Positions 1 through 64,000 of a DNA stretch of 64,000 nucleotides are shown here, piece by piece; within the stretch, counting starts at the first letter, position 1; the number at the start of each line of letters is the position of its first letter. Source of the stretch: Candidatus Doudnabacteria bacterium (lineage in GTDB: Bacteria; Patescibacteriota; Doudnabacteria; UBA920). The position numbers and the translations under genes are program-made. The notes below the pieces were generated by a model. That model saw nothing but the letters and a program-made list of their open reading frames with translations. It was not told where the DNA came from and ran no database searches. The stretch is from assembly GCA_023245895.1 (NCBI GenBank), contig JAHFJJ010000002.1, positions 3,348-67,347 of the forward strand, written 5' to 3'.

Positions 1-77
1 AGTCGTGGCCGCTTTTGTCGTCTTTGAAGCGTTGTTTAAGTATTGCTGCCAGCTGGATTTTATAATCTTTCATGAAG

Positions 78-824
78 TTATTTTTTTGCCGCTTCCGGGC
101 TAGGGAGTTTTCTTAACAGGAACGCATAAGAAATTCTGACGTTGCCGTCTTTATCAGTCGTAACTTCGGTATCAAAAGACTCAAGGTTTAAATTATATTT
201 TTTTGCCAAGGCCAAAATTAACCGGGACTCTATAAGTAACACCCCAAAGCCTGCCTGGGTGCCTTTTTTTGTTGGGGATTCAAAAGAGCTTTTTGGGGAT
301 TGGGGTGACGGCGCCAGTTCGTTTCCAAACCTTAGCAAAACAGCTCCTTTTACTTTTGAGACCCTGCTGATTTCAGAAATAGCCTGCTCAACCCCTGCCT
401 GGTCGGGCATGAAGTTTAAAGTGTAATCGGAAACTATTAAATCCTGGCTTTCGCTTTGTACGCCCGCTTTGCCCATATCTCTAATGTCGCCGCGCGCGAA
501 ACCCACTTTTTCTGAATCTTCGCCCTGGTTTTCCGCCTTAGCGGCTTCTAAAGGCTGTTGGTTTATATCCAGTAGTAAGATTTTATCGGATGCTTTTTTA
601 CCCCTTTGCCTCAGGTGGGAATAGAGCCCCTTAAAGGCATTTAGGTTTTTGCCTGTTGCCGACCCTAATGCCAACATACTGACTGATTCTCTATTGCTAA
701 AGGCACGGACCATGGCTGGAGTAATCATATTTTTTGCCCTGGCAAATAAGCCTTCATATTGCCTTAAAGGGTTGACCTGCTCTTGAATTTGGTAATAATC
801 CCGGGGGCTGCCTTTTTCTGCCAT
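78..824 (-). CDS. class I SAM-dependent methyltransferase
   Basis: 248 aa. Motif I-like LALGSATG, then ILLLDIN, an acidic GDIRDM and DLIVSDYTLNFM, consistent with a Rossmann-fold MTase. Confidence 0.65.
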   Translation of the reverse strand: MAEKGSPRDYYQIQEQVNPLRQYEGLFARAKNMITPAMVRAFSNRESVSMLALGSATGKNLNAFKGLYSHLRQRGKKASDKILLLDINQQPLEAAKAENQGEDSEKVGFARGDIRDMGKAGVQSESQDLIVSDYTLNFMPDQAGVEQAISEISRVSKVKGAVLLRFGNELAPSPQSPKSSFESPTKKGTQAGFGVLLIESRLILALAKKYNLNLESFDTEVTTDKDGNVRISYAFLLRKLPSPEAAKK

Positions 825-918
825 AAGATTATGTGAAATAATATTTTGCTTTATTATACACTATTTTAGCTAAACTCCCATTGGCACAAAAAAACTCCTG
901 CAATAACAGGAGTTCTTT

Positions 919-992
919 TGGCGGGGAGTGCAGGAATCGAACCCGCGCAGCTCGTTTTGGAGACGAGCGTACTACCACTATACGAACTCCCC
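919..992 (-). tRNA. tRNA-Trp (anticodon CCA)
   Basis: Reverse complement reads GGGGAGTTCGTATAGTGGTAGTACGCTCGTCTCCAAAACGAGCTGCGCGGGTTCGATTCCTGCACTCCCCGCCA. It has a 7-bp acceptor stem, a D-loop, the anticodon loop CTCCAAA, a GTTCGATTC T-arm and an encoded CCA. Confidence 0.85.
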
Positions 993-1243
993 GTGGGAGA
1001 ACTGATAATGGTTAATTAATAACCCATAACAAAAGTTGCTTGTTATCAAATATAAATTATCAGTTTTGCCAACTATTTCGTTTCCTTATGTAAAGTTTTC
1101 TTTTTACAAAATTTGCAGAATTTTTGGAGTTCCAAACGTTTTTGGGTGTTCTTTTTATTCTTCTTGGTTTGGTAATTCAAGTTGTGGCAAACCGTGCACT
1201 CTAAGTTTATAAGATGGTCTTGGGACATGGGAGAAATAACTTT

Positions 1244-1312
1244 TGACAATTAACAATTAACAATTGACAGCGATCAAAGTTAAAGGTTAATTGTAAATTG
1301 TTAATAGTTAAT
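1244..1312. repeat. AT-rich heptamer or palindromic repeat region (caattRa units, then the inverted ttaattgtaaattgttaatagttaatag)
   Basis: The sequence ttgacaattaacaattaacaattgacagc is followed by its partial inverse. The same 29-nt motif recurs inside a CDS at 54742..54770. Confidence 0.6.
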
Positions 1313-1345
1313 AGTTTTACTAAATGGAGCCGGCTGTCGGACTTG

Positions 1346-1376
1346 TCCGCCGGAGGCGGATCCGCCTTTGGCGGAA
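1346..1376. repeat. GC-clamp double hairpin (tccgccggaggcggatccgcctttggcggaa)
   Basis: Near-perfect palindrome centred on GATC. An almost identical copy lies at 24356..24387. Both are adjacent to tRNA-Thr genes. Confidence 0.6.
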
Positions 1377-1419
1377 ACCGTGGCCCAACCACCTACGGTT
1401 TACCCGCCTGCCGATTGCC

Positions 1420-1495
1420 TGGAGCCGAAAGTCGGGTTCGAACCGACGACCTGCTGTTTACAAAACAGCTGCTCTACCAGCTGAGCTATTTCGGC
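1420..1495 (-). tRNA. tRNA-Thr (anticodon UGU)
   Basis: Reverse complement reads GCCGAAATAGCTCAGCTGGTAGAGCAGCTGTTTTGTAAACAGCAGGTCGTCGGTTCGAACCCGACTTTCGGCTCCA. Anticodon loop is TTTGTAA, the T-arm is canonical and CCA is encoded. Confidence 0.85.
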
Positions 1496-1665
1496 ACTCG
1501 GCGACTGGCGGGCAGGCAAAACCGTTGCTCTACCAGATGATCCGCCATAGGCGGACGGCGTGATACCGGATAATCCCGCTCAGCGGGACGGCCGACAACT
1601 TTTGATATTTTAACATAAACACTTAAAAAAAGCCAGCCCCTAAATACCTGCTATAATATTAAAGT

Positions 1666-1887
1666 ATGATTAGGAACAATCACAAATCCGGCTTTGCCTT
1701 AATTGCCTTAGTAATTGTCCTTGCCGTTGCCGCTGTAGTTTTTGCTATGTACTATGGCGATTCAGGCAGCGGGAAATCCATGCAAAAGGCCGGGCAGGAT
1801 GCCATTGAGAAGACAAAGGAAAATAATGCTTTGGAAATCCAAAACCATATGGAAATCCAAAATGAGTTAAATGGCATGAACAGGTAG
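1666..1887 (+). CDS. small membrane-anchored protein with a prepilin-like N-terminus (KSG-FALIALVIV)
   Basis: 73 aa. A basic N-terminus precedes a G|F-x-L-I hydrophobic helix resembling a type IV pilin or pseudopilin leader, but without the Glu at position 5. Confidence 0.4.
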   Translation: MIRNNHKSGFALIALVIVLAVAAVVFAMYYGDSGSGKSMQKAGQDAIEKTKENNALEIQNHMEIQNELNGMNR

Positions 1888-1890
1888 TTT

Positions 1891-2048
1891 GTCATTGCGA
1901 GTAGCATATAAGGCGCAGTAATTCTTTTTTGTGTCATCCCGACCGAACTCTAAGCCATTAATAAGTGTGAGCGGAGGGATCGCTTAACGTTGATGTAATT
2001 CGAACGTAAGGGATTCCTAGGCTCAGATGCATTCGCTCGGAATGACAT
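1891..2048. mobile_element. MITE-like element, composite: a gtcattgcgag head plus a ~118-bp copy homologous in reverse orientation to the 44245..44365 element
   Basis: Positions 1931..2048 reverse-complement to ATGTCATTCCGAGCG...GGGATGACAC and align along their length with the element at 44245..44365. Terminal inverted repeats are gtgtcatcccgaccg and cgctcggaatgacat. Confidence 0.6.
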
Positions 2049-2114
2049 GCCAGGGATGTCAGCTTGTAGTTTTTTGCTATAATAATCCGGATTAAATCAA
2101 TTAATATCTTAAAA

Positions 2115-3368
2115 ATGCCCCACAAAGTTAAAGATATAAAACTTGCAAAACAGGGAAAAATAAATATAGAGTTGGCTCAGCGTGAAATGCCGGTTATGGC
2201 TATCATCGCCAAAGATTTTAAAAAGAAACAGCCATTAAAAAATATTACCGTGGCCTGTTGCCTGCACGTTACCAAAGAAACCGCGGTGCTGGCCAGGGCT
2301 TTGGCCGCGGGCGGAGCCAAGGTTGCCATTTGCGGCAGTAATCCCCTTTCCACCCAGGACGACGTAGCCGCGGCTTTGGCCCAGGAGGGCGTAAATGTTT
2401 TTGCCTGGAAAGGCATTTCCAACAAAGACTATTACCGGACTTTAAATAAAATTTTAGATTTTAAACCGCAAATTATAATTGATGACGGGGCGGACGTAAT
2501 TTCGCTTATCCATTCACACAGGGCAGAACTTTTAAAAACACTTTGGGCCGGGCAGGAAGAAACCACTACAGGGGTTATTCGCCTAAAGGCTATGGCCAAA
2601 GACGGCGCGCTAAAATTTCCGGTGGTAGCTATAAATGATACGCCCACCAAGCACATGTTTGACAACTACTACGGCACCGGCCAGTCTACAATGGACGGCT
2701 TGCTCCGCGCCACGAACATTTTGCTTTCCGGAAAAGTTGTCGTGGTCGCCGGCTACGGATACTGCGGCAAAGGCATAGCGCTAAGGGCTAAAGGCTTAGG
2801 CGCTAGGGTCGTGGTGACAGAGGTAGATCCCCTGCCTGCATTGCAAGCGTCCATGGACGGCTTTGAAGTTATGCCAATGGCCCGCGCGGCCGGAATTGGC
2901 GATGTATTTTTAACAGCCACGGGCGATAAAGACGTAATTGTCGGCAGGCACGTGAAGCTCATGAAAGACGGCGCCATTTTGGGCAACAGCGGGCACTTTA
3001 ATGTGGAAATAAACTCTTCCGATCTTCATCGGCTTTCCAAAAACCATCGTAAAGTCCGTGGGCAAGTGGAAGAATTTACTTTAAAAAATGGGCGGCATAT
3101 TTATTTGATTGCCCAAGGTAGGCTTATGAATTTAGCTGCGGCTGAAGGCCATCCATCGGCCGTAATGGACATGTCCTTTGCGGACCAGGCCTTAATTTGC
3201 GAATGGCTGGTAAAAAACCATCAGCGTTTACAGAAAAGAGTTTATAACGTACCTGACGAAATAGACAAAAAAGTTTCCCGCCTTAAGTTGGCCGGTATGG
3301 GCGTAAAAATAGATGTTTTAACGCCGGCGCAAAAAAACTATTTGGCAAGTTGGGAAGAAGGAACGTAG
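2115..3368 (+). CDS. ahcY: adenosylhomocysteinase
   Basis: 417 aa. Shows the SAHH NAD-binding core GYGYCGKG and the conserved blocks TKETAVLARAL and HFNVEI. Confidence 0.9.
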   Translation: MPHKVKDIKLAKQGKINIELAQREMPVMAIIAKDFKKKQPLKNITVACCLHVTKETAVLARALAAGGAKVAICGSNPLSTQDDVAAALAQEGVNVFAWKGISNKDYYRTLNKILDFKPQIIIDDGADVISLIHSHRAELLKTLWAGQEETTTGVIRLKAMAKDGALKFPVVAINDTPTKHMFDNYYGTGQSTMDGLLRATNILLSGKVVVVAGYGYCGKGIALRAKGLGARVVVTEVDPLPALQASMDGFEVMPMARAAGIGDVFLTATGDKDVIVGRHVKLMKDGAILGNSGHFNVEINSSDLHRLSKNHRKVRGQVEEFTLKNGRHIYLIAQGRLMNLAAAEGHPSAVMDMSFADQALICEWLVKNHQRLQKRVYNVPDEIDKKVSRLKLAGMGVKIDVLTPAQKNYLASWEEGT

Positions 3369-3476
3369 GGGAAGTGATTAGTGATTAGGGATTAGGAAAA
3401 TACAAAACAAATAACCACCCTTCGAATCCTTCTTCAGGCTCGTCGGGTGGCTTTTTGGTTCGATTACAATCAGGGC

Positions 3477-3692
3477 TTACCTTTCTTCACTGGAGCTAAA
3501 TTCGAAATTCACTTCAGGGTAACGCTCTTTGAGGGCTAGCTCCGTTCTGTAAACGGAGTTTCTGTCGGCGCCTTCGACGACTTTCGCATGAAGGTGTACG
3601 ACTACAGAGGCTCTGACTTGTGTTACTACAGGATTTTCTTTAAGCTCGTTTGCAACAGCCAACAATATTTCTTGAAGTTCGATCGTCGACAT
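3477..3692 (-). CDS. hypothetical small protein
   Basis: The likely true start is MSTIELQEILL (ATG at 3690-3692), preceded by GGAGGAACC. The ORF track extends it to 3740. Confidence 0.5.
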   Translation of the reverse strand: MSTIELQEILLAVANELKENPVVTQVRASVVVHLHAKVVEGADRNSVYRTELALKERYPEVNFEFSSSEER

Positions 3693-3740
3693 TTGGTTCC
3701 TCCTTTTGGCTAGCGTGGTTGATTGTTTAGACTTTAACAA

Positions 3741-4434
3741 ATTTTACAGACGAGGTCAATTAAAAGAAAATAAAAAAAACAAAAAGACCGTCGGCGCATT
3801 TTTTGGAAGTCACTCCTGAACCTTCCTAAAACGCGCCAACGGCCGCGGGCTTAGCTTTGCGCCTTGCCCTACAAAAGCCAATGGCAATTAAACACGGGAA
3901 CCACCGGCTTTGGTTCCTTAATTGCGCTCTCTCTAAAAGGTTTAATCTTATTTCCCGCCCTTAGACAAAACGCAAACAGGCAGTTACTACATTACATACC
4001 CAGTCTGGTTGGAGTTCGCTCCGGCGGCTTGCACTCGGACATTCTCTACCTTCTTTGTAGGGTCGCACCTCAGGTGGTAGATTTTGCCCTCGATTTCCAC
4101 CCTTTCTTCGGATAATGCGAGTTTTGTTTCGCATCCTTGGCACTTTGGTCTTTCCAACGGGTCGCGGGAGGCAGAGCCTGTGTGGGTTGGTTTTGGCCGC
4201 ATTTTCTATTTCCTCAGTTCAGATTTCAGATTCAGTTATTTGTAGTGGACGTGAATGAGCATGTGTTAAGTTCCTCCGTTAGGCTACCTAACTTGAGCTG
4301 ATTATATAATTAAAAAGCTTTAAAGTCAAAATTGCCTCTACTACTAAAAGAGAAAAAGAGGTATAATCATAATATTAGGAAACTTATGAATCCTTAAAAA
4401 AGTAGGGAATTATTAACTAATTCATAATCATAAT
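3741..4434. other. unusually long (~690 bp) divergent non-coding region with nested GC hairpins and a TATAAT-type promoter near its 3' end
   Basis: Only short ORFs on conflicting frames cross it. A nested hairpin gcaattaa...ggaacc-accggcttt-ggttcc...ttaattgc sits at 3884..3925. ggtataat lies near 4359, and taatcataatat is repeated twice upstream of the 4435 start. Confidence 0.4.
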
Positions 4435-5430
4435 ATGGGAGAAATTTTTTTAGCCGAAACAGATCCCCGGCCCAAACCCATTGAGCTTAACGTTGAGCCG
4501 AGATTTAAAGAAAAATGGGAAGTTTTTTTACAGCACTGCGGCCGGAACGCCATAGCTTTGGATGGCAGAGTTATAGGCGCAACGAAGCGCGACTTTAATT
4601 TGCCCGCGGCAAACTTTAACCACCACGAAGAAGTAGACCGCACGTCAACCGCCGCGACCAGCCAGCAGACTTTAACTGAAATTAGGCTTGGATTATTTGA
4701 AACTTTTCAGAAAGACGGAAAACCTTTTGCCCGCCTTTTTGTAGAAGACTGCGATGAGGACGTCAGCACATCAGTAGCTTTGTTTGAAATGTATTGCGAA
4801 GACCCAGGCCTGTTGGATAACTGGAGAGTCAACCAATTGGTGGAAATAGAAAATCGTTTGGATATGTCGGCAGGCATGTACCCGATGAAGCACGATTTGG
4901 ATACATTCGCGCAGCTTCGCTGGGTTTATGAACCATACAGGTCCGCGCGCAGACAGGGCAAAGTATCCACCATGGACGCAAGCGGCATGGCCGAAATTAT
5001 TAAAGAAATTGGCAGCCGTATAAGAAAGTTTGTTGAAGAAAAAGCGGAACAAATTCCCTTGGACGGCAGATATGAAGTTTTGGGAGGCGGCAAAAGTTGG
5101 TCAATGGTCAAAGAAATTGGCAGTGATGCCAGAGTTAAAATGATTGCTGACGGCATTAAGGCCATACTTTCCGTGGCCGAAGTGCCAACGCAAGAAGGGC
5201 AGGAACAGCATTGGAAATATACTCTTGCAAGAATGTCGCCTTGGATAAAATTTCCATTGCCTGAATTTTACAGCTACCTTAACGAACAGGAAGGCATACT
5301 AGCAGGGAGCCCGGATAGTTGGGGCGGCAGTGATTTGTCAGGCGGCTCCCCAAAAACTGCCCACAGTAAAATTCCACCGCAAAGAATGGAGCAACTGCTA
5401 AATGAATTTTTAGAAAGGCAGCAAGAATAA
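4435..5430 (+). CDS. hypothetical protein (331 aa, acidic, no recognisable domain)
   Basis: Long uninterrupted ORF with a TATAAT-like promoter upstream and tandem terminator hairpins downstream. Confidence 0.6.
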   Translation: MGEIFLAETDPRPKPIELNVEPRFKEKWEVFLQHCGRNAIALDGRVIGATKRDFNLPAANFNHHEEVDRTSTAATSQQTLTEIRLGLFETFQKDGKPFARLFVEDCDEDVSTSVALFEMYCEDPGLLDNWRVNQLVEIENRLDMSAGMYPMKHDLDTFAQLRWVYEPYRSARRQGKVSTMDASGMAEIIKEIGSRIRKFVEEKAEQIPLDGRYEVLGGGKSWSMVKEIGSDARVKMIADGIKAILSVAEVPTQEGQEQHWKYTLARMSPWIKFPLPEFYSYLNEQEGILAGSPDSWGGSDLSGGSPKTAHSKIPPQRMEQLLNEFLERQQE

Positions 5431-5492
5431 AAAAACGGCATTGAGTTTTTGGTATAATGCCACTTTTAACTGGATAGTGTACGACCTTAACA

Positions 5493-5527
5493 CAAAAACA
5501 CCTTGCAAGTTTGCAAGGTGTTTTTGT
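5493..5527 (+). terminator. rho-independent terminator hairpin (acaaaaacaccttgcaagtttgcaaggtgtttttgt)
   Basis: Perfect 12-bp stem flanked by an A-run and a T-run, so it can act in both directions. It follows the 4435..5430 CDS. Confidence 0.7.
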
Positions 5528-5547
5528 GCCCCTCGACTTCGCTCGAG

Positions 5548-5586
5548 ACACAAAAAGACTCTGCAAGGTTGCAGAGTCTTTTTGTG
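5548..5586 (-). terminator. terminator hairpin paralogous to 5493..5527 (caaaaagactctgcaaggttgcagagtctttttg), immediately 3' of tRNA-Tyr
   Basis: Same architecture as the neighbouring hairpin and abuts the tRNA CCA end. Confidence 0.65.
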
Positions 5587-5670
5587 GTGGGCAGGATAGG
5601 ATTCGAACCTATGTAGCCGAAAGGCGCCTGATTTACAGTCAGGTGTAATTGACCGCTCTACCACCTGCCC
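5585..5670 (-). tRNA. tRNA-Tyr (anticodon GUA), type II with a long variable arm
   Basis: Reverse complement reads GGGCAGGTGGTAGAGCGGTCAATTACACCTGACTGTAAATCAGGCGCCTTTCGGCTACATAGGTTCGAATCCTATCCTGCCCACCA. Confidence 0.85.
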
Positions 5671-5730
5671 TAGTTTTTAAATTACTTTGAGTATTTTAGC
5701 AGGTTTGCGCGGGTTTATCAAGGTTTTAGT

Positions 5731-6219
5731 TTAAGCCGAGCCAATAAAATAGCCGGACAGGAAAACCAGGATGCCTCCCACCACGACTTGCAGGCAGGAA
5801 AGCCAAAATTTCATCTTTAAAAAATGATAGCGAATGAAGGCAATGGCAATGAGTTCAATGCCTACAATAATGTAGGCAAGGTATAAAGCGGTGGTAAGGT
5901 CCTTGAGCAAAAAAGGCAGGGTGTGGAATACGCCGCCCACGAATGTCATGCCGCCGGTAATTAGGCCTCGCGCTACGGGGTGTCCGCGGCCGGTGAGTTC
6001 GCCGGTGTCGGAAAGGCCCTCGGCAAAAGCCATGCTAATGCCCGCGCCGGTGGCGGCCGACATGCCGACTAAAAAAGCAATGTGCGCGCTGCCGGTGGCG
6101 TAAGCCGTGGCAAACAGCGGCGCCAGCGTGGAAACCGAGCCGTCCATAAGCCCCAGCAGTCCCGGCTGGATTATCCTGCGCAAAAAGTTGGAATCGTGAT
6201 GGTGTTGTGGGTCTATCAT
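5731..6219 (-). CDS. VIT1/CCC1-family (DUF125) membrane protein
   Basis: Contains GMSAATGAGISMAFAEGLS plus several TM helices. The annotated N-terminus (MIDPQHH) lies inside the left inverted repeat of the GIY-YIG element, so the true start is probably the downstream Met (MDGSVST, about 6147). Confidence 0.7.
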   Translation of the reverse strand: MIDPQHHHDSNFLRRIIQPGLLGLMDGSVSTLAPLFATAYATGSAHIAFLVGMSAATGAGISMAFAEGLSDTGELTGRGHPVARGLITGGMTFVGGVFHTLPFLLKDLTTALYLAYIIVGIELIAIAFIRYHFLKMKFWLSCLQVVVGGILVFLSGYFIGSA

Positions 6220-6499
6220 CCCGTTAGAGACAGGGAACGCTTCAATCTGTTTTTCAGACAGCGTTTTCCCATGCCAGATTTTAAATATCTTTCTCTTGCC
6301 ATTGCGTCAAACTTATCAGTTGATGCTTCATAATAAATAAGTTCAAATGGCCCGCGACCTTTAGTGTAAGTTGATAAATTACTATTGTGCTGATTGAAGC
6401 GTTTCCGTAAGTCTTTAGTAAAGCCTGTGTAGAGATTGCCAGTCTTTTTACTTTTTAAAACGTATACATAATACATAAGCCGTCTCTAACGGGATCATA
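6214..6499. mobile_element. small GIY-YIG-carrying element bounded by 16-bp inverted repeats (atcccgttagagacag / cgtctctaacgggat)
   Basis: The inverted repeats at 6218..6233 and 6481..6497 bracket an 86-aa GIY-YIG ORF. The whole element sits at the 5' end of the VIT gene. Confidence 0.6.
6216..6476 (-). CDS. GIY-YIG nuclease domain protein (small URI-domain endonuclease)
   Basis: Has MYYVYVLKS...GNLYTGFTKDLRKRFNQHN...ELIYYE...ARERYLK, the hallmark residues of the GIY-YIG superfamily. Confidence 0.8.
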   Translation of the reverse strand: MYYVYVLKSKKTGNLYTGFTKDLRKRFNQHNSNLSTYTKGRGPFELIYYEASTDKFDAMARERYLKSGMGKRCLKNRLKRSLSLTG

Positions 6500-6556
6500 T
6501 ACAAAAATTATAGCACAATTTTAAAAAGACGGCTTTTTTTAGTGGCCGTCTAAAGT

Positions 6557-7204
6557 TTATGACGCCCCTTCCAAAAGCTCAAAATCTTTTTTAAACAGCC
6601 TTAGCGAAATATGAAAAACCCCGTAAGCAATAAAAAAAGCGGAAAATACGTCTATGGAGTAATGCAAATGGCCAAGCAAAACTACGGCGCCAAAAAACAG
6701 CGACGCAAAAAAGAACAGCCGCCGGAGCAGTTTGTCTTGCCAAAAAATTAACATCATTAAAAAAGGAAAGCCGGTGTGGCCGGAAAAGAACAGCCCGGCG
6801 TCGGCCCCGGCAACAAGCGTTTCCAAAAAGTTGGTTGTATGGATGACCCACTCGTTGGCCGGCGGCGCCAAGTGCGTCATCATAATAAATACCGCCCGCA
6901 CGCCAATAAAAAGCCCGCAGGTTTTTAACACAAAAGGAATCCTGGCCGGCCTGTGCAGGCAAAGGAAGCTTACAAAAGCAATAAGCGCTATCATCCCCTC
7001 TACAAAAAGGATTTCAATGTTGAGGGTGGGCAAATGGTCCAAGATAATGTCCGTAACCGAAGAAGTTGTGGAGTGCGCGACTGTGTATTTGTTGGCGAAG
7101 TTGTTGAAAAGCAGGGCCAAGCCCATAACCAAAAAACCGCTTAAAACTTCCAGGTAAAAAGCTTTGCTTGATATTGAACGGTAACGGTGGACTAGTTTAC
7201 GCAT
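6557..7204 (-). CDS. PAP2-superfamily membrane phosphatase or sphingomyelin-synthase-like protein
   Basis: 215 aa and multi-TM, with the SGH motif (FFSGHTG) and the HY..DV motif (GHLHYSIDV) characteristic of PAP2_C. Confidence 0.65.
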   Translation of the reverse strand: MRKLVHRYRSISSKAFYLEVLSGFLVMGLALLFNNFANKYTVAHSTTSSVTDIILDHLPTLNIEILFVEGMIALIAFVSFLCLHRPARIPFVLKTCGLFIGVRAVFIMMTHLAPPANEWVIHTTNFLETLVAGADAGLFFSGHTGFPFLMMLIFWQDKLLRRLFFFASLFFGAVVLLGHLHYSIDVFSAFFIAYGVFHISLRLFKKDFELLEGAS

Positions 7205-7221
7205 ACAAGTAATTTAGGCGG

Positions 7222-7989
7222 CTAAATTTTTTTCAATTCCAAGCACATAAACAGCGGGATTTCCTTGCGGGCTTTGTCTTCGGCCGTTTTGCGCGGGCCT
7301 TTGTCCGAAGTTTTATGCGACACCCACTCTTCCAAGCGCGTTACGCTAAGCCCGGCTTTGGCAAAAGTTTTAAAGTAAACTTGCAAAGGATGGTGGAAAG
7401 ACAAAGTGTATTTTTTATTTTTGGGGTCTTTAATGCCCTGCGTCATATCCACAGCCTGGGAAATTTCCGACATATAGCTGTCTATACGGCGGTATTGCGC
7501 GTTTGCTTTCTCATCGAATCCCCAAGATGAAGCGCTCGGCACACGGAAAGCTGGGTGATTCAGAACTAAAACCGCTCTGCCTTTTGGTTTAAGCACCCTG
7601 GATATTTCCAAAATTGCCGTGCCTAAATTTTTTATATTTTGCAAAGCCAGGATGCATATTGCGGCATCAAATTTTTCATCACGTATATTACTTAGCTTTT
7701 CGGCTGATTCCACTAAGTATGTCTCGTTATCTGATGCTTGGGATTTTGCAATTTTTACCAACTCATCTCCCACATCAACTCCCACTACTGTGGCCCCGCT
7801 TTGCGCCATCACGCGCCCAAAATAACCCTGCCCACAGCCTACGTCCAAAATTGTCTCGCCTTTTTGCGGGTTAAGTATCCTCATCAAGTTAGGCTTAATC
7901 AATTTTTCCTGGTAAGTATCCTCTCCTTCTTCCAAAAGGCTGTTGTACCATTTAGCCACTTTGCCCCAGGAGGTGTCTTTTTTATTCAT
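7222..7989 (-). CDS. class I SAM-dependent methyltransferase (MTase type 11-like)
   Basis: Shows ILDVGCGQGYF...VVGVDV...ICILAL motifs I-III. Confidence 0.75.
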   Translation of the reverse strand: MNKKDTSWGKVAKWYNSLLEEGEDTYQEKLIKPNLMRILNPQKGETILDVGCGQGYFGRVMAQSGATVVGVDVGDELVKIAKSQASDNETYLVESAEKLSNIRDEKFDAAICILALQNIKNLGTAILEISRVLKPKGRAVLVLNHPAFRVPSASSWGFDEKANAQYRRIDSYMSEISQAVDMTQGIKDPKNKKYTLSFHHPLQVYFKTFAKAGLSVTRLEEWVSHKTSDKGPRKTAEDKARKEIPLFMCLELKKI

Positions 7990-8110
7990 AGTCTTTATAT
8001 AACGTGCTTGTGGATAACTCTTGACAAAATTTAATAATTAGGATATAGTACGGGTACATTTGGCAGTAGTGCCATATGACATCAACTGCAGGACCTAGCG
8101 CCGAAAGGTG

Positions 8111-8722
8111 CTAGGTTCTTTGCTTTCTTGGATTAACTTTCAAAATTTCCTCTCTAAAATCCGCAATATCAAAATAGTGCGTGCAGGCCGGCGGCAGTTC
8201 TTTTGCCACATGGCCGGACCTGGAAAACGCAATAACAATTTTTCCCTGGCCTCTTAAAAATTTTGCCAGATATTCAAAATCACAATCGCCGGAAAATAAA
8301 ATAAAGGTATCAAAATTATCCAAGCTAAAAGTTGCGTCTACTGCTATCTCAACATCAAAATTTGCTTTGCGATGGGGCAGTTCAGGCGTATGGTCTTGGT
8401 ATTCTTTAAGTGGTTTGGTTTCTAGCTTAAATTTTAAACTTTTTTTGAGAAAATATAAAAATTTCGTGTGGGATTCGGTATTAAACGCGGCTGAATAAAA
8501 GCTAACTTTTTGGCAATCTCCGGAACTTTTAAAGAAAGTGTTGAATTTTTGATAATCTACATTCCATCGGAGCAGTCCTGACTCCATATGCTTTAGGCTG
8601 TCCGGAATATCTTTTGGATTTACCCACATATCCTGAACCGACCTTTCTAAGTTCGCGGCATCTATATAAACAACAACCCGGCCTTTAAGCACCTGTTTTA
8701 ATTTTTCTACGTAGGTGTTCAT
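8111..8722 (-). CDS. NYN-domain (LabA-like) protein
   Basis: Has VVVYIDAANL...FDVEIAVDA...FILFSGDCDF, the conserved Asp triad pattern of PIN-like NYN domains. Confidence 0.7.
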   Translation of the reverse strand: MNTYVEKLKQVLKGRVVVYIDAANLERSVQDMWVNPKDIPDSLKHMESGLLRWNVDYQKFNTFFKSSGDCQKVSFYSAAFNTESHTKFLYFLKKSLKFKLETKPLKEYQDHTPELPHRKANFDVEIAVDATFSLDNFDTFILFSGDCDFEYLAKFLRGQGKIVIAFSRSGHVAKELPPACTHYFDIADFREEILKVNPRKQRT

Positions 8723-8879
8723 AGTTTATTGCTTTTTTTGATGTTTCTTTGCTTGTTAATAAGCATTTTCGTGATGTAACGAAAATGCTTATTAGTAGAT
8801 GTCGCAAAGTTTATCAGCCATTTTAAGCACTTCTTTATAGTTTATTTTACTACTTTTTCTCCTTTTCTTCAATCAAAAT

Positions 8880-8907
8880 AAAAGACCCCAAACCGTTGGA
8901 GTCTTTT
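8880..8907 (-). terminator. terminator hairpin after the vWA gene (aaaagactccaacggtttggggtctttt then a T-rich run on the minus strand)
   Basis: Stem-loop with a downstream T-run on the minus strand. A second perfect palindrome (taataagcattttcgt...acgaaaatgcttatta) lies at 8767..8806. Confidence 0.55.
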
Positions 8908-8957
8908 ATCTGGGATGCCTATACAACCAAGTCCGCGCCTGTCTGATGGGCAATATT

Positions 8958-11075
8958 CTAAATTTGCCTTCGCTTATCAATCTCCTTTCGCAAAAAACCT
9001 AACGCGTAGGGCAGGGCAGTAGCCGGTTTATCTGTGGAAAATGCAAAAATATTCTTGTTTTTATCTTTCAAAGGTTCAATATAGGAAGCGGTTACGGCCT
9101 CGGCTTCTTCCTGGTCATCGCCGTATCCGATTATTAAAAAAATAACCTGGCCGTCTTCCTCAATTTGCTGCATAACCGGGGCTATGCCCTCGCGGTTGCC
9201 TTGGCCGTCCGTAAACATAATAATTATTTTGATGACGTTATCTTTATTCAAGGCTAAAGCTTCGTGGACTTGCTTAACCGCGGCCACTTCGTCAGTACCG
9301 CCGCCGACTTGCGATAAGCGGTCTACAATCTTAATTTCTTTTTCGTCGCTCAAACGCTCTTCCAGCTTACTGACGCGCTCCGCCGCGGTTGAGTATTTAG
9401 TTACGCCGACCTGGAAAGGCTGCTCTTCGTCCGGGATAAGCAGGTTTTCCGCTTCCAGGTCTTTTAAAACCAGTTTGAAACTCTCCACAATAATAACGCC
9501 CATATCGGTGGACTTTTCAATCTTTTCGCCAAACATGGACTCCGAGGTGTCGTAGAGCAGTTCAAGCTGGGTTTGCAAAAATTGCGGATTGCGCACGAGC
9601 CTCATTTTGGTATCGGGGTCAAGCTCGCCGGTTAAAATTGCGGCTACGTGCTCATATTCCAAGCCCGGCACAATTTCGCCTTCGCGCTTGAGGTATTCAA
9701 TTTTTTTGCGTCTGTCGTCTAAAAATATTTCTGCCAAAACCGCGGCAGTAGACATAATTTCCGAAGGGTATTTTTCTTTGGTCCGCTCCCAGCTTTCTAT
9801 AGATTCCTGGCGGACTTGCATGCCTTCGGCCAGGCCTCTTTGGCGGCGCGCGCGGTCTAAGTCCCGCAAGGCTTCTGCCCGCGCCGCAAGCGCGTCCGCG
9901 CCGCGGTCGTCCTTAGGCGGGGCTACTGGAACTTTAGGCCCCTCTTTGCCCAGTATGCCCTCCAGTTCTTTCATTGCCTCGCCAAACTTTTCCCCATCCT
10001 CTTTGGAAGGCGCCTGGCTGGCATATTCTTTAGCTGCTTCTTCCAGTTCTTTGAGCAACTGGTTTTTTAGTTCTTCAATTTCTGCTTTGGTCAAAGGCAC
10101 GTCCGAAGTATCCCTGCCGGGCTTACCCGGCTTGCCGCCTTTGCCTTTTTGCCCTTCGCCTTTTTGTTTTTGCCGCTCTTCTTTTCGCTTCTCCAGCTCG
10201 GCAGTCATCAGCTTAAGGTACTCCGGCAGCCAGACTTGCTCGTAAGCCTGCATTTTACGCTCTAGACTGCGTTTTTGTTCGCCCTCTTTGGCAAAATAGG
10301 TGTAAGCCTGCCAATCCATGGTTGTGGACAGGGCTCGGCTGTCAATAATCCTGCGGAACGATTTATACACATCATCATCCAATTTTTTTCCAACCTCGGG
10401 GTCTTCATTAAAACGGTGCCTTAAAATAGACTGCAAAAGCTGTTGGGGTTTGGAATAATTTTTATATGTCTCCGGCGGCTTGTCCTCGGTATTAAGCGCG
10501 CGCACCGCGTTGCGGATTATAGTATAAGGCCGCCTGCCGGCAAAGGACTCCAGCCAAACATCAGCCACGGCATTATTGACATTGCCGTGAACCGCCCCTA
10601 AAAAGCGCTGTTCAGCGTTTGCGTCCCCTCTATATGCCTCGGGTATGGGCACATGTTTTAGGTTGCCAAGTAGCCTGTCCTGCAGTTCAGTAACTTCCGG
10701 AGCGTGGTGGAAAGCTTCGTGGTAAAAAAATCCTTTAGCCTCTGCTGGCTGCCAGGGCTCTACTCCAAATTCAGGCGCGCCGGTCGCGTGGATGGGATTA
10801 TAATAAATGGTTTTAGTGTTCAAGTTCGTATAACCGGACTTTAACACGCCTGTCTGGCGGAATTCCTGTTCAAGCGCCGGGTCCGGCCGGAACGAAAACC
10901 CGCCCGAAGCGCTGGAAAGCATTTTTAAATGCTCCGGGCTAATGACCTTTTCCATTTCCAAAGGCGGCCGTCCCGGTTTTTTTTCGCCCTTCCCATCCGG
11001 CGCGTCTGGAGGAAGCGGCGGTTGGTTTTGGCCCATTTCGTATTGTGCTGATTGCTTTTCGGATTTTTCGCTCAT
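8958..11075 (-). CDS. vWA-domain protein with an N-terminal HExxH (putative metallopeptidase) region, the MoxR-partner type
   Basis: 705 aa. N-terminal FFYHEAFHH holds the HExxH motif. The C-terminal vWA has the MIDAS motifs DTSES (DxSxS), GGGTD and FTDGQGN. A central Lys/Glu-rich low-complexity linker contains GKPGKPG. Confidence 0.8.
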   Translation of the reverse strand: MSEKSEKQSAQYEMGQNQPPLPPDAPDGKGEKKPGRPPLEMEKVISPEHLKMLSSASGGFSFRPDPALEQEFRQTGVLKSGYTNLNTKTIYYNPIHATGAPEFGVEPWQPAEAKGFFYHEAFHHAPEVTELQDRLLGNLKHVPIPEAYRGDANAEQRFLGAVHGNVNNAVADVWLESFAGRRPYTIIRNAVRALNTEDKPPETYKNYSKPQQLLQSILRHRFNEDPEVGKKLDDDVYKSFRRIIDSRALSTTMDWQAYTYFAKEGEQKRSLERKMQAYEQVWLPEYLKLMTAELEKRKEERQKQKGEGQKGKGGKPGKPGRDTSDVPLTKAEIEELKNQLLKELEEAAKEYASQAPSKEDGEKFGEAMKELEGILGKEGPKVPVAPPKDDRGADALAARAEALRDLDRARRQRGLAEGMQVRQESIESWERTKEKYPSEIMSTAAVLAEIFLDDRRKKIEYLKREGEIVPGLEYEHVAAILTGELDPDTKMRLVRNPQFLQTQLELLYDTSESMFGEKIEKSTDMGVIIVESFKLVLKDLEAENLLIPDEEQPFQVGVTKYSTAAERVSKLEERLSDEKEIKIVDRLSQVGGGTDEVAAVKQVHEALALNKDNVIKIIIMFTDGQGNREGIAPVMQQIEEDGQVIFLIIGYGDDQEEAEAVTASYIEPLKDKNKNIFAFSTDKPATALPYALGFLRKEIDKRRQI

Positions 11076-11140
11076 ATGCTATTATACTTAAATTTTTTAA
11101 TTTTCGGTACTTCGTTAAGTTTACTATGTATATCTCATTT

Positions 11141-11947
11141 TTAAAACTTTTTTGATTCAGGGATTTTAGAAGCGGCAATGCCTTGGTCTCGTTCTGGCAT
11201 TACCAATTCCAAACCCTCATCACCTATTTTAATTTCTTGAGCGGCTAAAATTTTCAAGCTCCTTGCAAGTTTAATAAAATTAAACCAATCATCAGCGTCT
11301 CTATATTCCCCAAGTTTCCTCTTCATTTTTTTCCAGGTTTTTTGGTCCGGTTGACAGTCAATTGGTACGCTTAAAAGTTTAATACGCGCCGCGAATTCAA
11401 CATACTCTTCCAGGTTCGAGGTTCGCTTTTCTTCCAATTCCATTTTCATGCCTTCAATCACCCGCTTATCTATACCCAGTTCCGCATCGGGTTTGAACAA
11501 CTTTAAACTCCCCGCCTCATAAGCAAAGTTCCAAAATTTATTGGCTGAACGAAGCGCCTGATTTTTGGACCTTTTTATGCTTCTTACTCCTGCGGCTACG
11601 GCTTTTTTTATAATCTCCTGGTCTGCGCTTATTTTAAGCACCCTTAAACAAGCTAAAAAACCTACATTTTCATAGGAACCGAAATCGGTGGTGGATTTTT
11701 GTTTTAACATTGCTTCTAATCCCCGGCGCCAGCTGTCGGTTAATTGGAATTTAATATTGGGATCCAGAATTTTTAAACTTAGCATATGATCTACGCTACC
11801 TGAGCTTTGGGAAAATGATTGCATTGCCCGCCAGTCTTCCTGCGTGACTTCAGTAGCGGTGTCAAAAGTTCCCGCAGGCCTTTCCTGCTCAACGCTGAAA
11901 TTTTTTATATTCAGTTCTTCCGCCGGAATTCGCGTTTCAATAGCCAT
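11141..11947 (-). CDS. tandem-array paralog 13 (most distal) of the 'M-A/S-I-E-x-R-I ... K-x-F' family
   Basis: 268 aa. Starts MAIETRIPAEELNIKNF and ends KIPESKKF. Confidence 0.8.
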   Translation of the reverse strand: MAIETRIPAEELNIKNFSVEQERPAGTFDTATEVTQEDWRAMQSFSQSSGSVDHMLSLKILDPNIKFQLTDSWRRGLEAMLKQKSTTDFGSYENVGFLACLRVLKISADQEIIKKAVAAGVRSIKRSKNQALRSANKFWNFAYEAGSLKLFKPDAELGIDKRVIEGMKMELEEKRTSNLEEYVEFAARIKLLSVPIDCQPDQKTWKKMKRKLGEYRDADDWFNFIKLARSLKILAAQEIKIGDEGLELVMPERDQGIAASKIPESKKF

Positions 11948-11951
11948 AAAA

Positions 11952-12815
11952 TTAAAACTTTTTTACTTCGGGCAGATCTTGGGTTTTAGCCCCAACTTTA
12001 GGCTCAGGCATTTTTATTTTTAAACCCGCTTCCGTAACCCTAACCTCCTCGGCCGCAAGAATACCTGCATCGGCAATAAGCACAACAGCCTCTCTTATAT
12101 TCCCGTCGCGCAGGTAATCGCTGATTGTCGTTCTAATCCCATCCCAGGCTTTGGCCGTTACCCTTATTTCTTTTAGTACATCGGGCGCGCCGACTTTTAA
12201 CAGCATTGCGTAATTAGTAAAATTAGCCCACTCCTCCGCCTGGCCGTAATCTTTTACAGACTGCACCATTTCCAAATCCGGGTCAAGGACTTCTTCCCGC
12301 AGGTCCAAAGGCATTTTATTTGGGTACAGTACTTTTAGCGCAATTTGTGTTTCAATTTGGTTCGCCGATGTGTCGAGGCTATTTTCTTTAGCCATTTCCC
12401 ATAAACCTTCGCCGTCTATGCCGTATTGGGAAAATTTGTCAGGCGCAAAAATTTTCAGGACAGCCGCATCCTGAACCGCATAGCCCAGTACGTCGACGTC
12501 GCATAATTCCCCATCGTCCACAAATCTAGCATAATTCTTCCAAAATTGTTTTTCCACAATTTCCTGGCATTTTTCGGCTACTTCTTTAATTTTTTCCGGG
12601 TTCATTTGCAGTAAAACGGTTAAAGCCCAGGCGGGGTAGTCTTCTGTTTCAGCATATTTTGAAGAATTATATTTTTCCAAATAATCTTTAATTTGCTTCC
12701 ACTCCTCTTCTTTGACATCGCGGATCGGATCAAATTCAACAGCCATCTCCAGCCTGTCAATGCTAAAATCCCTAATATTGAGTTCTTGGGTATTGATTCT
12801 TTCTCCGATGGCCAT
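11952..12815 (-). CDS. tandem-array paralog 12
   Basis: True start MAIGERINTQELNIRDF (ATG at 12813-12815); the ORF track extends it to 12944. Ends PEVKKF. Confidence 0.8.
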   Translation of the reverse strand: MAIGERINTQELNIRDFSIDRLEMAVEFDPIRDVKEEEWKQIKDYLEKYNSSKYAETEDYPAWALTVLLQMNPEKIKEVAEKCQEIVEKQFWKNYARFVDDGELCDVDVLGYAVQDAAVLKIFAPDKFSQYGIDGEGLWEMAKENSLDTSANQIETQIALKVLYPNKMPLDLREEVLDPDLEMVQSVKDYGQAEEWANFTNYAMLLKVGAPDVLKEIRVTAKAWDGIRTTISDYLRDGNIREAVVLIADAGILAAEEVRVTEAGLKIKMPEPKVGAKTQDLPEVKKF

Positions 12816-12816
12816 A

Positions 12817-13659
12817 TTAAAAATTTTTAGTTTTAGGAACCGGGGGCGTTTCCAGGATTTTTGGTTTTGGCTTGCTTTGCAGGTGGAGTCCCGATTGGTT
12901 AATTTCAATTTGGTCTGCTGAAATAATCGCAAGTTCACACGCAAAATCCAACTGGTCTTCAGGCGGCATGCTATGAAACTTTGTTTTTATTTCTATCCAC
13001 TCGGTTTCGTCCACAGCCTGTAAGTCAAACTTGCCAGGCAAAATAACGCGCAGGACGGCCAGTTGGCTTACCAAACTCCGCCAGGACTTTTTAGAGCGGC
13101 TTAATTTAATTGAACCTTGCAACTCCGGCAAAAAGTCTTTGGCTAATTTTAGCTTGTTGTTAGGCGTTAGGATTTTTAGGTTTTTATAGACTTCCTGGGT
13201 CAGACTGCCTGAGCCGACGCCTGCACAAAATTCAATTGCTTTATTTCTCGCGGCTAGTGGCAGTAAAAAATCCGGCATAATTTTTTTAATGGAGTATGCC
13301 GCGCGGATGAGCGTATCGGTGGTAGCGGCAGTCTCCCCGTTGGAATTTTTTTCAACCAGATATTCCCAGGTTTTTTCCAGCCCTTCTCTTAATTTCGTCA
13401 TTTGACCAGAGGACAGCCTTTTTAAAGTTTCCGCCTTCAAGAAACATAAATTGCCTAAGTTTTTTAGACGGTGGGGAACAACACTGCCTGAGGCAAGCCA
13501 GGGTAAATCTTCGGCAGCTAAATTTTCAAAAACTTTCCACTCCCGCTCGTAAATATCTTTTTTCGGGTCAAAGCCCGCGGTGTTGCCGGCTTGCTCTCTC
13601 TCGATGCTCAAACCTTTAATATTTAATTCTTCCCTAGGAATTCTATATTCAATAGGCAT
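12817..13659 (-). CDS. tandem-array paralog 11
   Basis: Starts MPIEYRIPREELNIKGL and ends PVPKTKNF. Confidence 0.8.
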   Translation of the reverse strand: MPIEYRIPREELNIKGLSIEREQAGNTAGFDPKKDIYEREWKVFENLAAEDLPWLASGSVVPHRLKNLGNLCFLKAETLKRLSSGQMTKLREGLEKTWEYLVEKNSNGETAATTDTLIRAAYSIKKIMPDFLLPLAARNKAIEFCAGVGSGSLTQEVYKNLKILTPNNKLKLAKDFLPELQGSIKLSRSKKSWRSLVSQLAVLRVILPGKFDLQAVDETEWIEIKTKFHSMPPEDQLDFACELAIISADQIEINQSGLHLQSKPKPKILETPPVPKTKNF

Positions 13660-13661
13660 AT

Positions 13662-14447
13662 TTAAAAGTTTTTAGTTTGCGGGACAGGTTGCGTGCTGGT
13701 GAGCGGCACTTGTTCTTCCGCCATAACCAATTCCAGCCCCTTGTCTGTAATTTTTACTTCTTTGGCGGCTAAAATTGACATGCTATAGGCAAGCATAAGG
13801 CTGTCAAGGTCCGTTTGGACTGTTTTTTGGAGGGTTGTTTTCATTGCTTTCCAGTCAGCTTTGCTTATTGCAGTCTTGGCAAATTCTTCCGGAAACAAAA
13901 TTTTTTCCCTGGCCGAGTAGGAAGCAAATAACCTGGGGGCGTGTAATTGTTTATCGGGCTCAAATTTCATATGCTGGAGCCACATACCGGCCTTTTCCGG
14001 AAACAGGATTTTCATATTTTTTGCCATTTCCCTGTAAGTTTGGTCCTTTTTAGCCAATCTTGTGTCGTGAAGCTTTTGAATAATCTTGCCTAAATAATTG
14101 TCCAGGTTTTTTGATTTAACCACTTCCGGCCATAATTGTTTAATGGTAGCGCCCAGTGAGGCAACGTCATACCATTGGTTTCGTCTTATGGCCTCGGAAA
14201 GGTCGCGGTCAGCCGCGTTTTTTTCTTGTTCCTGCGCGGGCAAAGCGCCGGGCTGCATGGTCCTAAGTCGGGCCAAGTAAGTATAGCCGCCTCTAGAAAG
14301 ACCATTAATAGCCAATTTAATTTTCCGCCATTGTTGCGGACTCAAATCCCGCGCGGGGTTAAACACCGCCCGGGTTTCCGCCCTATGCTCGGTGTGGAAG
14401 CTTTTAATATTCAAGTCTTGTTGTGGAATTCGTTGTTCTAAGGACAT
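13662..14447 (-). CDS. tandem-array paralog 10
   Basis: True start MSLEQRIPQQDLNIKSF; ends PVPQTKNF. Confidence 0.8.
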   Translation of the reverse strand: MSLEQRIPQQDLNIKSFHTEHRAETRAVFNPARDLSPQQWRKIKLAINGLSRGGYTYLARLRTMQPGALPAQEQEKNAADRDLSEAIRRNQWYDVASLGATIKQLWPEVVKSKNLDNYLGKIIQKLHDTRLAKKDQTYREMAKNMKILFPEKAGMWLQHMKFEPDKQLHAPRLFASYSAREKILFPEEFAKTAISKADWKAMKTTLQKTVQTDLDSLMLAYSMSILAAKEVKITDKGLELVMAEEQVPLTSTQPVPQTKNF

Positions 14448-14448
14448 A

Positions 14449-15279
14449 TTAGAAGTTTTTAATTTGGGGGATTTCTGGAGCTTTTTGCATAGTATTTTTT
14501 TCAGGCATAACAATTTCCAGGCCGTTGTCGCCAATTTTTGCTTCTTTGGCGCCAAGAATGGTCATTTCTTTTAATTTATAGCACGTGTAATAAAAGTCCC
14601 CATGAATAAGGCTGGATTCAACTGACTGCTTAAAATTTTTTTTCATCTCTTTCCAGTCGCCTGGGCCTATAACCAAGGCGTCCGGATAGCTCATTTTTAA
14701 GCTGGCGGCATCATTCCTAATAAGCTCCCAATATTTTTCCCGCTTTGCCTTTTGTGTTTTAAAATCAGCTAATATAATGTCTTTTGGTACCATATATTCT
14801 GGAGTAACTTCATCCGGAAATAGGATTTTCAAATAACAGTAAGTACGGGGAGAAAAGTTGTTTCTGATAGGGTTTAATTTTATTTTTTGCCATAAAGGGG
14901 CTAGTTTGGCTGTTAGGTTTTCAGCAGCAAAAGTTTCGGGGTCCAGCCTCTTGAGTTCAGCGGCGTCGACAAAAGGGTCGGTAATACTTTGCCCGGGCTC
15001 TTCTGCCTTTAGCAAGTCTTTTGTAAATTTTGATATTATCCTTTGCCTGCAAACTTCAGCCATATCCGGGAACAGTTCAGGATTAATCCCTTTTAAGAAT
15101 GTTAAAGTTCCTATTGGCAGTGCTTGGCTGTCGGCTGTTAAAATAAACTCTCTTAACGCCTTCCATTGCTCGGGAGTAACCTCTTCCATGGGATTAAACT
15201 CGATATTTACTCCCCGCTGTTCCAGGCTGAACTCCCTGATATTCAGTTGTTCGGTATTTATCCGTTGGTCTAAGGACAT
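14449..15279 (-). CDS. tandem-array paralog 9
   Basis: True start MSLDQRINTEQLNIREF; ends PEIPQIKNF. Confidence 0.8.
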   Translation of the reverse strand: MSLDQRINTEQLNIREFSLEQRGVNIEFNPMEEVTPEQWKALREFILTADSQALPIGTLTFLKGINPELFPDMAEVCRQRIISKFTKDLLKAEEPGQSITDPFVDAAELKRLDPETFAAENLTAKLAPLWQKIKLNPIRNNFSPRTYCYLKILFPDEVTPEYMVPKDIILADFKTQKAKREKYWELIRNDAASLKMSYPDALVIGPGDWKEMKKNFKQSVESSLIHGDFYYTCYKLKEMTILGAKEAKIGDNGLEIVMPEKNTMQKAPEIPQIKNF

Positions 15280-15280
15280 A

Positions 15281-16093
15281 TTAAAAATTTTTAATTTTTG
15301 GCAGGGTTGATTTAGTTTCGGCTTCAAAAGCCGCGGGTCGGGTTATTTCCAAACCATTTTCGGTAATCTCTATTGCAGGGGCTGTGGCAATAAGCAAGTT
15401 AAAGGCATCTCCCACAAGTTCAGAAGGATGAGTTTTGTTTTTCTTTAGGTGTTTTTTCATTGCTTGGACAAATTCTGGCCCAAGCTCGGGCTTAAACCAA
15501 GGGTCAATAGTTCTAATACAGGCGCCATATTTAAAAATATCTGAAACCGAGGAGCCTGGCCTGGCTTTTAGAGCATCAAAGTCTTCCTTAAAAATTACAT
15601 CCGGCCCCGCATCTAAGTTGGGCAGGAAAATATAATCGTTTAATTGCAAACCGGTTATTTTCATATCGGCAAAAACTTGCATACTGTAGAAAGGGGCGTC
15701 GCTTTTCAGAAATTTATCTATTGAGTTAACTTCTTTCGCCGTAAAATTAAATTCATAGTTTATTGGCTTTAAAATTTTTAGTGCCGCTAGCGTATCGAAA
15801 AATTGATCCCAATGCTCTAACATCCTGCTTTCTCTCACTACCGCCATAGTTCTCTCTTCCCATTCAGGGTCGAAGTTAATTGCGATTGCCGGATTTAAGA
15901 GCTTTATTTTAGAAGCAATCCGGGCGGAGTCATCGGGCTTAAATTCTTTATTTTCCTCCATTACCTGCAAAAGATCGTCCCACTGCTCAGCACTAATATC
16001 CCGCTCTGGGTCAAAGCTCTCGTTATTCCACTCCTGAAAATTAAAGTCTTTAATATTTAGTTGTTCGGTATTTATTCGTTTGTCTAAGGACAT
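15281..16093 (-). CDS. tandem-array paralog 8
   Basis: Starts MSLDKRINTEQLNIKDF and ends LPKIKNF. Confidence 0.8.
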   Translation of the reverse strand: MSLDKRINTEQLNIKDFNFQEWNNESFDPERDISAEQWDDLLQVMEENKEFKPDDSARIASKIKLLNPAIAINFDPEWEERTMAVVRESRMLEHWDQFFDTLAALKILKPINYEFNFTAKEVNSIDKFLKSDAPFYSMQVFADMKITGLQLNDYIFLPNLDAGPDVIFKEDFDALKARPGSSVSDIFKYGACIRTIDPWFKPELGPEFVQAMKKHLKKNKTHPSELVGDAFNLLIATAPAIEITENGLEITRPAAFEAETKSTLPKIKNF

Positions 16094-16094
16094 A

Positions 16095-16886
16095 TTAAAA
16101 AGTTTTAAATTGCGGGAGAGCGCCGGCAGGCTCAGCCAGCTCGCCCGAGGAAATGGTTAATTCCAGGCCATTGTCTGTTATTTTTATTTCCTCGGCCGAA
16201 ATTATGCCCATATAGTAGGCCAGTTTAATGGCCCTTAAATAATCACGGCTGTTTTGGCGCTTTTCAAAAAGAATTTGGAATTCGTATTTCATTTTTTTCC
16301 AGTTTTCTTTGGACACAGGGGCTTTTTTAAATTTTTCCGGCGCGACAATTTTTTGGCTGGCCTTAAAGCCGGCGTAGGTTTCGGCAAATTGGTATTCAGG
16401 TTCGGTATTAAGCTCTGGAATTTTAAATTTTTCTGCTTTGTCCGGAAACAGTATGGTTAATTCCCTGGCCATTTGTATCCTATTGACTTCGCCAAACTTT
16501 CCTTCCAAAGCCAGCGCCAGTTGGTCCAAATCACCTTCAAGGCCTATGGCTTTAAACTCTTTTGGATAAAGCTGCTTCATCGCAAGCGCTATTTTTGGCA
16601 CTGCCCGCCAGTTGTCTTTGGCCATCAAAGCCTCTAGTTCGTCGCTAACAACCGACTTGGTGGAAGGCTTGTCTACTATTTTGTATAAACAGCCCGGCCT
16701 TATAGTCCTTAGTTCCGCCAAAGCCGTCCAGGACAAATGGGTATTCATAAAACTTTCAATAATTTTCCATTGCTCGGGCGTAATATCCCTGTTTAAATTA
16801 AACTCCTGGGGTGCCTCCTGGACGCCAAGGTTTAGGTCCTTTATATTTAAATCTTCTGAATCTAATACGCGGTTTTCAATAGCCAT
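16095..16886 (-). CDS. tandem-array paralog 7
   Basis: Starts MAIENRVLDSEDLNIKDL and ends ALPQFKTF. Internal repeats include AMKQLYPKEF and LTILFPDKAEKF. Confidence 0.8.
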   Translation of the reverse strand: MAIENRVLDSEDLNIKDLNLGVQEAPQEFNLNRDITPEQWKIIESFMNTHLSWTALAELRTIRPGCLYKIVDKPSTKSVVSDELEALMAKDNWRAVPKIALAMKQLYPKEFKAIGLEGDLDQLALALEGKFGEVNRIQMARELTILFPDKAEKFKIPELNTEPEYQFAETYAGFKASQKIVAPEKFKKAPVSKENWKKMKYEFQILFEKRQNSRDYLRAIKLAYYMGIISAEEIKITDNGLELTISSGELAEPAGALPQFKTF

Positions 16887-16888
16887 AG

Positions 16889-17731
16889 TTAGAAATTTTT
16901 AATTTTCGGAATTGCCGGCGTTGCCTGGCTTATTTGGGCGTTGTTTGACAGCTCCATGCCGTGGTTTGTAAATTTCACCTCTTTGGCCGCCATAGTAGCC
17001 AGCCATTCGGCTAAGTTTATATACTGTAAACAGTCATGGCCGCTTTGGCAATTGTCTAATTTTTCAAAAAGTTGGGTTTTCATAGCTTCCCAGTTTTTTG
17101 CGGTAATTTTTACTTTCGCGAATTCTTCCGGAAACAAAATTTTCAACAGGGCCGCGCTTTTGCAAAACATATACCAATTGCCGCCTTTATTTTGCGCCAT
17201 ATCTTGTTTCAATAGCGAAACGTCGTTGTCCTTCAACAGGTCTTTTTCTTGGCCAGGGAAAAGAATTTTAAAATAAAGAACGTTGTCTAAATCTACTGTA
17301 CCCCGGCCTGTTATTTTAGGCTTCCTTAAGGCTTCGGCCATTCGTTCGCGATATTGCTCGGCCAATGCTTGCGAAAACCTTTCCGGAAATAAGGTTTTCA
17401 TTTCGGCAAAATTACCAAGCAAATTATCATAGCCCATTTCTCCCCGCTCGCAATGGCGTAAAATGGTTTTGGCGAATTTATCCATCTTCTGCCATTTTTT
17501 ATTGTCAGATTTTTCAAATAGTCTTTTTGGTTCAATCACCTGCAAACTTGCCAAATAAAGGTCAACATTTTCTTTTCGCGCAGACCGTTCCATTTTATCC
17601 CATTGCGCTTTGCTCAAATCCCTTACCGGATCAAAAGGTACATCCTTAGAAGACTCCGCCGAGGGCAACTGCTCCAGGTTTAACGAGCTAATATTCAATT
17701 CTGCCGGGTTAACCCGCTGTTCTATGGACAT
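16889..17731 (-). CDS. tandem-array paralog 6
   Basis: True start MSIEQRVNPAELNISSL; ends PAIPKIKNF. Confidence 0.8.
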   Translation of the reverse strand: MSIEQRVNPAELNISSLNLEQLPSAESSKDVPFDPVRDLSKAQWDKMERSARKENVDLYLASLQVIEPKRLFEKSDNKKWQKMDKFAKTILRHCERGEMGYDNLLGNFAEMKTLFPERFSQALAEQYRERMAEALRKPKITGRGTVDLDNVLYFKILFPGQEKDLLKDNDVSLLKQDMAQNKGGNWYMFCKSAALLKILFPEEFAKVKITAKNWEAMKTQLFEKLDNCQSGHDCLQYINLAEWLATMAAKEVKFTNHGMELSNNAQISQATPAIPKIKNF

Positions 17732-17732
17732 A

Positions 17733-18530
17733 TTAAAATTTTTTAATTTCAGGAATACGCGAACCAAGTTCCGGTAATTTTTGTACTGCCGGCGACAGTT
17801 CCAGTCCCCTATTCGTAAATTTCAGCTCGCTCGCGGAAATAATAGCCATGTCCCTGGCCAAAGTTATGGCTTTGTCTAAATTCGTGCCTTTTAATTCCGC
17901 GCGCAAGTCTTGTTGCATTCCTTTCCAGGCATTGTCGCCGATGTTTTGAATATTAAAACGTCCAGGAAATAAAATCCGTAATGTGGCCATATCTACAGCT
18001 AAGCTTGGCCAATTTTTGAGTTTTTTTGAAAGACCAATGTTTAGGGTAATAGCAGTAAAATCTTCTTCGTTTACTTCCACTCTTTCAGGCAGCAACCTTT
18101 TCATTCGAGTAGCAAGGTCAAAATAAAGAGCGTCATTCCAATGCCTTAACGCAATGTTTTCCAAGTCCTCGCGGGCAATAAATTTTTCCCACTGGTCAGG
18201 CCATAACTGCCTAATTGACGCGGCGACATCCAAAAAAACCAGCTGGGCTTGAACGTGATTTACTTCCTTTACTCTCCTGGAAATCTGCTCGCTTAGTTCC
18301 GGGTTGGTTGCCGGATTGGGGAGGTTGGGAAAGCTTTCAGGCCTTATTAAGCGCAAATCCGCAATTCTTTCCCAGACATGGTAAGTTTGCTCTACTTCCT
18401 TCGCGTCTGCTTCCATGCGCCGCCAGTCGTCGGGTTTAATATCAAATTCCAGCAAGCCTTTTTCCGGAGTCTGGATATTAAAGTTCTTTATATTCAATTC
18501 TGCCGGGTTAACCAGCTGTTCTATGGACAT
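17733..18530 (-). CDS. tandem-array paralog 5
   Basis: Starts MSIEQLVNPAELNIKNF and ends RIPEIKKF. Confidence 0.8.
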   Translation of the reverse strand: MSIEQLVNPAELNIKNFNIQTPEKGLLEFDIKPDDWRRMEADAKEVEQTYHVWERIADLRLIRPESFPNLPNPATNPELSEQISRRVKEVNHVQAQLVFLDVAASIRQLWPDQWEKFIAREDLENIALRHWNDALYFDLATRMKRLLPERVEVNEEDFTAITLNIGLSKKLKNWPSLAVDMATLRILFPGRFNIQNIGDNAWKGMQQDLRAELKGTNLDKAITLARDMAIISASELKFTNRGLELSPAVQKLPELGSRIPEIKKF

Positions 18531-18531
18531 A

Positions 18532-19365
18532 TTAAAAATTTTTAATTTCGGGCGTCGGTGGAGTCGCGGTTTCTGATTGTTTTTTTGGCATCACCAACTC
18601 CAAGCCCTGCTCTGTAATTTTAATTTCCTGGGCGGCTATCATTGCAAGGTCGCGGATCATGCCGGCTTGGTCCACGCTTTTAGTCTTTCCCTGGGCCAAT
18701 AAAAACTTTAAATGACTTCGCCAAATTTCCCAGGTTTGGCAATCAACTTTTAACTTTTTGGCGTCATCCGGAAGCAAAGCCTTAAAGGCCGCAAAATACG
18801 CGAGTTTTAAGCTAAAATCATCAGCCATAACCTGTTGCAAGGGTTCATTTATAGGTTCTCCTTTTGCCAGAGTTTCCAACCAGGGATCTGTGGGTATTTT
18901 ATCTAAACTGAGTTCACCCGCCCGGTCGGGAAACAGAACCCTCATATCAATTAAAAATCCCGGACCTACGTCGCCTGATGCCAGCTGCTCATTTCCTTTA
19001 CGCCACAGTTTCGGGGCGGTTCTAAAAGTTAGCGGTTCAAATTTATCCGGAAAAAGTTGCTTAAACCCCGCGTATTCCGTAACCACGGAATACCAAAGGT
19101 TTTCGTCAATTAACCCTTGAATCCTCCTTTTAAAAATATCACCCTCCGGCACCGGAATATGGGTAAACTTATCCGGCCGTACTTGCCGAAGCACAGCCAG
19201 CATGCCATAAAAGGCGGGATTGTCAGATATGGTTTGGCTTAAAAGTTCCCAATCCCTTTCGCTCACGTCCCGCTTAGGATCAAATTCAACGCCGGCCTGC
19301 GGCTGTTCCAGGTTCAGTTCTTTTATATTCAATTCTTGCCGATCAATCCGTTTTTCTATGGACAT
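18532..19365 (-). CDS. tandem-array paralog 4
   Basis: True start MSIEKRIDRQELNIKEL; ends PTPEIKNF. Confidence 0.8.
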   Translation of the reverse strand: MSIEKRIDRQELNIKELNLEQPQAGVEFDPKRDVSERDWELLSQTISDNPAFYGMLAVLRQVRPDKFTHIPVPEGDIFKRRIQGLIDENLWYSVVTEYAGFKQLFPDKFEPLTFRTAPKLWRKGNEQLASGDVGPGFLIDMRVLFPDRAGELSLDKIPTDPWLETLAKGEPINEPLQQVMADDFSLKLAYFAAFKALLPDDAKKLKVDCQTWEIWRSHLKFLLAQGKTKSVDQAGMIRDLAMIAAQEIKITEQGLELVMPKKQSETATPPTPEIKNF

Positions 19366-19366
19366 A

Positions 19367-20203
19367 TTAAAAATGTTTAGCTTCCGGCAGCGGCGAGTCC
19401 GCTGTGAAATTTGTTTCCGGTAAAATAATAACTCCGCGTTCATCAATATGTGCGTCCGGGCAGGATAAAATTTTTAAATAACTTCCGACCCTCATCAGTT
19501 CGTAGGGAGCCCCCTGTTCTAGCCAAAATTTTTTAATGCCGCTCCAGTCTCGCGCTTTAATTAGGGGTTTTACATCCGGAGCCATTAACTTTAACGCTAC
19601 TGCTTTGGCTAAATCCGCACTTAAATGGAATTTTGAGTTGGGTGTTATAGCGAAAGATGTTTTTTTCATCTCCTCTATGGCTTTTTCCATAACTTGAGTC
19701 CATCGCATGCCTTTTAAATGCTGGGGAAAAACTTGCACCGCTTCCAAATGCTCATAGGGAAACGCAAGCGAACTTTCAATGCGGTCGTCAACCAGCTTCC
19801 AGTTCTCTTCCGAATTCCACTTTTTCCAAACATCGGTCCGCTCAGGAAACAGCCTTTTATATGCAGACGCGATACCTAAAAATTGCTGTACAGAAGGGCG
19901 GCTGCCTGTAGTCAGAGGCATTTCATTTGCCGCGGCTTCAAGAGCGCTGGCTAATTTTTCTGAAACTTGCGCATCGGGAAACAAAAATTTATAATTCGCC
20001 AAATAATCGGGCTTTTGCCCGAAAGCCGGCCTGCCTTCTTCCCAGTCACCGCTTATCCTAAGAAAGTTTTGCAGGCAGACCTCTCTGGTATTTTTTGGAA
20101 TTTCAACCTCGGGGTTAAATTTAAACCCGTCCACAGGCTCCTGTTCAAAGCTCAGCTCCTGGACTTTTAATTCGTTCGGGTCAATGCGTTTTTCAATGGC
20201 CAT
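19367..20203 (-). CDS. tandem-array paralog 3
   Basis: Starts MAIEKRIDPNELKVQEL and ends PLPEAKHF. Confidence 0.8.
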   Translation of the reverse strand: MAIEKRIDPNELKVQELSFEQEPVDGFKFNPEVEIPKNTREVCLQNFLRISGDWEEGRPAFGQKPDYLANYKFLFPDAQVSEKLASALEAAANEMPLTTGSRPSVQQFLGIASAYKRLFPERTDVWKKWNSEENWKLVDDRIESSLAFPYEHLEAVQVFPQHLKGMRWTQVMEKAIEEMKKTSFAITPNSKFHLSADLAKAVALKLMAPDVKPLIKARDWSGIKKFWLEQGAPYELMRVGSYLKILSCPDAHIDERGVIILPETNFTADSPLPEAKHF

Positions 20204-20204
20204 A

Positions 20205-21011
20205 TTAAAAATGTTTAGTTTCCGGAGGGCCGGTTTTGTTGTCAGTCTGCATTTCTGTTAAATTGCCCAACTCCAGGCCATTGTTTGTAACTTTTACTGT
20301 AGAAGCCGAGGCAATAACTGCGTTTACCGCATTTTCTGAAACCGGGAAAAGATCTGTTAATTCTGTCCCTGCCTTTAGTACTCCTTTTATAGCTTGGAAG
20401 TGTTTGGGTGTTAATTCAGGGTCAAAATTAGGTTTAACAATTCTCATACTGGCGGCGAAGCGGAATAGTTTTTCAATGGGCGCCTTCTCTTTCATTTCAG
20501 CCATGGTGGCTTCCAAAACACCCCAAAACTCCGGCGTAAGATATTTGTCCATAGGCAGGCCAATAATTTTTATTTCCGCTAAATGCAGCAATTGATAATA
20601 AGGTTCCATATTCGGGTCTGTCAGGAACACTTCTATAGACTCCGCTTCTTCCTGGCTGAATACAAATTTTTTTGAAGGCTGTAGAATCTTGATTGCTAAA
20701 GCTAGCGGTAAAAAGTCGCCCCACTCTTCGTCTTTTTTGTCAGTTTGTAATTCGTTTTCAATTTTAGTAAATTCTTCAGTCTCGATTTTTGGAGCTTCGT
20801 TTGGATACAAGATTTTGAGGTTTGCAGACATTAACGCGACATAATATCTACTACTTCCAGCCCTATAAGATTCTAAATCTCTAAACAAGCCCTGTTTTTG
20901 GCTTTGACTGAAGTCTCTTTTTGGATTAAAAAGGAAAGGCTGTTGCTTTTCGTTGAGGCTCAGTTCTTTGATATTCAGCCCTTCTTGGCTTATTCGTTTT
21001 CCAATAGGCAT
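20205..21011 (-). CDS. tandem-array paralog 2
   Basis: True start MPIGKRISQEGLNIKEL; ends GPPETKHF. Confidence 0.8.
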   Translation of the reverse strand: MPIGKRISQEGLNIKELSLNEKQQPFLFNPKRDFSQSQKQGLFRDLESYRAGSSRYYVALMSANLKILYPNEAPKIETEEFTKIENELQTDKKDEEWGDFLPLALAIKILQPSKKFVFSQEEAESIEVFLTDPNMEPYYQLLHLAEIKIIGLPMDKYLTPEFWGVLEATMAEMKEKAPIEKLFRFAASMRIVKPNFDPELTPKHFQAIKGVLKAGTELTDLFPVSENAVNAVIASASTVKVTNNGLELGNLTEMQTDNKTGPPETKHF

Positions 21012-21012
21012 A

Positions 21013-21876
21013 TTAAAAATGTTTAATTTGTGGGGCGTCAAATTTTGGCTTTCCGATGGGTGTAACCGGCATAACAAATTTAATCCTATTGTCTTCAACC
21101 ACAATGCGTTCCGCGGCCAAAGCTTGCAAAGTTGCCGCAACATTTAAAAATGTAGTCCAATTGCCCCTCTTCCGCCATCCTTCAAGGATGTCCCTTAGTT
21201 TTTTTACAGGCGGCAATTTCCCCTGCCAATGTGCGGCAAGTTCCGGGAAAGCGTACTTAATAGCGGCGGTTCTATTGATAAGCACGGAAGTTTCGTTTAA
21301 GTGTTTTTTGTTGTCACTATATTGTTTGTAAGCCCATTCCCAGGCAGTGGCACAAAACTGTTTTGCTTCTTCCGGCAGAGGTTCGGTCGGATAACAAATT
21401 GCGAAATTTTTAATTAACTTTACACCCTCATCAATCCAGTTGGTTGTCGTGTAATACAAAACGCTTTCTTTTAAAAGCTTAAATATTTCCGGGTTTTTTA
21501 AAATTTGCGCGCAATTCTGCGGGAACAAAATTTTCATCATCATTAGAGCCTCTGCTAGTTTTCCCGGTTTGCTTTCAGTTAAGTGTTGTTCTATTATAGT
21601 TTTTAAATTTTCTTCCTTAACAAAAGTTTTATTCTCATATGGAAAGTGCAAAAGCTGCGCGGGCGCCAAATAGTAGATGCTGGCGTACAAGTCATTTTCC
21701 GCTCTGGGCGCGCCGGAAGCTTTTTTAAAACTTACCAAAGACTCCAATATCCTGGTTTTGTCTGAATCTGTTATGTCGCGATTGGCATCAAATAAAATTT
21801 CAGTACTTTGGGAGCTTTCCAAAGATAAATCCTGAATTTTTATTTCTTGCGGATCAATCCGTGTTTCTATGGCCAT
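21013..21876 (-). CDS. tandem-array paralog 1 (first after the ATPase)
   Basis: True start MAIETRIDPQEIKIQDL (ATG at 21874-21876); ends DAPQIKHF. Confidence 0.8.
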   Translation of the reverse strand: MAIETRIDPQEIKIQDLSLESSQSTEILFDANRDITDSDKTRILESLVSFKKASGAPRAENDLYASIYYLAPAQLLHFPYENKTFVKEENLKTIIEQHLTESKPGKLAEALMMMKILFPQNCAQILKNPEIFKLLKESVLYYTTTNWIDEGVKLIKNFAICYPTEPLPEEAKQFCATAWEWAYKQYSDNKKHLNETSVLINRTAAIKYAFPELAAHWQGKLPPVKKLRDILEGWRKRGNWTTFLNVAATLQALAAERIVVEDNRIKFVMPVTPIGKPKFDAPQIKHF

Positions 21877-21919
21877 AGTCTTAAAAAACAAGCCGGAGTT
21901 TCCGCTCCGGCTCGTTAGG

Positions 21920-24043
21920 TTAAAATTGCTTTGCCGCGGGCACGAATTCGGTGGTGGCAAAACCCTGCAAACCGCGGATTTGCTTTATTATTTCTTCAAA
22001 ATCTTTTTTAGTGTCTTCCGAAGCCTTTTTGCGCTCATCATAAGCTTCCTGGCCAATATAGCCCATGATTTTGTCTTTTAATTTTTCGTCATCCATAAGA
22101 ATGCCTACGCTGGTAAGCATATCCACAACCGCTTTGGGGTTTTCACTGCCTTCAAATTGCTTGTAGCTTTCCACCATCACCTGGTAAACCGCTTCGTCAA
22201 AGGACATTTTGCTTGCCTGATAGAGCGGTTTTTTGTTTTTTGCGTCGCGGTAGAGAACAAGTTTTTCCCCAAGGTCCCGGATGGTACGGTAAGAAAGCGG
22301 AATCGTCTGCCTTTTGCCTTCCAAAAAAGAGCGTATTTTAGGAAAGGCTTCGTTAATTAAGGTGTAAAGTTTTCCTAAGTCTTCTTTAGAGCGCAAGAAT
22401 GTGCCGTCGGGGTTAGCCAGCGCGGAAAGCGACACCAACATTTCCTCTTTGCGTGGCGGGTAGGGAATTTCCATAACTTTGCCTTCGGCGCGCGAAGCCA
22501 AAGCTTCCGGGACTTCAAAGACACCATGCTTGCGTTCAATGTTGGCGGTAAAATACATCCTCCAATTATCGGGAATCGGAATACGCTCATCGTTATCCGC
22601 AAAATACCAATCCTCCCCGGGTTTGGCAGTTAAAAGCCCGTAAATTAAGCTCCAGTTTTTGTTTTTGTTAAATTCGTCCATTAGCACGCTGTCCCCCCGC
22701 CTTAGGGCCGCTGTAATAACCCCGTCGCGCCAGCCGTTCTTTTTGACAATATGCGCGAACTTTTTGGCCAACTCCCCGCGGAAAGCCGCCTCGGCCATGT
22801 TTACAACTTTGGTTTGTAAGTCGCGCAATTGCGGTACATCTGCTGCCTTGGTTTTTTCAGCTGCCTGCAAAGATTCCTGTATTTGGGCTATTGCTGTAAC
22901 AGCCGCCTCGTCCGGATTGAGATGCAAAGTTTCCCCAAGGAGCTTGCTGTGTTCGGAAACAAAATCCCTAAATTTTTCAGGATCCAGTCCTCGAAGGTCA
23001 TCGCTCAGCTTATTATAGTACTCAGTTGGGTCTTTAAATTCCAAAGATTTTGAACCGTAGAGCATGTAGCGGGTTACATCTTCGGACAAATCAAGATAAA
23101 CATAATTCCTGCCTTTTTCTTCCAGGTAATGGCGGACAAGCGTGGTCTTGCCCACGCCCGGAGGCCCAACTAAAACGCCGCCGACTGTGGTGCGCTGGTG
23201 CTGGGTTTCCCATTCATGGAGCATGTTTAAAGAATGGATGACGCTTTGCGTTTCCACTACATCTTCGCCTTCTGAAAATTGTTTTAAAACAGTTTCTATT
23301 TCTTCTTTGCCGGAAAAATACCTGACCATGGGGTCTTCCCACAGTTCCTCTATTTTAGCCCTGGCCGCGGCGAGTTCTTCTTGCAGCTGCTTTTTTGAAC
23401 GCGGAAGTTTGCGCTCTTTTTGAGTTTTAAATTCTTTTAAGGCGTTTACATACTCCTCTGATTCCTCATCAAAAATAGTTTTTAGCGCCTGTTCAATATT
23501 GTTGACATCGTCAGTTTGGACTTCGTCTGAAACCGACTGGCGCTGGCTTACGGCCTCGGCGCGGGCGTAAGAAATATCATCCAGGCCTTCGGCGCTGGCA
23601 AAGCTTGCCTGCTCAAGCAAGCCTGAAAGTTGGGTCGCGGTTTTAAGGCTATTTTTAAACTCTAAATAGTCAAGCTTCGAGCGGATGTATTCCCTATAGG
23701 CTTTTTCAAAAGACAGCTTTTCTTCGTCGCCCAGCCAGCCTTCAATTTCCGTTTTTTTGGCCTTATAATGTTGGGCGGCTAAAAATCTGTCATCGGCGCT
23801 TTTTGCAGACTTAACAATGCTCCTCAAATCCTGGGCTTGTTTTATCAAGAGCTGGAATTGTTCAATAGCTTTAAGGCGCAAATCACGTTCAAGTTCCGGG
23901 ACATTTTCCAAAGCTTGCTCGCGGGCTTCCCTTAAAACCCTATTTGCTTCAGGCTGTGTTTTTGTCTTTCTGCTTTCCTTTGCGGCGGCTTTTACTTCGG
24001 GCACTTCCCCACCCAAATGACGCGGCAATAGACGTTCGGGCAT
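21920..24043 (-). CDS. AAA+ ATPase (MoxR/AAA_5-like core with a long coiled-coil N-terminal region), first gene of the operon
   Basis: 707 aa. Walker A is GPPGVGKT and Walker B is DSVLMDEFNK, the DE-x-N-R/K signature of the MoxR/dynein-related clade. About 160 aa are inserted between the two Walker motifs. The C-terminus ends ...VPAAKQF, a K-x-F tail like that of the downstream paralogs. Confidence 0.8.
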   Translation of the reverse strand: MPERLLPRHLGGEVPEVKAAAKESRKTKTQPEANRVLREAREQALENVPELERDLRLKAIEQFQLLIKQAQDLRSIVKSAKSADDRFLAAQHYKAKKTEIEGWLGDEEKLSFEKAYREYIRSKLDYLEFKNSLKTATQLSGLLEQASFASAEGLDDISYARAEAVSQRQSVSDEVQTDDVNNIEQALKTIFDEESEEYVNALKEFKTQKERKLPRSKKQLQEELAAARAKIEELWEDPMVRYFSGKEEIETVLKQFSEGEDVVETQSVIHSLNMLHEWETQHQRTTVGGVLVGPPGVGKTTLVRHYLEEKGRNYVYLDLSEDVTRYMLYGSKSLEFKDPTEYYNKLSDDLRGLDPEKFRDFVSEHSKLLGETLHLNPDEAAVTAIAQIQESLQAAEKTKAADVPQLRDLQTKVVNMAEAAFRGELAKKFAHIVKKNGWRDGVITAALRRGDSVLMDEFNKNKNWSLIYGLLTAKPGEDWYFADNDERIPIPDNWRMYFTANIERKHGVFEVPEALASRAEGKVMEIPYPPRKEEMLVSLSALANPDGTFLRSKEDLGKLYTLINEAFPKIRSFLEGKRQTIPLSYRTIRDLGEKLVLYRDAKNKKPLYQASKMSFDEAVYQVMVESYKQFEGSENPKAVVDMLTSVGILMDDEKLKDKIMGYIGQEAYDERKKASEDTKKDFEEIIKQIRGLQGFATTEFVPAAKQF

Positions 24044-24261
24044 ATATTTTGGTTAATTTAAAGTTGGTTTCTTTTGTTGATTTTAGGCTAAAACACCCTT
24101 TAATTATAATATAAATTTTGTTATTTTGCAAAAAGGCTTTTATTATAGGCAATCCGAGCTTATTCCCTTAAAGTAAAAAATTGATTTCAGCCCACAAACA
24201 CAATGGGCTGCGCTAAGCGCAGCCCGAATTCAAGCCTTAAAATCTTCTTCTTGTAGTATTA

Positions 24262-24337
24262 TGGAGCCCAAGTGCGGAATTGAACCGCAGACCTTCTCCT
24301 TACCATGGAGATGCTCTACCAACTGAGCTACTTGGGC
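24262..24337 (-). tRNA. tRNA-Thr (anticodon GGU)
   Basis: Reverse complement reads GCCCAAGTAGCTCAGTTGGTAGAGCATCTCCATGGTAAGGAGAAGGTCTGCGGTTCAATTCCGCACTTGGGCTCCA. A TATAAT sits 7 nt upstream. Confidence 0.85.
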
Positions 24338-24355
24338 GTGTATTATAGAAACAAT

Positions 24356-24387
24356 TTCCGCCAAAGGCGGATCCGCCTTTGGCGGAA
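24356..24387. repeat. perfect 32-bp GC-clamp palindrome ttccgccaaaggcggatccgcctttggcggaa (double hairpin); a likely terminator between the TPR gene and tRNA-Thr
   Basis: Perfect inverted repeat centred on GATC. A near copy lies at 1346..1376. Confidence 0.65.
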
Positions 24388-24397
24388 ACAGGCAGAA

Positions 24398-25156
24398 TCA
24401 ATCCCGCACTTTTAACTTAGGCTGTTTCATTTTTGCCATTGCCTGCAAAAATTTAGGATTATGCGGCTCCAGCTCCAAAGCTTTCTTTAGGGCGTCTTCG
24501 GATTCCTCATGTTTGCCGCAGGCCTGGAGGCTTAAACTTAGGTTATAATAACGGTTCGGCTGGGTTGAATCAAGAGCCAGGGATTTTTTGTAGCCTTCGG
24601 CGGCCTGCTGGTAATATTTGGTTTGGTACAGGCAGTAAGCCAGGCGCGCCTGGTAATCGGGGTTTGACGGCTGGTGGTTTACCAAGTATTGGTAAATATC
24701 CCTTGCGTCGTTCAGGCTTTCTTTCTCCAAATAAAATTTACCTAACGCGTCGTAGTTGGAAAGGTTTTTAGGCTGAACTTTTATGGTATCAAGATAGTAC
24801 TGTTCGTTTTTTACCTCATGCAAAGTCTGGGGTTGGGGGCTGGCCGGCTTGTTGAATAAAGGCAGCCTGCCGCCAAAAATTTTTTTCATTTTGTAGCCGG
24901 CCGCGGCATGCGGCTTTAAGTCCTTGGCTTCCAAAATAAAATTCCAGCTTCTCATTACCGTAGTGGCCAAAACCACTTTTATTTTGGATATTGCTTGCGC
25001 AGGCAGGCCTTTTTCTATTAGCTTTTTTTCCGCCGCCGCGGCCAGGGGCTGGTTTTTTTGCAAACTGGCCGCCTCCGGCAAATGTCTAAGGATTATAAGC
25101 AGTATCCCCAGGACGGAAAAGATAAAAATAATATTGGGCAGGATTTGGTAAGGCAA
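24398..25156 (-). CDS. membrane-anchored tetratricopeptide-repeat protein
   Basis: An N-terminal TM helix is followed by TPR-like repeats such as AEGYKKSLALDSTQPNRYYNLSLSL and ALKKALELEPHNPKF. Confidence 0.65.
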   Translation of the reverse strand: MPYQILPNIIFIFSVLGILLIILRHLPEAASLQKNQPLAAAAEKKLIEKGLPAQAISKIKVVLATTVMRSWNFILEAKDLKPHAAAGYKMKKIFGGRLPLFNKPASPQPQTLHEVKNEQYYLDTIKVQPKNLSNYDALGKFYLEKESLNDARDIYQYLVNHQPSNPDYQARLAYCLYQTKYYQQAAEGYKKSLALDSTQPNRYYNLSLSLQACGKHEESEDALKKALELEPHNPKFLQAMAKMKQPKLKVRD

Positions 25157-25249
25157 GGAAGTTAACAGGTAACTTATAATTTATAACTAGTAACATAATA
25201 ACATATTTTGTGTTACTTGTTATAACTTTATTGTTATTTGTTTTCCTCG

Positions 25250-25831
25250 CTAGTTCCCTAGTACAAACCTCGCGAATCTTTTAACCACCACATTCTCCCC
25301 CATTTTGGAAACCGCCTGGGCGACCAAATCTTTGACCTTTAAGTCGGGATTTTTGGCAAAAGGCTGTTCCATTAAGCAGACCTCTTCGTAGTATTTGGAA
25401 ATTTTGCCTTCAAGTATCTTGTTTACAATTTCTTCAGGCTTGCCTTTTACCTCTTCCTTGTAGATTTCCTTTTCTTTCTCCACAACTTCGGCTGGAACAT
25501 CTGCCACGCTTACGTACAAAGGGTTAGCCGCGGCAATGTGCAGGGCTAGGTCTTTGGCCAGCTGTTTAAAGTCGTCGGTGCGGGCCACAAAGTCAGTCTC
25601 GCAGTTGACTTCCACCAGGACCCCTACGCGGGAACCCGGGTGAATATAGGCTTCAACAATGCCTTCATTGGCAACGCGGTCGGCCTTTTTGCCGGCTTTA
25701 AGGGCGCCTTTTTTGCGCAAAAATTCTACCACTTTGTCTTTGTCATGGCCAATTTCGGCCAGCGCGTTCTTAATTTCTAAAATTCCGGCGCCGGTAATTT
25801 CCCGGAGCTCTTTTATTAAATCGTTAGACAT
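25250..25831 (-). CDS. tsf: elongation factor Ts (short form)
   Basis: Has the N-terminal UBA-like ELREITGAGILEIKNALAE and the core VLVEVNCETDFVART. Confidence 0.9.
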   Translation of the reverse strand: MSNDLIKELREITGAGILEIKNALAEIGHDKDKVVEFLRKKGALKAGKKADRVANEGIVEAYIHPGSRVGVLVEVNCETDFVARTDDFKQLAKDLALHIAAANPLYVSVADVPAEVVEKEKEIYKEEVKGKPEEIVNKILEGKISKYYEEVCLMEQPFAKNPDLKVKDLVAQAVSKMGENVVVKRFARFVLGN

Positions 25832-25927
25832 AAATACATTTATTTAATTTCTATTTATTTCAACTTTATTTCCATTTATTTCGCTTTGAAATACGGTAGA
25901 AATACGCTTCGCGAAATAGATTGAAAT

Positions 25928-26644
25928 TTATTGTTTGGGCTCCTCTTTCACCACCGTCTGCGAGCTCCTGCCATGCGCTACGGCTTCCGCAATCACCGTT
26001 GTCATAAGCTCAATGACTTTAGTGGCGTCATCGTTGCAGGGAATGGGGTGGTCAATATTCTCCGGACTACAGTTAGTGTCTACCAGGCCGATTATTTTAA
26101 CTTTGCTCTTTTGGGCTTCTTTGACGGCAATGGCGTCGTGCTTTACGTCTGTAACAAAAATTGCTTCCGGCAATTTTTTCATGTTTTGGATGCCTTCAAA
26201 CAGTTTTTTTAGCTTTTCTATTTCGCGTTCCACCATCAGTCTTTCTTTTTTGGTATAATTTTTTTCCAGCTCGCCCGAGGCTTTCATGCTTTCCAATTTT
26301 TCCATTTTACGGATGGTTTTTTGGATAGTCTTAAAGTTGGTGAAAGTGCCGCCCAGCCAGCGGACGTTCACGTAGGGCATATTGGCGGCAATGGCGGCAT
26401 TTTTTACTATTTCCTTGCTTTGGCGTTTGGTGCCGACGAACAAAAGCGTCCCGCCGCGCGCGGCGAGTTCAGAGGCGAATTTAGCCGCTTTTTCCAAAGC
26501 CTTTTTGGTTTGTTCCAGGTCCAGAATGTGGATGTTGTTCCTGGTGGTAAAAATGAACGGCTTCATTTTGGGGTTCCACCTGGAGGTGGTGTGGCCAAAG
26601 TGCGCGCCGCTTTTGAGCAAATCTAAAAGAGTTATATCTTTCAT
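25928..26644 (-). CDS. rpsB: 30S ribosomal protein S2
   Basis: Has GAHFGHTTSRWNPKM...IHILDL...LFVGTKRQ...VNVRWLGGTFTNF. Confidence 0.92.
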   Translation of the reverse strand: MKDITLLDLLKSGAHFGHTTSRWNPKMKPFIFTTRNNIHILDLEQTKKALEKAAKFASELAARGGTLLFVGTKRQSKEIVKNAAIAANMPYVNVRWLGGTFTNFKTIQKTIRKMEKLESMKASGELEKNYTKKERLMVEREIEKLKKLFEGIQNMKKLPEAIFVTDVKHDAIAVKEAQKSKVKIIGLVDTNCSPENIDHPIPCNDDATKVIELMTTVIAEAVAHGRSSQTVVKEEPKQ

Positions 26645-26902
26645 GATTTATCCTTTTTCTCCCATCCCCTCTTATCGTTTAGAGGCCCTCAAGCCTTTAA
26701 AGGACAGGATAAATATGCGGGGATGTGATAGATTAGTTTATTAACTTGGATATTATATCAGGGGTTGACTTTTTTGGCAAGATTAGCTAAAGTATTAAAG
26801 TTACAATTTATATAAATTTGTTTCTACTGTATTTCAAGATATTTCATTTTTATAAAGAAATAAGTGGAAATACATAGAAATACAGTAGAAATTTACAGAA
26901 TT

Positions 26903-27163
26903 ATGAAGCCTAACATCCATCCCCAATTTAACATGACAGCTACCGTAACCTGCGCCTGCGGGGTCAGTTTTGTTACTGGCTCAACCGCCACAGAATTACA
27001 TACTGAAATTTGCAGCGCTTGCCACCCATTTTATACAGGCAAGCAAAAATTGCTCGACGCCGCCGGCAATGTAGACAAATTCAAAAAGCGCACAGCTACC
27101 GCCACCAGCATTAAGTCCGTGGTTAAGGTTAAAAAAGAACGAAAAGCCAGGACGAAAAAGTAA
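26903..27163 (+). CDS. rpmE: 50S ribosomal protein L31
   Basis: True start MKPNIHPQ, then CACG...[19 protein letters not shown]. The ORF track extends the N-terminus to 26864. Confidence 0.85.
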
Positions 27164-27184
27164 CTATAATAATAACTATAACTT

Positions 27185-27215
27185 AAGCCATCCGTTTAGA
27201 TTATGGGTGGCTTTT
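27185..27215 (+). terminator. rpmE terminator hairpin (aagccatccgtttagattatgggtggctttt)
   Basis: Stem plus T-run immediately after the rpmE stop codon. Confidence 0.55.
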
Positions 27216-27315
27216 GTGTTATCATTAGCGAATAGAGAATAGTGCTTAGTGAATAGGAAAAGGCACGAAACCTTTTATCCTATTCACTATTCTCTAGGCA
27301 CTAAGCACTAATTCA

Positions 27316-28380
27316 ATGGACAAATCTTTTCAAAAACTTATAGACGAATATAACCAGCTGACGGAAGCAATGTCTTCCGGCGGGTCTGTGGATATGGCCA
27401 AGTTGGGGAAGAGGCAGGCGGAACTTCAGCCTATAATATCCAATATCCAATATCTAATATCCAAACAGCAGGAACTGGAAGATAACAAGAAATTGCTGGA
27501 TGACGGTGATGCTGAGATTAAATCTATGGCGCTTGATGAAGGTCGTCGCCTTGAGTCTGAAATCTTAAATCTTAAATCTGAAATCGAGGACGCTCTATTG
27601 CCCAAAGACCCCAATGATGACAAGAACGTTATAGTAGAAATAAGGGCCGGCGCCGGCGGCGACGAAGCCACGCTTTTTGTCGCCGAGATGTTCCGCGCAT
27701 ACGGTAAGTTCGCTGATGAAAACAAATGGAAAGTACATATACTTTCTTCCTCCAAGTCAGATGCCGGCGGCTTTAAGGAAATAATATTTGAAATTTATTC
27801 ATCCAAACTCCCCGGCCCTTACAGCAAGTTTAAATACGAATCCGGCGTGCACCGTGTACAGCGCGTGCCGGAAACGGAAAAAAGCGGCCGCGTGCATACA
27901 TCTACCATTACGGTCGCGGTCTTGCCCGAACTGGGAGAAAAAGATTATGTTATTGCGGACAAGGACTTGAAGATTGAAGCAACTACATCCAGCGGCCACG
28001 GCGGACAGTCGGTTAATACGACTTACTCTGCGATTAGAATCACGCACATTCCTACAGGCATAACTGCCCAATGCCAGGACGAAAGAAGCCAGGCGCAAAA
28101 CCGTGAAAAGGCTTTGGCGGTCATTCGCGCGCGCGTTTTTGCCCACTATGAAGAAATAGAAAATAAAAAAGTGCGCGACCTGACCAAAGGCCAAATTGGC
28201 ACCGGCGACAGGAGCGAAAAAATCCGCACCTACAACTTCCCCCAAGACCGCGTAACCGACCACCGAATAAACGAAAACTTCAACCAAATAAACTTAATTA
28301 TGGAAGGCAAACTGGAAGACATTACTGAAGCCCTGCAAAAAGCAGATTTGCAGGCTAAAAAAGAGGCCTTAAAGAAATAA
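27316..28380 (+). CDS. prfA: peptide chain release factor 1
   Basis: Has the GGQ motif ([11 protein letters not shown]), [18 protein letters not shown] with a PxT-type tripeptide, and GGDEATLF. In-frame short tandem repeats lie near the 5' end. Confidence 0.9.
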
Positions 28381-28420
28381 AACAAATACTATCATACTAC
28401 TGTGTATGATAGTATTTGTT
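28381..28420 (+). terminator. prfA terminator, perfect 17-bp inverted repeat (aacaaatactatcatac / gtatgatagtatttgtt)
   Basis: Lies directly after the prfA stop codon. Confidence 0.7.
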
Positions 28421-28504
28421 GAGTCTAGTGGTAATCAAAGGGTGTTAAAAAAAATAATACCGCACTTGGCCTTGCAACCAAGTGCGGTAAAAGAAACAGC
28501 AGGG

Positions 28505-28792
28505 CTATTTCTTTTTTTGCTTGAAGAGCTTGATGGAAGTAGCGAAGCCATCGGGGGTTGTGTTAGTGACACTGTACTTTACCTGGTAAAACTCTACAGT
28601 CCCCCACCCCTGCTTTTGGTATACATCCCTTAGCCAATTTTCTGCCCAAGGTTGGATGTCTCGACCGAGGCAAATATCTGCTTCCCCCTTTTCCACATCC
28701 GCTTTTAGGATTAGCTCTTCGTCGATGTGCATGCCAATCTGTTCCAATATTTCTTTGCGCTTTGTCTCAATGTCATTGATTGAATGCGGCAT
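28505..28792 (-). CDS. hypothetical protein (95 aa)
   Basis: Clean ORF with no recognisable motif. Confidence 0.45.
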   Translation of the reverse strand: MPHSINDIETKRKEILEQIGMHIDEELILKADVEKGEADICLGRDIQPWAENWLRDVYQKQGWGTVEFYQVKYSVTNTTPDGFATSIKLFKQKKK

Positions 28793-28895
28793 TTAATTCC
28801 TCCAATTTGTGTGTAAGTATGCTGACCGGTAAGTATCGCGTATTTATTAAAAAATGTCAATAATACTAACTCTAAAAGGAGCTTAGAAAATAAAG

Positions 28896-29366
28896 ATGCT
28901 TACAATTAAGGACGCCCGTATTCTTGCTGAACAAATAAAAGAAAAAAGCCCAAAAGTTAATAGCGTTGAGCTTTTTGGAAGTGTGCTAAGAAACGGACAA
29001 GGCCATGATGTTGATTTTATTTTAGTTGTTGATGACGAGCTGTCCCGCCAATTCTGGCTGGATATGCCTAATTTTCGGGTAACCGGCGGCCGGCGCTGGC
29101 TAATGTTCCGGCGGGTAATTAAAAAATTATTGCCTTGGCTCATGGAAGCTTTTGACCACAAAAGCAAGCAAGCGCGGCAGTTGAGAGCGTCAAGATTAGT
29201 CGGTATTAATCTGGCGGAGTTGAGTAAGCAATACAAGCCTGACGCGTCGATTGATGTTTTGCTTATGCCGCATCATTGGCAGTCCCAGATACATAAAATT
29301 ACATCTGACCGTAATATTGCCATGTTTTTCCAGCGCATAGCCGATTCGTCCGTAAAACTTTTGTAG
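28896..29366 (+). CDS. nucleotidyltransferase-domain protein (Pol-beta superfamily NTase)
   Basis: ELFGSVLRNGQGHDVDFILVVDD matches the GS-x(n)-D-x-D minimal NTase motif. Confidence 0.65.
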   Translation: MLTIKDARILAEQIKEKSPKVNSVELFGSVLRNGQGHDVDFILVVDDELSRQFWLDMPNFRVTGGRRWLMFRRVIKKLLPWLMEAFDHKSKQARQLRASRLVGINLAELSKQYKPDASIDVLLMPHHWQSQIHKITSDRNIAMFFQRIADSSVKLL

Positions 29367-29454
29367 TAATAAAGTTAAATAAGATTTAAAAAAAAAGAGA
29401 ACGGGGCATAAGTGTCCCGCTCTCAAAGTGGAATCTAAAGCATTGGCGCTGTGC

Positions 29455-29799
29455 TTACGATAACCGGACGAGTAAGTTTGTAACTTCTCGTATTTGGTCT
29501 TCGGTGAGCCTTATTGAGCCAATTACGCCCTCGCCCTGGATTTGCATAACGGTCTCACTTTCTTCCCAGGGCTGAGTTAGGGGCTTTGCCTTTCTGAGTC
29601 TCTCAGAAACCAGAGGCCCGGCAACATCGTGTACTGAAAATGCGTTGGTCATATCTACCAGCACGCGGCCTAGGCGAGCGTTTGGTATGGTTAAATGCTC
29701 CATTACTCCAAAGTTGTCGCATGAAATTGTCCAGAACGAGCCGCATTTTCGGATTTCCAGCCTGGGCTTAACCATCACGATTTCGTATTCAGTCTTCAT
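29455..29799 (-). CDS. hypothetical protein (114 aa)
   Basis: ORF with no recognisable motif. Confidence 0.45.
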   Translation of the reverse strand: MKTEYEIVMVKPRLEIRKCGSFWTISCDNFGVMEHLTIPNARLGRVLVDMTNAFSVHDVAGPLVSERLRKAKPLTQPWEESETVMQIQGEGVIGSIRLTEDQIREVTNLLVRLS

Positions 29800-29842
29800 G
29801 AACCCTCCAATAGAATGCTTTTAAGCTATAGTTATTTATATA

Positions 29843-30721
29843 TTGTGTCAAGTTCTTGATGTGGAATCAACAATGACCATAGAACAAATCTTAAAAAAAT
29901 ACCGCACGATTGAAATTGAGCTGCTTTTATTGCATGCCCTTGGAAAGCCCAAGGAGTTTTTATATATACATCCGGAAACAAAATTAACCATACTGCAATA
30001 CAAGAAAGTATTGCAGTATGTAAAAAGAAGGCAAAAGGGCGAGCCGATGGCTTATATTTTGGGGTATAAGGATTTTTATGGGTTGAGGTTTAAGGTGAAT
30101 AATCATGTATTAATCCCCCGGCCGGAGACGGAGATGATAGTTGATGCCGTAGTGCAGGCCCTAGGCCTGCTTCATAAGCCAGAAAAGCAGGCCACGGGCC
30201 CGCACTACAATCGTAAAATCAGGATTCTTGATGTTGGTACCGGTAGCGGTTGCATAGCAATCAGTTTGGCGAAAAATTTGAAAGCTGATTTATATGCATC
30301 TGATGTTTCAAAAAAGGCGTTATCAATTGCCAAGCAAAATGCCAGCCAGCATCACGTTAAAATTAAGTTTATAAAGAGTGATTTGCTGAAAAATATCAAT
30401 GGTGACTTCGACATAATAACTGCTAATCTTCCCTATGGCTGGCATGGGGTGAAAAACAGGTTTTCTTCGGTAAAAGATGGGTTAAAATTTGAACCGCAAA
30501 GTGCTTTATACACACAAGAAAAGGGCTTGATGGAAATAAGGCGTTTGCTGGAGCAAATTTCCTCCAGGGAATACCAGCCAAAATTTGTATATTTGGAATT
30601 TGACCCTAGGCAAAAGAAAGATTTGCAAAAGTTGATAAAAAAATATTTGCCATCCTCGAATATTGGATTCCATCGCGATTTAAACAATTTTTGGCGCTGT
30701 GCGGAAGTCGAAATCGTATAA
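29843..30721 (+). CDS. prmC: release-factor glutamine N5-methyltransferase (HemK/PrmC family)
   Basis: Has VLIPRPETE, ILDVGTGSGCIAI and an NLPY variant of NPPY. It lies near prfA, as is common. Confidence 0.8.
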   Translation: MCQVLDVESTMTIEQILKKYRTIEIELLLLHALGKPKEFLYIHPETKLTILQYKKVLQYVKRRQKGEPMAYILGYKDFYGLRFKVNNHVLIPRPETEMIVDAVVQALGLLHKPEKQATGPHYNRKIRILDVGTGSGCIAISLAKNLKADLYASDVSKKALSIAKQNASQHHVKIKFIKSDLLKNINGDFDIITANLPYGWHGVKNRFSSVKDGLKFEPQSALYTQEKGLMEIRRLLEQISSREYQPKFVYLEFDPRQKKDLQKLIKKYLPSSNIGFHRDLNNFWRCAEVEIV

Positions 30722-30733
30722 ATTAATAAAAAA

Positions 30734-30762
30734 GTGAACGCGGTAGCTCCTGCCGCGTTCAC
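30734..30762. terminator. convergent terminator hairpin (gtgaacgcggtagctcctgccgcgttcac)
   Basis: 9-bp GC-rich stem between the ends of prmC (+) and the TonB-like gene (-). Confidence 0.6.
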
Positions 30763-30778
30763 CTTATTCAATTTGCGG

Positions 30779-31219
30779 CTAGTCTTTGGCCGCGGAACTG
30801 CTTGGTACTGCCAATGGCCGCTGAGAAGTAATTGTAAGCGTCCCATTTTTGGGCGTGAACTTTTGCTTTTCTTTTGGCCGGTTTGTCGAAGCATTGGCGA
30901 CGCCTTCAATGCTAAAAATGAATATGGCGGCGTATTCCCCTGTTTGTTTTTTGGGGAATTTCCACAAGCTCGCGTGTTCTTCTGCTGCTGAGAGCAGCAT
31001 TGGCGGCCCAGATTTAGGAACAACTCCGGTAACCTTGCCGTCTTCAACAGTTAGCGAGAGGGTCACGCTCCCTTCAATCCCCGCGGCTTGCGCAAGCCTT
31101 GGGTAGGCCAAGGCCGGCATTGATTTGGCGAGCGGCGAGAGCAGTTGGTTTCTGTTGCTGGCGGCGCAGGACGCAAGGACTAAAAGCAGCAACAGTGAAA
31201 TTGATGCGGTACTCTTCAT
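30779..31219 (-). CDS. lipoprotein with a TonB C-terminal-like domain
   Basis: Signal peptide with lipobox LASC, then PAYPRLAQAAGIEGSVTLSLTVEDGKVTGV resembling the TonB_C fold. The local GC content is elevated. Confidence 0.55.
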   Translation of the reverse strand: MKSTASISLLLLLVLASCAASNRNQLLSPLAKSMPALAYPRLAQAAGIEGSVTLSLTVEDGKVTGVVPKSGPPMLLSAAEEHASLWKFPKKQTGEYAAIFIFSIEGVANASTNRPKEKQKFTPKNGTLTITSQRPLAVPSSSAAKD

Positions 31220-31301
31220 GGTTTCCTCCTGCCTTTAGCATAGCATTAAAACTATGCAACAAAAAAGCCCCCGTTTTTGGAGGGGGCTTTTAGAATTTAA
31301 A

Positions 31302-31997
31302 CTACTTCTTTTCTTCTCCGCCTTTGGCGGGTTTTTCACTTTTATCATCAGCGCCAGTTTCGGCTTCAGGCTTATCTTCGGCCGCGCCTTCTACCTTGCT
31401 TACGTCTTCAACAACCGGAGTAGCAAGTTCAGCTTCAACGTCGCGGGGGGGCTGGACTTTGGCTATCATTTCATCCGCAGGGGTTAAAATTTTAACCTTA
31501 GCCGGTAGATTCAGGTCCTTAACGTGGATTGAATCCTGCAAAGTCTTTAAGCCTTCCAGGCTAACAACAATGTTGTGCGGCAAGTCTGCTGGTAAACATT
31601 CAACTTCAACTTCATTTAAGACTTTGACCAAAACTCCGCCCATAGTTTTAACGGCAGAAGATTCACCTGTGAATTCCAAAGCCACTTTGGCTTTGAGCTT
31701 CTCGGTCATGCTGACTACATAAAAGTCTACGTGGGTCGGCGCGCTGGTTAAGTAATGGATTTGTACATCATGGATTAAAACAGGATGGGTTTTGCCGTCG
31801 CCTGTTACTAATTCAACAATTGTGCTTTCACCCGCTTTTTTTAAAATTTTATCAAACTCCCTGGCGTTAACGGTTAACGCGGTATTTTGGATTTTATGGC
31901 CGTACAAAACCGCCGGCAGCAAGCCTGCCTTGCGCAGTTTTTGCGGTGTGGTTGCCTTTAAATCCCTAACTTCAGCTTTGAGCTGTAATTTTTCCAT
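31302..31997 (-). CDS. rplY: 50S ribosomal protein L25 / general stress protein Ctc
   Basis: Has LPAVLYG...VNAREF...PVLIHDVQIH and an acidic or Lys-rich C-terminal extension. Confidence 0.85.
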   Translation of the reverse strand: MEKLQLKAEVRDLKATTPQKLRKAGLLPAVLYGHKIQNTALTVNAREFDKILKKAGESTIVELVTGDGKTHPVLIHDVQIHYLTSAPTHVDFYVVSMTEKLKAKVALEFTGESSAVKTMGGVLVKVLNEVEVECLPADLPHNIVVSLEGLKTLQDSIHVKDLNLPAKVKILTPADEMIAKVQPPRDVEAELATPVVEDVSKVEGAAEDKPEAETGADDKSEKPAKGGEEKK

Positions 31998-32231
31998 TCT
32001 TTTCCTTTATGATGATCGCGCCCATTCCCTTCGACTACGCTCAAGGTACTCACGCGGTCTTAAAAATTTGTCTTGATGATTATATCAAAAGGCCCGGACT
32101 TTGTCCAGGCTTTTGTCGTAGTCATTCAGCAATCAGCCTCAGATATCAACCGCCTGTAGCCGTGGCTTGACTTTTTAGGTGAGGTGTGTTATCGTTTTTA
32201 GTTCAAATGGACAAAATATTGAGGAGGGTAA

Positions 32232-32627
32232 ATGGAATTTAATGCGAAGATGGCAATTCAGAACTACGAGGCCTACTTAAAGGCCTTGGGCGAAAAAAGG
32301 GCAGATATTGACCGAAGGGTTGGTATGCTTGCCAACTTTTTGAGCCCCGATGACATCAAAGAAGCACGAGAGTTCATGTCAGACTCCCGGTGCGGCTGGG
32401 AAATTTACGTCAACAACACCGGCCAGCCATATGTGGTGGGCGTGACTTTCAAGGTAAGAGGAGCGAGCGAAACCGGGTACGTCTATGATTCCTCAATGGG
32501 ATCGGCTGAAAGCATGGAGAACCGGTTTGTGGCCGAAGTCCACAAGCGTCTTGAATTCCTCATCCAGTCAGCAGTTAAAGTTTGGCCCTTTCTGCCAAAA
32601 AAGTGGAAAGAATTTATGGAGGCATAA
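32232..32627 (+). CDS. hypothetical protein (131 aa)
   Basis: ORF preceded by TTGACT-17-TATCGT and GAGGAGGG. Confidence 0.5.
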   Translation: MEFNAKMAIQNYEAYLKALGEKRADIDRRVGMLANFLSPDDIKEAREFMSDSRCGWEIYVNNTGQPYVVGVTFKVRGASETGYVYDSSMGSAESMENRFVAEVHKRLEFLIQSAVKVWPFLPKKWKEFMEA

Positions 32628-32730
32628 CGGCCAGCCACAGGCGCCGGCCCCAACGAACCATAAAAAACAACCCCGCACTTCAGGCATTTGCTTGGACGCG
32701 GGGTTTATTTTATTGTGTATAAGATAATAA

Positions 32731-33099
32731 TTATTTTTTAGTAAAACTAGACACAAAATCGCCTTGAAACTCTTTTAACGCTTCGTGGATGCCTAAAATG
32801 TCATTGGCTTTAATGGGGCCCAGCTGGTTGAATTTTTGGCTGTCTACGCCGGTGAGGTCGGTTACCATGCCCACGCTAAAGACTTCCGGGCCTTTAATTT
32901 CAACGTTGAACATTACCGAGCTTTTGCATTTTGTGCAGTCGGAGTGGATAAGCACCCAGGCTTCGTTATAGGCCTCATCCTGTTCGCTGTCTACTATTCT
33001 GGTCTTTTCCAGATTGTACTTATGCCCGCAGACCGGACATTTTAAAATAAACCCCAGCCATTCAATAACTTTTTTAATATCAAAATTTTTCATAAACAA
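32731..33099 (-). CDS. hypothetical zinc-ribbon protein (CPVCG ... C-x2-C)
   Basis: 122 aa with four Cys arranged as two CxxC pairs. Confidence 0.5.
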   Translation of the reverse strand: MFMKNFDIKKVIEWLGFILKCPVCGHKYNLEKTRIVDSEQDEAYNEAWVLIHSDCTKCKSSVMFNVEIKGPEVFSVGMVTDLTGVDSQKFNQLGPIKANDILGIHEALKEFQGDFVSSFTKK

Positions 33100-33224
33100 A
33101 TGAGTAGATACTAATATACTAATTTATGCGAATGATACCAATAATACTAATGCGCGATTATAGAATTCGTATTATTGGTATCATTAGTATCCAGATTAGT
33201 ATATTCGTATCATAACACGTCTGT

Positions 33225-34325
33225 TTAAAACCGCAAAGCTTTGGATTGGGTGGCTACGTTTTGGACTATGCCTAAGACAATAAGGCTGACAACCAGGGAA
33301 CTGCCGCCGGCCGAAGCAAAAGGCAAAGGTATGCCTGTAACCGGCAGAAGGCCAACATTCATGGCTATATTAATCAAAACGTGGAAGAAGAAAAAAAATA
33401 GCGCACCGCCGGCTATGTACATGCCTAAGTCGTCTTTAGCCGCGCGCATAATTTTGGAAATCCTGAACATTAAAAAGAAATAAAGCGCCAGCAGGCCAAA
33501 GGAGCCTAAAAACCCCACTTCTTCACTGCCGGCGGCGAAAATAAAATCTGTCTGCCTTTCAGGCAGGAATTTTCTCTGGCTTTGCACGCCTTTGCCCAAA
33601 CCCATGCCGGCAAACTGCCCACTGCCCACGGCAATGGTTGCCTGCCTTACGTTGTATCCCCTGCCCTTGGGGTCCAGGCCCGGGTTTAAAAAGACCAGCA
33701 CCCGGTCTTTTTGGAAATCTTTTAGCACAAATTTCCAGGTCACACCCGCCCCGGCAAGGAAAATTAAAAATAGAATGATGAGGAATTTTTTCTTTATCGG
33801 GCTTAAAAGTATTACTCCCAGCCAAATGCTTAAAATAATAATCGCCGACCCCAAGTCCGGCTCAATAACAATAAGTCCGGCAGGCAGGGCAGTATAAACA
33901 AAAGACCAAATAATAGTCGGCCAGGAATTTATTTGCCCCCTTTTAATATAGAGCAGGCGCGCCAGGCCTAAAATGACCACAACTTTGGCAAATTCCGCGG
34001 GCTGGAAGCGGAAGATTGAAAAATCTATCCAGCGGCTGCTGCCCCGAATTAGCGATCCGAAAAACGGAAGGTATAAAAGCAGTACTATAAAAATTGGGTA
34101 AATAACCCGGTTGAGTTTAGCCAGGCTGTGGTAATTAAAGACGCTAAAAAAAAAGAAAGCACTTAAGCCAATAAGCAAAAAAAACACTTGCCGGAAAAAA
34201 ACGCCGGAACTTCCGTCAGAAAGCGTTGTGGCGTATAAAATAGCCAGACCTCCGGCGGCCAAAAGCAGTGTGGCGGCCAAAAGCGGCTGGTCAGAATATT
34301 TAAAGCGGGAAAGGAAAGAGAGCAT
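33225..34325 (-). CDS. SEDS-family peptidoglycan glycosyltransferase (RodA/FtsW)
   Basis: About 10 TM helices with PDLGSAIIIL, FIFAAGSEEVGFLGS and GIPLPFASAGGSS. Confidence 0.85.
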   Translation of the reverse strand: MLSFLSRFKYSDQPLLAATLLLAAGGLAILYATTLSDGSSGVFFRQVFFLLIGLSAFFFFSVFNYHSLAKLNRVIYPIFIVLLLYLPFFGSLIRGSSRWIDFSIFRFQPAEFAKVVVILGLARLLYIKRGQINSWPTIIWSFVYTALPAGLIVIEPDLGSAIIILSIWLGVILLSPIKKKFLIILFLIFLAGAGVTWKFVLKDFQKDRVLVFLNPGLDPKGRGYNVRQATIAVGSGQFAGMGLGKGVQSQRKFLPERQTDFIFAAGSEEVGFLGSFGLLALYFFLMFRISKIMRAAKDDLGMYIAGGALFFFFFHVLINIAMNVGLLPVTGIPLPFASAGGSSLVVSLIVLGIVQNVATQSKALRF

Positions 34326-34336
34326 GGTAGTAATCG

Positions 34337-34413
34337 CAAATATACAAATTTTAACAAATATACAAATCTTCGGAACTTCAGTATTTGTATATTTGTGTTG
34401 ATTTGTATATTTG
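34337..34413. repeat. palindromic repeat array: two direct caaatatacaaat copies, then two inverted atttgtatatttg copies
   Basis: The same architecture recurs at 35365..35467. The two arrays bracket the CDS at 34420..35280. Confidence 0.65.
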
Positions 34414-34419
34414 GGAGCA

Positions 34420-35280
34420 CTACCTTCCCAAGTCTCCCGCGTTTCCCGAAGGGGCCGACGCGGCTGACAGGTTAAGAGGGTCTAAAACATTAGTGTCCGC
34501 GCGGACTTCAAGGCGGTCGAAATCGGTCGGCTCAAAACCCGGCCAGAGCTGTTTGTAGGCCCTGCGTTCAGAAGGGGCAAGGGAAAACTCTTCCCGCTGG
34601 CTGGAGCCGATAATATGGTTTTGCGAGTCAAAAAGCACAAAGGTTATGCGGGCCTGCTTTATGGCGTAAGGGCTTTGGTTGGTAATACTGCCTTCCGCAA
34701 TTAATGCCTGCGGCGAGGCTTGCTGGTATATTGTTGGCGCCAGCGCCAGAAGCTGGACTTTGGGCAGGCTTAGCCGTTTTTGCCAGGTTGGGCCGTCCGG
34801 CAGCTGGAAGTCGCTGTAAATAATCGGCACGGCCGACGAAAAGCGCGGCGCAATAACATATTTGCTTTGGTCTGGGAGAAGGAATAGCTTTTCGGAATAG
34901 CTGTAAACCAGTTCTTTTTGTGAATTGTAAAAATTAAATTTGTAAGGGGCATTTTTAAAAGAAAGGTCTAAGTTTGGGTTGGTAACCAGTACCACCGCGG
35001 AATACGCCCCTGTCCCCTGCTGGGTCAGATATACATCGGAAATTTTTAAAGGCTGGGGGTTGGTAAAACTGGTTTTGGCCGTTATGCCCGCCTGTTTTTT
35101 GTAGGTGTTAAAGTAAATGGCTTGGGCAGAGTATTTGGCAATAAAGTAAGCAGGTACAACCGCGATTAAAATAACAAGCGTCACTATTTTATATCCGCGG
35201 GGAAAACTGTTAAAAGCCCGCTGGGTTTCAAGCTCGGTTTCTTCAATTTTAATTTCTATTTTATCTTTTAAAAATGACAT
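34420..35280 (-). CDS. hypothetical membrane-anchored protein (286 aa)
   Basis: One N-terminal TM helix (IVTLVILIAVVPAYFIA). It is flanked on both sides by the caaatatacaaat palindromic arrays. Confidence 0.55.
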   Translation of the reverse strand: MSFLKDKIEIKIEETELETQRAFNSFPRGYKIVTLVILIAVVPAYFIAKYSAQAIYFNTYKKQAGITAKTSFTNPQPLKISDVYLTQQGTGAYSAVVLVTNPNLDLSFKNAPYKFNFYNSQKELVYSYSEKLFLLPDQSKYVIAPRFSSAVPIIYSDFQLPDGPTWQKRLSLPKVQLLALAPTIYQQASPQALIAEGSITNQSPYAIKQARITFVLFDSQNHIIGSSQREEFSLAPSERRAYKQLWPGFEPTDFDRLEVRADTNVLDPLNLSAASAPSGNAGDLGR

Positions 35281-35364
35281 AGCCGGATGGAATTTTGTTT
35301 ATATATTGGCTATTTTTAGTATAGCAAAATATGGAGGTTTTTGGTACTATGAGAGTAGGGTTCC

Positions 35365-35467
35365 CAAATATACAAATCCAAACAAATATACAAATTCTTA
35401 TCCGGACTCTTTGTTGTTATTTCAGGACTTGATAGGATTTGTATATTTGTGTTTATTGGTATATTTG
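35365..35467. repeat. second caaatatacaaat / atttgtatatttg palindromic array, immediately upstream of dnaE
   Basis: Reads cccaaatatacaaatccaaacaaatatacaaat ... atttgtatatttgtgtttattggtatatttg. Confidence 0.65.
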
Positions 35468-35479
35468 CGATTACTACTT

Positions 35480-38400
35480 ATGCAATTCACCCACCTCCAT
35501 TGCCATTCGCATTTTTCGCTCCTGGACGGCCTTTCCAAAATTGAGCCGCTGGTTGAGCGCGCCAAGGAGCTGGGTATGGATAGTCTGGCCTTAACCGACC
35601 ACGGCGTAATGTACGGGGCGGTGGAATTTTACAACAAATGCAAAGAGAGCGGCATTAAGCCCATAATTGGGCTGGAAGCATACATAGCTCCCCGCTCCAT
35701 GAGCGATAAGAGCGGAAAAGTGGATGCCGACTACTATCATTTAACCCTGCTTGCGCAAAACGACGAAGGCTATAAAAATTTAATCCAACTTACCACGCTC
35801 GCCCACCTGGAAGGTTTTTATTATAAGCCCAGGATAGATTTGGAAATTTTAAAAAAACATTCCAATGGTTTAGTTTGCCTTTCCGGCTGCCAACGCGGCG
35901 AAATCGCGCGAGCGGCGGTAAATAAAACTGTTGACGAAGCGCAAAAAGTTTTGGAAAAATACCTGGATATTTTTACAGCAGACAGGCTGTTCATTGAGCT
36001 GCAAAGAAACAGCAAGAATCAGGCGGACAAAGAAAAAGAACAACAGCTTAACGAAAAACTAATCGCCCTGGCCAAGGCCAATAATCTTCCCATGGTTGCA
36101 ACTGCCGACTGCCACTATATATATCCCGAAGACGCCGAAGCCCAGGACGTTATGGTGTGCATTGGCACGGGCAGGACTGTGCAGGATACCGACAGATTGG
36201 ATATGCGCGGCTATGACCTGTCTTTAAAATCGCCGGAAAAAATGGCCGAACTTTTTTACGATTTGCCGGAAGCCGTGGAGAACACGCAAAAAGTCGCGGA
36301 TTTGTGCAATTTGGAAATTTTAATTGACCAGCGTTATTTTCCGCAGGTAGAAATTCCGGAAGGCATGACTTCGGCTGAATATTTGCAAAAAGTAGTTTAT
36401 GAGAAGGCTTTGCCGCTTTATGGAAAAGATCAATCCCCTGTAGTGCAGGCCCCTGGCCTGCCTAATGAGCAGGGCACGGCCCTGCACTACGGCCAAGGTA
36501 AAATAGTTCCTGATGAAATTAAACAGCGCATAGACTACGAACTTAACATAATCTGCAAAAAAGGTTTTGATACTTATTTTTTAATGGTAGCTGATGTTGT
36601 AAATGGAGCCCATAAAATTGGGGCTATCACCAACACTAGGGGGTCAGCCGCAGGTTCCATAGTCGGCCGCATTTTGGGCATTACCAACGTTGACCCTCTA
36701 TACTATGAATTGCCATTTGAAAGGTTCTTAACAATGCACCGCCCGACTCCGCCGGATATAGACCTGGACATTGCCGACAACCGTCGCGATGAGGCCATTC
36801 ATTACATAACCGAGAAATACGGCAAAGATAAAGTCGCGCAAATCATTACTTTTGGGACCATGGCCGCGCGCGCCGCGGTGCGGGACGTGGGCCGCGCCAT
36901 GGCTGTGCCCTATTCCAAGTGCGACCAAATTGCCAAAATGATCCCCATTGGCAAACAGGGTTTCCAAATGACTTTGGACAAGGCCTTGGAAAAGTCCCCG
37001 GAGCTGAAAGAAATTTACGAACGCGACCCGGAAACGCGCCAAATTTTGGAAATTGCAAAAAAATTAGAGGGCTGCGCGCGCCACGCCTCTGTCCACGCCG
37101 CGGGCATTGTCATTACCCCCACGGCGCTCACCGACTATATGCCGCTGCAAAAAGAACCGGACGGCGAACGCATTATTAGCCAGTACGATATGTACACTTT
37201 GGATGTTAACGCCAATGGAAAAGCCTTGGGCGTAGTCAAGCTTGATCTTTTGGGTATCCGCAACCTTTCCATTTTGGAAGACGCGGTCAGGCTGGTGGAA
37301 GAACGCCATCAAACCAAAATAGACATTTACAACCTGCCCCACCCCGACGCTAAAACTTTTAAGTTGCTTTCCGACGGTTTAACTTTCGGTGTTTTCCAAA
37401 TGGGCTCTTCGGGCATGACCCGCTATTTAAAAGAACTAAAACCGTCATCAATCTTTGATATTATGGCCATGATAGCGCTCTACCGTCCTGGGCCTATGCA
37501 GTTTATTCCGGACTACATTGTGCGCAAACACAATAAAAGTTTAATAAAATATTTTGACCCGGCATTGGAAAAAATCCTCCATAGAACATACGGAATTTTG
37601 GTGTATCAGGATGACCTTTTGACCATTGCCCACGACTTGGCCGGTTACAGTTGGGAAGAAGTCGACAAGTTCAGGAAAGCGGTCGGCAAAAAAATTCCGG
37701 AAGAAATGGCCAAACAAAAAATTAAGTTCGTGCAGGGCTGCCAGGAAACTTCCAAATGGAGTTTTGCCAAGTCCGAACAAATTTGGACCTGGATAGAACC
37801 ATTCGCGGCTTACGGTTTTAACAAAGCGCACTCGGCTTCTTACTCGGTAGTATCTTATCAAACCGCTTACATGAAGGCTAACTATCCTGTGGAATTTATG
37901 GCCGCATTAATGACGGCTGAAAGCGGTGATGAAGATAAAATTTATGAAGCCGTGGAAGAGTGCGAGGCGCTGGGAATCCAAGTTTTACCGCCGGACGTTA
38001 ACGAGTCTCTCGGCGATTTTACGGTGGTTGATGAAAAGACAATTAGATTTGGCTTGAATGCTATTAAGAATTTGGGGAACGATGTGATTAGTAAAATTAT
38101 CCAATCCCGCGATGTAGTTGCCCCATTTATGGGGCCTCAAGCGCCTGATAAATCAGGCAACTACACTTCCCTTGAAGACTTCCTTATCCGAGGCTACACC
38201 AAAAATTTTAACAAACGCTCCTGGGAGGCTTTGGCCAAAGTTGGGGCTTTGGGCGCTTTTGGCGAACGCGCACAGCTTTTGCATAACACCGAAGAAATTT
38301 TAGATTTCGTGCGCCAGCATTTTAAAGACGCAAACAGCGGCCAAAATTCCCTCTTCGGCGGGGCTTTAAAGGCAGGCAAACTAAAATTAAAAGATTCACC

Positions 38401-39049
38401 TCCGGCGACCAAAGAGGAAATGCTCTTGTGGGAAAAAGAACATTTGGGCATGTATGTTTCGGCGCATCCTTTGGACGTGCATAAAAAAGTCTTGGACAAC
38501 ATGAGGAGCGTAAAGAGTTTGTCGCTGGACGAGCTCGGCGGCAATGTGGTAATGGGAGGAATTATTTCGCGCCTTAAAAAAACCTTAACCCGCAAAAATG
38601 ACCCCATGGCATTTTTTACTTTGGAAGACATGACCGGCAATATTGAAGTTTTGGTTTTTCCCAAAGTTATGGAAAAGGCTTTGCCGTTTTTGGCGGACGA
38701 CAAAATAGTCCAGGTCAGCGGCCGGCTTAGCGACAAAGACGAAGAATTCAAGCTCATTGCCGAAGATATAAAAGAATTGCCCAACGATGACTTATACGCC
38801 ATGGCCATGAATGAAATGCAAAAAAGCAAGCAGTTAGTTTTGCATATGGCCGGCCTACATAATATGGAAGCTTTAAATAAAATTAAAGATATTTTACAGG
38901 CTCACAAAGGCAACGCCCAGGTTTACCTTTCCGTAGGCAGCGGCCCGGCAGCCAAACAAATAAAAACCCAAAGCATGGTGGAAATTACCAATGAACTGAT
39001 GGACCAACTCCGCCAACTGCCGGAAATTTTGATGGTGGATGTGAACTAA
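35480..39049 (+). CDS. dnaE: DNA polymerase III alpha subunit
   Basis: PHP domain at MQFTHLHCHSHFSLLDG. Shows the polymerase core (GSAAGS, DIDLDI) and the OB-fold near the C-terminus. The ORF track start at 35306 runs through the upstream repeat array, so the true start is taken as the Met at 35480. Confidence 0.9.
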   Translation: MQFTHLHCHSHFSLLDGLSKIEPLVERAKELGMDSLALTDHGVMYGAVEFYNKCKESGIKPIIGLEAYIAPRSMSDKSGKVDADYYHLTLLAQNDEGYKNLIQLTTLAHLEGFYYKPRIDLEILKKHSNGLVCLSGCQRGEIARAAVNKTVDEAQKVLEKYLDIFTADRLFIELQRNSKNQADKEKEQQLNEKLIALAKANNLPMVATADCHYIYPEDAEAQDVMVCIGTGRTVQDTDRLDMRGYDLSLKSPEKMAELFYDLPEAVENTQKVADLCNLEILIDQRYFPQVEIPEGMTSAEYLQKVVYEKALPLYGKDQSPVVQAPGLPNEQGTALHYGQGKIVPDEIKQRIDYELNIICKKGFDTYFLMVADVVNGAHKIGAITNTRGSAAGSIVGRILGITNVDPLYYELPFERFLTMHRPTPPDIDLDIADNRRDEAIHYITEKYGKDKVAQIITFGTMAARAAVRDVGRAMAVPYSKCDQIAKMIPIGKQGFQMTLDKALEKSPELKEIYERDPETRQILEIAKKLEGCARHASVHAAGIVITPTALTDYMPLQKEPDGERIISQYDMYTLDVNANGKALGVVKLDLLGIRNLSILEDAVRLVEERHQTKIDIYNLPHPDAKTFKLLSDGLTFGVFQMGSSGMTRYLKELKPSSIFDIMAMIALYRPGPMQFIPDYIVRKHNKSLIKYFDPALEKILHRTYGILVYQDDLLTIAHDLAGYSWEEVDKFRKAVGKKIPEEMAKQKIKFVQGCQETSKWSFAKSEQIWTWIEPFAAYGFNKAHSASYSVVSYQTAYMKANYPVEFMAALMTAESGDEDKIYEAVEECEALGIQVLPPDVNESLGDFTVVDEKTIRFGLNAIKNLGNDVISKIIQSRDVVAPFMGPQAPDKSGNYTSLEDFLIRGYTKNFNKRSWEALAKVGALGAFGERAQLLHNTEEILDFVRQHFKDANSGQNSLFGGALKAGKLKLKDSPPATKEEMLLWEKEHLGMYVSAHPLDVHKKVLDNMRSVKSLSLDELGGNVVMGGIISRLKKTLTRKNDPMAFFTLEDMTGNIEVLVFPKVMEKALPFLADDKIVQVSGRLSDKDEEFKLIAEDIKELPNDDLYAMAMNEMQKSKQLVLHMAGLHNMEALNKIKDILQAHKGNAQVYLSVGSGPAAKQIKTQSMVEITNELMDQLRQLPEILMVDVN

Positions 39050-39076
39050 TCACAGATAACGCAGATTGGAGCAGGT

Positions 39077-39114
39077 CCCCTCTCCCCATGGGAGAGGGTC
39101 AGGGTGAGGGTTCT
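39077..39114. repeat. REP-like element (cccctctcc-ccat-gggagagggtcagggtgagggttct)
   Basis: Member of the ccctctccc / gggagaggg / gggtgaggg family also seen at 42300, 42695, 42830 and 50808. Confidence 0.7.
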
Positions 39115-39174
39115 GTAGTTAAAATAAAAAAGCCAGATATATAGATTACCGCTGTTATATGTTATAAAAAATTT

Positions 39175-39206
39175 CAGCCCGCAACTCTTGTTAGAGCTGC
39201 GGGCTG
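39175..39206 (+). terminator. dnaE terminator hairpin (cagcccgcaactcttgttagagctgcgggctg)
   Basis: 11-bp stem followed by a partly T-rich segment. Confidence 0.55.
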
Positions 39207-39209
39207 TTG

Positions 39210-39760
39210 GGTTTAGGCTGGTTTCTGCACTTGGCATATTGCCAGCCGCCGCCTCCCCCGGAGGACGGCTTGGTGCGCCGGCGTCGCGCCTGTGTCGGCG
39301 GCGGTGTGCGCCGCGGACGCGGACGGAGGCATTCGTCGGCTCGCCTCCTGGTGTCGAATTGTAAGACGGTGTGGCCGCCATACAATCCTACGTTATAGGA
39401 AAGCGGGGGCCGTTTGTTGCATGCCGCGCAGCGTGAGCCTGCGGCACCGAGAATCAAAGTGCCAGGTCGTGGTTAGTTGCGCCGATTAGCGGTCAGCGCG
39501 GCCGCGTCCTTGGCACCGCTAAAGAAATCCGGTGCTATATCCGACGGTCTCGTTTTTCATCGTCGTTCTCCTTTCTTTTTCTACACGGTCGTCGTTTGCC
39601 GGCGTGTGGGCCGGCGTCACATCAAAAAAAAGGGATCGTGGGTTTGGTAGCTTTTACGCTCCGCCGCATAAGCGAAAGCCGGTGGCGTAAAACAAAGGCA
39701 GAAGCGAATTGAAATGCTTGCGATGGTTCACTGGGGGTTTCCTCCTTTCTCTAGTATTGA
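39210..39760. other. GC-rich non-coding island, a possible structured RNA or foreign remnant
   Basis: GC content is far above the window average. ORFs overlap in every frame, which is typical of GC-rich non-coding DNA. Many GC hairpins are present. One short stretch (taggaaagcgggggcc ... agtgccaggtcgtgg) weakly resembles RNase P RNA P4/P5 sequences. Confidence 0.35.
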
Positions 39761-40136
39761 GAGTAATTATACACCTTTTTGTTGCCTTTGTCAAGGCCTT
39801 TATTTAAAAATTGTCTTAAATAAGGGCTAATTTACCTGTGGAAATCTTCCCTTGCTTAAGCTATCTTCTTCTGTTATAATTTTTTTAGTTCTTCAAGCGA
39901 ATCCCCGCACCAGTCATTACCTAACGGTAATTCCGGTACGGGGCGCAGCCGGACAACCAATTCGGGGAGCTTGGAACAAAGTGAATAAATAAATCTGATG
40001 TGTTCTAGAGCCACATTGGATGAAAAGTCTTTCGGTCAAACGAAAGAATTCTGGGACGGAAACGTCTCCAAGTAGAGACCCCAGGATTTGCTTATCAGTT
40101 TGTTGATGAGTAAATCTTGGGGTTTTTATATTTTTT

Positions 40137-40521
40137 GTGTCTGTCATTGCGAGTGCACCCGAAGCAATCTTTTTATGCAAGACAGAAATTATTACATTTA
40201 TATTTTAACTAACTTTACAAACACAGTACTTTATATAGGTGTTACCAATGACCTTATTAGGCGAGCTTCTGAGCATAGGAATCATTTAGTAAAAGGTTTT
40301 ACCCAAAGATACAATGTTACCAAATTAGTTTATTTTGAAAATACAGAAAGCATCGAAAGCGCAATTGTAAGGGAAAAACAACTAAAAGCAGGCTCCAGAC
40401 AAAAGAAAATAGATTTAATTAATTCCAAAAATCCTAGGTGGGAAGATTTATATAATCAAATAATTTAAGTTGCCCGGAAAGATTGCTTCGTCGTCCGCCT
40501 TAGGCGGACTCGCAATGACAT
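40137..40521 (+). mobile_element. GIY-YIG-carrying mini-element with gtcattgcgag...gaagcaatc / gattgcttc...ctcgcaatgac termini
   Basis: Left end is gtctgtcattgcgagtgcacccgaagcaatc (40137..40169). Right end is gattgcttcgtcgtccgccttaggcggactcgcaatgacat (40481..40521). The ORF lies between. An 87-bp empty version sits at 43377..43463. Confidence 0.7.
40178..40468 (+). CDS. GIY-YIG nuclease domain protein
   Basis: True start MQDRNYYIYILTN, then VLYIGVTNDLIRRASEHR...LVYFE...AIVREKQLK. The ORF track start at 40088 runs across the left terminal repeat. Confidence 0.8.
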   Translation, partial: QDRNYYIYILTNFTNTVLYIGVTNDLIRRASEHRNHLVKGFTQRYNVTKLVYFENTESIESAIVREKQLKAGSRQKKIDLINSKNPRWEDLYNQII

Positions 40522-40533
40522 ATAAGGACACAT

Positions 40534-42288
40534 ATGGACAACCCAAACCAATTAAGTAAAATCCGCCACACGCTGGCACATTTAACCGCGGCCGCTGTCA
40601 GACAGCTTTGGCCCGGCTCCCAAAATTCCATTGGGCCGGCTATAGAAAACGGCTTTTACCAGGATTTTGAAATTGCCGGCGCTATTACGGAAAAAGACCT
40701 GCCGAAAATTGAAAAGAAAATCCGGCAGTTAATCCCCCAATGGACGCATTTTGAAAAAAAAGAGGTGAGCAAAGAGGAAGCCTTAAAAGAATTCGCCTGG
40801 AATAAATATAAAACCGAGCTTATACAAGAATTCGCGCAGGAAGGCAAAAAGCTGACTTTCCATAATTCGCCCGGGTTTATAGATTTGTGCAAAGGCGGCC
40901 ATGTAGAACATCCAAACAAAGAAATAAAGCCGGACGCCTTTAAGCTTACGCACATTGCCGGCGCCTACTGGCGTGGCAACGAGAAAAACAAAATGCTCAC
41001 GCGCATTTACGGCGTGGCTTTTGAGAATAAAGAGGAACTCGAGAAACATCTTGCGATGTTGGCAGAGGCGGAAAAACGCGACCACAAAATTTTGGGACCA
41101 AAATTGGATTTGTTTACTTTTTCCGAAAAAGTCGGGGCCGGCTTGCCGCTTTGGACGCCGAAAGGCACATTGATAAGGGATTTGCTGGACGGCTACGTTT
41201 GGGAACTGCGGAAAAAAATCGGTTACCAAAAAGTGGAAATTCCCCACATTACGAAAAAAGATTTGTATGAAACCAGCGGGCATTGGGATAAATTTAAAGA
41301 CGACTTATTCAAAATCAACACCCGGGACGGTCATCTCTTCGCCATGAAGCCAATGAATTGTCCGCACCACACCCAAATTTACGCGCGGAAAATGTGGAGC
41401 TACCGTGAGTTGCCGCAGCGCTATTCCAGCACTACAATGGTCTACCGCGACGAACAAACCGGCGAACTTTCCGGCCTGGCGCGCGTGTTGAGCATTACAC
41501 AAGATGACGCTCATGTTTTTTGCCGCTTTGACCAGGTTAAAGAAGAGCTGGCGGCCATTTGGGACAAGGTAGTGGAGCCATTTTATAAATCGGTGGGCTT
41601 TAAACTCAAGCTGCGCCTTTCGTTGCGCGACCCAATGCATCCGGAAAGATATTTGGGAGATGCTTCCAGGTGGCTTCAGGCGGAGGAAATTTTGCGCGAC
41701 TTGGCAAAGGAGCGTAAAGTTGAATTCTTTGAAGGCTTGGGCGAGGCTGCCTTTTATGGCCCTAAATTGGATTTTTTGGCTACGGATTCTTTGGGCAGGC
41801 AGTGGCAGGTGGCGACTATCCAACTTGATATGGTTATGCCAGAAAGGTTTGATTTGTACTGCGTTGACGAAAAAGGCCAGCACGAACGGGTGGTTATGCT
41901 GCACGCGGCCATAATGGGTTCTATTGAAAGGTTTATGTCAATTTTAATAGAACACACGGCCGGGGCTTTCCCGCTCTGGCTTTCCCCCGCCCAGGCCATA
42001 GTATTGCCGATATCCAAAAAGCAAAATGTTTACGCTAGAAAGGTTTTGAAAGAATTAACATCGGCGATTCCTGATTTACGCATTGAAATTGATGACAGGG
42101 ATGAATCAGTTGGCAAAAAAATCCGCGAAGCCAGCATGCAGAAAATCCCGTACCAGGTAATACTTGGCGAAAAGGAAATGAAATCTAAGAAGATTACTAT
42201 CCGCACGCGCGAAGGCAAGGACTTGGGCTCAATGCTTTTAAAAAAATTTGCAGGAAAAATTCAGACAGAAATAGAAAAGAAAAAATAA
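40534..42288 (+). CDS. thrS: threonine--tRNA ligase
   Basis: Class II aaRS motifs with the MNCPHH zinc site, FRDE-like motif 2 (VYRDEQTGELSGLARV) and a C-terminal anticodon-binding domain. Confidence 0.92.
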   Translation: MDNPNQLSKIRHTLAHLTAAAVRQLWPGSQNSIGPAIENGFYQDFEIAGAITEKDLPKIEKKIRQLIPQWTHFEKKEVSKEEALKEFAWNKYKTELIQEFAQEGKKLTFHNSPGFIDLCKGGHVEHPNKEIKPDAFKLTHIAGAYWRGNEKNKMLTRIYGVAFENKEELEKHLAMLAEAEKRDHKILGPKLDLFTFSEKVGAGLPLWTPKGTLIRDLLDGYVWELRKKIGYQKVEIPHITKKDLYETSGHWDKFKDDLFKINTRDGHLFAMKPMNCPHHTQIYARKMWSYRELPQRYSSTTMVYRDEQTGELSGLARVLSITQDDAHVFCRFDQVKEELAAIWDKVVEPFYKSVGFKLKLRLSLRDPMHPERYLGDASRWLQAEEILRDLAKERKVEFFEGLGEAAFYGPKLDFLATDSLGRQWQVATIQLDMVMPERFDLYCVDEKGQHERVVMLHAAIMGSIERFMSILIEHTAGAFPLWLSPAQAIVLPISKKQNVYARKVLKELTSAIPDLRIEIDDRDESVGKKIREASMQKIPYQVILGEKEMKSKKITIRTREGKDLGSMLLKKFAGKIQTEIEKKK

Positions 42289-42299
42289 GCAATTTTGTT

Positions 42300-42336
42300 C
42301 CCTCCCCCTTTGGGGGAGGGCTAGGGTGAGGGTTCT
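42300..42336. repeat. REP-like element (ccctccccctttgggggagggctagggtgagggttct)
   Basis: Same family as 39077, placed immediately 5' of the DUF559 gene. Confidence 0.7.
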
Positions 42337-42708
42337 ATGGTAAAAATTAAAAGCTACAATCAACAACTCATAATAAACGCCAGAAATCTAAGAAAAAACT
42401 CCACACCTCAAGAGAGAAAATTGTGGAGTTTTTTGAAGTCTTCAAAATTTTATAGCTTTAAGTTTCGCAGGCAGTTTCCAATTGGAAATTATATTGCCGA
42501 TCTTTGTTGTGTAAAAGTAAAATTAATAATTGAATTGGATGGCGGACAGCATTCAGAGGCTATAAATAAGAAATCCGATGCGAACCGAGACGCTTTTTTT
42601 GACAAGCAAGGCTATAGGATTTTAAGAATTTGGAATAATGAGTTAGATAGTAATTTGGAGGGAGTCGGAGAGAGGCTTTATGAAATGCTCATGAACCCTC
42701 ACCCTTAA
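42337..42708 (+). CDS. DUF559 (Vsr-like endonuclease fold) protein
   Basis: Has FRRQ.PIG.YI.D..C.....IIELDGGQH...D..RD..L...GY.ILRIWNNEL. The C-terminus (MNPHP) is encoded by the flanking REP-like repeat. Confidence 0.8.
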   Translation: MVKIKSYNQQLIINARNLRKNSTPQERKLWSFLKSSKFYSFKFRRQFPIGNYIADLCCVKVKLIIELDGGQHSEAINKKSDANRDAFFDKQGYRILRIWNNELDSNLEGVGERLYEMLMNPHP

Positions 42709-42945
42709 TCCCTCTCCCAGAGGGAGAGGGAAAACTGCAGCTACAACCCTCATCTCTAACCCTTCTCCTCTTCGAGCCTGGGCCTCAGAGCCGAAGGCCA
42801 GGGGGAGAAGGGAATCACCTAGGTTTTAACCCCCTCTCCCCCTGGGAGAGGGACGGGGTGAGGGTTCTATCGTTGTTTTATAACCCTCATCTGTCGCTCG
42901 GCTGCACTCGCGACATCTTCTCCCAGAGGGAGAAGAACTCCGTAG
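42695..42945. repeat. cluster of about four REP-like copies (aaccctcacccttaatccctctcccagagggagaggg; ccccctctccccctgggagagggacggggtgagggttct; degenerate copies)
   Basis: Tandem or degenerate members of the same family lie 3' of DUF559. Confidence 0.65.
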
Positions 42946-42957
42946 TTGTTCCTTTTT

Positions 42958-43383
42958 TTAATTAAATTCAATAACCTCAAACGGCGCTGTAGAAATATCT
43001 ATCCCCTTAGCCGCTTTTTTGTAATGCTCGCGGGCTTTTTTTAGGAACTCTTTTTTGTCTGGTCTGCTGGGGAGGATGAATTTTACTTCTTCTTTTTCCA
43101 CAACCTGTTCAATCCCTAAGTGAATGCGAACGTCCTTAACCGGTTTTTCTAAGGCTACTTCGTCCCCTGCTTTCTGTTCTTCGCCAGTTTGCAGCTGGAA
43201 AATAATAATGTCGCCCGGGCTAATCCGGGTTTGACTGTCTTTTTTTAGCCGCATTTCCATGGTTTTTGTCCCGGCTTCAATTTGGCCAAAGGCCGTAGCC
43301 CCGACATTCAAAATTATTTTTTTGGGATGCTGTTCCCTGTGTTCGTTTGCAAAGGCCATAAGTTTATGGTTTTTATCTGTCAT
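42958..43383 (-). CDS. ASCH-domain protein
   Basis: Has ILNVGATAFGQIEAGTKTMEMRL...ISPGDIIIF. The annotated start lies inside the MITE-like element, so the true start is probably MAFANEH (about 43359). Confidence 0.6.
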   Translation of the reverse strand: MTDKNHKLMAFANEHREQHPKKIILNVGATAFGQIEAGTKTMEMRLKKDSQTRISPGDIIIFQLQTGEEQKAGDEVALEKPVKDVRIHLGIEQVVEKEEVKFILPSRPDKKEFLKKAREHYKKAAKGIDISTAPFEVIEFN

Positions 43384-43463
43384 TGCGAGTCCGCCTAAGG
43401 CGGACGACGAAGCAATCTTATCATCGATTCAAGAGATTGCTTCGGCTGCACTCGCAATGACAG
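43377..43463. mobile_element. MITE-like 87-bp element, an empty derivative of the GIY-YIG element (ctgtcattgcgag-tccgcctaaggcggacgacgaagcaatc...gattgcttcggctgcactcgcaatgacag)
   Basis: Near-perfect inverted termini identical in type to those at 40137..40521, plus an internal tccgcc-taa-ggcgga hairpin. Confidence 0.7.
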
Positions 43464-43470
43464 AAACAGA

Positions 43471-44235
43471 TTAAGTTAAAATCCTCGCCCCATTTTTTGT
43501 TACCGCAATTGTATGTTCAAAATGCGCGCTAAGGCCGCCGTCGGCTGTCCTAATTGTCCAACCGTCCTGGTCAAAATTCACAAAGTATTCGTGCTCACAG
43601 AGCATTGGTTCAATTGCAAGTACCATGCCCTCTTGCAAAGTTTCACCCGTGCCTTTTTTGCCAAAGCACGGCACCGCAGGGTCTTCGTGGACTTCGTAAC
43701 CCACGCCGTGGCCTACTAAGTCCCTAACCGGACTAAAGCCGTTTTTTTCGGCCAGGGTTTGAATAACATATCCTATGTCCCCTATTTTTGCTCCCGGCCG
43801 GACTTCTTTTATCGCTAAGTCCAGGGATTTTTTTGTTACTTCAATAAGTTTTTTTGCGGTTTCGGATATTTGCCCGACCCCAACCGTAATGGCGGTATCG
43901 GTATACAATCCTTTATACTCCATGCCAATATCCAGTCCAATAATATCGCCTGATTTTAAAATAACATCGCGCGATGGTATTCCGTGCACGACCTCGTCGT
44001 TTACCGATGTGCAAAGCCCGGCCGGAAAAGGATTTTTCTTGGGCCCGTAACCCTTAAAGCTTGGCCTCCCGCCGACATCCGCAATCATTTTCTCAGCAAA
44101 CTCATTAAGTTCCAAGGTTGAAATACCGGGCTTCACCAGCCCGGCGGTTTTGTAAAGTATGTCGTGGAGGATTTTTCCGCCCTCGGCAATAATCTCTATT
44201 TCTTCGGAGGTTTTTGTATATCCCTTTTTAGGCAT
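43471..44235 (-). CDS. map: type I methionine aminopeptidase
   Basis: Metal ligand blocks GDIIGLDIG, HGVGYEVHE and LAIEPM. Confidence 0.9.
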   Translation of the reverse strand: MPKKGYTKTSEEIEIIAEGGKILHDILYKTAGLVKPGISTLELNEFAEKMIADVGGRPSFKGYGPKKNPFPAGLCTSVNDEVVHGIPSRDVILKSGDIIGLDIGMEYKGLYTDTAITVGVGQISETAKKLIEVTKKSLDLAIKEVRPGAKIGDIGYVIQTLAEKNGFSPVRDLVGHGVGYEVHEDPAVPCFGKKGTGETLQEGMVLAIEPMLCEHEYFVNFDQDGWTIRTADGGLSAHFEHTIAVTKNGARILT

Positions 44236-44244
44236 AAAATTAGT

Positions 44245-44365
44245 GTGTCATTCCGAGCGATCCGCCTTAGGCGGACGAGCCGAGGAATCCCTTACGTCCG
44301 ATAGTACATCAGCGTTAAGGGATCCCTCCGCTCCCTCAGATGCATTCGGTCGGTCGGGATGACAC
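44245..44365. mobile_element. MITE-like 121-bp element (gtgtcattccgagcg...cggtcgggatgacac)
   Basis: Homologous, in inverse orientation, to 1931..2048. Contains an atccgcc-tta-ggcggac hairpin and imperfect 15-bp terminal inverted repeats. Confidence 0.65.
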
Positions 44366-44371
44366 CAAAGG

Positions 44372-44980
44372 TTACTCGTATCTTTGCAAAGATTTTAATA
44401 ATCTTTTTTTTGCAACCGGGATGCTGCCCAAAGTGGAAATTTTTACAAATGGGTAAAGGTTTTTAAAATAATTAACCACCTGGCTAATGTTGGTTTTGTA
44501 ATAAGCCACGCGGTTTTTTAAGGCTTTGTTATTGTCGTCGGGGCGTTTGGAGAACTTGCCTTTAAAATAAGTTTTTCGGCTGGTCATGCGCCGCATGGTT
44601 TCCGAAAGCGGGATGGATAAATAGGCAAATAAAATTTTGCTTCGCTTTTCCCGGCCTAGCCATTTGGAAACCAGCTTGGCCTCCCCAAGCATTTTAGGGG
44701 TGCCGTTAAAAAGAATCCCCTGCCTGGGCGGGGTTAGGTGAATTTTGTCGCGCAATAAATTCCTTACTAACTCTGTAGGTGTAAGCTTGCCGCTGTCCAG
44801 GGTTTTATCCAGTTTATATTTTTTCCTTAAAGCTTTGTTGTGCTCCAGGGCACGTAGCTCCTGCCCCATATCAAGATTATACAGTTTATATTTGTCAGCC
44901 AAAAATTTTCCATGCGTGGCCTTGCCGGCCGCCGGGTCCCCAAGAAGGATTATATTTAAGGGTTGGTGCTTGTCGGTCAT
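44372..44980 (-). CDS. adenylate-kinase-like NMP kinase (divergent paralog)
   Basis: P-loop GDPAAGKAT, ILFNGTPKM (compare DGFPRT) and a lid with RPDDN and YY. Confidence 0.65.
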   Translation of the reverse strand: MTDKHQPLNIILLGDPAAGKATHGKFLADKYKLYNLDMGQELRALEHNKALRKKYKLDKTLDSGKLTPTELVRNLLRDKIHLTPPRQGILFNGTPKMLGEAKLVSKWLGREKRSKILFAYLSIPLSETMRRMTSRKTYFKGKFSKRPDDNNKALKNRVAYYKTNISQVVNYFKNLYPFVKISTLGSIPVAKKRLLKSLQRYE

Positions 44981-45055
44981 TTAAAAATATCTTAATATCA
45001 ATCAATACCTATAAATATCAAAAGGCATATTGGGATATTTATAGGTATTAGGATA

Positions 45056-45658
45056 TTACATCGGCAATCCTAATGCCTCATTAATCTTTTTAGTAACATC
45101 AGCAACGGGCGGCGTGCCGTTAATTTCAAAAAACATAGTGCTCTTGTTCAAAAATTCCAGTACAGGAACCGTTTCTTCCTGGTACTGCTGGAGGCGGAAT
45201 TCAATTTTTTCCAAAGTATCGTCCGCGCGGTTTTCGAGCTTTGCCCGTTTAGTCAGCCGGTTTATAGATTCCTCTTTGGGCAGGCTGACATACAGGGTGG
45301 TAAAATCCCTGCGGCCCTGCTTTTTTAAAAAATCCAAAATAAATTCAGCCTGGCCAAGGCGGCGCGGGATGCCGTCAAAAATAACCCCTTTGTCTTTTGG
45401 GATTTGGTTAAGGCGTAATTTCACGACCTCGTACAAGTCTTCGTCCGTAAGCAGGACGCCCGATTCAATAAGCCGTTTGACTTTTTTCCCCAAGGGAGTT
45501 TCGGTTGCGGCGACTTCCCTTAGAATCCCGCCCATTTCCCAATAAAAAAATTTCATTTTTTCAGCCAGCAGTTTTGCCTGCGTGCCTTTGCCCGACCCTT
45601 GTGGGCCAATAAAGAAAATAGTATTAAGTTTCACCCGTATATCAATTTTCCATTCCAA
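45056..45658 (-). CDS. adk: adenylate kinase
   Basis: Has IFFIGPQGSGKGTQ, VIFDGIPRRLGQAE and a lid region R..R.DD..E....RL..Y. Confidence 0.88.
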   Translation of the reverse strand: MEWKIDIRVKLNTIFFIGPQGSGKGTQAKLLAEKMKFFYWEMGGILREVAATETPLGKKVKRLIESGVLLTDEDLYEVVKLRLNQIPKDKGVIFDGIPRRLGQAEFILDFLKKQGRRDFTTLYVSLPKEESINRLTKRAKLENRADDTLEKIEFRLQQYQEETVPVLEFLNKSTMFFEINGTPPVADVTKKINEALGLPM

Positions 45659-45757
45659 ACGCCTTAGTAGGGTATTTGGATGGGATTAATAGTAAATTTA
45701 AATTTAGTATCTATCATTTATTTATGGCAAGTTGTATTACGAGGTTCATAGATGATT

Positions 45758-45985
45758 TTATGCCTTTATTCTAGCATATTTTTGGCAAAAAGAAAATGGC
45801 CGCACAATATAGGCGACCATTAAAATGTGTCCGGCCGGGCTGTCAGGGTCAAATGTTGCCGTCTTTGATTCCCAATCAGGGTCGGTATGAAGGTCTACGT
45901 AGCCCAGGAGCGTGCCCAGGCAAATGGTGTCATCTTCTATAAGCCTGACCTCAAGCCGCGTGCCTTGGACTGGCTTTTGTTCCAT
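45758..45985 (-). CDS. hypothetical protein (75 aa)
   Basis: Short ORF with no motif. Confidence 0.3.
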   Translation of the reverse strand: MEQKPVQGTRLEVRLIEDDTICLGTLLGYVDLHTDPDWESKTATFDPDSPAGHILMVAYIVRPFSFCQKYARIKA

Positions 45986-46037
45986 ATCTTCCTCCTACTG
46001 GATAGCATATTAGCATTTTTTTAAAAAATATGCTATA

Positions 46038-47783
46038 GTGAAAAAAATATTTTTAGTAGAAACCAAAATAAATTTGAACCAGATCTTTATAGAATTCGCT
46101 GTAATTTTAATTTTCGCCGGAGCGATGTCTTTTTTGGTGTCCCTGCTTAAACAGCCCAGCATCATTGCCTACATAATTACCGGCCTTATTGTCGGCCCGC
46201 TGGGTTATTACCATTTGCAGAATTCCGAAGTTTTTTCCGCGCTGGCGCAAATTGGCATTACTCTCTTGCTGTTTATGGTAGGCATGCAGTTGGATATTGG
46301 ACAGCTAAAAAAGCTCGGCCGTAATACAGTACTGGCAGGCATTGGCCAGGTGGTTTTTACTACCATGGCCGGTTATGGGATTTTAAGGCTGCTTAACTTT
46401 AGGCAAATTCCCTCTTTGTATTTGGCTTTCGCGCTGACTCTTTCTTCCACTATTATTGTAGTTAAACTTTTGGGCGAGAAGAAAGATTTGCAAAGCCTTT
46501 ACGGCAAGCTGGCTGTGGGAATTTTTTTGACCCAGGACTTGGTGGTCATTCTCTCTTTAATTTGCTTGTCTTCTTTAAGCCACGGCGGCGGTAACTTTTA
46601 TTCCGGTTTGCCTCTCTGGCAAAGCCTGGGCATGGCTTTTGTCCGCGCGCTGATTTTAATTTTGGCGGTCTGGTGGGTAAGCATAAAAATCCTGCCCAAG
46701 ATTGTCCGCGTTATTGGCCACAACGAGGAATTAATGCTTATTTTTTCCCTGGCCTGGGCCCTGGGCCTGGCGACTTTTGTGTCTTTGCCGCTGGTGGGTT
46801 TTTCTTTGGAAATTGGCGGCTTTTTAGCCGGCCTGGCTTTGGCCAGGAGCGGCGTGCATTATGAAATTGGCGGCAAGGTTAAACCCATCCGTGATTTTTT
46901 TGTAATGATATTTTTTATAATTTTAGGCTCGGGATTGGTTTTTAATAATTTATCGGCGCTTACCTGGCCGGCCATTATTCTTTCCTTATTTGTTCTTATT
47001 GGCAACCCGCTCATAGTAATAATTTTGCTGGGGCTTTTAGGCTATAAGCCCAGGACCGGATTTTTAACCGGAGTAACCGTAGCCCAGGTTTCCGAATTCA
47101 GTTTAATTTTGGTTGCCTCGGGCTATGCGCTTGGGCACCTGAAGTCCTCAGACGTTTCTTTGGTAACTTTGGTGGCTATTATTACCATCGCCCTGTCTTC
47201 TTATTTAATTATGTATTCGGCTAGGCTTTATGAATACTTAAAACCGTTTTTGCAGGTTTTTGACTTTAGGAAAGGGTCGGCCGAAAAGCACTTGAATACT
47301 GCCGCGCTTAAGAACCACATTATTTTGGTGGGCGCCCACCGGCTTGGCCACCATTTGGTAGATTCCTTAAAAAAACAAAAGACGCCTTTTGTGATTGTGG
47401 ATTTTGACCCGGAAGTGGCCGAAAAATATTCGGCCGAAAACTTGCTGGCAATTTGCGGCGACATTACCGACGACTTTGTGCAGGAGCAGGTTAACTTGCC
47501 TTTGGCCAAAATGATAATTTCCACCGTACCGGACTTTAACGATAACCTGCATCTTTTGCATACGCTCCATCATCAAACTTCCCGCCTGCGCAGGAAGCCA
47601 AAACTTATTTTTATGGCACAAGATGAAACAGAAACCGAAACCCTATATAAAGGCGGCGTGGATTATGTAATTTCCCCGCACTTTATGGGCGGGATGCATT
47701 TGGCAAAAATTTTGGGCGGCAAAGACTCCAGCTTCGGCTTAAAAAAATTGCGCCAGAGCCATTTGGAAATTTTGAAAGGCTGA
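46038..47783 (+). CDS. Kef-type monovalent cation:proton antiporter (CPA2) with a C-terminal RCK/TrkA-N domain
   Basis: About 12 TM helices, then a Rossmann-type HIILVGAHRLGHHL...VIVDFDPE. GTG start. Confidence 0.8.
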   Translation: MKKIFLVETKINLNQIFIEFAVILIFAGAMSFLVSLLKQPSIIAYIITGLIVGPLGYYHLQNSEVFSALAQIGITLLLFMVGMQLDIGQLKKLGRNTVLAGIGQVVFTTMAGYGILRLLNFRQIPSLYLAFALTLSSTIIVVKLLGEKKDLQSLYGKLAVGIFLTQDLVVILSLICLSSLSHGGGNFYSGLPLWQSLGMAFVRALILILAVWWVSIKILPKIVRVIGHNEELMLIFSLAWALGLATFVSLPLVGFSLEIGGFLAGLALARSGVHYEIGGKVKPIRDFFVMIFFIILGSGLVFNNLSALTWPAIILSLFVLIGNPLIVIILLGLLGYKPRTGFLTGVTVAQVSEFSLILVASGYALGHLKSSDVSLVTLVAIITIALSSYLIMYSARLYEYLKPFLQVFDFRKGSAEKHLNTAALKNHIILVGAHRLGHHLVDSLKKQKTPFVIVDFDPEVAEKYSAENLLAICGDITDDFVQEQVNLPLAKMIISTVPDFNDNLHLLHTLHHQTSRLRRKPKLIFMAQDETETETLYKGGVDYVISPHFMGGMHLAKILGGKDSSFGLKKLRQSHLEILKG

Positions 47784-47793
47784 TTAAATTCAC

Positions 47794-47827
47794 TCATCAC
47801 TTTAGTGCGGCCGCACTAAAGTGATGA
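47794..47827. terminator. perfect 34-bp palindrome tcatcactttagtgcggccgcactaaagtgatga, a bidirectional terminator
   Basis: Perfect inverted repeat located after the kef stop codon. Confidence 0.7.
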
Positions 47828-47910
47828 GAAGGATATTTTGTTTGAAAATAAAATGATAAAAGCCCGCGGTGTTGTTGCGGGCTCTTGGCTTTCTTTGTGG
47901 TATGGCATTG

Positions 47911-48045
47911 TTACGGCTTTGCGGTTTTTGGGCTTGGTCTTGGCCCAAGCAACTTCCATGCCAAGATAAAACCCCACCAAAACAAGACAATGCCGATTGT
48001 TACCGCCACATCCACGGCGTTGTGGGCGATTTGCGGTCCTTTCAT
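47911..48045 (-). CDS. small hydrophobic peptide (44 aa, MKGPQIAHNAVDVAVTIGIVLFWWGFILAWKLLGPRPSPKTAKP)
   Basis: Not in the ORF track because it is under 60 aa. Its ATG directly follows the stop of the upstream small ORF (TAGATG) and GGGGGATAG precedes it. Confidence 0.45.
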   Translation of the reverse strand: MKGPQIAHNAVDVAVTIGIVLFWWGFILAWKLLGPRPSPKTAKP

Positions 48046-48258
48046 CTATCCCCCTTCTTTTTTGAGCAGGTACCAGAAACTTACTCCGCGTTCCCGGGCT
48101 TCTTTTCGCGTTGCGATGCAACTTGCCACCAGGCTTATGAATCCGAGCACTCCTATGCAGGACAGTATCCATTCCGGAGCAATAGACAATACTCGGATTA
48201 TGCCCCAGACAACGAATGTGAGTAACCCGGCGTTTAGCAAGACAATCACGCCCTTCAT
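48046..48258 (-). CDS. small two-TM membrane protein (70 aa from MKGVIVLLNAG)
   Basis: Strong RBS GGAGGTGGATATG. Two hydrophobic helices. Confidence 0.55.
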   Translation of the reverse strand: MKGVIVLLNAGLLTFVVWGIIRVLSIAPEWILSCIGVLGFISLVASCIATRKEARERGVSFWYLLKKEGG

Positions 48259-48313
48259 ATCCACCTCCAGCAGGATTATACCAAAACGCAGGGTTTTTTG
48301 ATATACTACAAAC

Positions 48314-49714
48314 ATGCTGAAACTTTACAATACCCTTACAAAAAAGATTGAGGAGCTTAAACTAATAAAAGATAAAGAAGTGGGCTTGTATACTTGCGGG
48401 CCGACGGTTTATAATTTTGCCCATATTGGCAATTTGCGGACTTATATTTTTGAAGATTTGCTTAAGCGGGTTTTGGAATATAATGGTTTAAAAGTTAATC
48501 ATGCCATGAACATTACGGACGTGGGGCATTTGGTCGGCGACGGCGACGAGGGCGAGGATAAACTGGAAGTCGGCGCTAAGCGCGAAGGCAAAAATCCTTT
48601 GGATATTGCCAAATTTTATGCAGAAAAATTTTTAAGTGACTTGCGCGATCTAAACATCGAGCTTCCCGACCCCAAGATGATTCTTCCCGCGACCCAGGCA
48701 ATACCTGAGCAAATTGAAATTATTAAACAGCTGGAAGCCAAGGGGTTTGCCTATAAAGGTGAAGCCGCGATTTATTTTAACACTTCTAAACTGCCGGACT
48801 ATGGCAAGCTTTCCGGCCAAAAACTTTCGGAAAAAAAATCCGGCGCGCGGGACGAAGTCGTTCAAGACCCGGATAAAAAAACTCCGGCAGATTTTGCCCT
48901 GTGGTTTTTTCTAAAAGGTAAATACGAAAATCATATTCTCCATTGGCCATCTCCCTGGGGCGAAGGCTTCCCAGGCTGGCACATTGAATGCAGCGCCATC
49001 TCCCGAAAGCTGTTAGGCCAGCCCTTTGACATCCACACCGGCGGCGTTGACCACATTGGCACCCATCACACCAACGAAATAGCCCAAAGCGAAGCGGCTT
49101 TTGGCGTCCCTCTTGCCAACGTCTGGATGCACGGAGAATTTTTATTGGTCAATGAAGGCCGCATGGGCAAAAGTGAAGGCAATTTTATTACGCTGGATAC
49201 TTTGAAAAAAGAAAAGTTCTTACCTATTGATTATAGGTATATGTGCCTGCAAGCGCACTATCGCTCGCAGTTAAATTTTACTTGGCAGTCCTTAGGGTCA
49301 GCACATACAGCTTTAAATAGACTATTTGATTTTTTTGATTTTGTTTCTGACGTGGTGCCGGGCCAAATTGATAAAAATTTCGAAAAGGATTTTATTGCAG
49401 CAATTGAGGATGATTTAAATGTACCTAAAGCCTTGGCAATTGCTCATCAGTTACTAAATGAAAACATTATTCCTTTAGAGGTCAAAAAGGCGTCTTTAAT
49501 ACAATTTGATAAAATTTTTGGGTTAAATTTAACTCAACGCACAATAGCAAGCATTCCTCCAGAGGTAGATAAATTGGCAATCGAACGTAAAACTGCAAAA
49601 GACCAAAAAGACTTCGCCAAATCCGACGAGCTAAGAAAGCAAATAGAGGCTTTGGGCTACGAGGTTATGGACACGCCCGAGGGGCAAAAGGTTAAGAAGA
49701 AAATTGGTATTTAG
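48314..49714 (+). CDS. cysS: cysteine--tRNA ligase
   Basis: HIGH-type motif [13 protein letters not shown], the zinc ligands, and RMGKSEGN (KMSKS). Confidence 0.92.
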
Positions 49715-49718
49715 AAAA

Positions 49719-49757
49719 GCCGCTTTGACTTGTGGTCAAAGCGGCCTCTGGTTTTTT
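49719..49757 (+). terminator. cysS terminator (gccgctttgac-ttgtg-gtcaaagcggc plus T-run)
   Basis: Perfect 11-bp stem followed by ctctggtttttt. Confidence 0.75.
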
Positions 49758-49791
49758 AAAGTAAACCAGGAAACTTACTTACTTATCTCCG

Positions 49792-50211
49792 TTAGTATTT
49801 GCTTTTCAAAAACCAGTGGAAAACTTCTCCCTTAGGAGGGCGAAGAATTTTTACGTGGGTTTTGCTTTCCCGCTCAGATAAAAGCGCAACATGTTGCAGA
49901 AACTCGCGGGCATGCCAGTCGTTGGCCGTATGAAGAACCTCCGAGCCTAGAGCGCGAATGACGCGCGTGCCTAAACAGACAAGCTGGTCTTGGGGTAACT
50001 GTCGTGGAACTTTCTGGAGGTAGGATACGCCTCTATCCTCTACAAACCCATGGATCCATGATGGTCCCGGGGAGAGTACTTCATCAAAGATTGCAAAGGT
50101 CGCAACGCTGATTTCCAAAGTATTCTGGTTGTGTCCCCAGCTCTTTTCGATCCCCCACAGCCAGGGAAATTCACGTAGACACTTATCAAATTGCCTTTTA
50201 CTCATGGACAT
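49792..50211 (-). CDS. hypothetical protein (139 aa)
   Basis: ORF with locally higher GC and no motif. Confidence 0.45.
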   Translation of the reverse strand: MSMSKRQFDKCLREFPWLWGIEKSWGHNQNTLEISVATFAIFDEVLSPGPSWIHGFVEDRGVSYLQKVPRQLPQDQLVCLGTRVIRALGSEVLHTANDWHAREFLQHVALLSERESKTHVKILRPPKGEVFHWFLKSKY

Positions 50212-50366
50212 ACCTGAATCCTCCGATTCTTTGAGGCCATCCGGCCATCTGGTAGTTGTGATGTGCCCTGTCGAATTACAGGACAGACTACTATATCATA
50301 ATTTTTTATTTCCGTCAATTTTCTAGGGGTATATGCCCTAGCTAAAAAAGTCTAATAAAAAAATTT

Positions 50367-50397
50367 AGGCCGCAGGTAAATTCCTGCGGCCTTTTTA
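50367..50397. terminator. bidirectional terminator (aggccgcaggtaaattcctgcggcct flanked by A- and T-runs)
   Basis: 10-bp stem with aaaaaaattt on the 5' side and ttttt on the 3' side. Confidence 0.7.
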
Positions 50398-50411
50398 GGC
50401 TGGCGGCCAAG

Positions 50412-50636
50412 TTAGGCTGCCTTGAGTTCACTTGATTTGTAAACGCCTGTGGTCATATCCGCGTGCCGGACAATCCATAAGTTTTTTTGGCCCATGACCA
50501 GTTCTTTTACAACGCCAATATCATTAGGCCTTCTCTTGTCGACCATGTCTTTGTCCAGCACGAGCCCGGACACGTCTTCAAGTGTGGTAATTGTCCTAAC
50601 AGCCATGTGAGCTTGTATTTTGCCCGAAGCTGCCAT
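50412..50636 (-). CDS. hypothetical protein (74 aa)
   Basis: Short ORF followed by the terminator. Confidence 0.4.
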   Translation of the reverse strand: MAASGKIQAHMAVRTITTLEDVSGLVLDKDMVDKRRPNDIGVVKELVMGQKNLWIVRHADMTTGVYKSSELKAA

Positions 50637-50807
50637 TAAATAGCCCTCCTTAAGCCTAGTTCATTTTAACACTTTTTTACTATAAAACGTTTCTGCAAAA
50701 GCCTATCCCCTGTCTTTCCCCTTAAATTCCCCAAAAGTCCTTGTGTAAGGGCTTTTTTAGGGCTTGGAAGAGATTGCGGAAATGGGTATAATGACATCAC
50801 CTTAATG

Positions 50808-50843
50808 ACCCTCACCCCAACCCTCTCCCAGAGGGAGAGGGAG
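50808..50843. repeat. REP-like element (accctcaccccaaccctctcccagagggagagggag) just upstream of dnaB
   Basis: Same family as 39077, 42300 and 42695. Confidence 0.7.
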
Positions 50844-50853
50844 AAAACACAAC

Positions 50854-52242
50854 ATGGATAATTCAAATATACAACGCGTCCCGCCGCAGAATATGGAAGC
50901 TGAAATGTCGGTTTTGGGATGTATAATGTTAGACAAAGACGCGCTTATAAAAATCGGCGACGTAATTAGCGCTGACGATTTTTACGATGACCGACATAAA
51001 CAAATTTATGAGGCAATTTTGGCTTTGTATGGGGCTAATACATCCATAGATATTTTGACTGTAACTAACTGGCTGGAAGAACATAAGTTACTTGATAGAG
51101 TTGGCGGGTCTTCTTATCTTACTCAGTTAGTTAACGCGGTCCCCTCCTCCGCGCATATTACGCATTACGCCTTCATTGTCCGCAAAAAAGGCACGCTCAG
51201 AAAGTTGATTAACGCGGCTGGGGAAATTACTAATTTGGGTTTTGGCGAGCAGGGCGAGATGGAAGATATTTTAGACCAGGCCGAGCAGAAACTTTACAAT
51301 ATTTCCCAAAAGCATTTAAAGCAGAATTTTATTAGCATCGGTAATATTTTACATGCCACCTTTGAAAGGATAGATGAGCTTCACCGCGAAAAAGGCAAGC
51401 TTAGGGGCCTGGCAACAGGCTATGTGGACTTGGATGGATTATTGGGCGGTTTGCAAAAATCGGATTTGGTGGTTTTGGCCGCGCGGCCTTCCATGGGCAA
51501 AACTTCTTTGGCTTTGGACATAATGCGCCATGTAGCCGTAGATTTAAAAGTTCCGGTTGGAATTTTTTCTTTGGAAATGAGTAAGGACCAATTAGTGGAC
51601 AGATTATTATCTTCTCAAAGCGACGTCAACCTTTGGAAAATTCGCACCGGGCATTTGAACGACGACGATTTTGAAAAAATTGGACAGGCTATGGGCGAGC
51701 TTTCGGAATCGCCGATATTTATAGACGACGCCGCCGGCAGTAATATTATGGAAATTCGCACTAAAGCACGCCGCTTGCAGGCAGAACACGGCGTGGGGTT
51801 AATTGTCGTGGATTATTTGCAGTTAATGGAAGGCCGCAACCAAGAAAACCGCGTACAGGAAGTTAGCGAAATATCCCGTGCCTTAAAACTGTTGGCCCGT
51901 GAATTAAACGTCCCAGTGCTCGCTCTTTCACAGCTCTCCCGCGGCGTGGAAAGCCGCCCGGATAAAGTTCCCCAGCTGGCCGACCTTCGTGAATCCGGTT
52001 CCATTGAGCAGGACGCGGACGTAGTTATGTTTATTTACAGGGAAGAAATGTACAAAGGCAAAGATTCCAAGCGCCCGCACATTGCCGAAATCCACATTAA
52101 GAAACACCGCAACGGCCCCACCGGCCAGATTGATTTGTTCTTTGACGCGGACAAAACTAGTTTTAAGAATTTGGATAAGACTTTTGATGTATCGCCCCAG
52201 ACGGTAATGGACAGCATGGGCGCGGGGGAAGAGCCTGTATAA
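50854..52242 (+). CDS. dnaB: replicative DNA helicase
   Basis: N-terminal DnaB domain. RecA-like core with Walker A ARPSMGKTS, Walker B IVVDYLQL and the arginine finger region. Confidence 0.92.
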   Translation: MDNSNIQRVPPQNMEAEMSVLGCIMLDKDALIKIGDVISADDFYDDRHKQIYEAILALYGANTSIDILTVTNWLEEHKLLDRVGGSSYLTQLVNAVPSSAHITHYAFIVRKKGTLRKLINAAGEITNLGFGEQGEMEDILDQAEQKLYNISQKHLKQNFISIGNILHATFERIDELHREKGKLRGLATGYVDLDGLLGGLQKSDLVVLAARPSMGKTSLALDIMRHVAVDLKVPVGIFSLEMSKDQLVDRLLSSQSDVNLWKIRTGHLNDDDFEKIGQAMGELSESPIFIDDAAGSNIMEIRTKARRLQAEHGVGLIVVDYLQLMEGRNQENRVQEVSEISRALKLLARELNVPVLALSQLSRGVESRPDKVPQLADLRESGSIEQDADVVMFIYREEMYKGKDSKRPHIAEIHIKKHRNGPTGQIDLFFDADKTSFKNLDKTFDVSPQTVMDSMGAGEEPV

Positions 52243-52340
52243 AAAGAACCAAGACACAAGAAACCAAGAACCAACAAATTCCAAGTTTAAAATTTTAAAT
52301 TTAAAAATTGATTCTTTTTTGGTTCTTGCAATCTTGATTC

Positions 52341-52967
52341 TTGGATCTTAACAATATGACTAAACTCCCAACATCTTTACAACGTTTAATAAATGAACTA
52401 AGTAAGCTCCCCGGCATCGGCCCCAAGTCCGCGCAGAGGCTGGCTTTTTATTTGCTGAAGCAGGATAATATTGATATTGGCAACTTATCGCAATCTATCG
52501 CGCAAATAAAACAAGGGATTGTTTTTTGTTCCACTTGCCACAACATGGGAGAGTCGGACCCATGTATTACCTGCTTAGACCCACGGCGCGACCAATCCAT
52601 CATCTGTGTTGTGGAAGAGCCGCTGGACGCGCAGGCTTTGGACAAGAGCGGCCAGTTTAACGGCGTGTTCCATATTTTAGGCGGCGTGTTAAACCCGCTG
52701 GAGGGAATTGGCCCGGAGAATTTGCAGATAGATTCCTTGGTGGAAAGAATTAGGAATTATGAATTAGGAATTAGGGAAATCATCATTGCGACAAATCCCT
52801 CCCTTGAGGGCGAAACAACATCTATGCACCTGCAAAAAGTCATTAAGCAAAGCCATCCCCAAATAAAAATTACCCGCATTGCCCGCGGCCTGCCCATGGG
52901 CGGCGACTTGGAGTACGCGGATGATATAACTTTAATGCGCGCGCTGGAAGGTAGGAGGGAGTATTAG
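52341..52967 (+). CDS. recR: recombination protein RecR
   Basis: HhH motif (LPGIGPKSAQRLAFYLL), zinc finger C-x2-C...C-x2-C and a Toprim domain. Confidence 0.9.
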   Translation: MDLNNMTKLPTSLQRLINELSKLPGIGPKSAQRLAFYLLKQDNIDIGNLSQSIAQIKQGIVFCSTCHNMGESDPCITCLDPRRDQSIICVVEEPLDAQALDKSGQFNGVFHILGGVLNPLEGIGPENLQIDSLVERIRNYELGIREIIIATNPSLEGETTSMHLQKVIKQSHPQIKITRIARGLPMGGDLEYADDITLMRALEGRREY

Positions 52968-53004
52968 ATAGCAGATAAGCAGGTGCGTAACAGATAACAC
53001 AGAT

Positions 53005-53030
53005 AAAAAACCACCCTTGCGGGTGGTTTT
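53005..53030. terminator. convergent terminator (aaaaaaccacccttgcgggtggtttt)
   Basis: Stem ccaccc/gggtgg with an A-run and a T-run; lies between recR (+) and the 53029..53706 ORF (-). Confidence 0.75.
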
Positions 53031-53706
53031 ACTTTCCGTATATCTCTAAAAATTTTTCTTTTGGTAGCTTTGCTTCGTCTGTCGGCTCTCCTGCGGCATC
53101 CATTGTTACAGAAAATCCTAGTTCGCTTATTTGCCGGTGGTTGTGTTTTACCAAATCTGAGTAGCCAACAATTTCGGTAATCTCTTCATATTTTTCTTGG
53201 GTTTTTATTTTTTCGGCCAAAACGCGGAGCCCTTCTGTAATTGACTCAATAGCTTCGGAGGAGTTACTGAAAAAGACCAAAGGAACGTGGAGTATGATTT
53301 TATTATTTTCCACCTCACAAGAGAGTCCACGGCTTAAGTTTTCTTGATGAGTTTCTGTCGGCCTGTTTTTAAGCCGTTTTTCCAATTCGTCCAAAGACAA
53401 ATTTTCTGCTAACACCAAGACCAGCTCCTCGGTTACTTGTTTTAGAAAATTCTTATCATTTTCGTCTAAAGCTTCTATTTTATTGCAAAAAGCTTTTACT
53501 TGTTCCGGTGCTTCAGGCATAAGCCCGCCTATAATGCGGCCAAGTTCTTCAACTATATGCTTTTTTGCATTCCCGGCCTTTTCACCTTTAGACTGCATTT
53601 TACTTATGAGCTCAAGAAAAATATTGTCCGCGCGGCGGTGGATTTGGTATGCTTTATTTTCCGTGGAGTCGGCAGGCGACTCCCTGTCAAATCTAAATCT
53701 ACGCAT
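53029..53706 (-). CDS. hypothetical protein (225 aa)
   Basis: ORF downstream of rplU on the same strand. It is not L27. Confidence 0.5.
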   Translation of the reverse strand: MRRFRFDRESPADSTENKAYQIHRRADNIFLELISKMQSKGEKAGNAKKHIVEELGRIIGGLMPEAPEQVKAFCNKIEALDENDKNFLKQVTEELVLVLAENLSLDELEKRLKNRPTETHQENLSRGLSCEVENNKIILHVPLVFFSNSSEAIESITEGLRVLAEKIKTQEKYEEITEIVGYSDLVKHNHRQISELGFSVTMDAAGEPTDEAKLPKEKFLEIYGK

Positions 53707-53753
53707 GCTTAAATTATATCAAAAACCCCTCCTTAATTAAAGGAGGGATTTGT

Positions 53754-54059
53754 TTATACTTTTGTAATTTCCACTTCAGTATATGCCTGTCTGTGGCCGA
53801 TTTTCCTGCGGTATTTGCTCTTGGGTTTGTACTTTAAGACGTGGATTTTTTCTCCCCTGCCTTGCTTTAGGACTTTTCCCTGGACTGAAGCGCCGGAAAC
53901 GTAGGGTTTGCCCACGGTGGCATCAGAGCCTGTGGAAGTAAAGAGGACTTTGTCAAAAGTTACGCTTTTGCCGGCTTCGGCATCTAGTTTTTCTACCTGG
54001 ATTTTATCTCCCTTGGAAACTAGGTACTGTTTTCCGCCGGATTCAAAGATAGCTATCAT
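53754..54059 (-). CDS. rplU: 50S ribosomal protein L21
   Basis: Has [15 protein letters not shown]...VEKL and VLKYKPK.KYRRK.GHRQ. Confidence 0.9.
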
Positions 54060-54133
54060 AAGTATAAAGTATTATGTATTAAGTATAATGTATAAAACAA
54101 CTCTGATAATTCTACCAAACTTAAGGCTTTTCG

Positions 54134-55210
54134 TCAATCCGGTATTGGGGGGTGTTTGCGTTTGTAAACAACAACGGTTGTAAGGCCAAAAATAAGCATG
54201 ACTCCTGAAAGAATCAGCAGGGCAATAAGTTTGCCTTTAGACTGTAAAAAAACCGCGGTGCCGCCAAAAACAGCGGAAATGCCGTACAAAACCAGCACGG
54301 TCTGGCGGTGGGAAAGGCCTATATCCAGAAGCCTAAAATGCAGGTGCTGGCGGTCGCCTTTAAAGGGGCTGCGGCGATACCAGAGCCGCCTGGTTATAAC
54401 CCAGGCAACATCTAAAATTGGAATGCCCATAACCAGCAAAGCTGTGGCGATTTTGGCGCCCAAAATAATTGAGAGAACTCCCAGCATGAAGCCTAAAAAA
54501 GTGCTGCCGCTTTCGCCTAAAAATATGGACGCGGGATAAAAAGCATAAATTAAATAACCTAACAGCGCGCCGGAAAAAATTATGGCCAGGCTGGCGGTAA
54601 TGGGCTGGTTGACTTTTGGCCCGAGCGAAATTACAAACATGGTCAGCCCGCCTATTAGCGCTATGCCGGAGCACAGCCCGTCAAGGCCGTCCAGAAATTT
54701 AGTGGTAAAAATCATGCCCATCATCCAGAGCCAAACTAAAACAACTGACAATTGACAATTGACAATTGACAGCTTGAATGTGTAATCAATGCTAATAGGT
54801 GGTCCGCCGAAGGGGTTGGTAATGGATTTTATGCCCACGCCAATGCCCGACCAGACTACCATTAAAGAAGCCAGGGCCGGAAACAGCCATAAAATTTTTG
54901 GCGGCAGGTTAAATTTGTCGTCCAAAGCCCCGCCCACTACTAAAACCAGGCCTCCAAAAATAAGCCCCAGGAAAAATTTTAGCGGTACAATGTTAAAATC
55001 CGGCAAGCCGAATTTTAAATAAATTAAAACCGCTATTAAAAAACTCACATACACGGCCAGCCCGCCCAAAAGCGGCGTGGATTTTTGGTGGGTTTTTAGC
55101 GGCCGAACCGGAACGTCGATAATTTTAAGTACACCCGCGATTTTTTTAATTAGCGGGGTTATGGCAAGCGATAAAAAGGCGGCCAGTAAAAAATATAAAA
55201 GGTAAATCAT
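54134..55210 (-). CDS. GT4-family polyprenyl-phosphate N-acetylhexosamine-1-phosphate transferase (MraY/WecA family)
   Basis: Has DDKFNLPP, DGLDGL and multiple TM helices. The true start MIYLLYF overlaps the upstream stop as ATGA. An in-frame heptamer repeat lies at 54742..54769. Confidence 0.8.
   Translation of the reverse strand: MIYLLYFLLAAFLSLAITPLIKKIAGVLKIIDVPVRPLKTHQKSTPLLGGLAVYVSFLIAVLIYLKFGLPDFNIVPLKFFLGLIFGGLVLVVGGALDDKFNLPPKILWLFPALASLMVVWSGIGVGIKSITNPFGGPPISIDYTFKLSIVNCQLSVVLVWLWMMGMIFTTKFLDGLDGLCSGIALIGGLTMFVISLGPKVNQPITASLAIIFSGALLGYLIYAFYPASIFLGESGSTFLGFMLGVLSIILGAKIATALLVMGIPILDVAWVITRRLWYRRSPFKGDRQHLHFRLLDIGLSHRQTVLVLYGISAVFGGTAVFLQSKGKLIALLILSGVMLIFGLTTVVVYKRKHPPIPD
54742..54769. 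repeat. heptanucleotide tandem repeat (aactgac aattgac aattgac aattgac) inside the GT4 CDS
   Basis: Four units of 7 nt encode SIVNCQLS. The 29-nt tgacaattgacaattgacaattgacagc is nearly identical to the intergenic 1244..1270. Confidence 0.65.
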
Positions 55211-57483
55211 ATAATAGAACCGATTTTTTTTCTTTTTGAAAAGATGAACATCAGTAGCCACAGTACCAGAGCCGCAAGCGAGATTTTTAAGCCCAAATAA
55301 AAACTTTTTGGATAATAGGAGACTTCCACTGTCCCCTGCCCCTGTTTGATTGGGAAAACCCTTAAGCCCAAACTATTTTGGGCCGGAACTTTTGAGCCGC
55401 CTTGAAAAGCGGCAAGCCAGCCCGGGTAGTAGTTGTCCGTAGTAATTAAATAGTTATCTGTTTTGCTGTTGTAAGATATTTTTTGTGAGCCATCTTCGCC
55501 AATTTCCAAGATTTGGCCCGTAAAAGCCGCGGGTGACGGATTTTGCATTAAATTATACAGCTGTCTGTCTACATCATCCAAAGTATCCGCCTTAATTGTA
55601 TAGGCCCTGGGCAAGCTTTGGTTTAAGCTTAACACACTATAATTTGAGTCGGCAAAAGCCAGCGTTAAATCTTGCGGATGTTTTTCCAGCATAAGCCTTC
55701 CTTCTTTGGGCGGGTATAAAAGGTATTTGACGCTTAAAAACCTTAACGCGTTTAAGTTGGGCTCGCCAAAAGTATATTCGGGCGAATAGTTGTAATTGGC
55801 CACGGCGCTTTTGAGTTTCTTGTTGCTTTTTAAATAGATGGTATCGTGGTCGTTTAGCTGGTTTATATGGTACCAGGTGCCGATGTTGGGTAACAGGTTG
55901 TCCCCGTATGTAAAAACCCGCGGGTAGCCGTTTGAGTATTGATTTGCCAAATAAGTTAAAGCCGGCTCGCTCGGGTAAAAATTTTGCGGCAGGGAGGTTT
56001 TGGTAAATACCATGCCATGGATTGTGGTTTCCGCAGCGATTAAAATAAACAAAGCTATTACGGCCCCTTTGGTTGGCAAGCCTTTTATTATAAAATAAGC
56101 GGCCGTCAAATTCATTATAAAAGCCGCAATCATTACCCACTGCCACAAGCTTACCGTGTGCCAGTCCAGACCGTGCGCGAAGGTCCAGGATTGTGTTGCT
56201 AACCTATTTACAATTATTACTACTCCGGCAAAAGCGCCCAAGATTAAGAATGCGCGATTATGGCGTTTTGGGCTTACGTCATTTTTTAATAGTCGTTCCA
56301 AGCCAAAAGCCCCTAGTATGCTTAGGCAAAAAGCCCATATGTACAGCAATCTATTGTTGTAGTTTAGGTTAAACCCGGGTAGTTTGTTTATAAGCTGGTA
56401 AATAAGCGGCGCGTGGTAAACCAGGGCCGCGGACATAAGCGCGCCGCCCAAAAAAAACCAGGTTTGTTTGGCAACTTTTTTCCCAAAAGCAAGCAAGCTT
56501 AAAATAAATCCGGACAGGCCAATGTAGCCTAAGGCGAGTTCGCCGTAGTTGGGCACCAGCAAATAGCTGAAATTTTTTACGCCGGTATTGCCGTAGAAGT
56601 CCGGAATCAGGTTTGCTAAAAATAAAAGCGGCGGGAGGAAGAAGGGGTTTTCCGTAAAGCCGGAGCGGTAATCCAGGTTGGCGCTTAGTTTTAAGTACTC
56701 CAAAAACGGCAGGACGGCTATTGCTGAAATAATTACGCCAAGAAAAAGTATTAAGGATATGAGTATGAGGGTTTTAATCCCCTGCTTCCAATTGGCCGTG
56801 ACCGTAAAAGATTTAAAAATCACATAGGCGTAAATGGCGCAGAATATATAAAAAAAAGTTTGGGGGTGGCCGGCAAACAGCCCGAGCGTGGTAACCGGCG
56901 CCAGCCACAGAGCAATCTTTGTACTCCTTGTGTTAAAGTAGCGTTCAATCAGCAGGAATGACAAAGGCAGGATTAGGATGACCGAGGTCAACGGCCACAA
57001 AAACCAAATCACATTGGCGTTGCAAAAGGCAAAAAGTATTGCTCCGGCAATGCCGGCGTAAAAAGAAAGTTTTAATTCGCGCAGGTACAAGTAAGTAAAC
57101 ATGCCCATTAGCCACAATTTTAAAAAGCTGTAAGCAACCAGGGCTAAGCGGAAGTTAAAAATATAAAACAGCCAGGTCAGCGGGAAAAATACGGCTGACT
57201 GCATATTGGCCATGAGCGGCAACCCCTGGCCGGAAAAAGTATTCCAAAAAGGAAAATGTCCGGAGCCTAAAATTTTCCCGGAAAGTTTATACCAGGGCAG
57301 TATTTGGGTGGTAATGTCCAAATAAGGCGCGACATAGCGGGTTGTGTCCACAGGCGCCATGTAGCGTCCTTGAAAAAAAGCCGGGGAAATAAAAATTAGG
57401 GCCAGCATGCTTAAAATAAGCGCCGCAGACCGGTTAGGATTTTTTATTATTTGAGTTTTCGCGTCCCCAAGGATTCTATTCAT
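55207..57483 (-). CDS. YfhO-like polytopic membrane protein (putative glycosyltransferase or glycan flippase-associated)
   Basis: 758 aa with more than 12 TM helices in the N-terminal half and a large C-terminal extracytoplasmic domain, the overall YfhO-family architecture. Confidence 0.5.
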   Translation of the reverse strand: MNRILGDAKTQIIKNPNRSAALILSMLALIFISPAFFQGRYMAPVDTTRYVAPYLDITTQILPWYKLSGKILGSGHFPFWNTFSGQGLPLMANMQSAVFFPLTWLFYIFNFRLALVAYSFLKLWLMGMFTYLYLRELKLSFYAGIAGAILFAFCNANVIWFLWPLTSVILILPLSFLLIERYFNTRSTKIALWLAPVTTLGLFAGHPQTFFYIFCAIYAYVIFKSFTVTANWKQGIKTLILISLILFLGVIISAIAVLPFLEYLKLSANLDYRSGFTENPFFLPPLLFLANLIPDFYGNTGVKNFSYLLVPNYGELALGYIGLSGFILSLLAFGKKVAKQTWFFLGGALMSAALVYHAPLIYQLINKLPGFNLNYNNRLLYIWAFCLSILGAFGLERLLKNDVSPKRHNRAFLILGAFAGVVIIVNRLATQSWTFAHGLDWHTVSLWQWVMIAAFIMNLTAAYFIIKGLPTKGAVIALFILIAAETTIHGMVFTKTSLPQNFYPSEPALTYLANQYSNGYPRVFTYGDNLLPNIGTWYHINQLNDHDTIYLKSNKKLKSAVANYNYSPEYTFGEPNLNALRFLSVKYLLYPPKEGRLMLEKHPQDLTLAFADSNYSVLSLNQSLPRAYTIKADTLDDVDRQLYNLMQNPSPAAFTGQILEIGEDGSQKISYNSKTDNYLITTDNYYPGWLAAFQGGSKVPAQNSLGLRVFPIKQGQGTVEVSYYPKSFYLGLKISLAALVLWLLMFIFSKRKKIGSII

Positions 57484-57489
57484 TGGTTA

Positions 57490-58896
57490 TTATTGGATTA
57501 AGTATAGACTTGACCCGGTAGTTAAAAGTAAACTTGATGTGTTAGGGAAATTTGGCTTCACTTCCGAAATAAGCAGGAATTTATCGACAGGTTTTGGGTC
57601 TGAATAACGCAAATAGTAAACCACCTGGTTGGCATAAAAAATAACCGCGGGCTTAGTCCCAAAAGTAGAATAGGCGTAAACCGGCAAAGACGGACTGGTA
57701 TTTTTTAAATAGAGTCCAATAGCCTTGCTGTTGGCGAGGTAAGGATCCTGGATTTTTGCGTGCCTGTAATTATTGTACATTAAGCCTGAAAATAAAAATA
57801 ATCCGCAGGCTGTCCATAACCATGATTTGGCAATAAGGCTGCTTTTATTTTCAAAAAAACCAAACAAATGGCTCAAAGTTACTGAAACAAGAATAATAAG
57901 AAAAGGATAAATTACCAGAATGTAAGCAGAGAGCTTGGTTTGGGCAAAACTAAAAAATAAAAATATAAACAAAACAGAAGTCGCTACTAATAAGTAAGGC
58001 TTGCTTTTTTTATATATTTTGTAAAGGAAGTATGCAAGCGAGGGTAGGCTTAAAAATAATAATGCTTTTTGCGCCAGCAGGGTTCGCCAATAAAACCAAA
58101 AGCCCCCTTGGTTGCCTTCCAGGCCCGTTGTGTAGCGCTTAATTAGATGGTATGAGAAGTACTGGTCCCAAAAAGTTTTGCCAAAGCGAACAGTTTCAAT
58201 AACATGCCAAGGAAGGGTGATAACCAAAAAGAGGATAAAACCTATCCAAAAATTTTTTTCTTTTAGGTAATGCCAGTCATGGGCTGTAAGTGAGCATATC
58301 CCTATTATAGGAAGCGGCAGTAATCCAATAACGCTCTTAGCCATAACTCCTAAGCCCAGAGCCGCCCAAAAAAAGTAAAAATAGTAATAATTTTTTTTGC
58401 TTTGCCAAAAACAAAATAAGGCCGCTAAAATAAAAAAGCTTACTGGTGTATCAAATTGCAAAATACCCGCGTTGTTAACAAACTGAAAAGCAATGAAATA
58501 ACAGGCCAGGCTTAATAGCGCCGCCGCGCGCGACTGAAAAATTTTTAAAACAAAATAAAAAGTCAGGGCTACTGTTGCCAGGGCAAATACGGCTATCCAT
58601 ATTCTGGCGGCAAATTCGTTTATGCCAAAGGTTTCGTAGGCTAGCATGGTTAGCCAAACCATGAGCGGCGGTTTTTCAAACCACATTTGGGACCTGTAAA
58701 GGCCAAGGTTGCCCATCCAGGTTAGATTAAGCGGGTGGTGTTGCAATAGCGATTCTTGGGCCACTTGCGCGTAAATGCTTTCGTCGTAATCGCTAAGCGG
58801 CCTTTGTCCGAGTTTAAAGAAAAATATAAACGCTAAAATAGCCAGTAAACAGGCTGAAACAATAACAAATTTTTTGTTGTCTAAAAAGTTTTCCAC
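57490..58896 (-). CDS. GT39/GT83-like (ArnT/PMT_2 family) polyprenyl-phosphate-sugar dependent glycosyltransferase
   Basis: Has DYDESIYAQVAQE (DE-x-x-Y-like), FEKPPLMVWL and many TM helices. Confidence 0.7.
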   Translation of the reverse strand: MENFLDNKKFVIVSACLLAILAFIFFFKLGQRPLSDYDESIYAQVAQESLLQHHPLNLTWMGNLGLYRSQMWFEKPPLMVWLTMLAYETFGINEFAARIWIAVFALATVALTFYFVLKIFQSRAAALLSLACYFIAFQFVNNAGILQFDTPVSFFILAALFCFWQSKKNYYYFYFFWAALGLGVMAKSVIGLLPLPIIGICSLTAHDWHYLKEKNFWIGFILFLVITLPWHVIETVRFGKTFWDQYFSYHLIKRYTTGLEGNQGGFWFYWRTLLAQKALLFLSLPSLAYFLYKIYKKSKPYLLVATSVLFIFLFFSFAQTKLSAYILVIYPFLIILVSVTLSHLFGFFENKSSLIAKSWLWTACGLFLFSGLMYNNYRHAKIQDPYLANSKAIGLYLKNTSPSLPVYAYSTFGTKPAVIFYANQVVYYLRYSDPKPVDKFLLISEVKPNFPNTSSLLLTTGSSLYLIQ

Positions 58897-60774
58897 TTAA
58901 TAAGCTGTCTCCCCTGTTATGTCCGAGCCGCCAAGCTTTTGCCTGAAGTATGCCCTAATTTCGTTGGTGCCCAGTAAGTTTTTGATTTTTTGTTTTAATT
59001 TCCCCAAGGTTGTTAGTGGTTGGGCCGCGCTTTGGGGCGAAGTTTGTACTAGAGGCTGAATTTGAAACAAGTCTTGTCGGTTAGGATAAAATCCTAGAAA
59101 TATGTCGCTTAAATTTTGGAGTTCGGACGCGGTTAAGTTACGCGTCTTTTTTAAAATTTTTACCATCACTCCGCCATCCAGGGTAAATTGCTTAGGCAAA
59201 ATTTGGTAAGCCGAGCCAATGGAATTTTTGTCCAGTAATTTTTCCTGCAATACCCACACCACCCTTTGGTCATTTGGGAGCAAGTGCGTTTGGGGCGGAT
59301 CGGCAACCAAAACAAAATCTGTCTGTAAAAATTGCCTGGGGAAGCCGTCGCGCAGGTCCACATTATTCGCCGGGATGATATTATCGCAAATTCTTACGTA
59401 ATCTAGCTTAAAGTATCGGCAGGAGTTGCGCACAACGTCGTCATTTAAAACAACCGAGCTGGCATCCACATACAACTTAGCGCCTTGCGGCATAGTTTTA
59501 TCAAGGTAACTTAATAGTGCGGCTATTTGAGTTTGGTCGTTGCGCTGTAAAGGGTAGTGTTGGGCGCCGGCCATTAAGTGGGCCGGCCGGACGATAAACT
59601 TAAACTCTGGAATTAGCCCCTGCAAAAAATTCAACAATGAGACACTAACAAAAAAAGAGGTTAAAAAAATTTTCCAGAAAATTTTTATTTCAGCTTGCCA
59701 AACATAAAAAATGAAAAGCGATTCAAACAGGACAGCTACAGGGATAAATTGGTAATAGAAGTGGAGGTCTATCAGCTGGACCCTGGCAAAAAGCAGCAAG
59801 GCAATCAGGCTTTGTAAAAAAATAATCTGGGTCACTCCCCTGGTTTTGGTATTTTTGAGGGCTAAGACCAAGCCGGCAGCGCTAAAAAGCAAGGTAATCC
59901 AGCCAAAATGGTAAGCCGCGGCCAAGATTACCTGCCAGGTGGAATTGCCGGCTTTAAAGGCCTGGAACATGCTGGCATAATTGTCGGTCAGCATTTGCTT
60001 GGCAACGGGCGCGCCGAATGCCAGCAAAAAAAAGCTTGAAGCCAGGCCGCAAATAAAAATATTTTTAATATCCCAAAACGGCTTTTGTTTTTTTATTTTG
60101 GAGTAAAGCCAGGCTAAAAAAATTGCCGGAAAAAAACTAAAAGACCAGTAAGCCAGCCAGCGGCGGGTAAAAATCAGCAGGGTCAATAGTATGCCTAGCC
60201 CAATGGCTTTTTGCGCGGTTTTTTTTGTTTGGTCAGAAGAAAGTAATAGCCAAATGCCGGCAATGGCAATTAAAGCGGCTACGTCAAAAAAACCCAGGAG
60301 CAAAGGGACCCAAAATTGCGGCGCCAACAAAATTATTGCCATTGGCATGAGCGCGGCCAGCCATTTTTTTTTGCCGCTGGCCCCGGTTAGGCGCGCGAAA
60401 ACCAAGCCCAATAAAAAAGCAGCAGGCAGGGCAAAAACATTGAGGACTGAAAATAAAAAAACAGCGCGGCCGGTGCCGAACATTAAGCCGAGGGGTGCAA
60501 TAATTAAAGGGGCGAGCAGGCTGTATTGGGTAAAAGCAATGGAATAAAAAGCCGCCCCTAACGCGGGAAAAATCCCATCCCGCAGTTTGCCAACCGTAAA
60601 AATAAAATGGTTATGGTAAGCAGACCAGTCCCAAAAATAAATAAACCTTTCCTGGCGGTAAAATTGGTACAAAAATAAATTGGCGCCGCCAATAAGTAAA
60701 ACCAAGACGGCCAAAAAAATATAATTGTCCTTAATCCAATTTTTAAAATGGTGTTGGTAGGCCGATAAGTTCAT
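58897..60774 (-). CDS. polytopic membrane protein (putative glycosyltransferase, GT39-like topology)
   Basis: 625 aa. Multi-TM N-terminal half plus a soluble C-terminal domain, adjacent to the GT39-like gene. Confidence 0.5.
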   Translation of the reverse strand: MNLSAYQHHFKNWIKDNYIFLAVLVLLIGGANLFLYQFYRQERFIYFWDWSAYHNHFIFTVGKLRDGIFPALGAAFYSIAFTQYSLLAPLIIAPLGLMFGTGRAVFLFSVLNVFALPAAFLLGLVFARLTGASGKKKWLAALMPMAIILLAPQFWVPLLLGFFDVAALIAIAGIWLLLSSDQTKKTAQKAIGLGILLTLLIFTRRWLAYWSFSFFPAIFLAWLYSKIKKQKPFWDIKNIFICGLASSFFLLAFGAPVAKQMLTDNYASMFQAFKAGNSTWQVILAAAYHFGWITLLFSAAGLVLALKNTKTRGVTQIIFLQSLIALLLFARVQLIDLHFYYQFIPVAVLFESLFIFYVWQAEIKIFWKIFLTSFFVSVSLLNFLQGLIPEFKFIVRPAHLMAGAQHYPLQRNDQTQIAALLSYLDKTMPQGAKLYVDASSVVLNDDVVRNSCRYFKLDYVRICDNIIPANNVDLRDGFPRQFLQTDFVLVADPPQTHLLPNDQRVVWVLQEKLLDKNSIGSAYQILPKQFTLDGGVMVKILKKTRNLTASELQNLSDIFLGFYPNRQDLFQIQPLVQTSPQSAAQPLTTLGKLKQKIKNLLGTNEIRAYFRQKLGGSDITGETAY

Positions 60775-60803
60775 ATAAAATCATTTTAATTATAGCAGAA
60801 ATC

Positions 60804-63014
60804 ATGCCGTGGGCGTATGGGCAAAAGCTGCAAAAAATGCTAATATTTCCCTATATGCCCTACGATTTAAGCGTAATAGTCCCGGTCTACAATGAAAAAA
60901 ATACCATTCTTGAGCTGTTAGGTAAGTTGGTTTCCGCGCCCGCGCTTTTGAATTATTCCTGCCAGTTTATTATTGTTAATGACGGAAGCGCGGATGGCAC
61001 ATCCGACTTAATAAAGAATTCACCTTACTCAGAAGATAGTCGGTTTGTTATTTTATCGCATTCAAAAAATCAGGGCAAAGGAGCGGCAATCCGCACGGGC
61101 TTAGCAAGCGCTTTGGGTAAATATACCATTGTGCAAGACGCCGATTTGGAATACGATCCAAATGACATTGCTTTACTTTTGGAGCACGCCGGTAAAAATA
61201 ATTTAATTACTGTCTTTGGTTCGCGCAATATGAGAGGCCAGAACCAAAAAGGCGCTTTTGCTTTTTATTGGGGAGGCAAAGCCCTGACTTGGCTTACCAA
61301 CTTGCTGTTTTTACAAAATATTACGGATGAACCGACCTGCTATAAATTGGTGAGGACAGATGTGCTAAAAAGTTTGCCGCTGGCCTGTGAGCGGTTTGAG
61401 TTTTGTCCTGAACTTACGGCCTTGCTCGCCAAGCAGGGAGTAAAAATTACGGAACTTCCAATTTCCTATTTTCCCCGCGGGAGGCAGCAAGGCAAGAAAA
61501 TTGGCGCCATCGACTGGCTGGAAGCGGTTTGGACTTTGCTGCGTTTGAGGGTTGATGCAAAGAAAGACTGGCTCTTGGCCGGCCTGCTTTTTTTATTCGT
61601 TGGCTTTTGGTATATGGCAACCTGGAACCATAACCTACAGGGCTACGAGACGGAAACCGCACAGTCGGCTTTACTCCTGTCTTCCGGAAGCTACCAAATT
61701 TTCCGCGCTGGCGCTGGCGCCGTGCTAATGTATTTGCCGTTTATTGTTTTGGGCAAGTTGCTTTATCCGCAAAATGTAATGGCATTTTTAACTGTTGCGC
61801 CTATTTTTTACAGCGCTTTATGTTCCGCAGTTTTGTACTTTGTAATTAGAGAGCTTACTTTTAAAAAATCCATAGCTTTAATTTTAGCCCTGTTAATTTC
61901 TTTTGCCAGTTTAATGTGGCCGTACAGCAGGGTTGGCATGGAATACCAGACCATGCTTTGGCTATGTGTTTTATTTTTGTCTTTGCTCGTTTGGCGTAAA
62001 AATTTACCTTTGCCGTGGCTTGTGGGAGCGGCTTTGGCCATACTGGCATTTTCAAAATCCTACGGGGTAATTTTTGTTTTGCCTAGTTTGCTTTTTATAG
62101 CTTTGGAACTTTGGAAAAAAAATCAAATAAGACAATTATTTAAAGCCGGTTTTTTAACGGCCCTTTTTGGCCCCACAGTTTTAGCATTGGCCGCGGGTTT
62201 GGGCCTGAATTTAATTATTTTCGGCAGGACTGCGGGAGCCTATAATTTGGCCCAGGAATTCCAGGTTTGGAGCTGGTGGGAAGGCTTTTTCGGGACTTTT
62301 TTTTCAGCAGGAAAAAGTATTGTATTTTACAGCCCCCTGCTTATTGTAGCCTTATGGTACTGGAAGAAATTTTGGCAAAAAGAAATTTCTTCTTCGGTTT
62401 TTATTTTAAGCAGTTTTTTATTGTTGCTCTTTATTACCGCTCCTTTTAGTTTTTGGAGCGATGAAACTTTAAGCGTCAGGAAGTTAATGCCCGTCATTCC
62501 CCTGCTCCATCTGCCTTTGGTTTACGCGCTTGAAGAGCCGGTTTGGGGCAAGCTAAAAAAAGCCGGCTTTGCTTTGATAATTTGCGCCTCGCTGTATTTC
62601 CAGTTTATTAATACGCTGTATCCTTATTGGCTGCAGCTTGTAATGTTCCGCCCTTATAACTTAGACACTTTAACGGCCATCCGCTATAACCCGAAGCTTT
62701 CGGCTTTGGCTGTAAACAACCGGCTGCTTTTTTCCTATCTTAACAGGATAGAAACCGGGAAAAGTAAAAATTTTTATTACCAGGAACGCAGTTGGATGCG
62801 CTGCTGCACGGGAGCGCCGAGCGGCGACCCTTTTTTAAGCAGGATGAATTTTAGTTTATCAGCTTTCGATTTGCCCGATATTTATTTGGTTCAGGGAAAA
62901 AGCAAAAAATCAAAAATAATTTATTTGGGGCTAGACGCTTTGGGCCTGGTAGTAGTCGGCAGTTTTTTGGGTATAAATATAATAAACAGGCGCAAAGAAG
63001 AACATGCCGGGTAA
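60804..63014 (+). CDS. GT2 (DPM1-like polyprenyl-phosphate glycosyltransferase) fused to a large polytopic membrane domain
   Basis: N-terminal LSVIVPVYNE...IIVNDGSADGT...QGKGAAIRTG...QDADLEYDP, then about 400 aa of TM helices. Confidence 0.75.
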   Translation: MPWAYGQKLQKMLIFPYMPYDLSVIVPVYNEKNTILELLGKLVSAPALLNYSCQFIIVNDGSADGTSDLIKNSPYSEDSRFVILSHSKNQGKGAAIRTGLASALGKYTIVQDADLEYDPNDIALLLEHAGKNNLITVFGSRNMRGQNQKGAFAFYWGGKALTWLTNLLFLQNITDEPTCYKLVRTDVLKSLPLACERFEFCPELTALLAKQGVKITELPISYFPRGRQQGKKIGAIDWLEAVWTLLRLRVDAKKDWLLAGLLFLFVGFWYMATWNHNLQGYETETAQSALLLSSGSYQIFRAGAGAVLMYLPFIVLGKLLYPQNVMAFLTVAPIFYSALCSAVLYFVIRELTFKKSIALILALLISFASLMWPYSRVGMEYQTMLWLCVLFLSLLVWRKNLPLPWLVGAALAILAFSKSYGVIFVLPSLLFIALELWKKNQIRQLFKAGFLTALFGPTVLALAAGLGLNLIIFGRTAGAYNLAQEFQVWSWWEGFFGTFFSAGKSIVFYSPLLIVALWYWKKFWQKEISSSVFILSSFLLLLFITAPFSFWSDETLSVRKLMPVIPLLHLPLVYALEEPVWGKLKKAGFALIICASLYFQFINTLYPYWLQLVMFRPYNLDTLTAIRYNPKLSALAVNNRLLFSYLNRIETGKSKNFYYQERSWMRCCTGAPSGDPFLSRMNFSLSAFDLPDIYLVQGKSKKSKIIYLGLDALGLVVVGSFLGINIINRRKEEHAG

Positions 63015-64000
63015 TTTCCTAAAAAAATTTGAGAATATTTACGGCTATTTATTTTTCGCGCTTTTGGCAGCATCCCTGGTTTTTTTAAGAAAACCGGAAA
63101 CTCTTTTACACGCCCAGCTGTGGGCCGAGGACGGGAAGATTTGGTTTGCCCAGGCTTATAATATTGGCGCGTTTAAAAGTTTGCTAATATCGGACGGCGG
63201 GTATTTCCAAACTTTTTCCCGGCTTGCCGCTGCGTTGGGTTTGCTTGTGCCTTTAAGCAAAGTGCCTTTGCTTTTGAATTCTATAGAATTTTTACTTCAG
63301 CTCTCGCCAGCCTTGCTGTTGCTCACGCCCAGGTTGAAAAATATCGGGCCCAAAATCCAAAGCCGTTTACTTTTGGCCGGACTTTACCTGTTGTTGCCTA
63401 ATACCGCGGAACTTGACGGGCACATAACCAGCTCCCAATGGTATTTGGCTGTCCTGGCATTTTTGGTATTGGTCGCCTCGCCTGCCGTAAAAAACAAATT
63501 GTGGCAATTTTTTGACGCTGTTGTCCTGCTCTTAAGCGGCCTGACCGGCACGTTCGCCATTTTTTTAATCCCCGTAGCGGCTGTACTTTATAAAACCAGG
63601 CGCGGATTCCACAGCGGCTTAAATTTATGCTTAATTTTTTTTGCCGGGGTTTTGCAGGCAGCCAGCGTATTTTTGCTGTCCCACGAAAACCGCGTGCACG
63701 TTTTGCCCGAACTAACGGCAAAATTATTTTTCGCGATTTTCAGCAGGCAAGTGGTTTGGGGCTTGCTAAGCGGGGCCAGGGGTTATTTAATAATTTTAAG
63801 CCAGGGATGGCTTATCCCTTTGGCATCGGTTTTGGCCATAGTAGTAATAATTTACGCTTTGGTTAAAGGGCCTCTTGAATTAAAATTATTTTTAGTTTTT
63901 GGCCTGGCTATATTTGCCGCCAGCTTAATTACCCCCACAAAAGCGGCGCTCTCTTACCCAATTTTAAAAGTCCTGTCCCGCTCCACAGACGGCATCCGCT
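63003..64000 (+). CDS. polytopic membrane protein (partial; it runs off the window end)
   Basis: ATG at 63003 (MPGNFLKKFENIYGYLFF) overlaps the upstream stop in a different frame. The open frame continues to position 64000 with many hydrophobic helices. Confidence 0.5.

Follow-up and report, generated by a model that had tools for sequence, protein, structure and literature searches.

A tandem array of tagged helical-repeat paralogs adjoining a MoxR-type ATPase and a vWA/HExxH protein in CPR bacteria

A 15-kb gene cluster composed of a MoxR-type ATPase, 13 helical-repeat paralogs and a vWA/HExxH hub protein was found at positions 8958-24043 of the window (the whole stretch of 64,000 nucleotides analysed here, from a Candidatus Doudnabacteria bacterium). 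New here is a tandem array of tagged paralogs joined to a MoxR-vWA-HExxH engine and recurrent across CPR genomes, and no description of this trio was found in the literature. The analysis shows the parts themselves and how they are co-conserved, the tags and the fact that these are portable, the disparity in evolutionary rate, and the fold classes. Our tentative reading of them is a three-component cytoplasmic system, in which a MoxR-MIDAS-zincin engine may handle a hypervariable repertoire of tag-docked binding modules.

Organization of the gene cluster

The cluster contains 15 open reading frames, all on the minus strand and all at the coordinates given by an earlier sequence-only reading. 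A consensus scan placed a promoter-like site (TTGCAA-17-TATAAT, 24103..24132, minus strand; 10 of 12 positions, consensus match only) about 60 nt upstream of the start codon of the first gene, which encodes an AAA_5/MoxR-type AAA+ ATPase of 707 aa (21920..24043). The 13 paralogs follow, with lengths of 261-287 aa counted from the conserved start M[ASP][IL][EGD]x[RL][IV]. Paralog 1 (287 aa, 21013..21876) ends in PQIKHF, paralog 2 (268 aa, 20205..21011) in PETKHF, paralog 3 (278 aa, 19367..20203) in PEAKHF and paralog 4 (277 aa, 18532..19365) in PEIKNF. Paralog 5 (265 aa, 17733..18530, tail PEIKKF) is identical to the database protein P0001. It is followed by paralog 6 (280 aa, 16889..17731, PKIKNF), paralog 7 (263 aa, 16095..16886, PQFKTF), paralog 8 (270 aa, 15281..16093, PKIKNF), paralog 9 (276 aa, 14449..15279, PQIKNF) and paralog 10 (261 aa, 13662..14447, PQTKNF). 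Paralogs 11 (280 aa, 12817..13659), 12 (287 aa, 11952..12815) and 13 (268 aa, 11141..11947) end in PKTKNF, PEVKKF and PESKKF, respectively. The last gene (8958..11075) encodes the hub protein of 705 aa, with an HExxH N-domain and a C-terminal vWA domain. Transmembrane segments and signal peptides are absent from all 15 proteins, and PADLOC gave no defence-system match.

All junctions had been described as TAA-N-ATG, which holds for the 12 paralog-paralog junctions (one to four nucleotides between stop and start) but not for the two outer ones. The ATPase gene and paralog 1 are separated by 43 nt (21877..21919) carrying a terminator-like or attenuator hairpin predicted by RNA folding, GAGCCGGAG-CGGAAA-CUCCGGCUU, followed by U6. 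Its folding energy is -22.4 kcal/mol (z -4.1), and none of 200 shuffled sequences folds as well. The hairpin is absent from locus L002, where the corresponding junction is 1 nt. Between paralog 13 and the vWA gene lies a gap of 65 nt holding a relic paralog tail, GAAGTACCGAAAATTAAAAAATTT (E-V-P-K-I-K-K-F with no stop after it; 11090..11113, minus strand, read from the junction sequence and counted from the gap start at 11140), and then a TATAAT. The relic is what is left of a lost array member. Since both the terminator-like hairpin and the TATAAT-bearing gap interrupt the cluster, a single transcript is not established, and the hairpin in particular weakens the earlier proposal of one transcription unit.

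The paralogs form a family of five-repeat proteins

Pairwise identity among the 13 paralogs is 15-35%, and a profile built from them retrieved 1,768 cluster representatives (50% identity clusters). The family had no match in Pfam, NCBIfam, PHROGs, PADLOC or PDB sequences, its members matched no viral fold and no relative was found on viral contigs, in agreement with the earlier reading, which could assign it to no known family. The predicted architecture consists of five repeats of about 42 aa, making an alpha/alpha-toroid-like core between two disordered terminal tags. In the AF2 monomer model of paralog 7, about ten helices are arranged in five repeats and followed by a C-terminal beta-hairpin, while residues 1-24 and the last ~14 residues are disordered. 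The conserved core positions make up the repeat-scaffold motif W..F...A..mKILfP. The only conserved core elements apart from the repeats are FDPE..W and the beta-hairpin, both situated beside the tags. No conserved polar, catalytic-looking or metal-binding residues were found in the core.

The ATPase and the hub protein

The ATPase is composed of a helical N-terminal region of about 270 aa, Walker A (GPPGVGKTT), an insert of about 100 aa and Walker B (VLMDEFNK), along with sensor 1 (FTAN), an arginine finger (ASR) and sensor 2 (SYRTIRD). It matches Pfam AAA_5 (E 4e-11; 43.5 bits, cut-off 22) and, partially, NCBIfam GvpN over residues 435-535. Seventy homologs with 31-61% identity were found, and across 23 homologs both Walker motifs, both sensors and the arginine finger are invariant. 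The match above the Pfam cut-off and the invariant catalytic columns bear out the earlier assignment of this protein to the MoxR/AAA_5 type.

The hub protein carries the motifs YHEAFHH, DTSES, GGGTD and FTDGQGN, and matches Pfam VWA with an E-value of 4.5e-12. In its N-domain (~40-300), HExxHH is invariant along with N168, D172, W174 and E176. The domain is putatively zincin-like, judged from the HExxH motif and a strand-plus-helix layout, despite which no peptidase family match was obtained; in the structural comparison, its matches ran together with those of the vWA domain. The middle part (~264-460) shows long helices with a K/E/G-rich low-complexity linker, and a conserved segment, REGEIVPGLEYE, precedes the C-terminal vWA domain (~500-705). 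The MIDAS of this domain is complete (D509, S511, S513, T594 and D623) and its residues are invariant in homologs, so the pairing of HExxH with a vWA MIDAS, noticed earlier from the sequence, stands. The vWA model is structurally closest to the MIDAS domains of midasin (Rea1/MDN1) and NorD, with 205-217 residues aligned versus 165-183 for ordinary vWA domains. Among hub homologs, 9 of 26 match Pfam CobT_C and some match VWA_CoxE. The structural likeness and the CobT_C matches reinforce the proposed MoxR-vWA pairing.

Terminal tags are shared, portable and conserved at the protein level

The paralogs begin with a disordered, acidic tag of the form ..NIxDLxhEEP..FDPE.. and end with the tail hPEx[KR]xF-COOH. 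The K-x-F C-terminus seen earlier is present in all 13 members of the window, each of which ends in P-x-x-K-x-F. The ATPase ends likewise, in VPAAKQF-COOH. The pattern P..[KR].[FY]-stop closes 14 of 14 ATPase and paralog frames versus 2 of the 714 other stop-delimited frames of the window; these two are non-coding noise, and the pattern is not a product of chance. Of 141 representatives of the family, 127 have P(-6), 127 have F(-1) and 132 have K or R at -3, and the N-terminal tag positions N14, I15, L18, E21, F29 and D30 are 74-99% conserved. Synonymous codons are scrambled at the invariant tag residues, showing that conservation acts on the protein. Recent gene conversion, considered as a source of the tag conservation, is ruled out by this scrambling.

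The tags are also found outside the repeat proteins. In L005, L017 and L019 both flank an unrelated core of 139-146 aa, and all 124 tail-ending frames in 15 related loci are part of the system. The tail ends 33 of 66 ATPase homologs and none of 52 vWA homologs. It is missing from the ATPase of L026 and L027, where the paralogs retain it. Its absence from one ATPase homolog in two, alongside paralogs that have it, shows that the tail is not essential on the ATPase. Where the ATPase has it, the choice of K or R at -3 follows the paralogs of the same genome in seven of seven genomes. The N-terminal tag, the tail on the ATPase and the five-repeat architecture had not been noticed in the sequence-only reading.

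Distribution and divergence

The ATPase, the paralog array and the vWA-HExxH gene adjoin in every related CPR locus with enough flanking sequence (the window, L002, L003, L005, L013-L021, L023, L024, L026 and L027), so the operon partners are co-conserved, as had been expected. The trio count also takes in L025, with one paralog-like gene, and L022 ends at the vWA gene. The smallest array has 5 paralogs (L016), and the largest, in a Daviesbacteria genome (L024), at least 21. No further gene family recurs in the trio neighbourhoods, including any membrane or secretion component. In the databases searched, the system was found only in CPR/Patescibacteria. Three conditions had been named earlier as refuting the idea (a known paralog family, a non-MoxR ATPase and no co-conservation); each was checked and the idea survived.

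The rate of paralog evolution exceeds that of the engine several-fold, and one-to-one orthology is absent. When the window is compared with L002, identity is 61% for the ATPase and 58% for the vWA protein, yet one-to-one partners are lacking for all paralogs; the highest score across the two genomes is 71 bits, versus up to 119 bits within the genome. For L015 and L017, identity is 76% in the vWA protein versus 27-34% in syntenic paralogs.

Proposed mechanism and alternative explanations

We favour a role for the paralogs as interchangeable adaptors or sensors, recognition modules used in conflict or in host interaction, over one as enzymes needing maturation; fast evolution without orthology fits a recognition repertoire better, although weak constraint on a helical scaffold, not an arms race, could also produce it. 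From the observed parts we infer the binding and catalytic steps and the biological role as follows. The MoxR/AAA_5 ATPase, presumably a hexamer, would pair with the hub's AAA-coupled MIDAS vWA domain, of the midasin/Rea1, NorD and CobT kind. The co-translated, hypervariable five-repeat modules would each plug into this engine through the acidic N-tag and the C-terminal tail. NorD MIDAS binds target carboxylates, and its vWA domain plugs the AAA pore (PMC9976466); by analogy with NorD-cNOR and with Rea1-Rsa4/Ytm1, the MIDAS metal may capture either the terminal carboxylate or one of the acidic residues in the N-tag. NorD docks on the NorQ ring through the very end of its C-terminus (PMC13036017), at the post-sensor-1 loop, and the aromatic C-terminus of the paralogs might similarly dock on the AAA ring or the hub. 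ATP hydrolysis would then pull on or remodel the docked module and its bound partner, and the HExxH domain would clip a tag or the captured target.

The sequence-only reading proposed that an ATPase-vWA machine acts on client, cargo or effector proteins. On the client view, the paralogs would be end products that depend on the MoxR-vWA pair for maturation, activation or assembly, for instance through conformational activation or the insertion of a cofactor or metal, with the tags as chaperone handles, as for CbbQO-Rubisco, NorQD-cNOR and RavA-ViaA. This seems somewhat unlikely, as the paralog core lacks conserved polar or metal-binding residues, orthology is absent and the number of copies ranges between 5 and at least 21, unlike in conserved enzymes, and identical tags occur on an unrelated small core. 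Portable tags at both ends of unrelated cores would suit export or delivery, in which the paralogs and the ~140-aa tagged proteins would be episymbiont effectors or surface proteins, the tags targeting signals, and the engine a cytoplasmic unfoldase and signal-clipping chaperone feeding a translocon encoded elsewhere. CPR bacteria live attached to hosts, rapid lineage-specific diversification is typical of host-interaction proteins, and the HExxH domain could remove a signal. Export is nevertheless unlikely, considering that signal peptides, transmembrane segments and a recurrent membrane or secretion component in the neighbourhoods are absent, the ATPase too often carries the tail, and substrate threading is not known for MoxR-type rings (PMC9976466).

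Quite improbable is a self-assembling filament, ring or lattice, with paralogs as heteropolymer subunits linked head to tail through contacts between tag and core, the ATPase tail nucleating or capping it and the engine assembling or disassembling it. The tight TAA-N-ATG junctions do suggest translational coupling and roughly equimolar output, the ATPase has the subunits' tail, and FDPE..W with the beta-hairpin beside the tags could form a receptor site; yet copy number and identity vary between genomes, no strand exchange is apparent in the AF2 monomer model, and half of the ATPases lack the tail. Very improbable is cleavage of the paralogs by the zincin domain to free a conserved N- or C-terminal peptide as signal or toxin, parallel to the FxSxx-COOH peptide-processing modules of some MoxR-vWA conflict systems. 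The HExxH motif is invariant, and those systems likewise combine MoxR, vWA and a zincin with fast-diverging proteins that have a conserved peptide at the C-terminus (PMC7159879). Against it, the precursors would be folded repeat proteins of 260-300 aa and not small peptides, thirteen genes would give nearly one same peptide, the ATPase would count as a precursor too, and enzymes for peptide modification, a radical SAM protein for example, are absent.

Comparison with known systems

The MoxR-vWA pairs NorQ-NorD, CbbQ-CbbO, RavA-ViaA and CobS-CobT act on one conserved enzyme complex, whereas here 5 to at least 21 hypervariable tagged paralogs are encoded in the operon. The ATPase also differs in its size (707 aa), its ~270-aa N-terminal extension and its ~100-aa insert, and the hub in bearing HExxH on its N-domain. 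Midasin/Rea1 (MDN1), which acts on Rsa4/Ytm1 (NLE1/WDR12), has the vWA and AAA_5 folds in common with the present proteins. Here the ring and the MIDAS reside on two different proteins, the place of UBL domains as ligands would be taken by disordered terminal peptides of repeat proteins, and there is no link to ribosome assembly. The paralogs resemble alpha/alpha toroid (six-hairpin) proteins such as squalene-hopene cyclase, prenyltransferase beta subunits, transcobalamin and the C3d thioester domain, but have only five repeats, 5-12% identity, none of those families' catalytic or ligand-binding motifs and no sequence-level relationship. In PTS1/PTS2, encapsulin cargo peptides and proteasome HbYX tails, short, conserved terminal peptides direct unrelated or variable proteins to one shared machine, and the extreme C-terminal aromatic is critical. 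The likeness would be one of logic only, as the motif hPEx[KR]xF differs and there is no compartment or protease ring here.

CPR bacteria were excluded from the statistics of the MoxR-vWA ternary study (Kaur, Burroughs, Iyer, Aravind 2020; PMC7159879). The third component of those conflict systems is VMAP, iSTAND, FtsH or a beta-propeller, none of which is present here; the present cluster differs further in its large tandem alpha/alpha-repeat array, tags at both ends, CPR hosts and lack of a PADLOC match. Some of them combine a zincin with rapidly diverging proteins bearing conserved C-terminal peptides (PMC7159879, section 24). The two are alike in a MoxR-vWA core with a variable third component, and in the ternary systems the vWA protein sometimes bears a fused peptidase domain, a likeness to the hub (PMC7159879).

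Organization of the gene cluster

Fifteen consecutive genes occupy 8958-24043, all on the minus strand. The ATPase gene is the first of them (21920-24043, minus; 707 aa, with GPPGVGKTT and DEFNK) and the hub gene is the last (8958-11075, minus; 705 aa, with YHEAFHH in its N-terminal part and a match to Pfam VWA at 506-658, E 4.5e-12). The 13 paralog genes situated between them encode 261-287 aa each, lengths set by the conserved start M[ASP][IL][EGD]x[RL][IV], and their products share 15-35% pairwise identity.

The sequence-only reading had described TAA-N-ATG junctions throughout and a single transcription unit. The junction pattern holds for the 12 paralog-paralog junctions (TAA, 1-4 nt, ATG) and fails at the other two, which are gaps of 43 nt and 65 nt. 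The 43-nt gap between the ATPase gene and paralog 1 (21877-21919, minus) forms a GC-rich terminator-like hairpin followed by U6, with a folding energy of -22.4 kcal/mol (z -4.1) that was equalled by 0 of 200 shuffles. No hairpin was found at the ATPase-paralog junction of L002, a related locus in another CPR genome. The hairpin may set the ratio of ATPase to paralog expression. The 65-nt gap before the hub gene (11076-11140, minus) contains a TATAAT and a 24-nt remnant of a paralog tail (11090-11113, minus), which reads E-V-P-K-I-K-K-F, has lost its stop and is followed by the TATAAT. This remnant seems to be what was left behind when a 14th array member was deleted, and it gives direct evidence of birth-and-death turnover. 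Because of the hairpin gap, the gap with TATAAT and a promoter-like site upstream of the ATPase gene, a single transcript is no more than possible.

All 13 paralogs use a TAA stop and AAA for the lysine at -3, and 11 of the 13 have TTT for the final phenylalanine. The paralog junctions (e.g. 20203-20205, 18530-18532) are thus near-fixed as AAA-NNN-TTT-TAA-T-ATG, without a Shine-Dalgarno sequence, which suggests termination-reinitiation coupling.

Conservation of the cluster in other genomes

Neighbourhoods in other genomes were fetched and annotated with custom HMMs for the three families. Loci L007-L012, which are generic AAA+ matches from a Walker-A pattern, were left out. The partners had been expected to be conserved together, and this was borne out: the hub gene adjoins a tandem paralog array in every related locus with enough flank, and the ATPase gene is present wherever the contig range reaches. 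The proposed pairing of a MoxR ATPase with a vWA protein likewise recurs, in the window and in the related loci where the range covers both genes. Even on a distant branch (L025, ATPase 31% identical) the ATPase, the hub and a paralog-like gene are in a row. Gene order is variable, with arrays found on either side of the hub gene or running divergently from the ATPase gene, and membership is constant. The array holds 5 members in L016, 11 in L002 and L026, 14 in L019, at least 9 in L027, at least 12 in L003 and L013, at least 15 in L005 and L017, and at least 21 in L024 (Daviesbacteria). Named homologs belong to Parcubacteria and Daviesbacteria, which makes the host of the window a CPR/Patescibacteria bacterium. 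The system is present in both the Parcubacteria and the Microgenomates (Daviesbacteria) branches. An all-against-all comparison of neighbours gave no other recurrent family besides a class of tagged proteins of 139-146 aa, and a full-text literature search found no description of this CPR system.

Conserved features of the ATPase

A total of 70 ATPase homologs were found at 31-61% identity. The ATPase was confirmed as a member of the MoxR/AAA_5 clade, to which it had been assigned by motif. Its best match in Pfam is AAA_5, the dynein-related domain of MoxR type, with a score above the gathering threshold (E 4e-11; 43.5 bits, cut-off 22). An insert of about 100 residues divides this match in two, and three homologs (P0026, P0050, P0009) gave the same result. 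Weaker matches to GvpN (NCBIfam) and to the CobS-like phrog_249 are both of AAA_5 type, and PDB sequence searches gave matches confined to the P-loop region. Across 23 homologs of 30-62% identity, the Walker A (G293-T301), Walker B (D456-E457), sensor 1 (N501), arginine finger (R518) and sensor 2 (R586/R589) residues are invariant. The stretch DEFNK..WSLIYGLLTAKPGEDWYFADNDERIPIPDNWRMYFTAN resembles the MoxR pattern DEINR...pre-sensor-1 hairpin.

The homologs have a common N-terminal motif, P-E-R-L-I-P-x-H-x-G-x-E (within residues 1-20 of the window's ATPase, from 24043 downwards), loosely like the ..ERxINIKDLxIEEP of the paralog N-tag, and the N-domain contains one LxALxxIYPE stretch resembling the paralog repeat motif. 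Homology between ATPase and paralogs had no support in hhalign (probability <1%). In P0009 (1009 aa) the ATPase is in frame with a full paralog (residues 720-1009) with the tail at its end; the two may be truly fused, or a read-through in gene calling has joined them. No informative domain fusion was found in the longer members of the paralog family and the long ATPases.

Domain architecture of the hub protein

The search for vWA-HExxH homologs gave 53 proteins at 37-59% identity, and in many cases an ATPase homolog and a hub homolog come from contigs of equal length. The combination of an HExxH motif with a vWA MIDAS in the last gene, read earlier from motifs, is upheld by the residues conserved in 26 homologs. 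Invariant among these are H119, E120, H123 and H124 (HEAGHH), followed about 50 residues downstream by N168, D172, W174 and E176; the segment R464..G466..P470-G471-L472-E473; and a complete MIDAS, DxSxS...T...D, formed by D509, S511, S513, T594 and D623. In the AF2 model (pLDDT 79) the HExxH helix (110-122) comes after three short strands, a zincin-like layout. Beyond it are very long helices, a disordered stretch rich in K, E and G, and the vWA domain from about residue 500.

Nine of the 26 homologs match CobT_C and three match VWA_CoxE, and the hub vWA is therefore of the AAA-coupled kind. Its fold is closest to AAA-coupled MIDAS domains. As to a finger insertion that would enter the AAA pore, the alignment extends further with Rea1 and NorD, a hint of extra elements in common. 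No peptidase family was matched among the 26 homologs; the N-domain is a candidate metallopeptidase not assigned to a family.

Fold and family of the paralogs

In the consensus of 141 family representatives a unit of about 42 aa, with the motif W..F...A..mKILfPe...eL, is repeated five times. Almost every conserved position of the core belongs to this repeat-scaffold motif, and the consensus has no conserved polar residues suggestive of catalysis. An AF2 model of paralog 7 from the 13-sequence alignment (pLDDT 83, pTM 0.80) shows about ten helices and a terminal beta-hairpin between disordered ends (residues 1-24 and the last ~14). A word-indexed search with the paralog profile returned two window proteins only, hence cluster representatives were searched exhaustively with the 13 paralogs; this gave 1,768 representatives at E<=1e-3 and 1,182 at E<=1e-10.

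The 13 proteins had been described as belonging to no known family, and profile searches of Pfam, NCBIfam, PHROGs, PADLOC and PDB sequences found no match for the family. The idea also survived comparison with ordinary phage structural proteins. The best match of the model among BFVD viral folds had E 0.63, with TM <=0.23, and a scan of IMG/VR with the hub alignment detected no hub relative on viral contigs. With no PHROGs match, no viral fold, no viral hub relative and housekeeping genes on the flanks (rpsB, tsf, prfA, tRNAs), a phage-structural identity was rejected.

Conserved terminal tags

The two tags are far more conserved than the paralog core. The N-tag consensus is ..(p)erINIkdLtiEePek...FDPErDITeEDW, in which N14, I15, L18, E21, F29 and D30 are 74-99% conserved over the 141 representatives. 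The C-tail reads h-P-[EQ]-x-[KR]-x-F-COOH, with P(-6) and F(-1) each in 127 and K or R(-3) in 132 of these 141. At the conserved tag sites in the window all four proline codons and four to five codons each of arginine and leucine are used. As the codons vary at invariant residues and synonymous sites are scrambled, the conservation acts on the protein, and recent gene conversion was rejected as its source.

In the window the tail pattern is present in all 14 ATPase and paralog ORFs and in 2 junk frames among 714 other frames. Fifteen related loci contain 124 ORFs with the tail, and the HMMs assign 120 of them to the paralogs or the ATPases. The other four are the proteins of 139-146 aa, in which the same N-tag and C-tail flank a different core. 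Because the tags are found on this unrelated core, they behave as portable signals. The four proteins lie in L005 (5027-5446 and 7904-8344), L017 (1601-2041) and L019 (8455-8883); their core has no Pfam match, and the window contains no member of the class.

The ATPase of the window terminates in the tail as well (VPAAKQF), as do 33 of its 66 full-length homologs, and the tail is found on 0 of 52 hub homologs. Profile-profile comparison of the paralogs with the ATPase and with the hub gave probabilities <1% and no common domain, so a shared domain does not account for the tail that these proteins have in common. In 7 of 7 genomes with the tail on both, the ATPase has the same choice of K or R at -3 as the paralogs of its own genome. 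Some genomes show an even closer agreement: the L005 ATPase ends in QKQI and its paralogs in QKQF, and in L024 the ATPase has PESRKF and the paralogs PE.RKF. This genome-specific flavour suggests a common receptor. The ATPase tail is dispensable, since the ATPases of L026 and L027 are without it while their paralogs keep it.

Divergence of the paralogs relative to the engine

For the engine, i.e. the ATPase and the hub protein, identity is 58-76% in comparisons that leave the paralogs at 20-35% and without orthologs. The window and L002 share 61% identity in the ATPase and 58% in the hub, and the window paralogs have no distinct partner in L002: cross-genome scores reach 71 bits at best, compared with as much as 119 bits inside the window. 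L015 and L017 have hubs of 76% identity, whereas paralogs in the same position share 27-34% and resemble one another no more than they resemble other array members. Pairs of loci were ~100% identical or else so far apart that their DNA would not align. On this rate gap and lack of orthology, the repertoire turns over or diverges several-fold faster than the engine; its copy number varies, and the window contains a decayed member.

Possible mechanism and relation to known systems

In MoxR-vWA pairs the hexameric ring carries one vWA protein, whose finger enters the pore, and the MIDAS of midasin grips an acidic residue of its ligands. The MIDAS of a MoxR-vWA pair binds carboxylates on the target (PMC9976466). 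The extreme C-terminus of a partner docks on the post-sensor-1 loop, and removal of two residues abolishes the complex (PMC13036017). In the system described here the MIDAS ligand would be the acidic N-tag or the terminal carboxylate, and the aromatic tail would dock on the ring or the hub. ATP hydrolysis would then pull on the docked module, and the HExxH domain would clip the tag or the captured target.

A constant docking peptide on a hypervariable repeat scaffold would follow the logic of adaptor or receptor repertoires. A role of the paralogs as adaptors or sensors is favoured over one as enzymes to be matured, because catalytic residues and orthology are both absent from the scaffold and its copy number varies. 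The same evidence speaks against client maturation, an unlikely reading in which the engine matures the paralogs as its clients. The portable tags would suit an export of tagged effectors, which is unlikely; a hydrophobic segment fit for a membrane helix or signal peptide is found in none of the 15 proteins, and membrane or secreted localisation via classical signals was rejected. Clipping by the HExxH domain might also release the tags as peptides, which is very improbable. Self-assembly of the paralogs into a heteropolymer, in favour of which the tail on the ATPase speaks, is improbable. A broader reading, to which we give a low probability, is a CPR lineage-wide, tag-directed handling of proteins by a split AAA-MIDAS machine of midasin type with a fused zincin, which would recognise a new pair of terminal signals, the N-tag (..NIxDLxhEEP..) and C-tail (hPEx[KR]xF-COOH) on hypervariable alpha/alpha-toroid binders and other cores, the repertoire being an innate recognition or effector set in episymbiont-host or episymbiont-phage conflict.

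The engine is of a known kind. The closest published grammar is that of the MoxR-vWA ternary conflict systems (Kaur et al. 2020, PMC7159879, section 24), in some of which a zincin is accompanied by fast-diverging proteins whose C-terminal peptides are conserved. Like these, the present system couples a rapidly diversifying component to a conserved MoxR-vWA pair. Unlike these, it has no VMAP, inactive STAND NTPase, FtsH or beta-propeller among its neighbours, and its paralogs have a helical-repeat fold. New are the tandem repertoire of hypervariable tagged proteins, the fusion of a zincin-like domain with a vWA domain, and the presence of the tail on the ATPase as well.

CPR/Patescibacteria genomes are tiny (~1 Mb), and the majority of the genes specific to these lineages have no explanation. 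The system takes up 15-25 kb, about 2% of such a genome, and the paralog family alone represents ~1,800 unannotated clusters at 50% identity. An engine, two short tags and a repertoire make a defined, testable module and a route into CPR cell biology. The MoxR-vWA paradigm, in which a chaperone serves a single target, is widened to an engine that has many tagged partners, all evolving fast. The grip of midasin-type MIDAS domains on their ligands could be studied in this system as a split analogue from bacteria. If the repertoire were a recognition or effector set, it would bear on how episymbionts deal with hosts and phages, and would be functionally like F-box or NLR receptor-adaptor arrays on a MoxR engine.

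Genomic surroundings

The neighbours of the cluster are ordinary chromosomal genes (rpsB, tsf, prfA, dnaE, thrS, cysS, dnaB, ftsW and four tRNAs). Two further ORFs are without a Pfam match, one of 331 aa (4435-5430, plus) and one of 625 aa (58897-60774, minus), the latter among YfhO, PMT and GT2 glycosylation genes. An NYN-domain gene, a predicted RNase (8111-8722, minus), is directly downstream of the hub gene and is not conserved beside the system elsewhere. A TPR-repeat gene lies upstream (24398-25156); a role for it was rejected, as it is not beside the system in other genomes. Between this gene and the ATPase promoter region is tRNA-Thr(GGU) (24262-24337), flanked by two strong hairpins within 24205-24389 (minus).

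What the first reader, a model, noticed from the sequence alone, without database searches (positions are those of the whole stretch)
8958..11075. Terminal gene combines an HExxH metallopeptidase-like motif with a vWA MIDAS domain and a Lys/Glu/Gly-rich linker
The N-terminal 300 aa contain FFYHEAFHH, a single HExxH, in a region predicted to be helical. The C-terminal 200 aa are a textbook vWA domain with DxSxS, T and D motifs. Between them is a low-complexity charged stretch (...KEERQKQKGEGQKGKGGKPGKPG...). This matches the putative metallopeptidase plus vWA-like architecture that is typically encoded next to MoxR ATPases. That supports a regulated protease or activation role toward the upstream paralogs, for example processing of their conserved termini.
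Basis: partly seen in the sequence, partly recalled or inferred. Interest (0 to 1): 0.55.

Follow-up and report, generated by a model that had tools for sequence, protein, structure and literature searches.

The report
Zinc-protease-like vWA adaptor, CPR ATPase operon
The gene is real and encodes a protein with a conserved zinc-protease-like head, a floppy charged tether and a metal-dependent vWA binding domain. It is the partner of a MoxR-like ATPase in a rare operon of candidate-phyla-radiation (CPR) bacteria that also carries 13 fast-diverging helical-repeat proteins sharing one C-terminal tail.

Summary
Window 8958-11075 on the minus strand encodes a 705-aa protein. It has one HExxH (HEAFHH, aa 119-124), a K/E/A/G-rich linker (about aa 296-411) and a canonical vWA domain (Pfam E 4.5e-12) with a complete MIDAS (the vWA metal-binding site).

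HExGHH and a downstream N168-x3-D172-x3-E176 helix face are essentially invariant in 79 relatives. The AlphaFold2 model of the N-domain (pLDDT 94) has a minimal zincin topology.

It is not a detectable member of Pfam DUF2201_N/DUF2201. The N-domain family is tiny (51 of 1.84 billion representatives), has no Pfam model and is seen almost only in CPR bacteria.

Its nearest structural relatives are viral vWA proteins. One is halovirus HCTV-2 gp79, which has the same motif pair, a charged linker, a vWA domain and an AAA_5 ATPase nearby.

The gene always travels with an AAA_5/MoxR-like ATPase. It usually travels with 5-16 alpha-solenoid paralogs ending in P-x-x-[KR]-x-[FY]-COOH, a tail also found on about half of the ATPase homologs. 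These paralogs diverge far faster than the enzymes.

Best reading: an ATP-regulated, tethered zincin-vWA adaptor acting on tail-bearing clients. Proteolysis and terminus processing are inferred, not shown. Verdict: partly supported, a new variant of a known kind.

The parts
8958..11075 (-). Whole gene: 705-aa zincin-like / linker / vWA protein
   Evidence: ORF and translation. 53 full-length homologs at 37-59% identity.
10176..10943 (-). N-terminal zincin-like domain (aa 45-300)
   Evidence: AlphaFold2 model with pLDDT 93.9 and pTM 0.90. Topology: strand, backing helix, two strands, HExxH helix, then a long helix carrying N/D/E. No Pfam, PDB-sequence or PHROG match. Only 51 relatives among 1.84 billion representatives.
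10704..10721 (-). HEAFHH (aa 119-124), family signature HExGHH
   Evidence: H119, E120 and H123 invariant in 79/79; H124 in 78/79. Kept in all distant full-length relatives.
10548..10577 (-). NNAVADVWLE (aa 167-176): N168, D172 and E176 on one helix face, candidate third ligand and second shell
   Evidence: N168 79/79, D172 79/79, E176 78/79. Lies in model helix 112-139 in domain numbering. The same NxxxDxxxD spacing occurs in HCTV-2 gp79.
9843..10190 (-). K/E/A/G-rich flexible linker (aa 296-411), including the low-complexity run at 10116-10184
   Evidence: Composition. Low conservation.
10068..10100 (-). Conserved short motif VPLTKAEIEEL inside the linker (aa 326-336)
   Evidence: P, L and T at least 90% conserved and E invariant in 53 homologs. 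Function unknown.
9567..9842 (-). Conserved pre-vWA segment (aa 412-503; ...FLDDRRKK...GEIVPGLEYE...DP.TKM...)
   Evidence: A cluster of invariant columns: F, R, R, G-L-E-x-E, G, P.
9006..9566 (-). vWA domain (aa 504-690). MIDAS (metal-binding site): DTSES at 9537-9551, T594 at 9294-9296, D623 at 9207-9209
   Evidence: PF00092 E 4.5e-12 and PF13519 E 4.7e-7. MIDAS residues invariant. Integrin I-domain hits in PDB. CobT_C sub-threshold in 24/53.
8961..8996 (-). Conserved basic C-terminus FLRKEIDKRRQI
   Evidence: Consensus FLKREVxKRRxx in homologs.
21920..24043 (-). AAA_5 / MoxR-like ATPase (707 aa) heading the operon; ends in PAAKQF
   Evidence: AAA_5 E 4e-11 and partial GvpN match. Walker A, Walker B, sensor-1 N and SR conserved in 63 homologs. 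Some sources name homologs 'MoxR-like ATPase'.
21013..21876 (-). Paralog 1 (287 aa), tail PQIKHF
20205..21011 (-). Paralog 2 (268 aa), tail PETKHF
19367..20203 (-). Paralog 3 (278 aa), tail PEAKHF
18532..19365 (-). Paralog 4 (277 aa), tail PEIKNF
17733..18530 (-). Paralog 5 (265 aa), tail PEIKKF
16889..17731 (-). Paralog 6 (280 aa), tail PKIKNF
16095..16886 (-). Paralog 7 (263 aa), tail PQFKTF; the one modelled
   Evidence: AlphaFold2 pLDDT 83. Alpha-solenoid at 31-230, beta-hairpin at 233-244, both termini disordered.
15281..16093 (-). Paralog 8 (270 aa), tail PKIKNF
14449..15279 (-). Paralog 9 (276 aa), tail PQIKNF
13662..14447 (-). Paralog 10 (261 aa), tail PQTKNF
12817..13659 (-). Paralog 11 (280 aa), tail PKTKNF
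11952..12815 (-). Paralog 12 (287 aa), tail PEVKKF
11141..11947 (-). Paralog 13 (268 aa), tail PESKKF; the only paralog with a clear ortholog in the closest related locus
   Evidence: 52% identity to L011 12189-13013, against 22-28% for the other twelve.
24103..24132 (-). Promoter-like site (TTGCAA-17-TATAAT) upstream of the ATPase start
   Evidence: Consensus scan only. Two strong terminator-like hairpins lie just upstream, at 24389-24354 and 24225-24205.

Best explanation
The gene encodes the vWA adaptor ('co-chaperone') of the operon's AAA_5/MoxR-like ATPase. Its target-facing N-terminal domain is a zinc-binding, zincin-type peptidase domain, tethered to the vWA domain by a flexible charged linker of about 115 residues.

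Proposed mechanism, by analogy with NorQ/NorD-type couples:
1. The vWA domain and the basic C-terminus dock on the ATPase ring.
2. The MIDAS (the vWA metal site), or alternatively the zincin cleft, captures a carboxylate-bearing determinant of client proteins. The obvious candidate is the free C-terminal tail P-x-x-[KR]-x-[FY]-COOH shared by the operon's alpha-solenoid paralogs and many of the ATPases.
3. ATP-driven remodelling of the linker positions or unmasks the zincin, which then cleaves or trims the captured client or the adaptor itself.

Shown here: the domain anatomy, motif invariance, intact MIDAS, conserved co-occurrence with the ATPase, and the paralogs' shared disordered termini.

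Inferred: zinc binding, catalysis, ATPase-vWA contact, the tail as the docking signal, and any processing.
For: - vWA domain with invariant MIDAS.
- HExGHH and N168/D172/E176 are invariant across 79 relatives, down to E about 1e-5 hits.
- High-confidence model whose order of elements is that of a minimal zincin: strand, backing helix, two strands, HExxH helix, downstream acidic helix.
- Every weak hit of the isolated N-domain that has a recognisable function is a zincin: DUF2201_N, SprT-like and Reprolysin_3 in Pfam, PHROG 'metallo-protease' for P0094, selecase in PDB, and SprT-like, IrrE and 'Peptidase' in BFVD.
- The best structural matches are the N-terminal parts of viral vWA proteins (probability 1.0, 0.98 and 0.96; TM about 0.4). 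One of these, HCTV-2 gp79, has HEMEH, NxxxDxxxD, a roughly 250-aa acidic linker, a vWA domain and an AAA_5 ATPase four genes away.
- The literature already describes a MoxR plus metallopeptidase-vWA pair in jumbo phages (PMC7824862).
- In NorQD the vWA plugs the ATPase pore, the NorD C-terminus contacts NorQ, and ATPase action remodels the linker between the N-domain and the vWA (PMC13036017, PMC9976466).
- The operon is tight (stop, 1 nt, ATG between paralogs). ATPase and vWA-zincin co-occur in all eight other loci examined.
- The ATPase catalytic motifs are conserved.
- Tail motif: present in 14 of 15 system proteins in the window against 1 of 55 other ORFs, in about 62 of 63 paralogs in six other genomes, and in 31 of 70 ATPase homologs.
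- The tail is conserved at protein level: Pro uses four codons, and K/R and F/Y interchange between genomes.
- The paralog termini are predicted disordered, as docking peptides would be.
- An ATPase-paralog fusion exists (P0101).
Against: - No significant sequence or fold match to any solved zincin: Foldseek against PDB gives best E 0.8, and an HMM against PDB finds nothing.
- The model coordinates could not be inspected, so the geometry of H119, H123 and a third ligand was not measured.
- HExxH sits at the very end of its helix, and HH is an unusual continuation.
- hhalign of the family profile against HCTV-2 gp79 is not significant.
- MoxR-vWA couples often insert metals rather than cut proteins.
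- No evidence bears on whether the paralogs are cleaved.
- The tail is missing from about half of the ATPase homologs and from the vWA protein.
- In L005 and L007 no paralog lies between the ATPase and the vWA gene.
Confidence: 0.5

Rival explanations
1. The HExGHH / N-D-E site binds a metal but does not cut proteins. The N-domain would be a metallochaperone or metal-dependent recognition module, and the ATPase-vWA couple would insert a metal into, or remodel, the alpha-solenoid clients. This is what NorQ/NorD (Fe), CobS/CobT (Co) and ChlI/ChlD (Mg) do.
For: MoxR/vWA couples with a variable N-domain are best known for metal insertion and remodelling (PMC9976466, PMC13036017). The vWA domain is closest, though sub-threshold, to CobT_C in 24 of 53 members. 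The ATPase hits the PHROG 'porphyrin biosynthesis' (CobS-like) family at E 7e-6. There is no significant similarity to any characterised peptidase.
Against: An invariant Glu directly after the first His (HE) is the hallmark of a catalytic base, not of a storage or transfer site. The G in HExGH and the sheet-then-helix topology are those of peptidases. The paralogs show no conserved Cys, His or acidic cluster that would receive a metal.
Confidence: 0.18
2. Conflict or repertoire system. The rapidly diversifying alpha-solenoid paralogs are sensors or baits (or exported effectors), and the ATPase-vWA pair is the gate. The zincin is the output effector that is released or activated when a paralog is engaged, in the style of the MoxR-vWA ternary systems.
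For: The paralogs diverge far faster than the enzymes. Loci whose vWA proteins are 76% identical share paralogs at only 25-37%. For the window against its closest relative, the vWA is 58% and the ATPase 61% identical, but 12 of 13 paralogs are at 22-28%. Copy number varies from 5 to more than 15, and net charge ranges from -20 to +11. Kaur et al. describe MoxR-vWA systems with a hypervariable all-alpha component, and linked zincin systems that release conserved C-terminal peptides from fast-evolving proteins (PMC7159879).
Against: No PADLOC match. No VMAP, iSTAND, FtsH or beta-propeller third component was detected. No toxin-like effector domain is present. GC content equals the flanks and the neighbours are housekeeping genes. 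Fast divergence could equally reflect relaxed constraint on repeat proteins.
Confidence: 0.2
3. Self-processing adaptor. The zincin cleaves its own linker, for example near the conserved VPLTxxE motif, as the eukaryotic CLCA proteins do with their N-terminal HExxH domain and vWA domain. This would release or activate the vWA half. The paralogs would not be substrates.
For: CLCA proteins combine an N-terminal HExxH zincin with a vWA domain and are described as self-cleaving (PMC10669480 and bioRxiv 10.1101/2025.10.18.683246, listed). A near-invariant short motif sits in an otherwise unconserved linker.
Against: No homology to the CLCA catalytic domain was detected. The only CLCA-related hit is the vWA domain, at E 0.023. 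The idea rests on analogy alone.
Confidence: 0.1
4. The HExxH is a fossil or coincidence, and the N-domain is only a helical specificity or docking domain for the ATPase or the clients.
For: N-domains of MoxR-associated vWA proteins are generally variable and non-enzymatic (PMC9976466). There is no significant match to peptidases.
Against: A chance HExxH is expected in about 1.6% of shuffles. Chance cannot explain 79/79 invariance of H, E and H, plus N168, D172 and E176, in sequences as little as about 35% identical.
Confidence: 0.04

Closest known systems
Pfam DUF2201_N (PF13203, 'putative metallopeptidase domain') plus DUF2201 (PF09967, VWA-like) proteins encoded beside MoxR ATPases
   Same: N-terminal HExxH domain followed by a vWA-type domain, genomically linked to an AAA+ of the MoxR/AAA_5 kind.
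   Different: No HMM membership: nothing for the window protein, and sub-threshold hits in only 2 relatives. The C-terminal domain is a canonical PF00092 vWA with a full MIDAS. A long charged linker and a conserved pre-vWA segment are present. The protein is about 700 aa. From my own knowledge, DUF2201 proteins are much shorter; this was not tested here.
Viral MoxR plus metallopeptidase-vWA pairs: group 2.2 jumbo phages (Iyer et al. 2021, PMC7824862) and halovirus HCTV-2 gp79 / gp83
   Same: The best structural matches of the N-domain (BFVD probability 0.96-1.0). HCTV-2 gp79 has HExxH, NxxxDxxxD, a long charged linker and a vWA domain, with an AAA_5 ATPase nearby.
   Different: No detectable sequence homology: hhalign is not significant and tblastn against 50,697 phage records finds nothing. 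The viral linker is acidic rather than K/E-rich. The CPR family is absent from 2.9 million viral contigs and sits among housekeeping genes. The viruses have no tail-bearing paralog array.
MoxR-vWA chaperone couples NorQ/NorD, CbbQ/CbbO, RavA/ViaA, CobS/CobT
   Same: An AAA_5-type ATPase with a large partner built as a variable N-domain, a linker and a C-terminal MIDAS vWA domain. The partner's C-terminus and linker are functionally important in NorD.
   Different: Those N-domains are not reported to carry a zincin signature. Their targets are single enzymes (cNOR, Rubisco, and others), not an array of paralogs. The ATPase here is twice the usual size, with a coiled-coil-like N-extension and an insert in the AAA core.
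MoxR-vWA-centric ternary conflict systems and their linked zincin peptide-processing modules (Kaur et al. 2020, PMC7159879)
   Same: A MoxR-vWA core plus a hypervariable all-alpha third component. Some have a zincin that acts on fast-evolving proteins with a conserved C-terminal peptide.
   Different: Here the zincin is fused N-terminally to the vWA protein. The third component is a tandem array of 5-16 alpha-solenoid paralogs rather than one VMAP or iSTAND protein. There are no effector domains, no radical-SAM partner and no PADLOC match. The host is a CPR bacterium, not a multicellular bacterium.
Eukaryotic CLCA proteins (self-cleaving HExxH zincin plus vWA)
   Same: An N-terminal HExxH metalloprotease domain and a MIDAS vWA domain in one chain (papers listed).
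   Different: CLCA proteins are extracellular, Cys-rich and not coupled to an AAA+. Only the vWA region shows any similarity, at E 0.023.

Membership tests
vWA domain (Pfam PF00092) with MIDAS (metal-binding site) | HMM score above the Pfam gathering cut-off | tested here: met
   47.0 bits against a cut-off of 23.8, E 4.5e-12, aa 506-658. All 53 homologs match.
vWA domain (Pfam PF00092) with MIDAS (metal-binding site) | Complete MIDAS: DxSxS, then T, then D | tested here: met
   D509, S511, S513, T594 and D623 present and invariant in 53 sequences.
DUF2201_N (PF13203) / DUF2201 (PF09967) | N-domain matches the PF13203 model | tested here: not met
   No hit at E <= 1 for the window protein. 2 of 53 relatives at E 0.3. 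2 of 37 isolated N-domains at best E 0.042. A profile-profile (HHpred) test could not be run.
DUF2201_N (PF13203) / DUF2201 (PF09967) | C-terminal domain matches PF09967 (VWA-like) | tested here: not met
   PF09967 is not among the families listed for any member. PF00092 and PF13519 are.
DUF2201_N (PF13203) / DUF2201 (PF09967) | Linked to a MoxR-type AAA+ gene | tested here: met
   An AAA_5 ATPase is in the same operon, 13 genes upstream. It is directly upstream in L005 and L007.
Zincin metallopeptidases (HExxH clan) | HExxH on a helix, conserved in the family | tested here: met
   79/79 invariance. The motif lies in model helix 70-82 in domain numbering.
Zincin metallopeptidases (HExxH clan) | Third metal ligand (H, E or D) placed to complete the site | tested here: inconclusive
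   Invariant candidates are H124, D172 and E176, on a helix 49-53 residues downstream. The coordinates of the model were not available, so no distances were measured.
Zincin metallopeptidases (HExxH clan) | Zincin fold (mixed sheet, backing helix, active-site helix) | tested here: inconclusive
Zincin metallopeptidases (HExxH clan) | Zinc-dependent peptidase activity | not testable with these tools
   Needs biochemistry.
MoxR AAA+ / vWA chaperone couple | Partner ATPase of the MoxR/AAA_5 group with intact catalytic motifs | tested here: met
   AAA_5 E 4e-11 and GvpN model E 7.7e-8. Walker A and B, sensor 1 and SR are conserved. It is atypical in size and carries an insert.
MoxR AAA+ / vWA chaperone couple | vWA 'finger' that enters the ATPase pore; physical complex | not tested
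MoxR-vWA ternary conflict systems (Kaur et al. 2020) | Third component is a VMAP, iSTAND, FtsH or beta-propeller, with effector domains on the vWA protein | tested here: not met
   The paralogs have no Pfam, NCBIfam or PADLOC match. The vWA protein carries no C-terminal effector domain. VMAP-C itself is not in the libraries searched, so this part is only indirect.
Viral metallopeptidase-vWA proteins (jumbo phage / HCTV-2 gp79 type) | Homologous N-domain | tested here: inconclusive
   Fold match with probability 0.96-1.0 and TM 0.39-0.43, and shared HExxH plus NxxxDxxx[DE] spacing. But hhalign gives probability 0.2 and there is no BLAST hit.

The most novel reading that the evidence does not exclude
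A CPR-specific, ATP-gated 'repertoire' machine. A library of 5-16 very rapidly diversifying alpha-solenoid proteins each carries an invariant free C-terminal docking tail (P-x-x-[KR]-x-[FY]-COOH, also on many of the ATPases). The tail would be captured by the MIDAS metal or by the cleft of a tethered zincin, and the client then remodelled or cut under control of an oversized MoxR-like ATPase. This would amount to an innate-immunity-like sensor array, or an effector-maturation system, in ultra-small episymbiotic bacteria. It would be built from a zincin domain family with no described relatives.
Probability: 0.2. Interest if true: 0.8.

Novelty: new variant of a known kind. Interest (0 to 1): 0.6.

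Why it matters
- MoxR-vWA couples are widespread but mechanistically obscure. A version in which the adaptor's target-facing domain is itself a conserved zincin would be a natural example of an AAA+-gated protease outside the classical FtsH, Lon and Clp designs.
- The shared, strictly C-terminal tail gives a concrete, testable recognition signal.
- The operon is about 15 kb and encodes 15 proteins. From my own knowledge, CPR genomes are only about 1 Mb (not measured here), so this would be a large investment.
- The extreme divergence of the paralogs against slowly evolving enzymes suggests a role in conflict or host interaction, areas where CPR biology is almost unknown.
- The N-domain family is also an unannotated zincin-like family that current domain libraries miss.

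Tried and rejected
**Searches that found nothing or could not run**
- The model coordinates are not exposed to scripts, so metal-site geometry was not measured.
- tblastn of the whole protein, of distant relative P0089 and of the ATPase core against 50,697 phage records found no match. The vWA half against 72,556 plasmids found no match.
- A profile search with the 13 paralogs (A3) against 5.8 billion proteins returned only the window's own genes, because the word filter fails at this divergence. Paralog homologs were taken from loci instead.
- The PADLOC defence library gave nothing meaningful. IMG/VR gave no relatives.

**Leads that failed**
- I guessed that the jumbo-phage example ASV44728 was in Agrobacterium phage Atu_ph07. 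That was wrong: the record uses other protein accessions.
- hhalign of the N-domain profile against HCTV-2 gp79 was not significant.

**Ideas considered and rejected**
- The TPR protein just upstream (24398-25156) as the tail receptor. Rejected because it is separated from the operon by a tRNA and two terminators, and the region upstream of the ATPase in L006 encodes unrelated membrane proteins.
- The tail conserved only as nucleotide sequence for translational coupling (AAAAATTTTTAATATG). Rejected as the main cause for three reasons. The Pro uses all four codons. K/R and F/Y swap in other genomes. The ATPase and the last paralog keep the tail although 43-65 nt spacers follow.
- A recently acquired island or prophage. 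Rejected because GC content equals the flanks and the neighbours are EF-Ts, S2 and RF1.


Full report
**1. The observation**

The interval 8958-11075 is one ORF on the minus strand, 705 aa plus stop. The plus strand is full of stops.
- The protein has a single HExxH, HEAFH at aa 119-123 followed by H124, and a single DxSxS, DTSES at aa 509-513.
- Pfam places a canonical vWA domain at aa 506-658 (PF00092, E 4.5e-12, 47 bits against a cut-off of 23.8; PF13519, E 4.7e-7).
- T594 (GGGT) and D623 (FTDG) complete the MIDAS, the vWA metal-binding site.
- The quoted low-complexity run is at aa 298-320. Residues 296-410 are dominated by K, E, A and G.
- A chance HExxH occurs in about 1.6% of residue shuffles of this protein, so the motif alone is weak evidence. 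Conservation decides the matter.

**2. Conservation**

A search of 5.8 billion proteins returned 53 relatives, all but one full-length, at 37-59% identity, all with the vWA domain and none with any Pfam hit on the N-terminal 300 residues. One relative is named as a Candidatus Daviesbacteria protein.
- In their alignment, H, E, H, H of the motif, N168, D172, W174, E176 and all five MIDAS residues are invariant (that alignment's numbering is one lower because I dropped Met1).
- A profile of the N-domain alone (A4), scored against all 1.84 billion cluster representatives, found only 51 proteins at E <= 0.001.
- Every full-length member again has a C-terminal vWA domain and no Pfam domain at the N-terminus. 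Every member that covers the region keeps HExGHH.
- Over 79 sequences, H119, E120, H123, N168 and D172 are 79/79, and H124 and E176 are 78/79.
Both fail.

**3. Structure of the N-domain**

AlphaFold2 on aa 41-301 with this alignment gives mean pLDDT 93.9 and pTM 0.90.
- The order of elements is helix, strand, helix, strand, strand, then the helix ending in HExxH, then further helices. One of these, a long helix, carries N168, D172 and E176 at i, i+4, i+8, that is, on one face.
- That is the layout of a minimal zincin with a gluzincin- or aspzincin-like third element.
- Foldseek against PDB found nothing significant (best E 0.8). The minigluzincin selecase appears only at rank 39. A profile search of PDB sequences found nothing.
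- Against predicted viral structures, the top three hits are 635-784-aa proteins, one of them (rank 3) named 'VWFA domain-containing' (probability 1.0, 0.98, 0.96; TM 0.39-0.43). Low-probability hits to SprT-like, IrrE and 'peptidase' proteins follow.
- I retrieved one top hit, halovirus HCTV-2 gp79. Its N-terminus has HEMEH followed by NVLEDQYID (N-x3-D-x3-D). Then come about 250 residues of acidic low complexity, then a vWA domain with DLSGS. An AAA_5 ATPase (E 2e-18) lies four genes downstream.
- Sequence-level homology to gp79 is not detectable (hhalign probability 0.2).
- Sub-threshold Pfam hits of the isolated N-domains include DUF2201_N (2 of 37, best E 0.042), SprT-like (0.0063) and Reprolysin_3 (0.15). 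These are all zincins, and none is significant.

My conclusion is that this is a zincin-like metal site with high probability. It is an undescribed family at sequence level, and it is not a member of PF13203.

**4. The surroundings**

The gene closes a tightly packed minus-strand operon.
- At its head is a 707-aa ATPase (21920-24043) with AAA_5 (E 4e-11) and a partial GvpN match.
- The ATPase has conserved Walker A and B, sensor 1 and SR motifs, a poorly conserved roughly 260-aa N-extension, and a roughly 100-aa insert between Walker A and B. Some sources call homologs 'MoxR-like ATPase'.
- Between the ATPase and the vWA gene lie 13 paralogs of 261-287 aa, mostly separated by stop, 1 nt, ATG. 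They are 15-35% identical to one another.
- All 13 share an N-terminal M-x-I-E-x-R-I-x3-E-L-N-I-K-x-L motif. All end in G-L-E-L...P-x-x-K-x-F followed directly by the stop codon.
- None of the 15 proteins has a hydrophobic segment.
- A model of one paralog (pLDDT 83) is an alpha-solenoid (31-230) plus a C-terminal beta-hairpin. Both conserved termini are disordered. It has no significant PDB neighbour, only weak HEAT/ARM-like matches.
- GC content equals the flanks. A promoter-like site precedes the ATPase, after two strong terminators and a tRNA-Thr.

**5. Conservation of the system**

In eight other loci (L001, L002, L004-L008, L011, L012) the vWA-zincin gene is always accompanied by the ATPase where the contig reaches it. 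It is usually accompanied by 5 to more than 15 paralogs, which often continue downstream of the vWA gene. 'Terminal' is therefore a local accident.
- In L005 and L007 the ATPase is directly followed by the vWA gene.
- Among one genome per 185,579 species, only five loci were found: two Staskawiczbacteria, one Daviesbacteria, and two short contigs labelled proteobacterial that are probably mis-binned.
- None was found in 2.9 million viral contigs.

**6. The tail**

- P..[KR].[FYW] at the very C-terminus is found in 14 of the 15 system proteins and in 1 of 55 other ORFs of the window.
- It is found in about 62 of 63 paralogs of six other genomes and in 31 of 70 ATPase homologs. It is never found in the vWA proteins, which instead end in a conserved basic FLKREVxKRR.
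- The Pro uses all four codons, and K/R and F/Y interchange between genomes. The constraint is therefore on the protein.
- The stop codon sits immediately after the aromatic residue. This argues for recognition of a free C-terminus, not for an internal cleavage site.
- One ATPase homolog (P0101, 1009 aa) is fused in frame to a paralog.

**7. Rates of divergence**

- The closest relative locus (L011) has a vWA protein 58% identical and an ATPase 61% identical to the window's. Yet 12 of 13 window paralogs find only 22-28% identical best matches there. Only paralog 13, next to the vWA gene, has a 52% ortholog.
- L011 and L012 have vWA proteins 76% identical, but their paralogs match at 25-37%.
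- The paralog cores therefore turn over far faster than the enzymes, while their termini stay fixed.

**8. Mechanism**

Published work on NorQ/NorD shows four things:
- A vWA finger plugs the MoxR pore.
- The NorD C-terminus contacts NorQ.
- ATPase action remodels the linker between the variable N-domain and the vWA domain.
- The MIDAS is likely to bind surface carboxylates of the target (PMC9976466, PMC13036017).

Iyer et al. had already noted a MoxR plus metallopeptidase-vWA pair in jumbo phages and proposed proteolytic processing (PMC7824862). Kaur et al. describe MoxR-vWA systems with hypervariable helical third components and linked zincins acting on fast-evolving proteins with conserved C-terminal peptides (PMC7159879).

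By analogy, I propose that this protein is the ATPase's adaptor, that it captures tail-bearing clients, and that ATP-driven linker remodelling gates its tethered zincin.
- Shown here: anatomy, invariance and co-occurrence.
- Inferred: metal binding, catalysis, docking and any cleavage.

Rivals are a non-proteolytic metal site (metal insertion, as in NorD or CobT), a conflict or repertoire system with the zincin as output, CLCA-like self-cleavage in the linker, and a fossil motif.

**9. Verdict**

The architecture and the ATPase linkage hold. PF13203 membership does not. Terminus processing is untested, and the strictly C-terminal tail argues somewhat against an internal cleavage site there.
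- It is a new variant of a known kind, the MoxR-vWA couple with a peptidase-bearing adaptor. It is distinguished by an unannotated zincin-like family, a near-exclusive CPR distribution, and a tail-tagged, rapidly diversifying alpha-solenoid array.

Noticed in passing
window 11076-11140 (minus strand), spacer before the vWA start codon: The 65-nt spacer contains GAAGTACCGAAAATTAAAAAATTTAAG. This reads EVPKIKKF-K, a relic of a paralog tail without its stop codon. A perfect TATAAT lies 5 nt before the ATG, which could be an internal promoter giving a near-leaderless transcript.
   Followed up: partly
window 11141-11947 versus L011 12189-13013: Paralog 13 is the only one with a clear ortholog (52% identity) in the closest related locus. 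There it lies just downstream, not upstream, of the vWA gene. No such ortholog exists in L012.
   Followed up: partly
P0101 (1009 aa), also P0118 (939 aa) and P0142 (933 aa): P0101 is an in-frame fusion of the ATPase with a complete paralog, with the ATPase tail replaced by the paralog's N-terminal LNIKSLTLEEP motif. P0118 and P0142 are over-long ATPases with extra N-terminal sequence.
   Followed up: partly
window 22850-23150 approx. (ATPase aa 335-435): The ATPase has a poorly conserved insert of about 100 aa between Walker A and Walker B. Pfam AAA_5 matches it in two separate stretches.
   Followed up: no
window 24262-24337 and 24205-24389: A tRNA-Thr(GGT) flanked by two strong terminator-like hairpins sits directly upstream of the operon's promoter-like site. 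Whether it marks an insertion point was not examined.
   Followed up: no
window 8111-8722 (minus strand): A NYN-domain (LabA-like nuclease) gene lies 235 nt downstream of the vWA gene (Pfam E 7e-24; PADLOC NYN E 5e-6). It is not seen next to the system in the other loci.
   Followed up: partly
window 24398-25156 (minus strand): A membrane-anchored TPR protein lies just upstream of the operon. I considered it as a C-terminal-peptide receptor, but it is not conserved with the system.
   Followed up: yes
L005 (CAYMIE010000033.1) and L007 (JAAYZI010000161.1): Two short contigs carrying the ATPase plus vWA-zincin pair are deposited as Gammaproteobacteria and Deltaproteobacteria MAGs. Given 40-47% identity to CPR proteins and 7-9 kb contigs, they look mis-binned.
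   Followed up: no
L006 1-4000: Upstream of the Daviesbacteria ATPase, on the opposite strand, is a cluster of small and large multi-pass membrane proteins of unknown function.
   Followed up: no
window 8958-11075: The window's own vWA protein was not returned at 100% identity from the 5.8-billion-protein collection (best 59%). Its ATPase was returned (P0095), as were two paralogs. The candidate cap or a different gene call may explain this.
   Followed up: no
window 4435-5430 (plus strand): A 331-aa ORF with no Pfam match at E <= 0.001.
   Followed up: no

What the first reader, a model, noticed from the sequence alone, without database searches (positions are those of the whole stretch)
8958..24043. 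A 15-kb operon: AAA+ (MoxR-like) ATPase, 13 tandem diversified paralogs, and a vWA/HExxH protein, a candidate novel multi-client ATPase system
All 15 genes lie on the minus strand with TAA-N-ATG junctions, so this is one transcription and translation unit. The first gene is a 707-aa AAA+ protein with Walker A GPPGVGKT and Walker B VLMDEFNK, a MoxR/AAA_5-type signature, and a long coiled-coil N-terminus. The last gene pairs an HExxH motif (YHEAFHH) with a vWA MIDAS domain (DTSES...GGGTD...FTDGQGN). MoxR ATPases and vWA partners are known to work as chaperone and activation pairs, for example RavA-ViaA, CbbQ-CbbO and NorQ-NorD. Between them sit 13 paralogous ORFs of 261-287 aa that I cannot assign to any known family. 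That arrangement suggests an ATPase-vWA machine acting on a diversified set of client, cargo or effector proteins.
Basis: partly seen in the sequence, partly recalled or inferred. Interest (0 to 1): 0.92.

Follow-up and report, generated by a model that had tools for sequence, protein, structure and literature searches.

The report
ATPase-vWA machine with diversified paralog array
A small groundwater bacterium acquired a 15-gene cluster in which a ring ATPase and a protease-like vWA adaptor are conserved while 13 tandem helical-repeat proteins between them diverge very fast; this three-part system recurs in related uncultured bacteria and I found no description of it.

Summary
Fifteen minus-strand genes (24043 to 8958) encode an AAA_5 ATPase, 13 paralogs of 261-287 aa, and a protein with an invariant HExxHH motif plus a complete MIDAS vWA domain.

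The paralogs match no Pfam, NCBIfam, PHROG, PADLOC or PDB family. They still belong to a large family of 1,770 clusters at 50% identity. Each has five ~44-residue helical repeats framed by a conserved N-terminal peptide, a C-terminal beta-hairpin and a P-[EQ]-x-[KR]-x-F-COOH tail.

New findings:
- The ATPase carries the same tail, and the tail variant co-varies between ATPase and paralogs from locus to locus.
- ATPase, paralog arrays (1 to about 30 copies) and the zincin-vWA gene are linked in many CPR loci. Distant relatives have the ATPase-vWA pair alone.
- ATPase and vWA are 70% and 61% identical to the nearest locus. Twelve of the 13 paralogs have no ortholog there (22-28%).
- The cluster is a ~16-kb insertion beside tRNA-Thr, absent from all 18 congeners searched.

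Best reading: a CobS/CobT-like AAA_5-vWA core engages interchangeable, fast-diversifying modules through shared tails, probably in a conflict role. Mechanism and direction (client, adaptor or sensor) are inferred, not shown.

The parts
24103..24131 (-). Promoter-like site (TTGCAA, 17 nt spacer, TATAAT) 60 nt upstream of the ATPase start
   Evidence: Consensus scan, 10 of 12 matches. This is a pattern match only. The region's total count of such sites is close to the shuffled expectation.
21920..24043 (-). AAA_5 (MoxR/NorQ/GvpN-type) ATPase, 707 aa. It has a helical N-terminal region, about 155 aa between Walker A (293-300) and Walker B (456-457), and a C-terminal P-A-A-K-Q-F tail.
   Evidence: Pfam AAA_5 4e-11 and AAA_5 in 42 of 42 orthologues. 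The second half resembles GvpN. Atlas neighbours are NorQ, GvpN and CbbQ. Invariant K299, D456, E457, N501, R518, R586. Tail seen.
21013..21876 (-). Paralog P1 (287 aa)
   Evidence: Family profile match; alignment A1; tail ...PQIKHF
20205..21011 (-). Paralog P2 (268 aa)
   Evidence: Sister of P8 in the tree.
19367..20203 (-). Paralog P3 (278 aa)
18532..19365 (-). Paralog P4 (277 aa)
   Evidence: Member of the window-specific clade.
17733..18530 (-). Paralog P5 (265 aa)
16889..17731 (-). Paralog P6 (280 aa)
16095..16886 (-). Paralog P7 (263 aa)
15281..16093 (-). Paralog P8 (270 aa)
14449..15279 (-). Paralog P9 (276 aa), the copy that was modelled. It is an all-alpha five-repeat body with a C-terminal beta-hairpin; residues 1-22 have low model confidence and the C-terminal tail has reduced confidence.
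   Evidence: AlphaFold2 model with pLDDT 84.3 and pTM 0.80. No confident structural match.
13662..14447 (-). Paralog P10 (261 aa)
12817..13659 (-). Paralog P11 (280 aa)
11952..12815 (-). Paralog P12 (287 aa)
11141..11947 (-). Paralog P13 (268 aa), the only copy with clear orthologues in other loci. Those orthologues always lie next to the vWA gene.
   Evidence: 52-54% identity to the vWA-adjacent copies of L032 and L009, against 22-28% for the other twelve. Clade support 100/100.
8958..11075 (-). Zincin-like domain (residues ~42-293, with an HExxHH motif), a charged linker, and a vWA/MIDAS domain (~500-660); 705 aa in all
   Evidence: VWA 4.5e-12. Invariant H119, E120, H123, H124, D172, E176 and MIDAS residues D509, S511, S513, T594, D623 in 17 orthologues. 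N-domain model pLDDT 90. Its best structural matches are zincins at low Z and phage or archaeal VWA+CobT_C proteins at TM 0.63-0.67.
8880..8907 (-). Terminator-like hairpin (8-bp stem, 4-nt loop, T-rich tail) about 50 nt after the vWA stop
   Evidence: Read from the sequence. The consensus scan did not list it.
24262..24337 (-). tRNA-Thr(GGT), the upstream boundary of the inserted segment
   Evidence: ARAGORN and Rfam. In two congeners (L030, L031) this tRNA is followed directly by the methyltransferase gene.
8111..8722 (-). NYN-domain (LabA-like nuclease) gene. It lies inside the inserted segment but is not a conserved partner.
   Evidence: Pfam NYN 7e-24. An ortholog-level match was absent from all 18 congeners. 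Downstream genes differ in other loci.

Best explanation
This is a horizontally acquired three-component system.

A ring-forming AAA_5 ATPase (NorQ/GvpN/CobS type) and a partner that fuses a zincin-like metallopeptidase domain to a MIDAS-bearing vWA domain form a conserved core engine. This core is related to the CobS/CobT-like pairs of phages and archaea.

The 13 tandem genes encode soluble proteins with five alpha-helical repeats. Their bodies are hypervariable. Their ends are conserved handles: an N-terminal peptide, a C-terminal beta-hairpin and a P-[EQ]-x-[KR]-x-F-COOH tail.

I infer that the tail is the docking handle by which each paralog is engaged by the core engine. The ATPase carries the same tail, and the tail variant changes together in ATPase and paralogs from lineage to lineage. 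On this reading the array is a library of interchangeable specificity modules (clients or adaptors) served by one ATP-driven, possibly proteolytic, machine.

I further infer a role in inter-organism conflict (phage defence or host interaction) rather than housekeeping. The grounds are that the array evolves by lineage-specific duplication and extreme divergence, the engine stays conserved, and the whole cluster is a patchily distributed island.

Shown: gene content, motifs, co-location across genomes, tail co-variation, rate contrast, and insertion at the tRNA.
Inferred: physical docking, peptidase activity, the direction of action, and the biological role.
For: **Core components**
- AAA_5 in 42 of 42 ATPase orthologues, with invariant Walker A and B, sensor-1 N, and two invariant Arg that I read as arginine finger and sensor 2. 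Atlas neighbours are NorQ, GvpN and CbbQ.
- In 17 vWA orthologues the HExxHH motif, D172/E176 and a complete MIDAS are invariant.
- The N-domain model (pLDDT 90) has zincins as its top VIA matches: ZMPSTE24 Z 5.9, Ste24 5.1, ArdC, jannalysin, HtpX. It also matches phage and haloarchaeal VWA+CobT_C proteins at TM 0.63-0.67.

**Linkage**
- ATPase plus 3 to 15 paralogs, with or without the zincin-vWA gene, appear in fetched loci of Daviesbacteria, Staskawiczbacteria, Parcubacteria and others. One 722-kb contig carries about 30.

**Tails**
- Across 140 family representatives, the position six residues from the C-terminus is P in 129, the third from the end is K or R in 134, and the last residue is F in 131.
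- Most ATPase orthologues end in the same motif.
- Within-locus co-variation, ATPase versus paralogs: KQF with K[KNHT]F; QKQI with QKQF; PRSF with RR[FY]; QRTF with R[KN]F; RPERKLKAVA with RPERKELN.
- The lone homologue in a 100%-complete genome that lacks ATPase and vWA has no tails.

**Rates**
- ATPase is 70% and vWA 61% identical to the nearest locus. Twelve of the 13 paralogs have a best match of only 22-28%.
- Eight window paralogs form one lineage-specific clade.
- Conservation is confined to the termini and the KILxP repeat signature.

**Island and distribution**
- In the three congeners examined, rpsB-tsf-TPR-tRNA-Thr(GGT) is conserved. In two of them the methyltransferase gene follows the tRNA directly.
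- The family was found in 0 of 40 relatives and in 7 of 400 genomes of a phylum sample.
Against: - No physical interaction is shown.
- No expression data exist for this locus.
- The zincin fold assignment rests on low Z scores (at most 5.9), and the third zinc ligand is not identified.
- One divergent ATPase (G256, locus L026) ends in P-V-A-K-S-F although no paralog was found in that genome. The genome is 87% complete and the contig is 3.2 kb.
- G312 has 60 or more family copies but no detected ATPase or vWA. It is 76% complete. The family may therefore also work without the engine.
- No component matches a known defence-system model in PADLOC beyond generic P-loop hits.
- No integrase and no att repeat flank the island.
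- The conserved gene ends coincide with the 1-nt stop-start junctions. Part of the terminal conservation could therefore be a nucleotide-level constraint for translational coupling.
Confidence: 0.5

Rival explanations
1. Assembly or maturation model. The paralogs are the product, not the specificity modules. They are subunits of a heteromeric intracellular structure or scaffold. Alternatively they are precursors that the zincin domain trims at the conserved N- or C-terminal peptide. In either case the AAA_5-vWA pair acts as the assembly chaperone, as GvpN does for gas vesicles, CbbQ-CbbO for Rubisco, or the archaeal-virus MoxR-vWA pair cited in PMC7159879 for tail development.
For: - MoxR-type ATPases with vWA partners are classically maturation or assembly chaperones (general knowledge; summarised in PMC7159879).
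- The ATPase has GvpN-like and NorQ-like neighbours.
- An N-terminal extended motif plus a C-terminal beta-hairpin on every paralog could mediate head-to-tail strand complementation. This is an inference from the model.
- Zincin peptidases coupled to rapidly diverging proteins with conserved C-terminal motifs are a described theme in MoxR-vWA systems (PMC7159879 section 24).
- One paralog, P13, is conserved and always lies next to the vWA gene, like a dedicated subunit.
Against: - Copy number ranges from 1 to about 30 per locus, and orthology is lost between loci whose ATPases are 70% identical. Both are hard to reconcile with a defined multi-subunit structure.
- All 18 congeners searched lack the family, so it is dispensable.
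- Isoelectric points range from 4.6 to 9.6, which indicates diversified surfaces.
Confidence: 0.27
2. Independent-array model. The paralog array is a separate expanding gene family, for example a selfish or contingency family. It merely tends to sit beside a CobS/CobT-like pair. The conserved gene ends reflect termination-reinitiation coupling at TAA-N-ATG junctions rather than protein docking.
For: - DNA-level repeats in the array are confined to the 78-94 nt that span each junction.
- Nine junctions have the same 1-nt spacing.
- The family is abundant in G312, where no ATPase or vWA was found.
- The core pair exists without paralogs in distant lineages.
Against: - The ATPase has the tail although its stop is followed by a 43-nt gap.
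- In the 722-kb contig the ATPase is on the strand opposite to the paralog array, yet its tail is of the same type.
- Tail variants co-vary between ATPase and paralogs even where the motif is internal, as in the RPERK type.
- P six residues from the end, K or R three from the end, and the terminal F are conserved at the amino-acid level across 140 diverged representatives.
- Linkage recurs in loci from different CPR classes.
Confidence: 0.1
3. Prophage or mobile-element module. The cluster is a remnant of a phage or integrative element, and the paralogs are virion or element-encoded structural proteins.
For: - The cluster is inserted beside a tRNA gene.
- The nearest structural neighbours of both core proteins include many Uroviricota clusters.
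- The ATPase weakly matches the phage CobS-like family phrog_249.
Against: - The paralogs and the vWA protein have no PHROG match.
- The inserted segment has no integrase, capsid, portal or terminase gene, and no att repeat.
- No IMG/VR contig encodes the ATPase.
- In other genomes the flanks are ordinary chromosomal genes.
Confidence: 0.04

Closest known systems
MoxR-class AAA+ ATPases with vWA partners (RavA-ViaA, CbbQ-CbbO, NorQ-NorD, CoxD-CoxE, GvpN)
   Same: An AAA_5 ATPase is encoded with a MIDAS-containing vWA protein. The ATPase's nearest Atlas neighbours are NorQ, GvpN and CbbQ types.
   Different: - The ATPase is 707 aa, with a ~240-aa N-terminal region and a ~155-aa Walker A to Walker B spacing.
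- The vWA partner carries an N-terminal HExxHH zincin-like domain.
- No known single client (Rubisco, NOR, decarboxylase, gas vesicle genes) is encoded nearby.
- Between 1 and about 30 diversified tail-tagged proteins are encoded with the pair.
CobS/CobT-like AAA_5 + vWA(CobT_C) pairs of tailed phages, haloarchaea and actinobacteria
   Same: The N-terminal domain of the vWA protein superposes on the N-terminal part of phage and haloarchaeal VWA+CobT_C proteins at TM 0.63-0.67. Eight of 17 orthologues weakly match CobT_C. The ATPase weakly matches the phage CobS-like family phrog_249.
   Different: - No CobN is found in the genome, so it is not a cobaltochelatase.
- Sequence similarity to those proteins is below the detection limit of Pfam and PHROGs for the N-domain.
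- Paralog arrays and tails were not looked for in those phage and archaeal groups.
vWA-MoxR ternary conflict systems and their peptide-processing modules (Kaur, Burroughs, Iyer and Aravind 2020, PMC7159879)
   Same: Both combine a MoxR-class ATPase and a vWA protein with rapidly diversifying partner proteins. A zincin-like peptidase is coupled to fast-evolving proteins that keep a conserved extreme C-terminal motif, such as FxSxx-COOH. Distribution is patchy and mobile.
   Different: - No VMAP component, effector-associated domains, radical-SAM or STAND partners are seen here.
- The diversifying proteins are 270-aa folded repeat proteins in long tandem arrays, not small precursors.
- The zincin domain is fused to the vWA protein.
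- The lineage is CPR, which that study did not classify.
Rea1/Midasin
   Same: An AAA_5 motor is coupled to a MIDAS domain that grips a conserved handle on several different assembly factors and removes them using ATP (general knowledge; cited in PMC7159879). It is the best analogy for one motor serving several handle-bearing clients.
   Different: Midasin is a single giant polypeptide with six AAA modules. Its handle is a UBL domain with an acidic residue, not a C-terminal K-x-F tail. It is eukaryotic and acts in ribosome assembly.
FtsH-type AAA+ zinc proteases and adaptor-tail docking (SspB tail on ClpX)
   Same: An AAA+ ring is combined with an HExxH zinc peptidase. Short terminal peptides are used to dock interchangeable adaptors (general knowledge).
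   Different: Here the ATPase and peptidase are separate proteins of other families (AAA_5, not classical AAA; the zincin is not M41). Proteolysis is not shown.

Membership tests
AAA_5 / MoxR-class AAA+ ATPase | Match to the Pfam AAA_5 model above its curated cutoff | tested here: met
   43.5 bits against a cutoff of 22. AAA_5 is the best family in 42 of 42 orthologues.
AAA_5 / MoxR-class AAA+ ATPase | Catalytic set: Walker A GxxGxGKT, Walker B hhhhDE, sensor-1 polar residue, arginine finger, sensor-2 arginine | tested here: met
   K299, D456, E457, N501, R518 and R586 are invariant in 42 orthologues. Assigning the last three to sensor 1, arginine finger and sensor 2 is by position, which is an inference.
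AAA_5 / MoxR-class AAA+ ATPase | Helix-2 insert and pre-sensor-1 beta-hairpin (clade 7 architecture) | not tested
The Atlas's own model (pLDDT 0.57) superposes on NorQ and GvpN at TM 0.51-0.53. The ~155-aa Walker A to B spacing suggests an enlarged insert.
AAA_5 / MoxR-class AAA+ ATPase | Genomic coupling to a vWA-domain partner | tested here: met
   A vWA gene lies in the same cluster here and in at least 12 other loci.
vWA domain with MIDAS | DxSxS ... T ... D metal-ion-dependent adhesion site, and a Pfam VWA match | tested here: met
   VWA scores 47 bits against a cutoff of 23.8. D509, S511, S513, T594 and D623 are invariant in 17 orthologues.
Zincin metallopeptidase | HExxH on a helix, with both histidines and the glutamate conserved | tested here: met
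   H119, E120, H123 and also H124 are invariant in 17 orthologues. The motif lies in helix 69-81 of the model.
Zincin metallopeptidase | Zincin fold: a mixed beta-sheet, the active-site helix and a third-ligand helix | tested here: inconclusive
   The top VIA matches are zincins, but at low Z: ZMPSTE24 5.9, Ste24 5.1, ArdC 4.3, jannalysin 4.3, a DNA-protein-crosslink repair protease (6mdx) 4.2, HtpX 4.2. Foldseek against PDB found nothing with E at or below 0.001. No Pfam peptidase model matched.
Zincin metallopeptidase | Third zinc ligand and catalytic activity | not testable with these tools
   Candidate ligands are H124, D172 and E176, all invariant. This needs metal analysis and a protease assay.
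Aerobic cobaltochelatase CobNST | Presence of the large CobN subunit with CobS and CobT | tested here: not met
   PF02514 was not found in the 91%-complete genome, and the control genomes were positive.
VMAP ternary vWA-MoxR conflict system (PMC7159879) | A third conserved VMAP gene upstream of the MoxR gene, and effector domains fused to the vWA protein | tested here: inconclusive
   A tRNA gene precedes the ATPase, and no further conserved gene is in the cluster. The vWA protein carries an N-terminal zincin-like domain, not C-terminal effectors. No VMAP profile was available to search with.
Known anti-phage defence systems (PADLOC-DB 2.0) | Match of the components to a catalogued system model | tested here: not met
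   The ATPase gave only weak P-loop-level hits (E 9e-5 or worse). The vWA protein and the paralogs gave none.
Phage structural or other PHROG families | Match of the paralogs to a phage protein family | tested here: not met
   Three paralogs and the vWA protein had no PHROG hit at E at or below 0.01.
(alpha/alpha) toroid proteins (GH88/GH76/GH105, complement TED, terpene cyclases) | Closed alpha/alpha barrel with a structural match clearly above the helical background | tested here: inconclusive
   The best Z is 8.9-8.2 over ~200 residues. This is within the range the tool reports for unrelated helical repeats. Foldseek and Atlas gave TM at or below 0.35.

The most novel reading that the evidence does not exclude
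The array is a genome-encoded repertoire of hypervariable alpha-repeat receptors. Each plugs through a common C-terminal tail into a single AAA_5 motor coupled to a vWA-tethered zinc protease. On this reading it is a CPR-lineage innate-immunity or host-manipulation engine in which target specificity is expanded by tandem gene birth and death. The ATPase's own tail would act as a competing pseudo-ligand that keeps the engine off until a receptor is loaded.
Probability: 0.2. Interest if true: 0.9.

Novelty: new variant of a known kind. Interest (0 to 1): 0.78.

Why it matters
CPR/Patescibacteria have tiny genomes of about 1 Mb, yet this organism spends about 15 kb (1.3% of its DNA) on the cluster, and a relative appears to carry 60 or more family copies. 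The paralog family comprises 1,770 clusters at 50% identity and has no Pfam, NCBIfam, PHROG or PDB relative. It is therefore one of the larger uncharacterised protein families of uncultured bacteria.

Linking the family to a conserved AAA_5-vWA-zincin engine through a co-varying terminal tail gives a concrete, testable handle on its function. The tests are tail-dependent binding, ATP-dependent remodelling, or cleavage.

If the conflict reading is right, it would add a new architecture to the MoxR-vWA immune-like systems and a first candidate for how episymbiotic CPR bacteria diversify recognition. If the assembly reading is right, it points to an unknown intracellular structure.

It may also shed light on the unexplained CobS/CobT-like gene pairs that are common in phages.

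Tried and rejected
- **Docking test.** Complex prediction with the zincin domain, the vWA region, Mg and paralog P9 scored 0.00 against a mark of 0.32. The tool's verdict was 'no answer', so it counts neither way.
- **Expression.** No RNA holder was listed for the locus. Logan contigs of four groundwater runs from one study cover parts of the array with no differences. They say nothing on transcription or population variation.
- **Structural searches for the paralog.** Foldseek against PDB found nothing at E at or below 0.001. Atlas gave TM at or below 0.35, and the Atlas feature search had no usable hit. VIA-wide gave alpha/alpha toroids only at background level.
- **Profile searches against PDB.** The paralog, the zincin domain and the ATPase gave only P-loop-level or chance hits.
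- **Word-indexed protein search with the paralog alignment.** It found only 3 proteins, which reflects a sensitivity limit. The exhaustive representative search was needed.
- **Attachment-site search.** No shared word of 11 nt or more exists between the tRNA side and the distal end of the island.
- **Cassette or DGR-style diversification.** No long DNA repeats exist in the array apart from the 78-94-nt junction segments.
- **NYN gene as a system component.** Rejected, because downstream genes differ in every other locus.
- **Viral origin.** No IMG/VR contig encodes the ATPase. The paralog alignment was too variable for that scan.
- **Literature.** Three full-text searches found no description of this system. 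This is a limited search, not proof of absence.

Full report
**1. Observation**

The ORF scans show 15 consecutive minus-strand ORFs between 24043 and 8958:
- a 707-aa protein (21920-24043);
- thirteen ORFs of 261-287 aa;
- a 705-aa protein (8958-11075).

Twelve inter-paralog junctions are 1 nt (nine cases), 2 nt (two) or 4 nt (one). The outer junctions are 43 and 65 nt. Fourteen genes stop with TAA and the last with TAG.

A promoter-like site (TTGCAA, 17-nt spacer, TATAAT) lies at 24103-24131. A hairpin with a T-rich tail lies at 8880-8907, about 50 nt after the last stop.

None of the 15 proteins has a hydrophobic segment compatible with a signal peptide or membrane helix (the maximum 19-residue hydropathy is 1.38). 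The paralog isoelectric points span 4.6 to 9.6.

**2. The three kinds of protein**

*ATPase.*
- Pfam AAA_5 is the top family (4e-11, above cutoff) and is matched by 42 of 42 orthologues. The second half resembles GvpN.
- Atlas feature and structure neighbours are AAA_5 proteins named NorQ, GvpN and CbbQ/NirQ/NorQ, plus many phage AAA_5 clusters.
- K299, D456, E457, N501, R518 and R586 are invariant, so it looks catalytically competent.
- It is atypical in three ways: a ~240-aa N-terminal region, about 155 residues between Walker A and B, and a C-terminus ending P-A-A-K-Q-F.

*vWA protein.*
- VWA and VWA_2 are above cutoff.
- In an alignment of 17 orthologues, the MIDAS residues (D509, S511, S513, T594, D623) and H119, E120, H123, H124, N168, D172, W174 and E176 are invariant.
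- The N-terminal domain (residues 42-293) folds with high confidence (pLDDT 90, pTM 0.86).
- Foldseek finds nothing in PDB. The exhaustive aligner's best matches are zinc metallopeptidases: ZMPSTE24 Z 5.9, Ste24 5.1, ArdC 4.3, jannalysin 4.3, a DNA-protein-crosslink repair protease (6mdx) 4.2, HtpX 4.2. The Z scores are low, so I call the fold zincin-like, not proven.
- In the ESM Atlas the domain superposes at TM 0.63-0.67 on the N-terminal parts of VWA+CobT_C proteins of tailed phages and haloarchaea.
- The core pair therefore resembles the CobS/CobT-like pairs of phages and archaea. It is not a cobaltochelatase, because no CobN is found in this 91%-complete genome.

*Paralogs.*
- They share 19-25% identity and match no model in Pfam, NCBIfam, PHROGs, PADLOC or PDB.
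- An AlphaFold2 model of P9, built on 22 sequences, is confident (pLDDT 84, pTM 0.80). It shows about 11 helices followed by a beta-hairpin, with low confidence for residues 1-22 and reduced confidence for the C-terminal tail.
- Structural searches give only background-level similarity to alpha/alpha toroids.
- An exhaustive profile search of 1.84 billion cluster representatives finds 1,770 related clusters, 1,180 of them at E at or below 1e-10. This is a large unannotated family.
- Across 140 representatives the signature [LIVMFA][KRQ]x[LIVMFY]xP occurs 3.0 times per protein, against 0.22 in shuffles. It sits at four positions about 44 residues apart, and a fifth degenerate copy precedes the hairpin.
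- Information content is high only in the N-terminal motif (…INIxxLxxExPE…FDPxxDITxxDW), the repeat signatures, the hairpin (TDxGLEI) and the tail. Elsewhere it is 0.7-0.9 bits.
- The tail is P-[EQ]-x-[KR]-x-F-COOH. Counting from the C-terminus, the sixth residue is P in 129 of 140, the third is K or R in 134, and the last is F in 131.

**3. Conserved linkage**

The ATPase has at least 75 homologues at 32-70% identity. Those that carry names are Parcubacteria, Daviesbacteria or Patescibacteria. The vWA protein has 16 full-length orthologues, several on the same contigs as ATPase orthologues.

I scanned the fetched loci with profiles of the three components:

| Locus | Arrangement |
|---|---|
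| L010/L032 | ATPase, 11 paralogs, vWA, 1 paralog |
| L011 | 5 divergently oriented paralogs, ATPase, 7 paralogs, vWA, at least 3 paralogs |
| L034 | at least 8 paralogs, vWA, 7 paralogs |
| L036 (Daviesbacteria) | ATPase, 4 paralogs, vWA, 1 paralog |
| L037, L038 (Staskawiczbacteria) | ATPase, 7 paralogs, vWA, 1-3 paralogs |
| L041 | ATPase, 1 paralog, vWA |
| L013 + L035 (722-kb contig) | ATPase divergent from about 30 paralogs that end at the vWA gene |

More distant ATPases (31-36% identity) are followed directly by the zincin-vWA gene with no paralog. These come from a Kerfeldbacteria MAG, an Altiarchaeota MAG and a MAG labelled Gammaproteobacteria (L043, L045, L046).

So the ATPase-vWA pair is the older core. 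The repeat proteins are a lineage-restricted addition that expanded to different degrees.

**4. A shared, co-varying tail**

Most ATPase orthologues end in the same motif as the paralogs. The variant matches within a locus:

| Locus | ATPase tail | Paralog tails |
|---|---|---|
| window | KQF | K[KNHT]F |
| L011/L037 | QKQI | QKQF |
| L013 | PRSF | RR[FY] |
| L036 | QRTF | R[KN]F, without the Glu |
| L039/L041 | RPERKLKAVA | RPERKELN |

In L043, L045 and L046 no paralog is found and the ATPase lacks the motif. The single family member of a 100%-complete genome that lacks ATPase and vWA (G301) matches only profile positions 20-247 and has no tail.

Two cases do not fit cleanly:
- G256 has a tailed, divergent ATPase but no detected paralog. 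The genome is 87% complete and the contig is 3.2 kb.
- G312 has 60 or more family regions on more than 25 contigs but no detected core genes. The genome is 76% complete.

The simplest reading is that both kinds of tail bind one co-evolving site on the machine. This is an inference.

An alternative is that the gene ends are conserved for stop-start translational coupling, and DNA repeats in the array are indeed confined to the junctions. That alternative does not explain the ATPase tail, whose stop is followed by a 43-nt gap in the window. It also fails for the 722-kb contig, where the ATPase lies on the strand opposite to the array. Nor does it explain the internal RPERK variant.

**5. Evolutionary tempo**

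Against the nearest locus (L010/L032) the ATPase is 70% identical and the vWA protein 61%. Twelve of the 13 paralogs have a best cross-locus identity of 22-28%, no higher than among paralogs within one array. P13 alone has orthologues (52-54%), and they always lie next to the vWA gene.

In a maximum-likelihood tree, eight window paralogs form one lineage-specific clade (99/95) and two more form a pair. Terminal branches are about 1-2 substitutions per site. Body identity within every array examined has a median of 23-33%.

The array therefore evolves by birth and death with extreme divergence while the engine is conserved.

**6. Genomic context**

The genome is 1.14 Mb in 41 contigs. A 'same phylum' genome, G271, is identical over the fetched region to a contig named Parcubacteria group bacterium, so the phylum is Patescibacteria/CPR. 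The DNA occurs in groundwater metagenomes.

In the three congeners examined the order rpsB-tsf-TPR-tRNA-Thr(GGT) is conserved. In two of them (L030, L031) a methyltransferase gene follows the tRNA directly; in the closest (L029) it was not found in the fetched stretch. In the window, 16 kb lie between that tRNA (24262-24337) and the methyltransferase (7222-7989). This segment holds the 15 genes plus a NYN-domain gene.

The family was found in none of 40 relatives, 18 of them congeners. It was found in 7 of 400 genomes sampled across the phylum, and the ATPase in 3 of 400. No integrase or att repeat is present.

Genes downstream of the cluster differ between loci and are often of toxin or nuclease type: NYN, PDDEXK_3, Smr, Fic, PIN, PemK. 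This is the signature of a horizontally moving accessory island.

**7. Mechanism**

- Shown: the components, their conserved catalytic and MIDAS residues, the linkage, the tail co-variation, the rate contrast and the insertion.
- Inferred: the ATPase ring and the zincin-vWA protein form an ATP-driven engine, as MoxR-class ATPases do with vWA partners. The paralogs dock to it by their conserved ends. The hypervariable helical bodies provide diversified binding surfaces.
- Best guess on role: inter-organism conflict. It rests on the island character, patchiness and diversification, and on analogy with the vWA-MoxR conflict systems. In those systems zincin peptidases are coupled to fast-evolving proteins that keep a conserved extreme C-terminal motif (PMC7159879).
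- Main rival: the paralogs are products that are matured or assembled by the pair.

The only interaction test available gave no verdict, and there are no expression data.

**8. Novelty**

The core is a known kind: an AAA_5 ATPase with a vWA partner. The following are not described in the papers I could search:
- the zincin-like N-domain family;
- the 1,770-cluster repeat family;
- its tandem arrays;
- the tail shared with the ATPase.

None of these has a curated model. I rate it a new variant of a known kind, of high interest for CPR biology and for AAA+/vWA systems.

Noticed in passing
window 24262-24337 and 7222-7989: tRNA-Thr(GGT) and a class I methyltransferase gene are direct neighbours in two congeners (L030, L031). 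In the window they are 16 kb apart, so the tRNA 3' side is an insertion hot spot. No integrase or att repeat was found.
   Followed up: yes
window 8111-8722 (-): A NYN-domain (LabA-like) nuclease gene lies inside the inserted segment with its own intergenic region. It weakly matches the PADLOC NYN model (5e-6). No congener has an ortholog-level match, and it is not linked to the system in other loci.
   Followed up: partly
G312 (many contigs, e.g. C86:25-3237, C144:1569-4106, C155:178-1594): One 76%-complete CPR genome has 60 or more regions matching the paralog profile, spread over more than 25 contigs. Some ORFs repeat only the C-terminal repeat unit several times. No ATPase or zincin-vWA gene was detected there.
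   Followed up: partly
L045 (Altiarchaeota MAG) 6952-11694; L046 ('Gammaproteobacteria' MAG) 9749-14738; L043 (Kerfeldbacteria) 261-4100: Distant versions of the ATPase (31-36% identity) are immediately followed by a zincin-vWA gene, without paralogs and without the K-x-F tail. They may represent the ancestral two-gene form. The taxonomic labels of these MAG contigs were not checked.
   Followed up: partly
L038 (Staskawiczbacteria) 8 paralogs: All eight paralogs end in the identical octapeptide PIPEIKKF, and their last 45 residues have a median identity of 62%. Their bodies have a median identity of 33%. This suggests stronger homogenisation or selection of the C-terminal module in that lineage.
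   Followed up: no
G012:C3:5053-5784 (orthologue of window 24398-25156): The TPR-protein orthologue of the closest congener is read through one in-frame TGA in the six-frame match. This could be a sequencing error, a pseudogene or a local recoding. It was not examined.
   Followed up: no
window 24044-24261: The 218-nt spacer between the tRNA-Thr gene and the ATPase start contains a strong GC-rich hairpin (24205-24225, 9 bp, 8 of them GC). It looks like the terminator of the upstream tRNA/TPR unit and lies just before the promoter-like site of the cluster.
   Followed up: no
L013/L014 13347-13936; L035 12332-13318 and 20334-20732: In the 722-kb CPR contig the system is flanked by PemK-toxin, Fic and PIN genes and by a SNF2 helicase fused to sigma-70 domains. 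This neighbourhood is rich in toxin-antitoxin and conflict-type genes.
   Followed up: no
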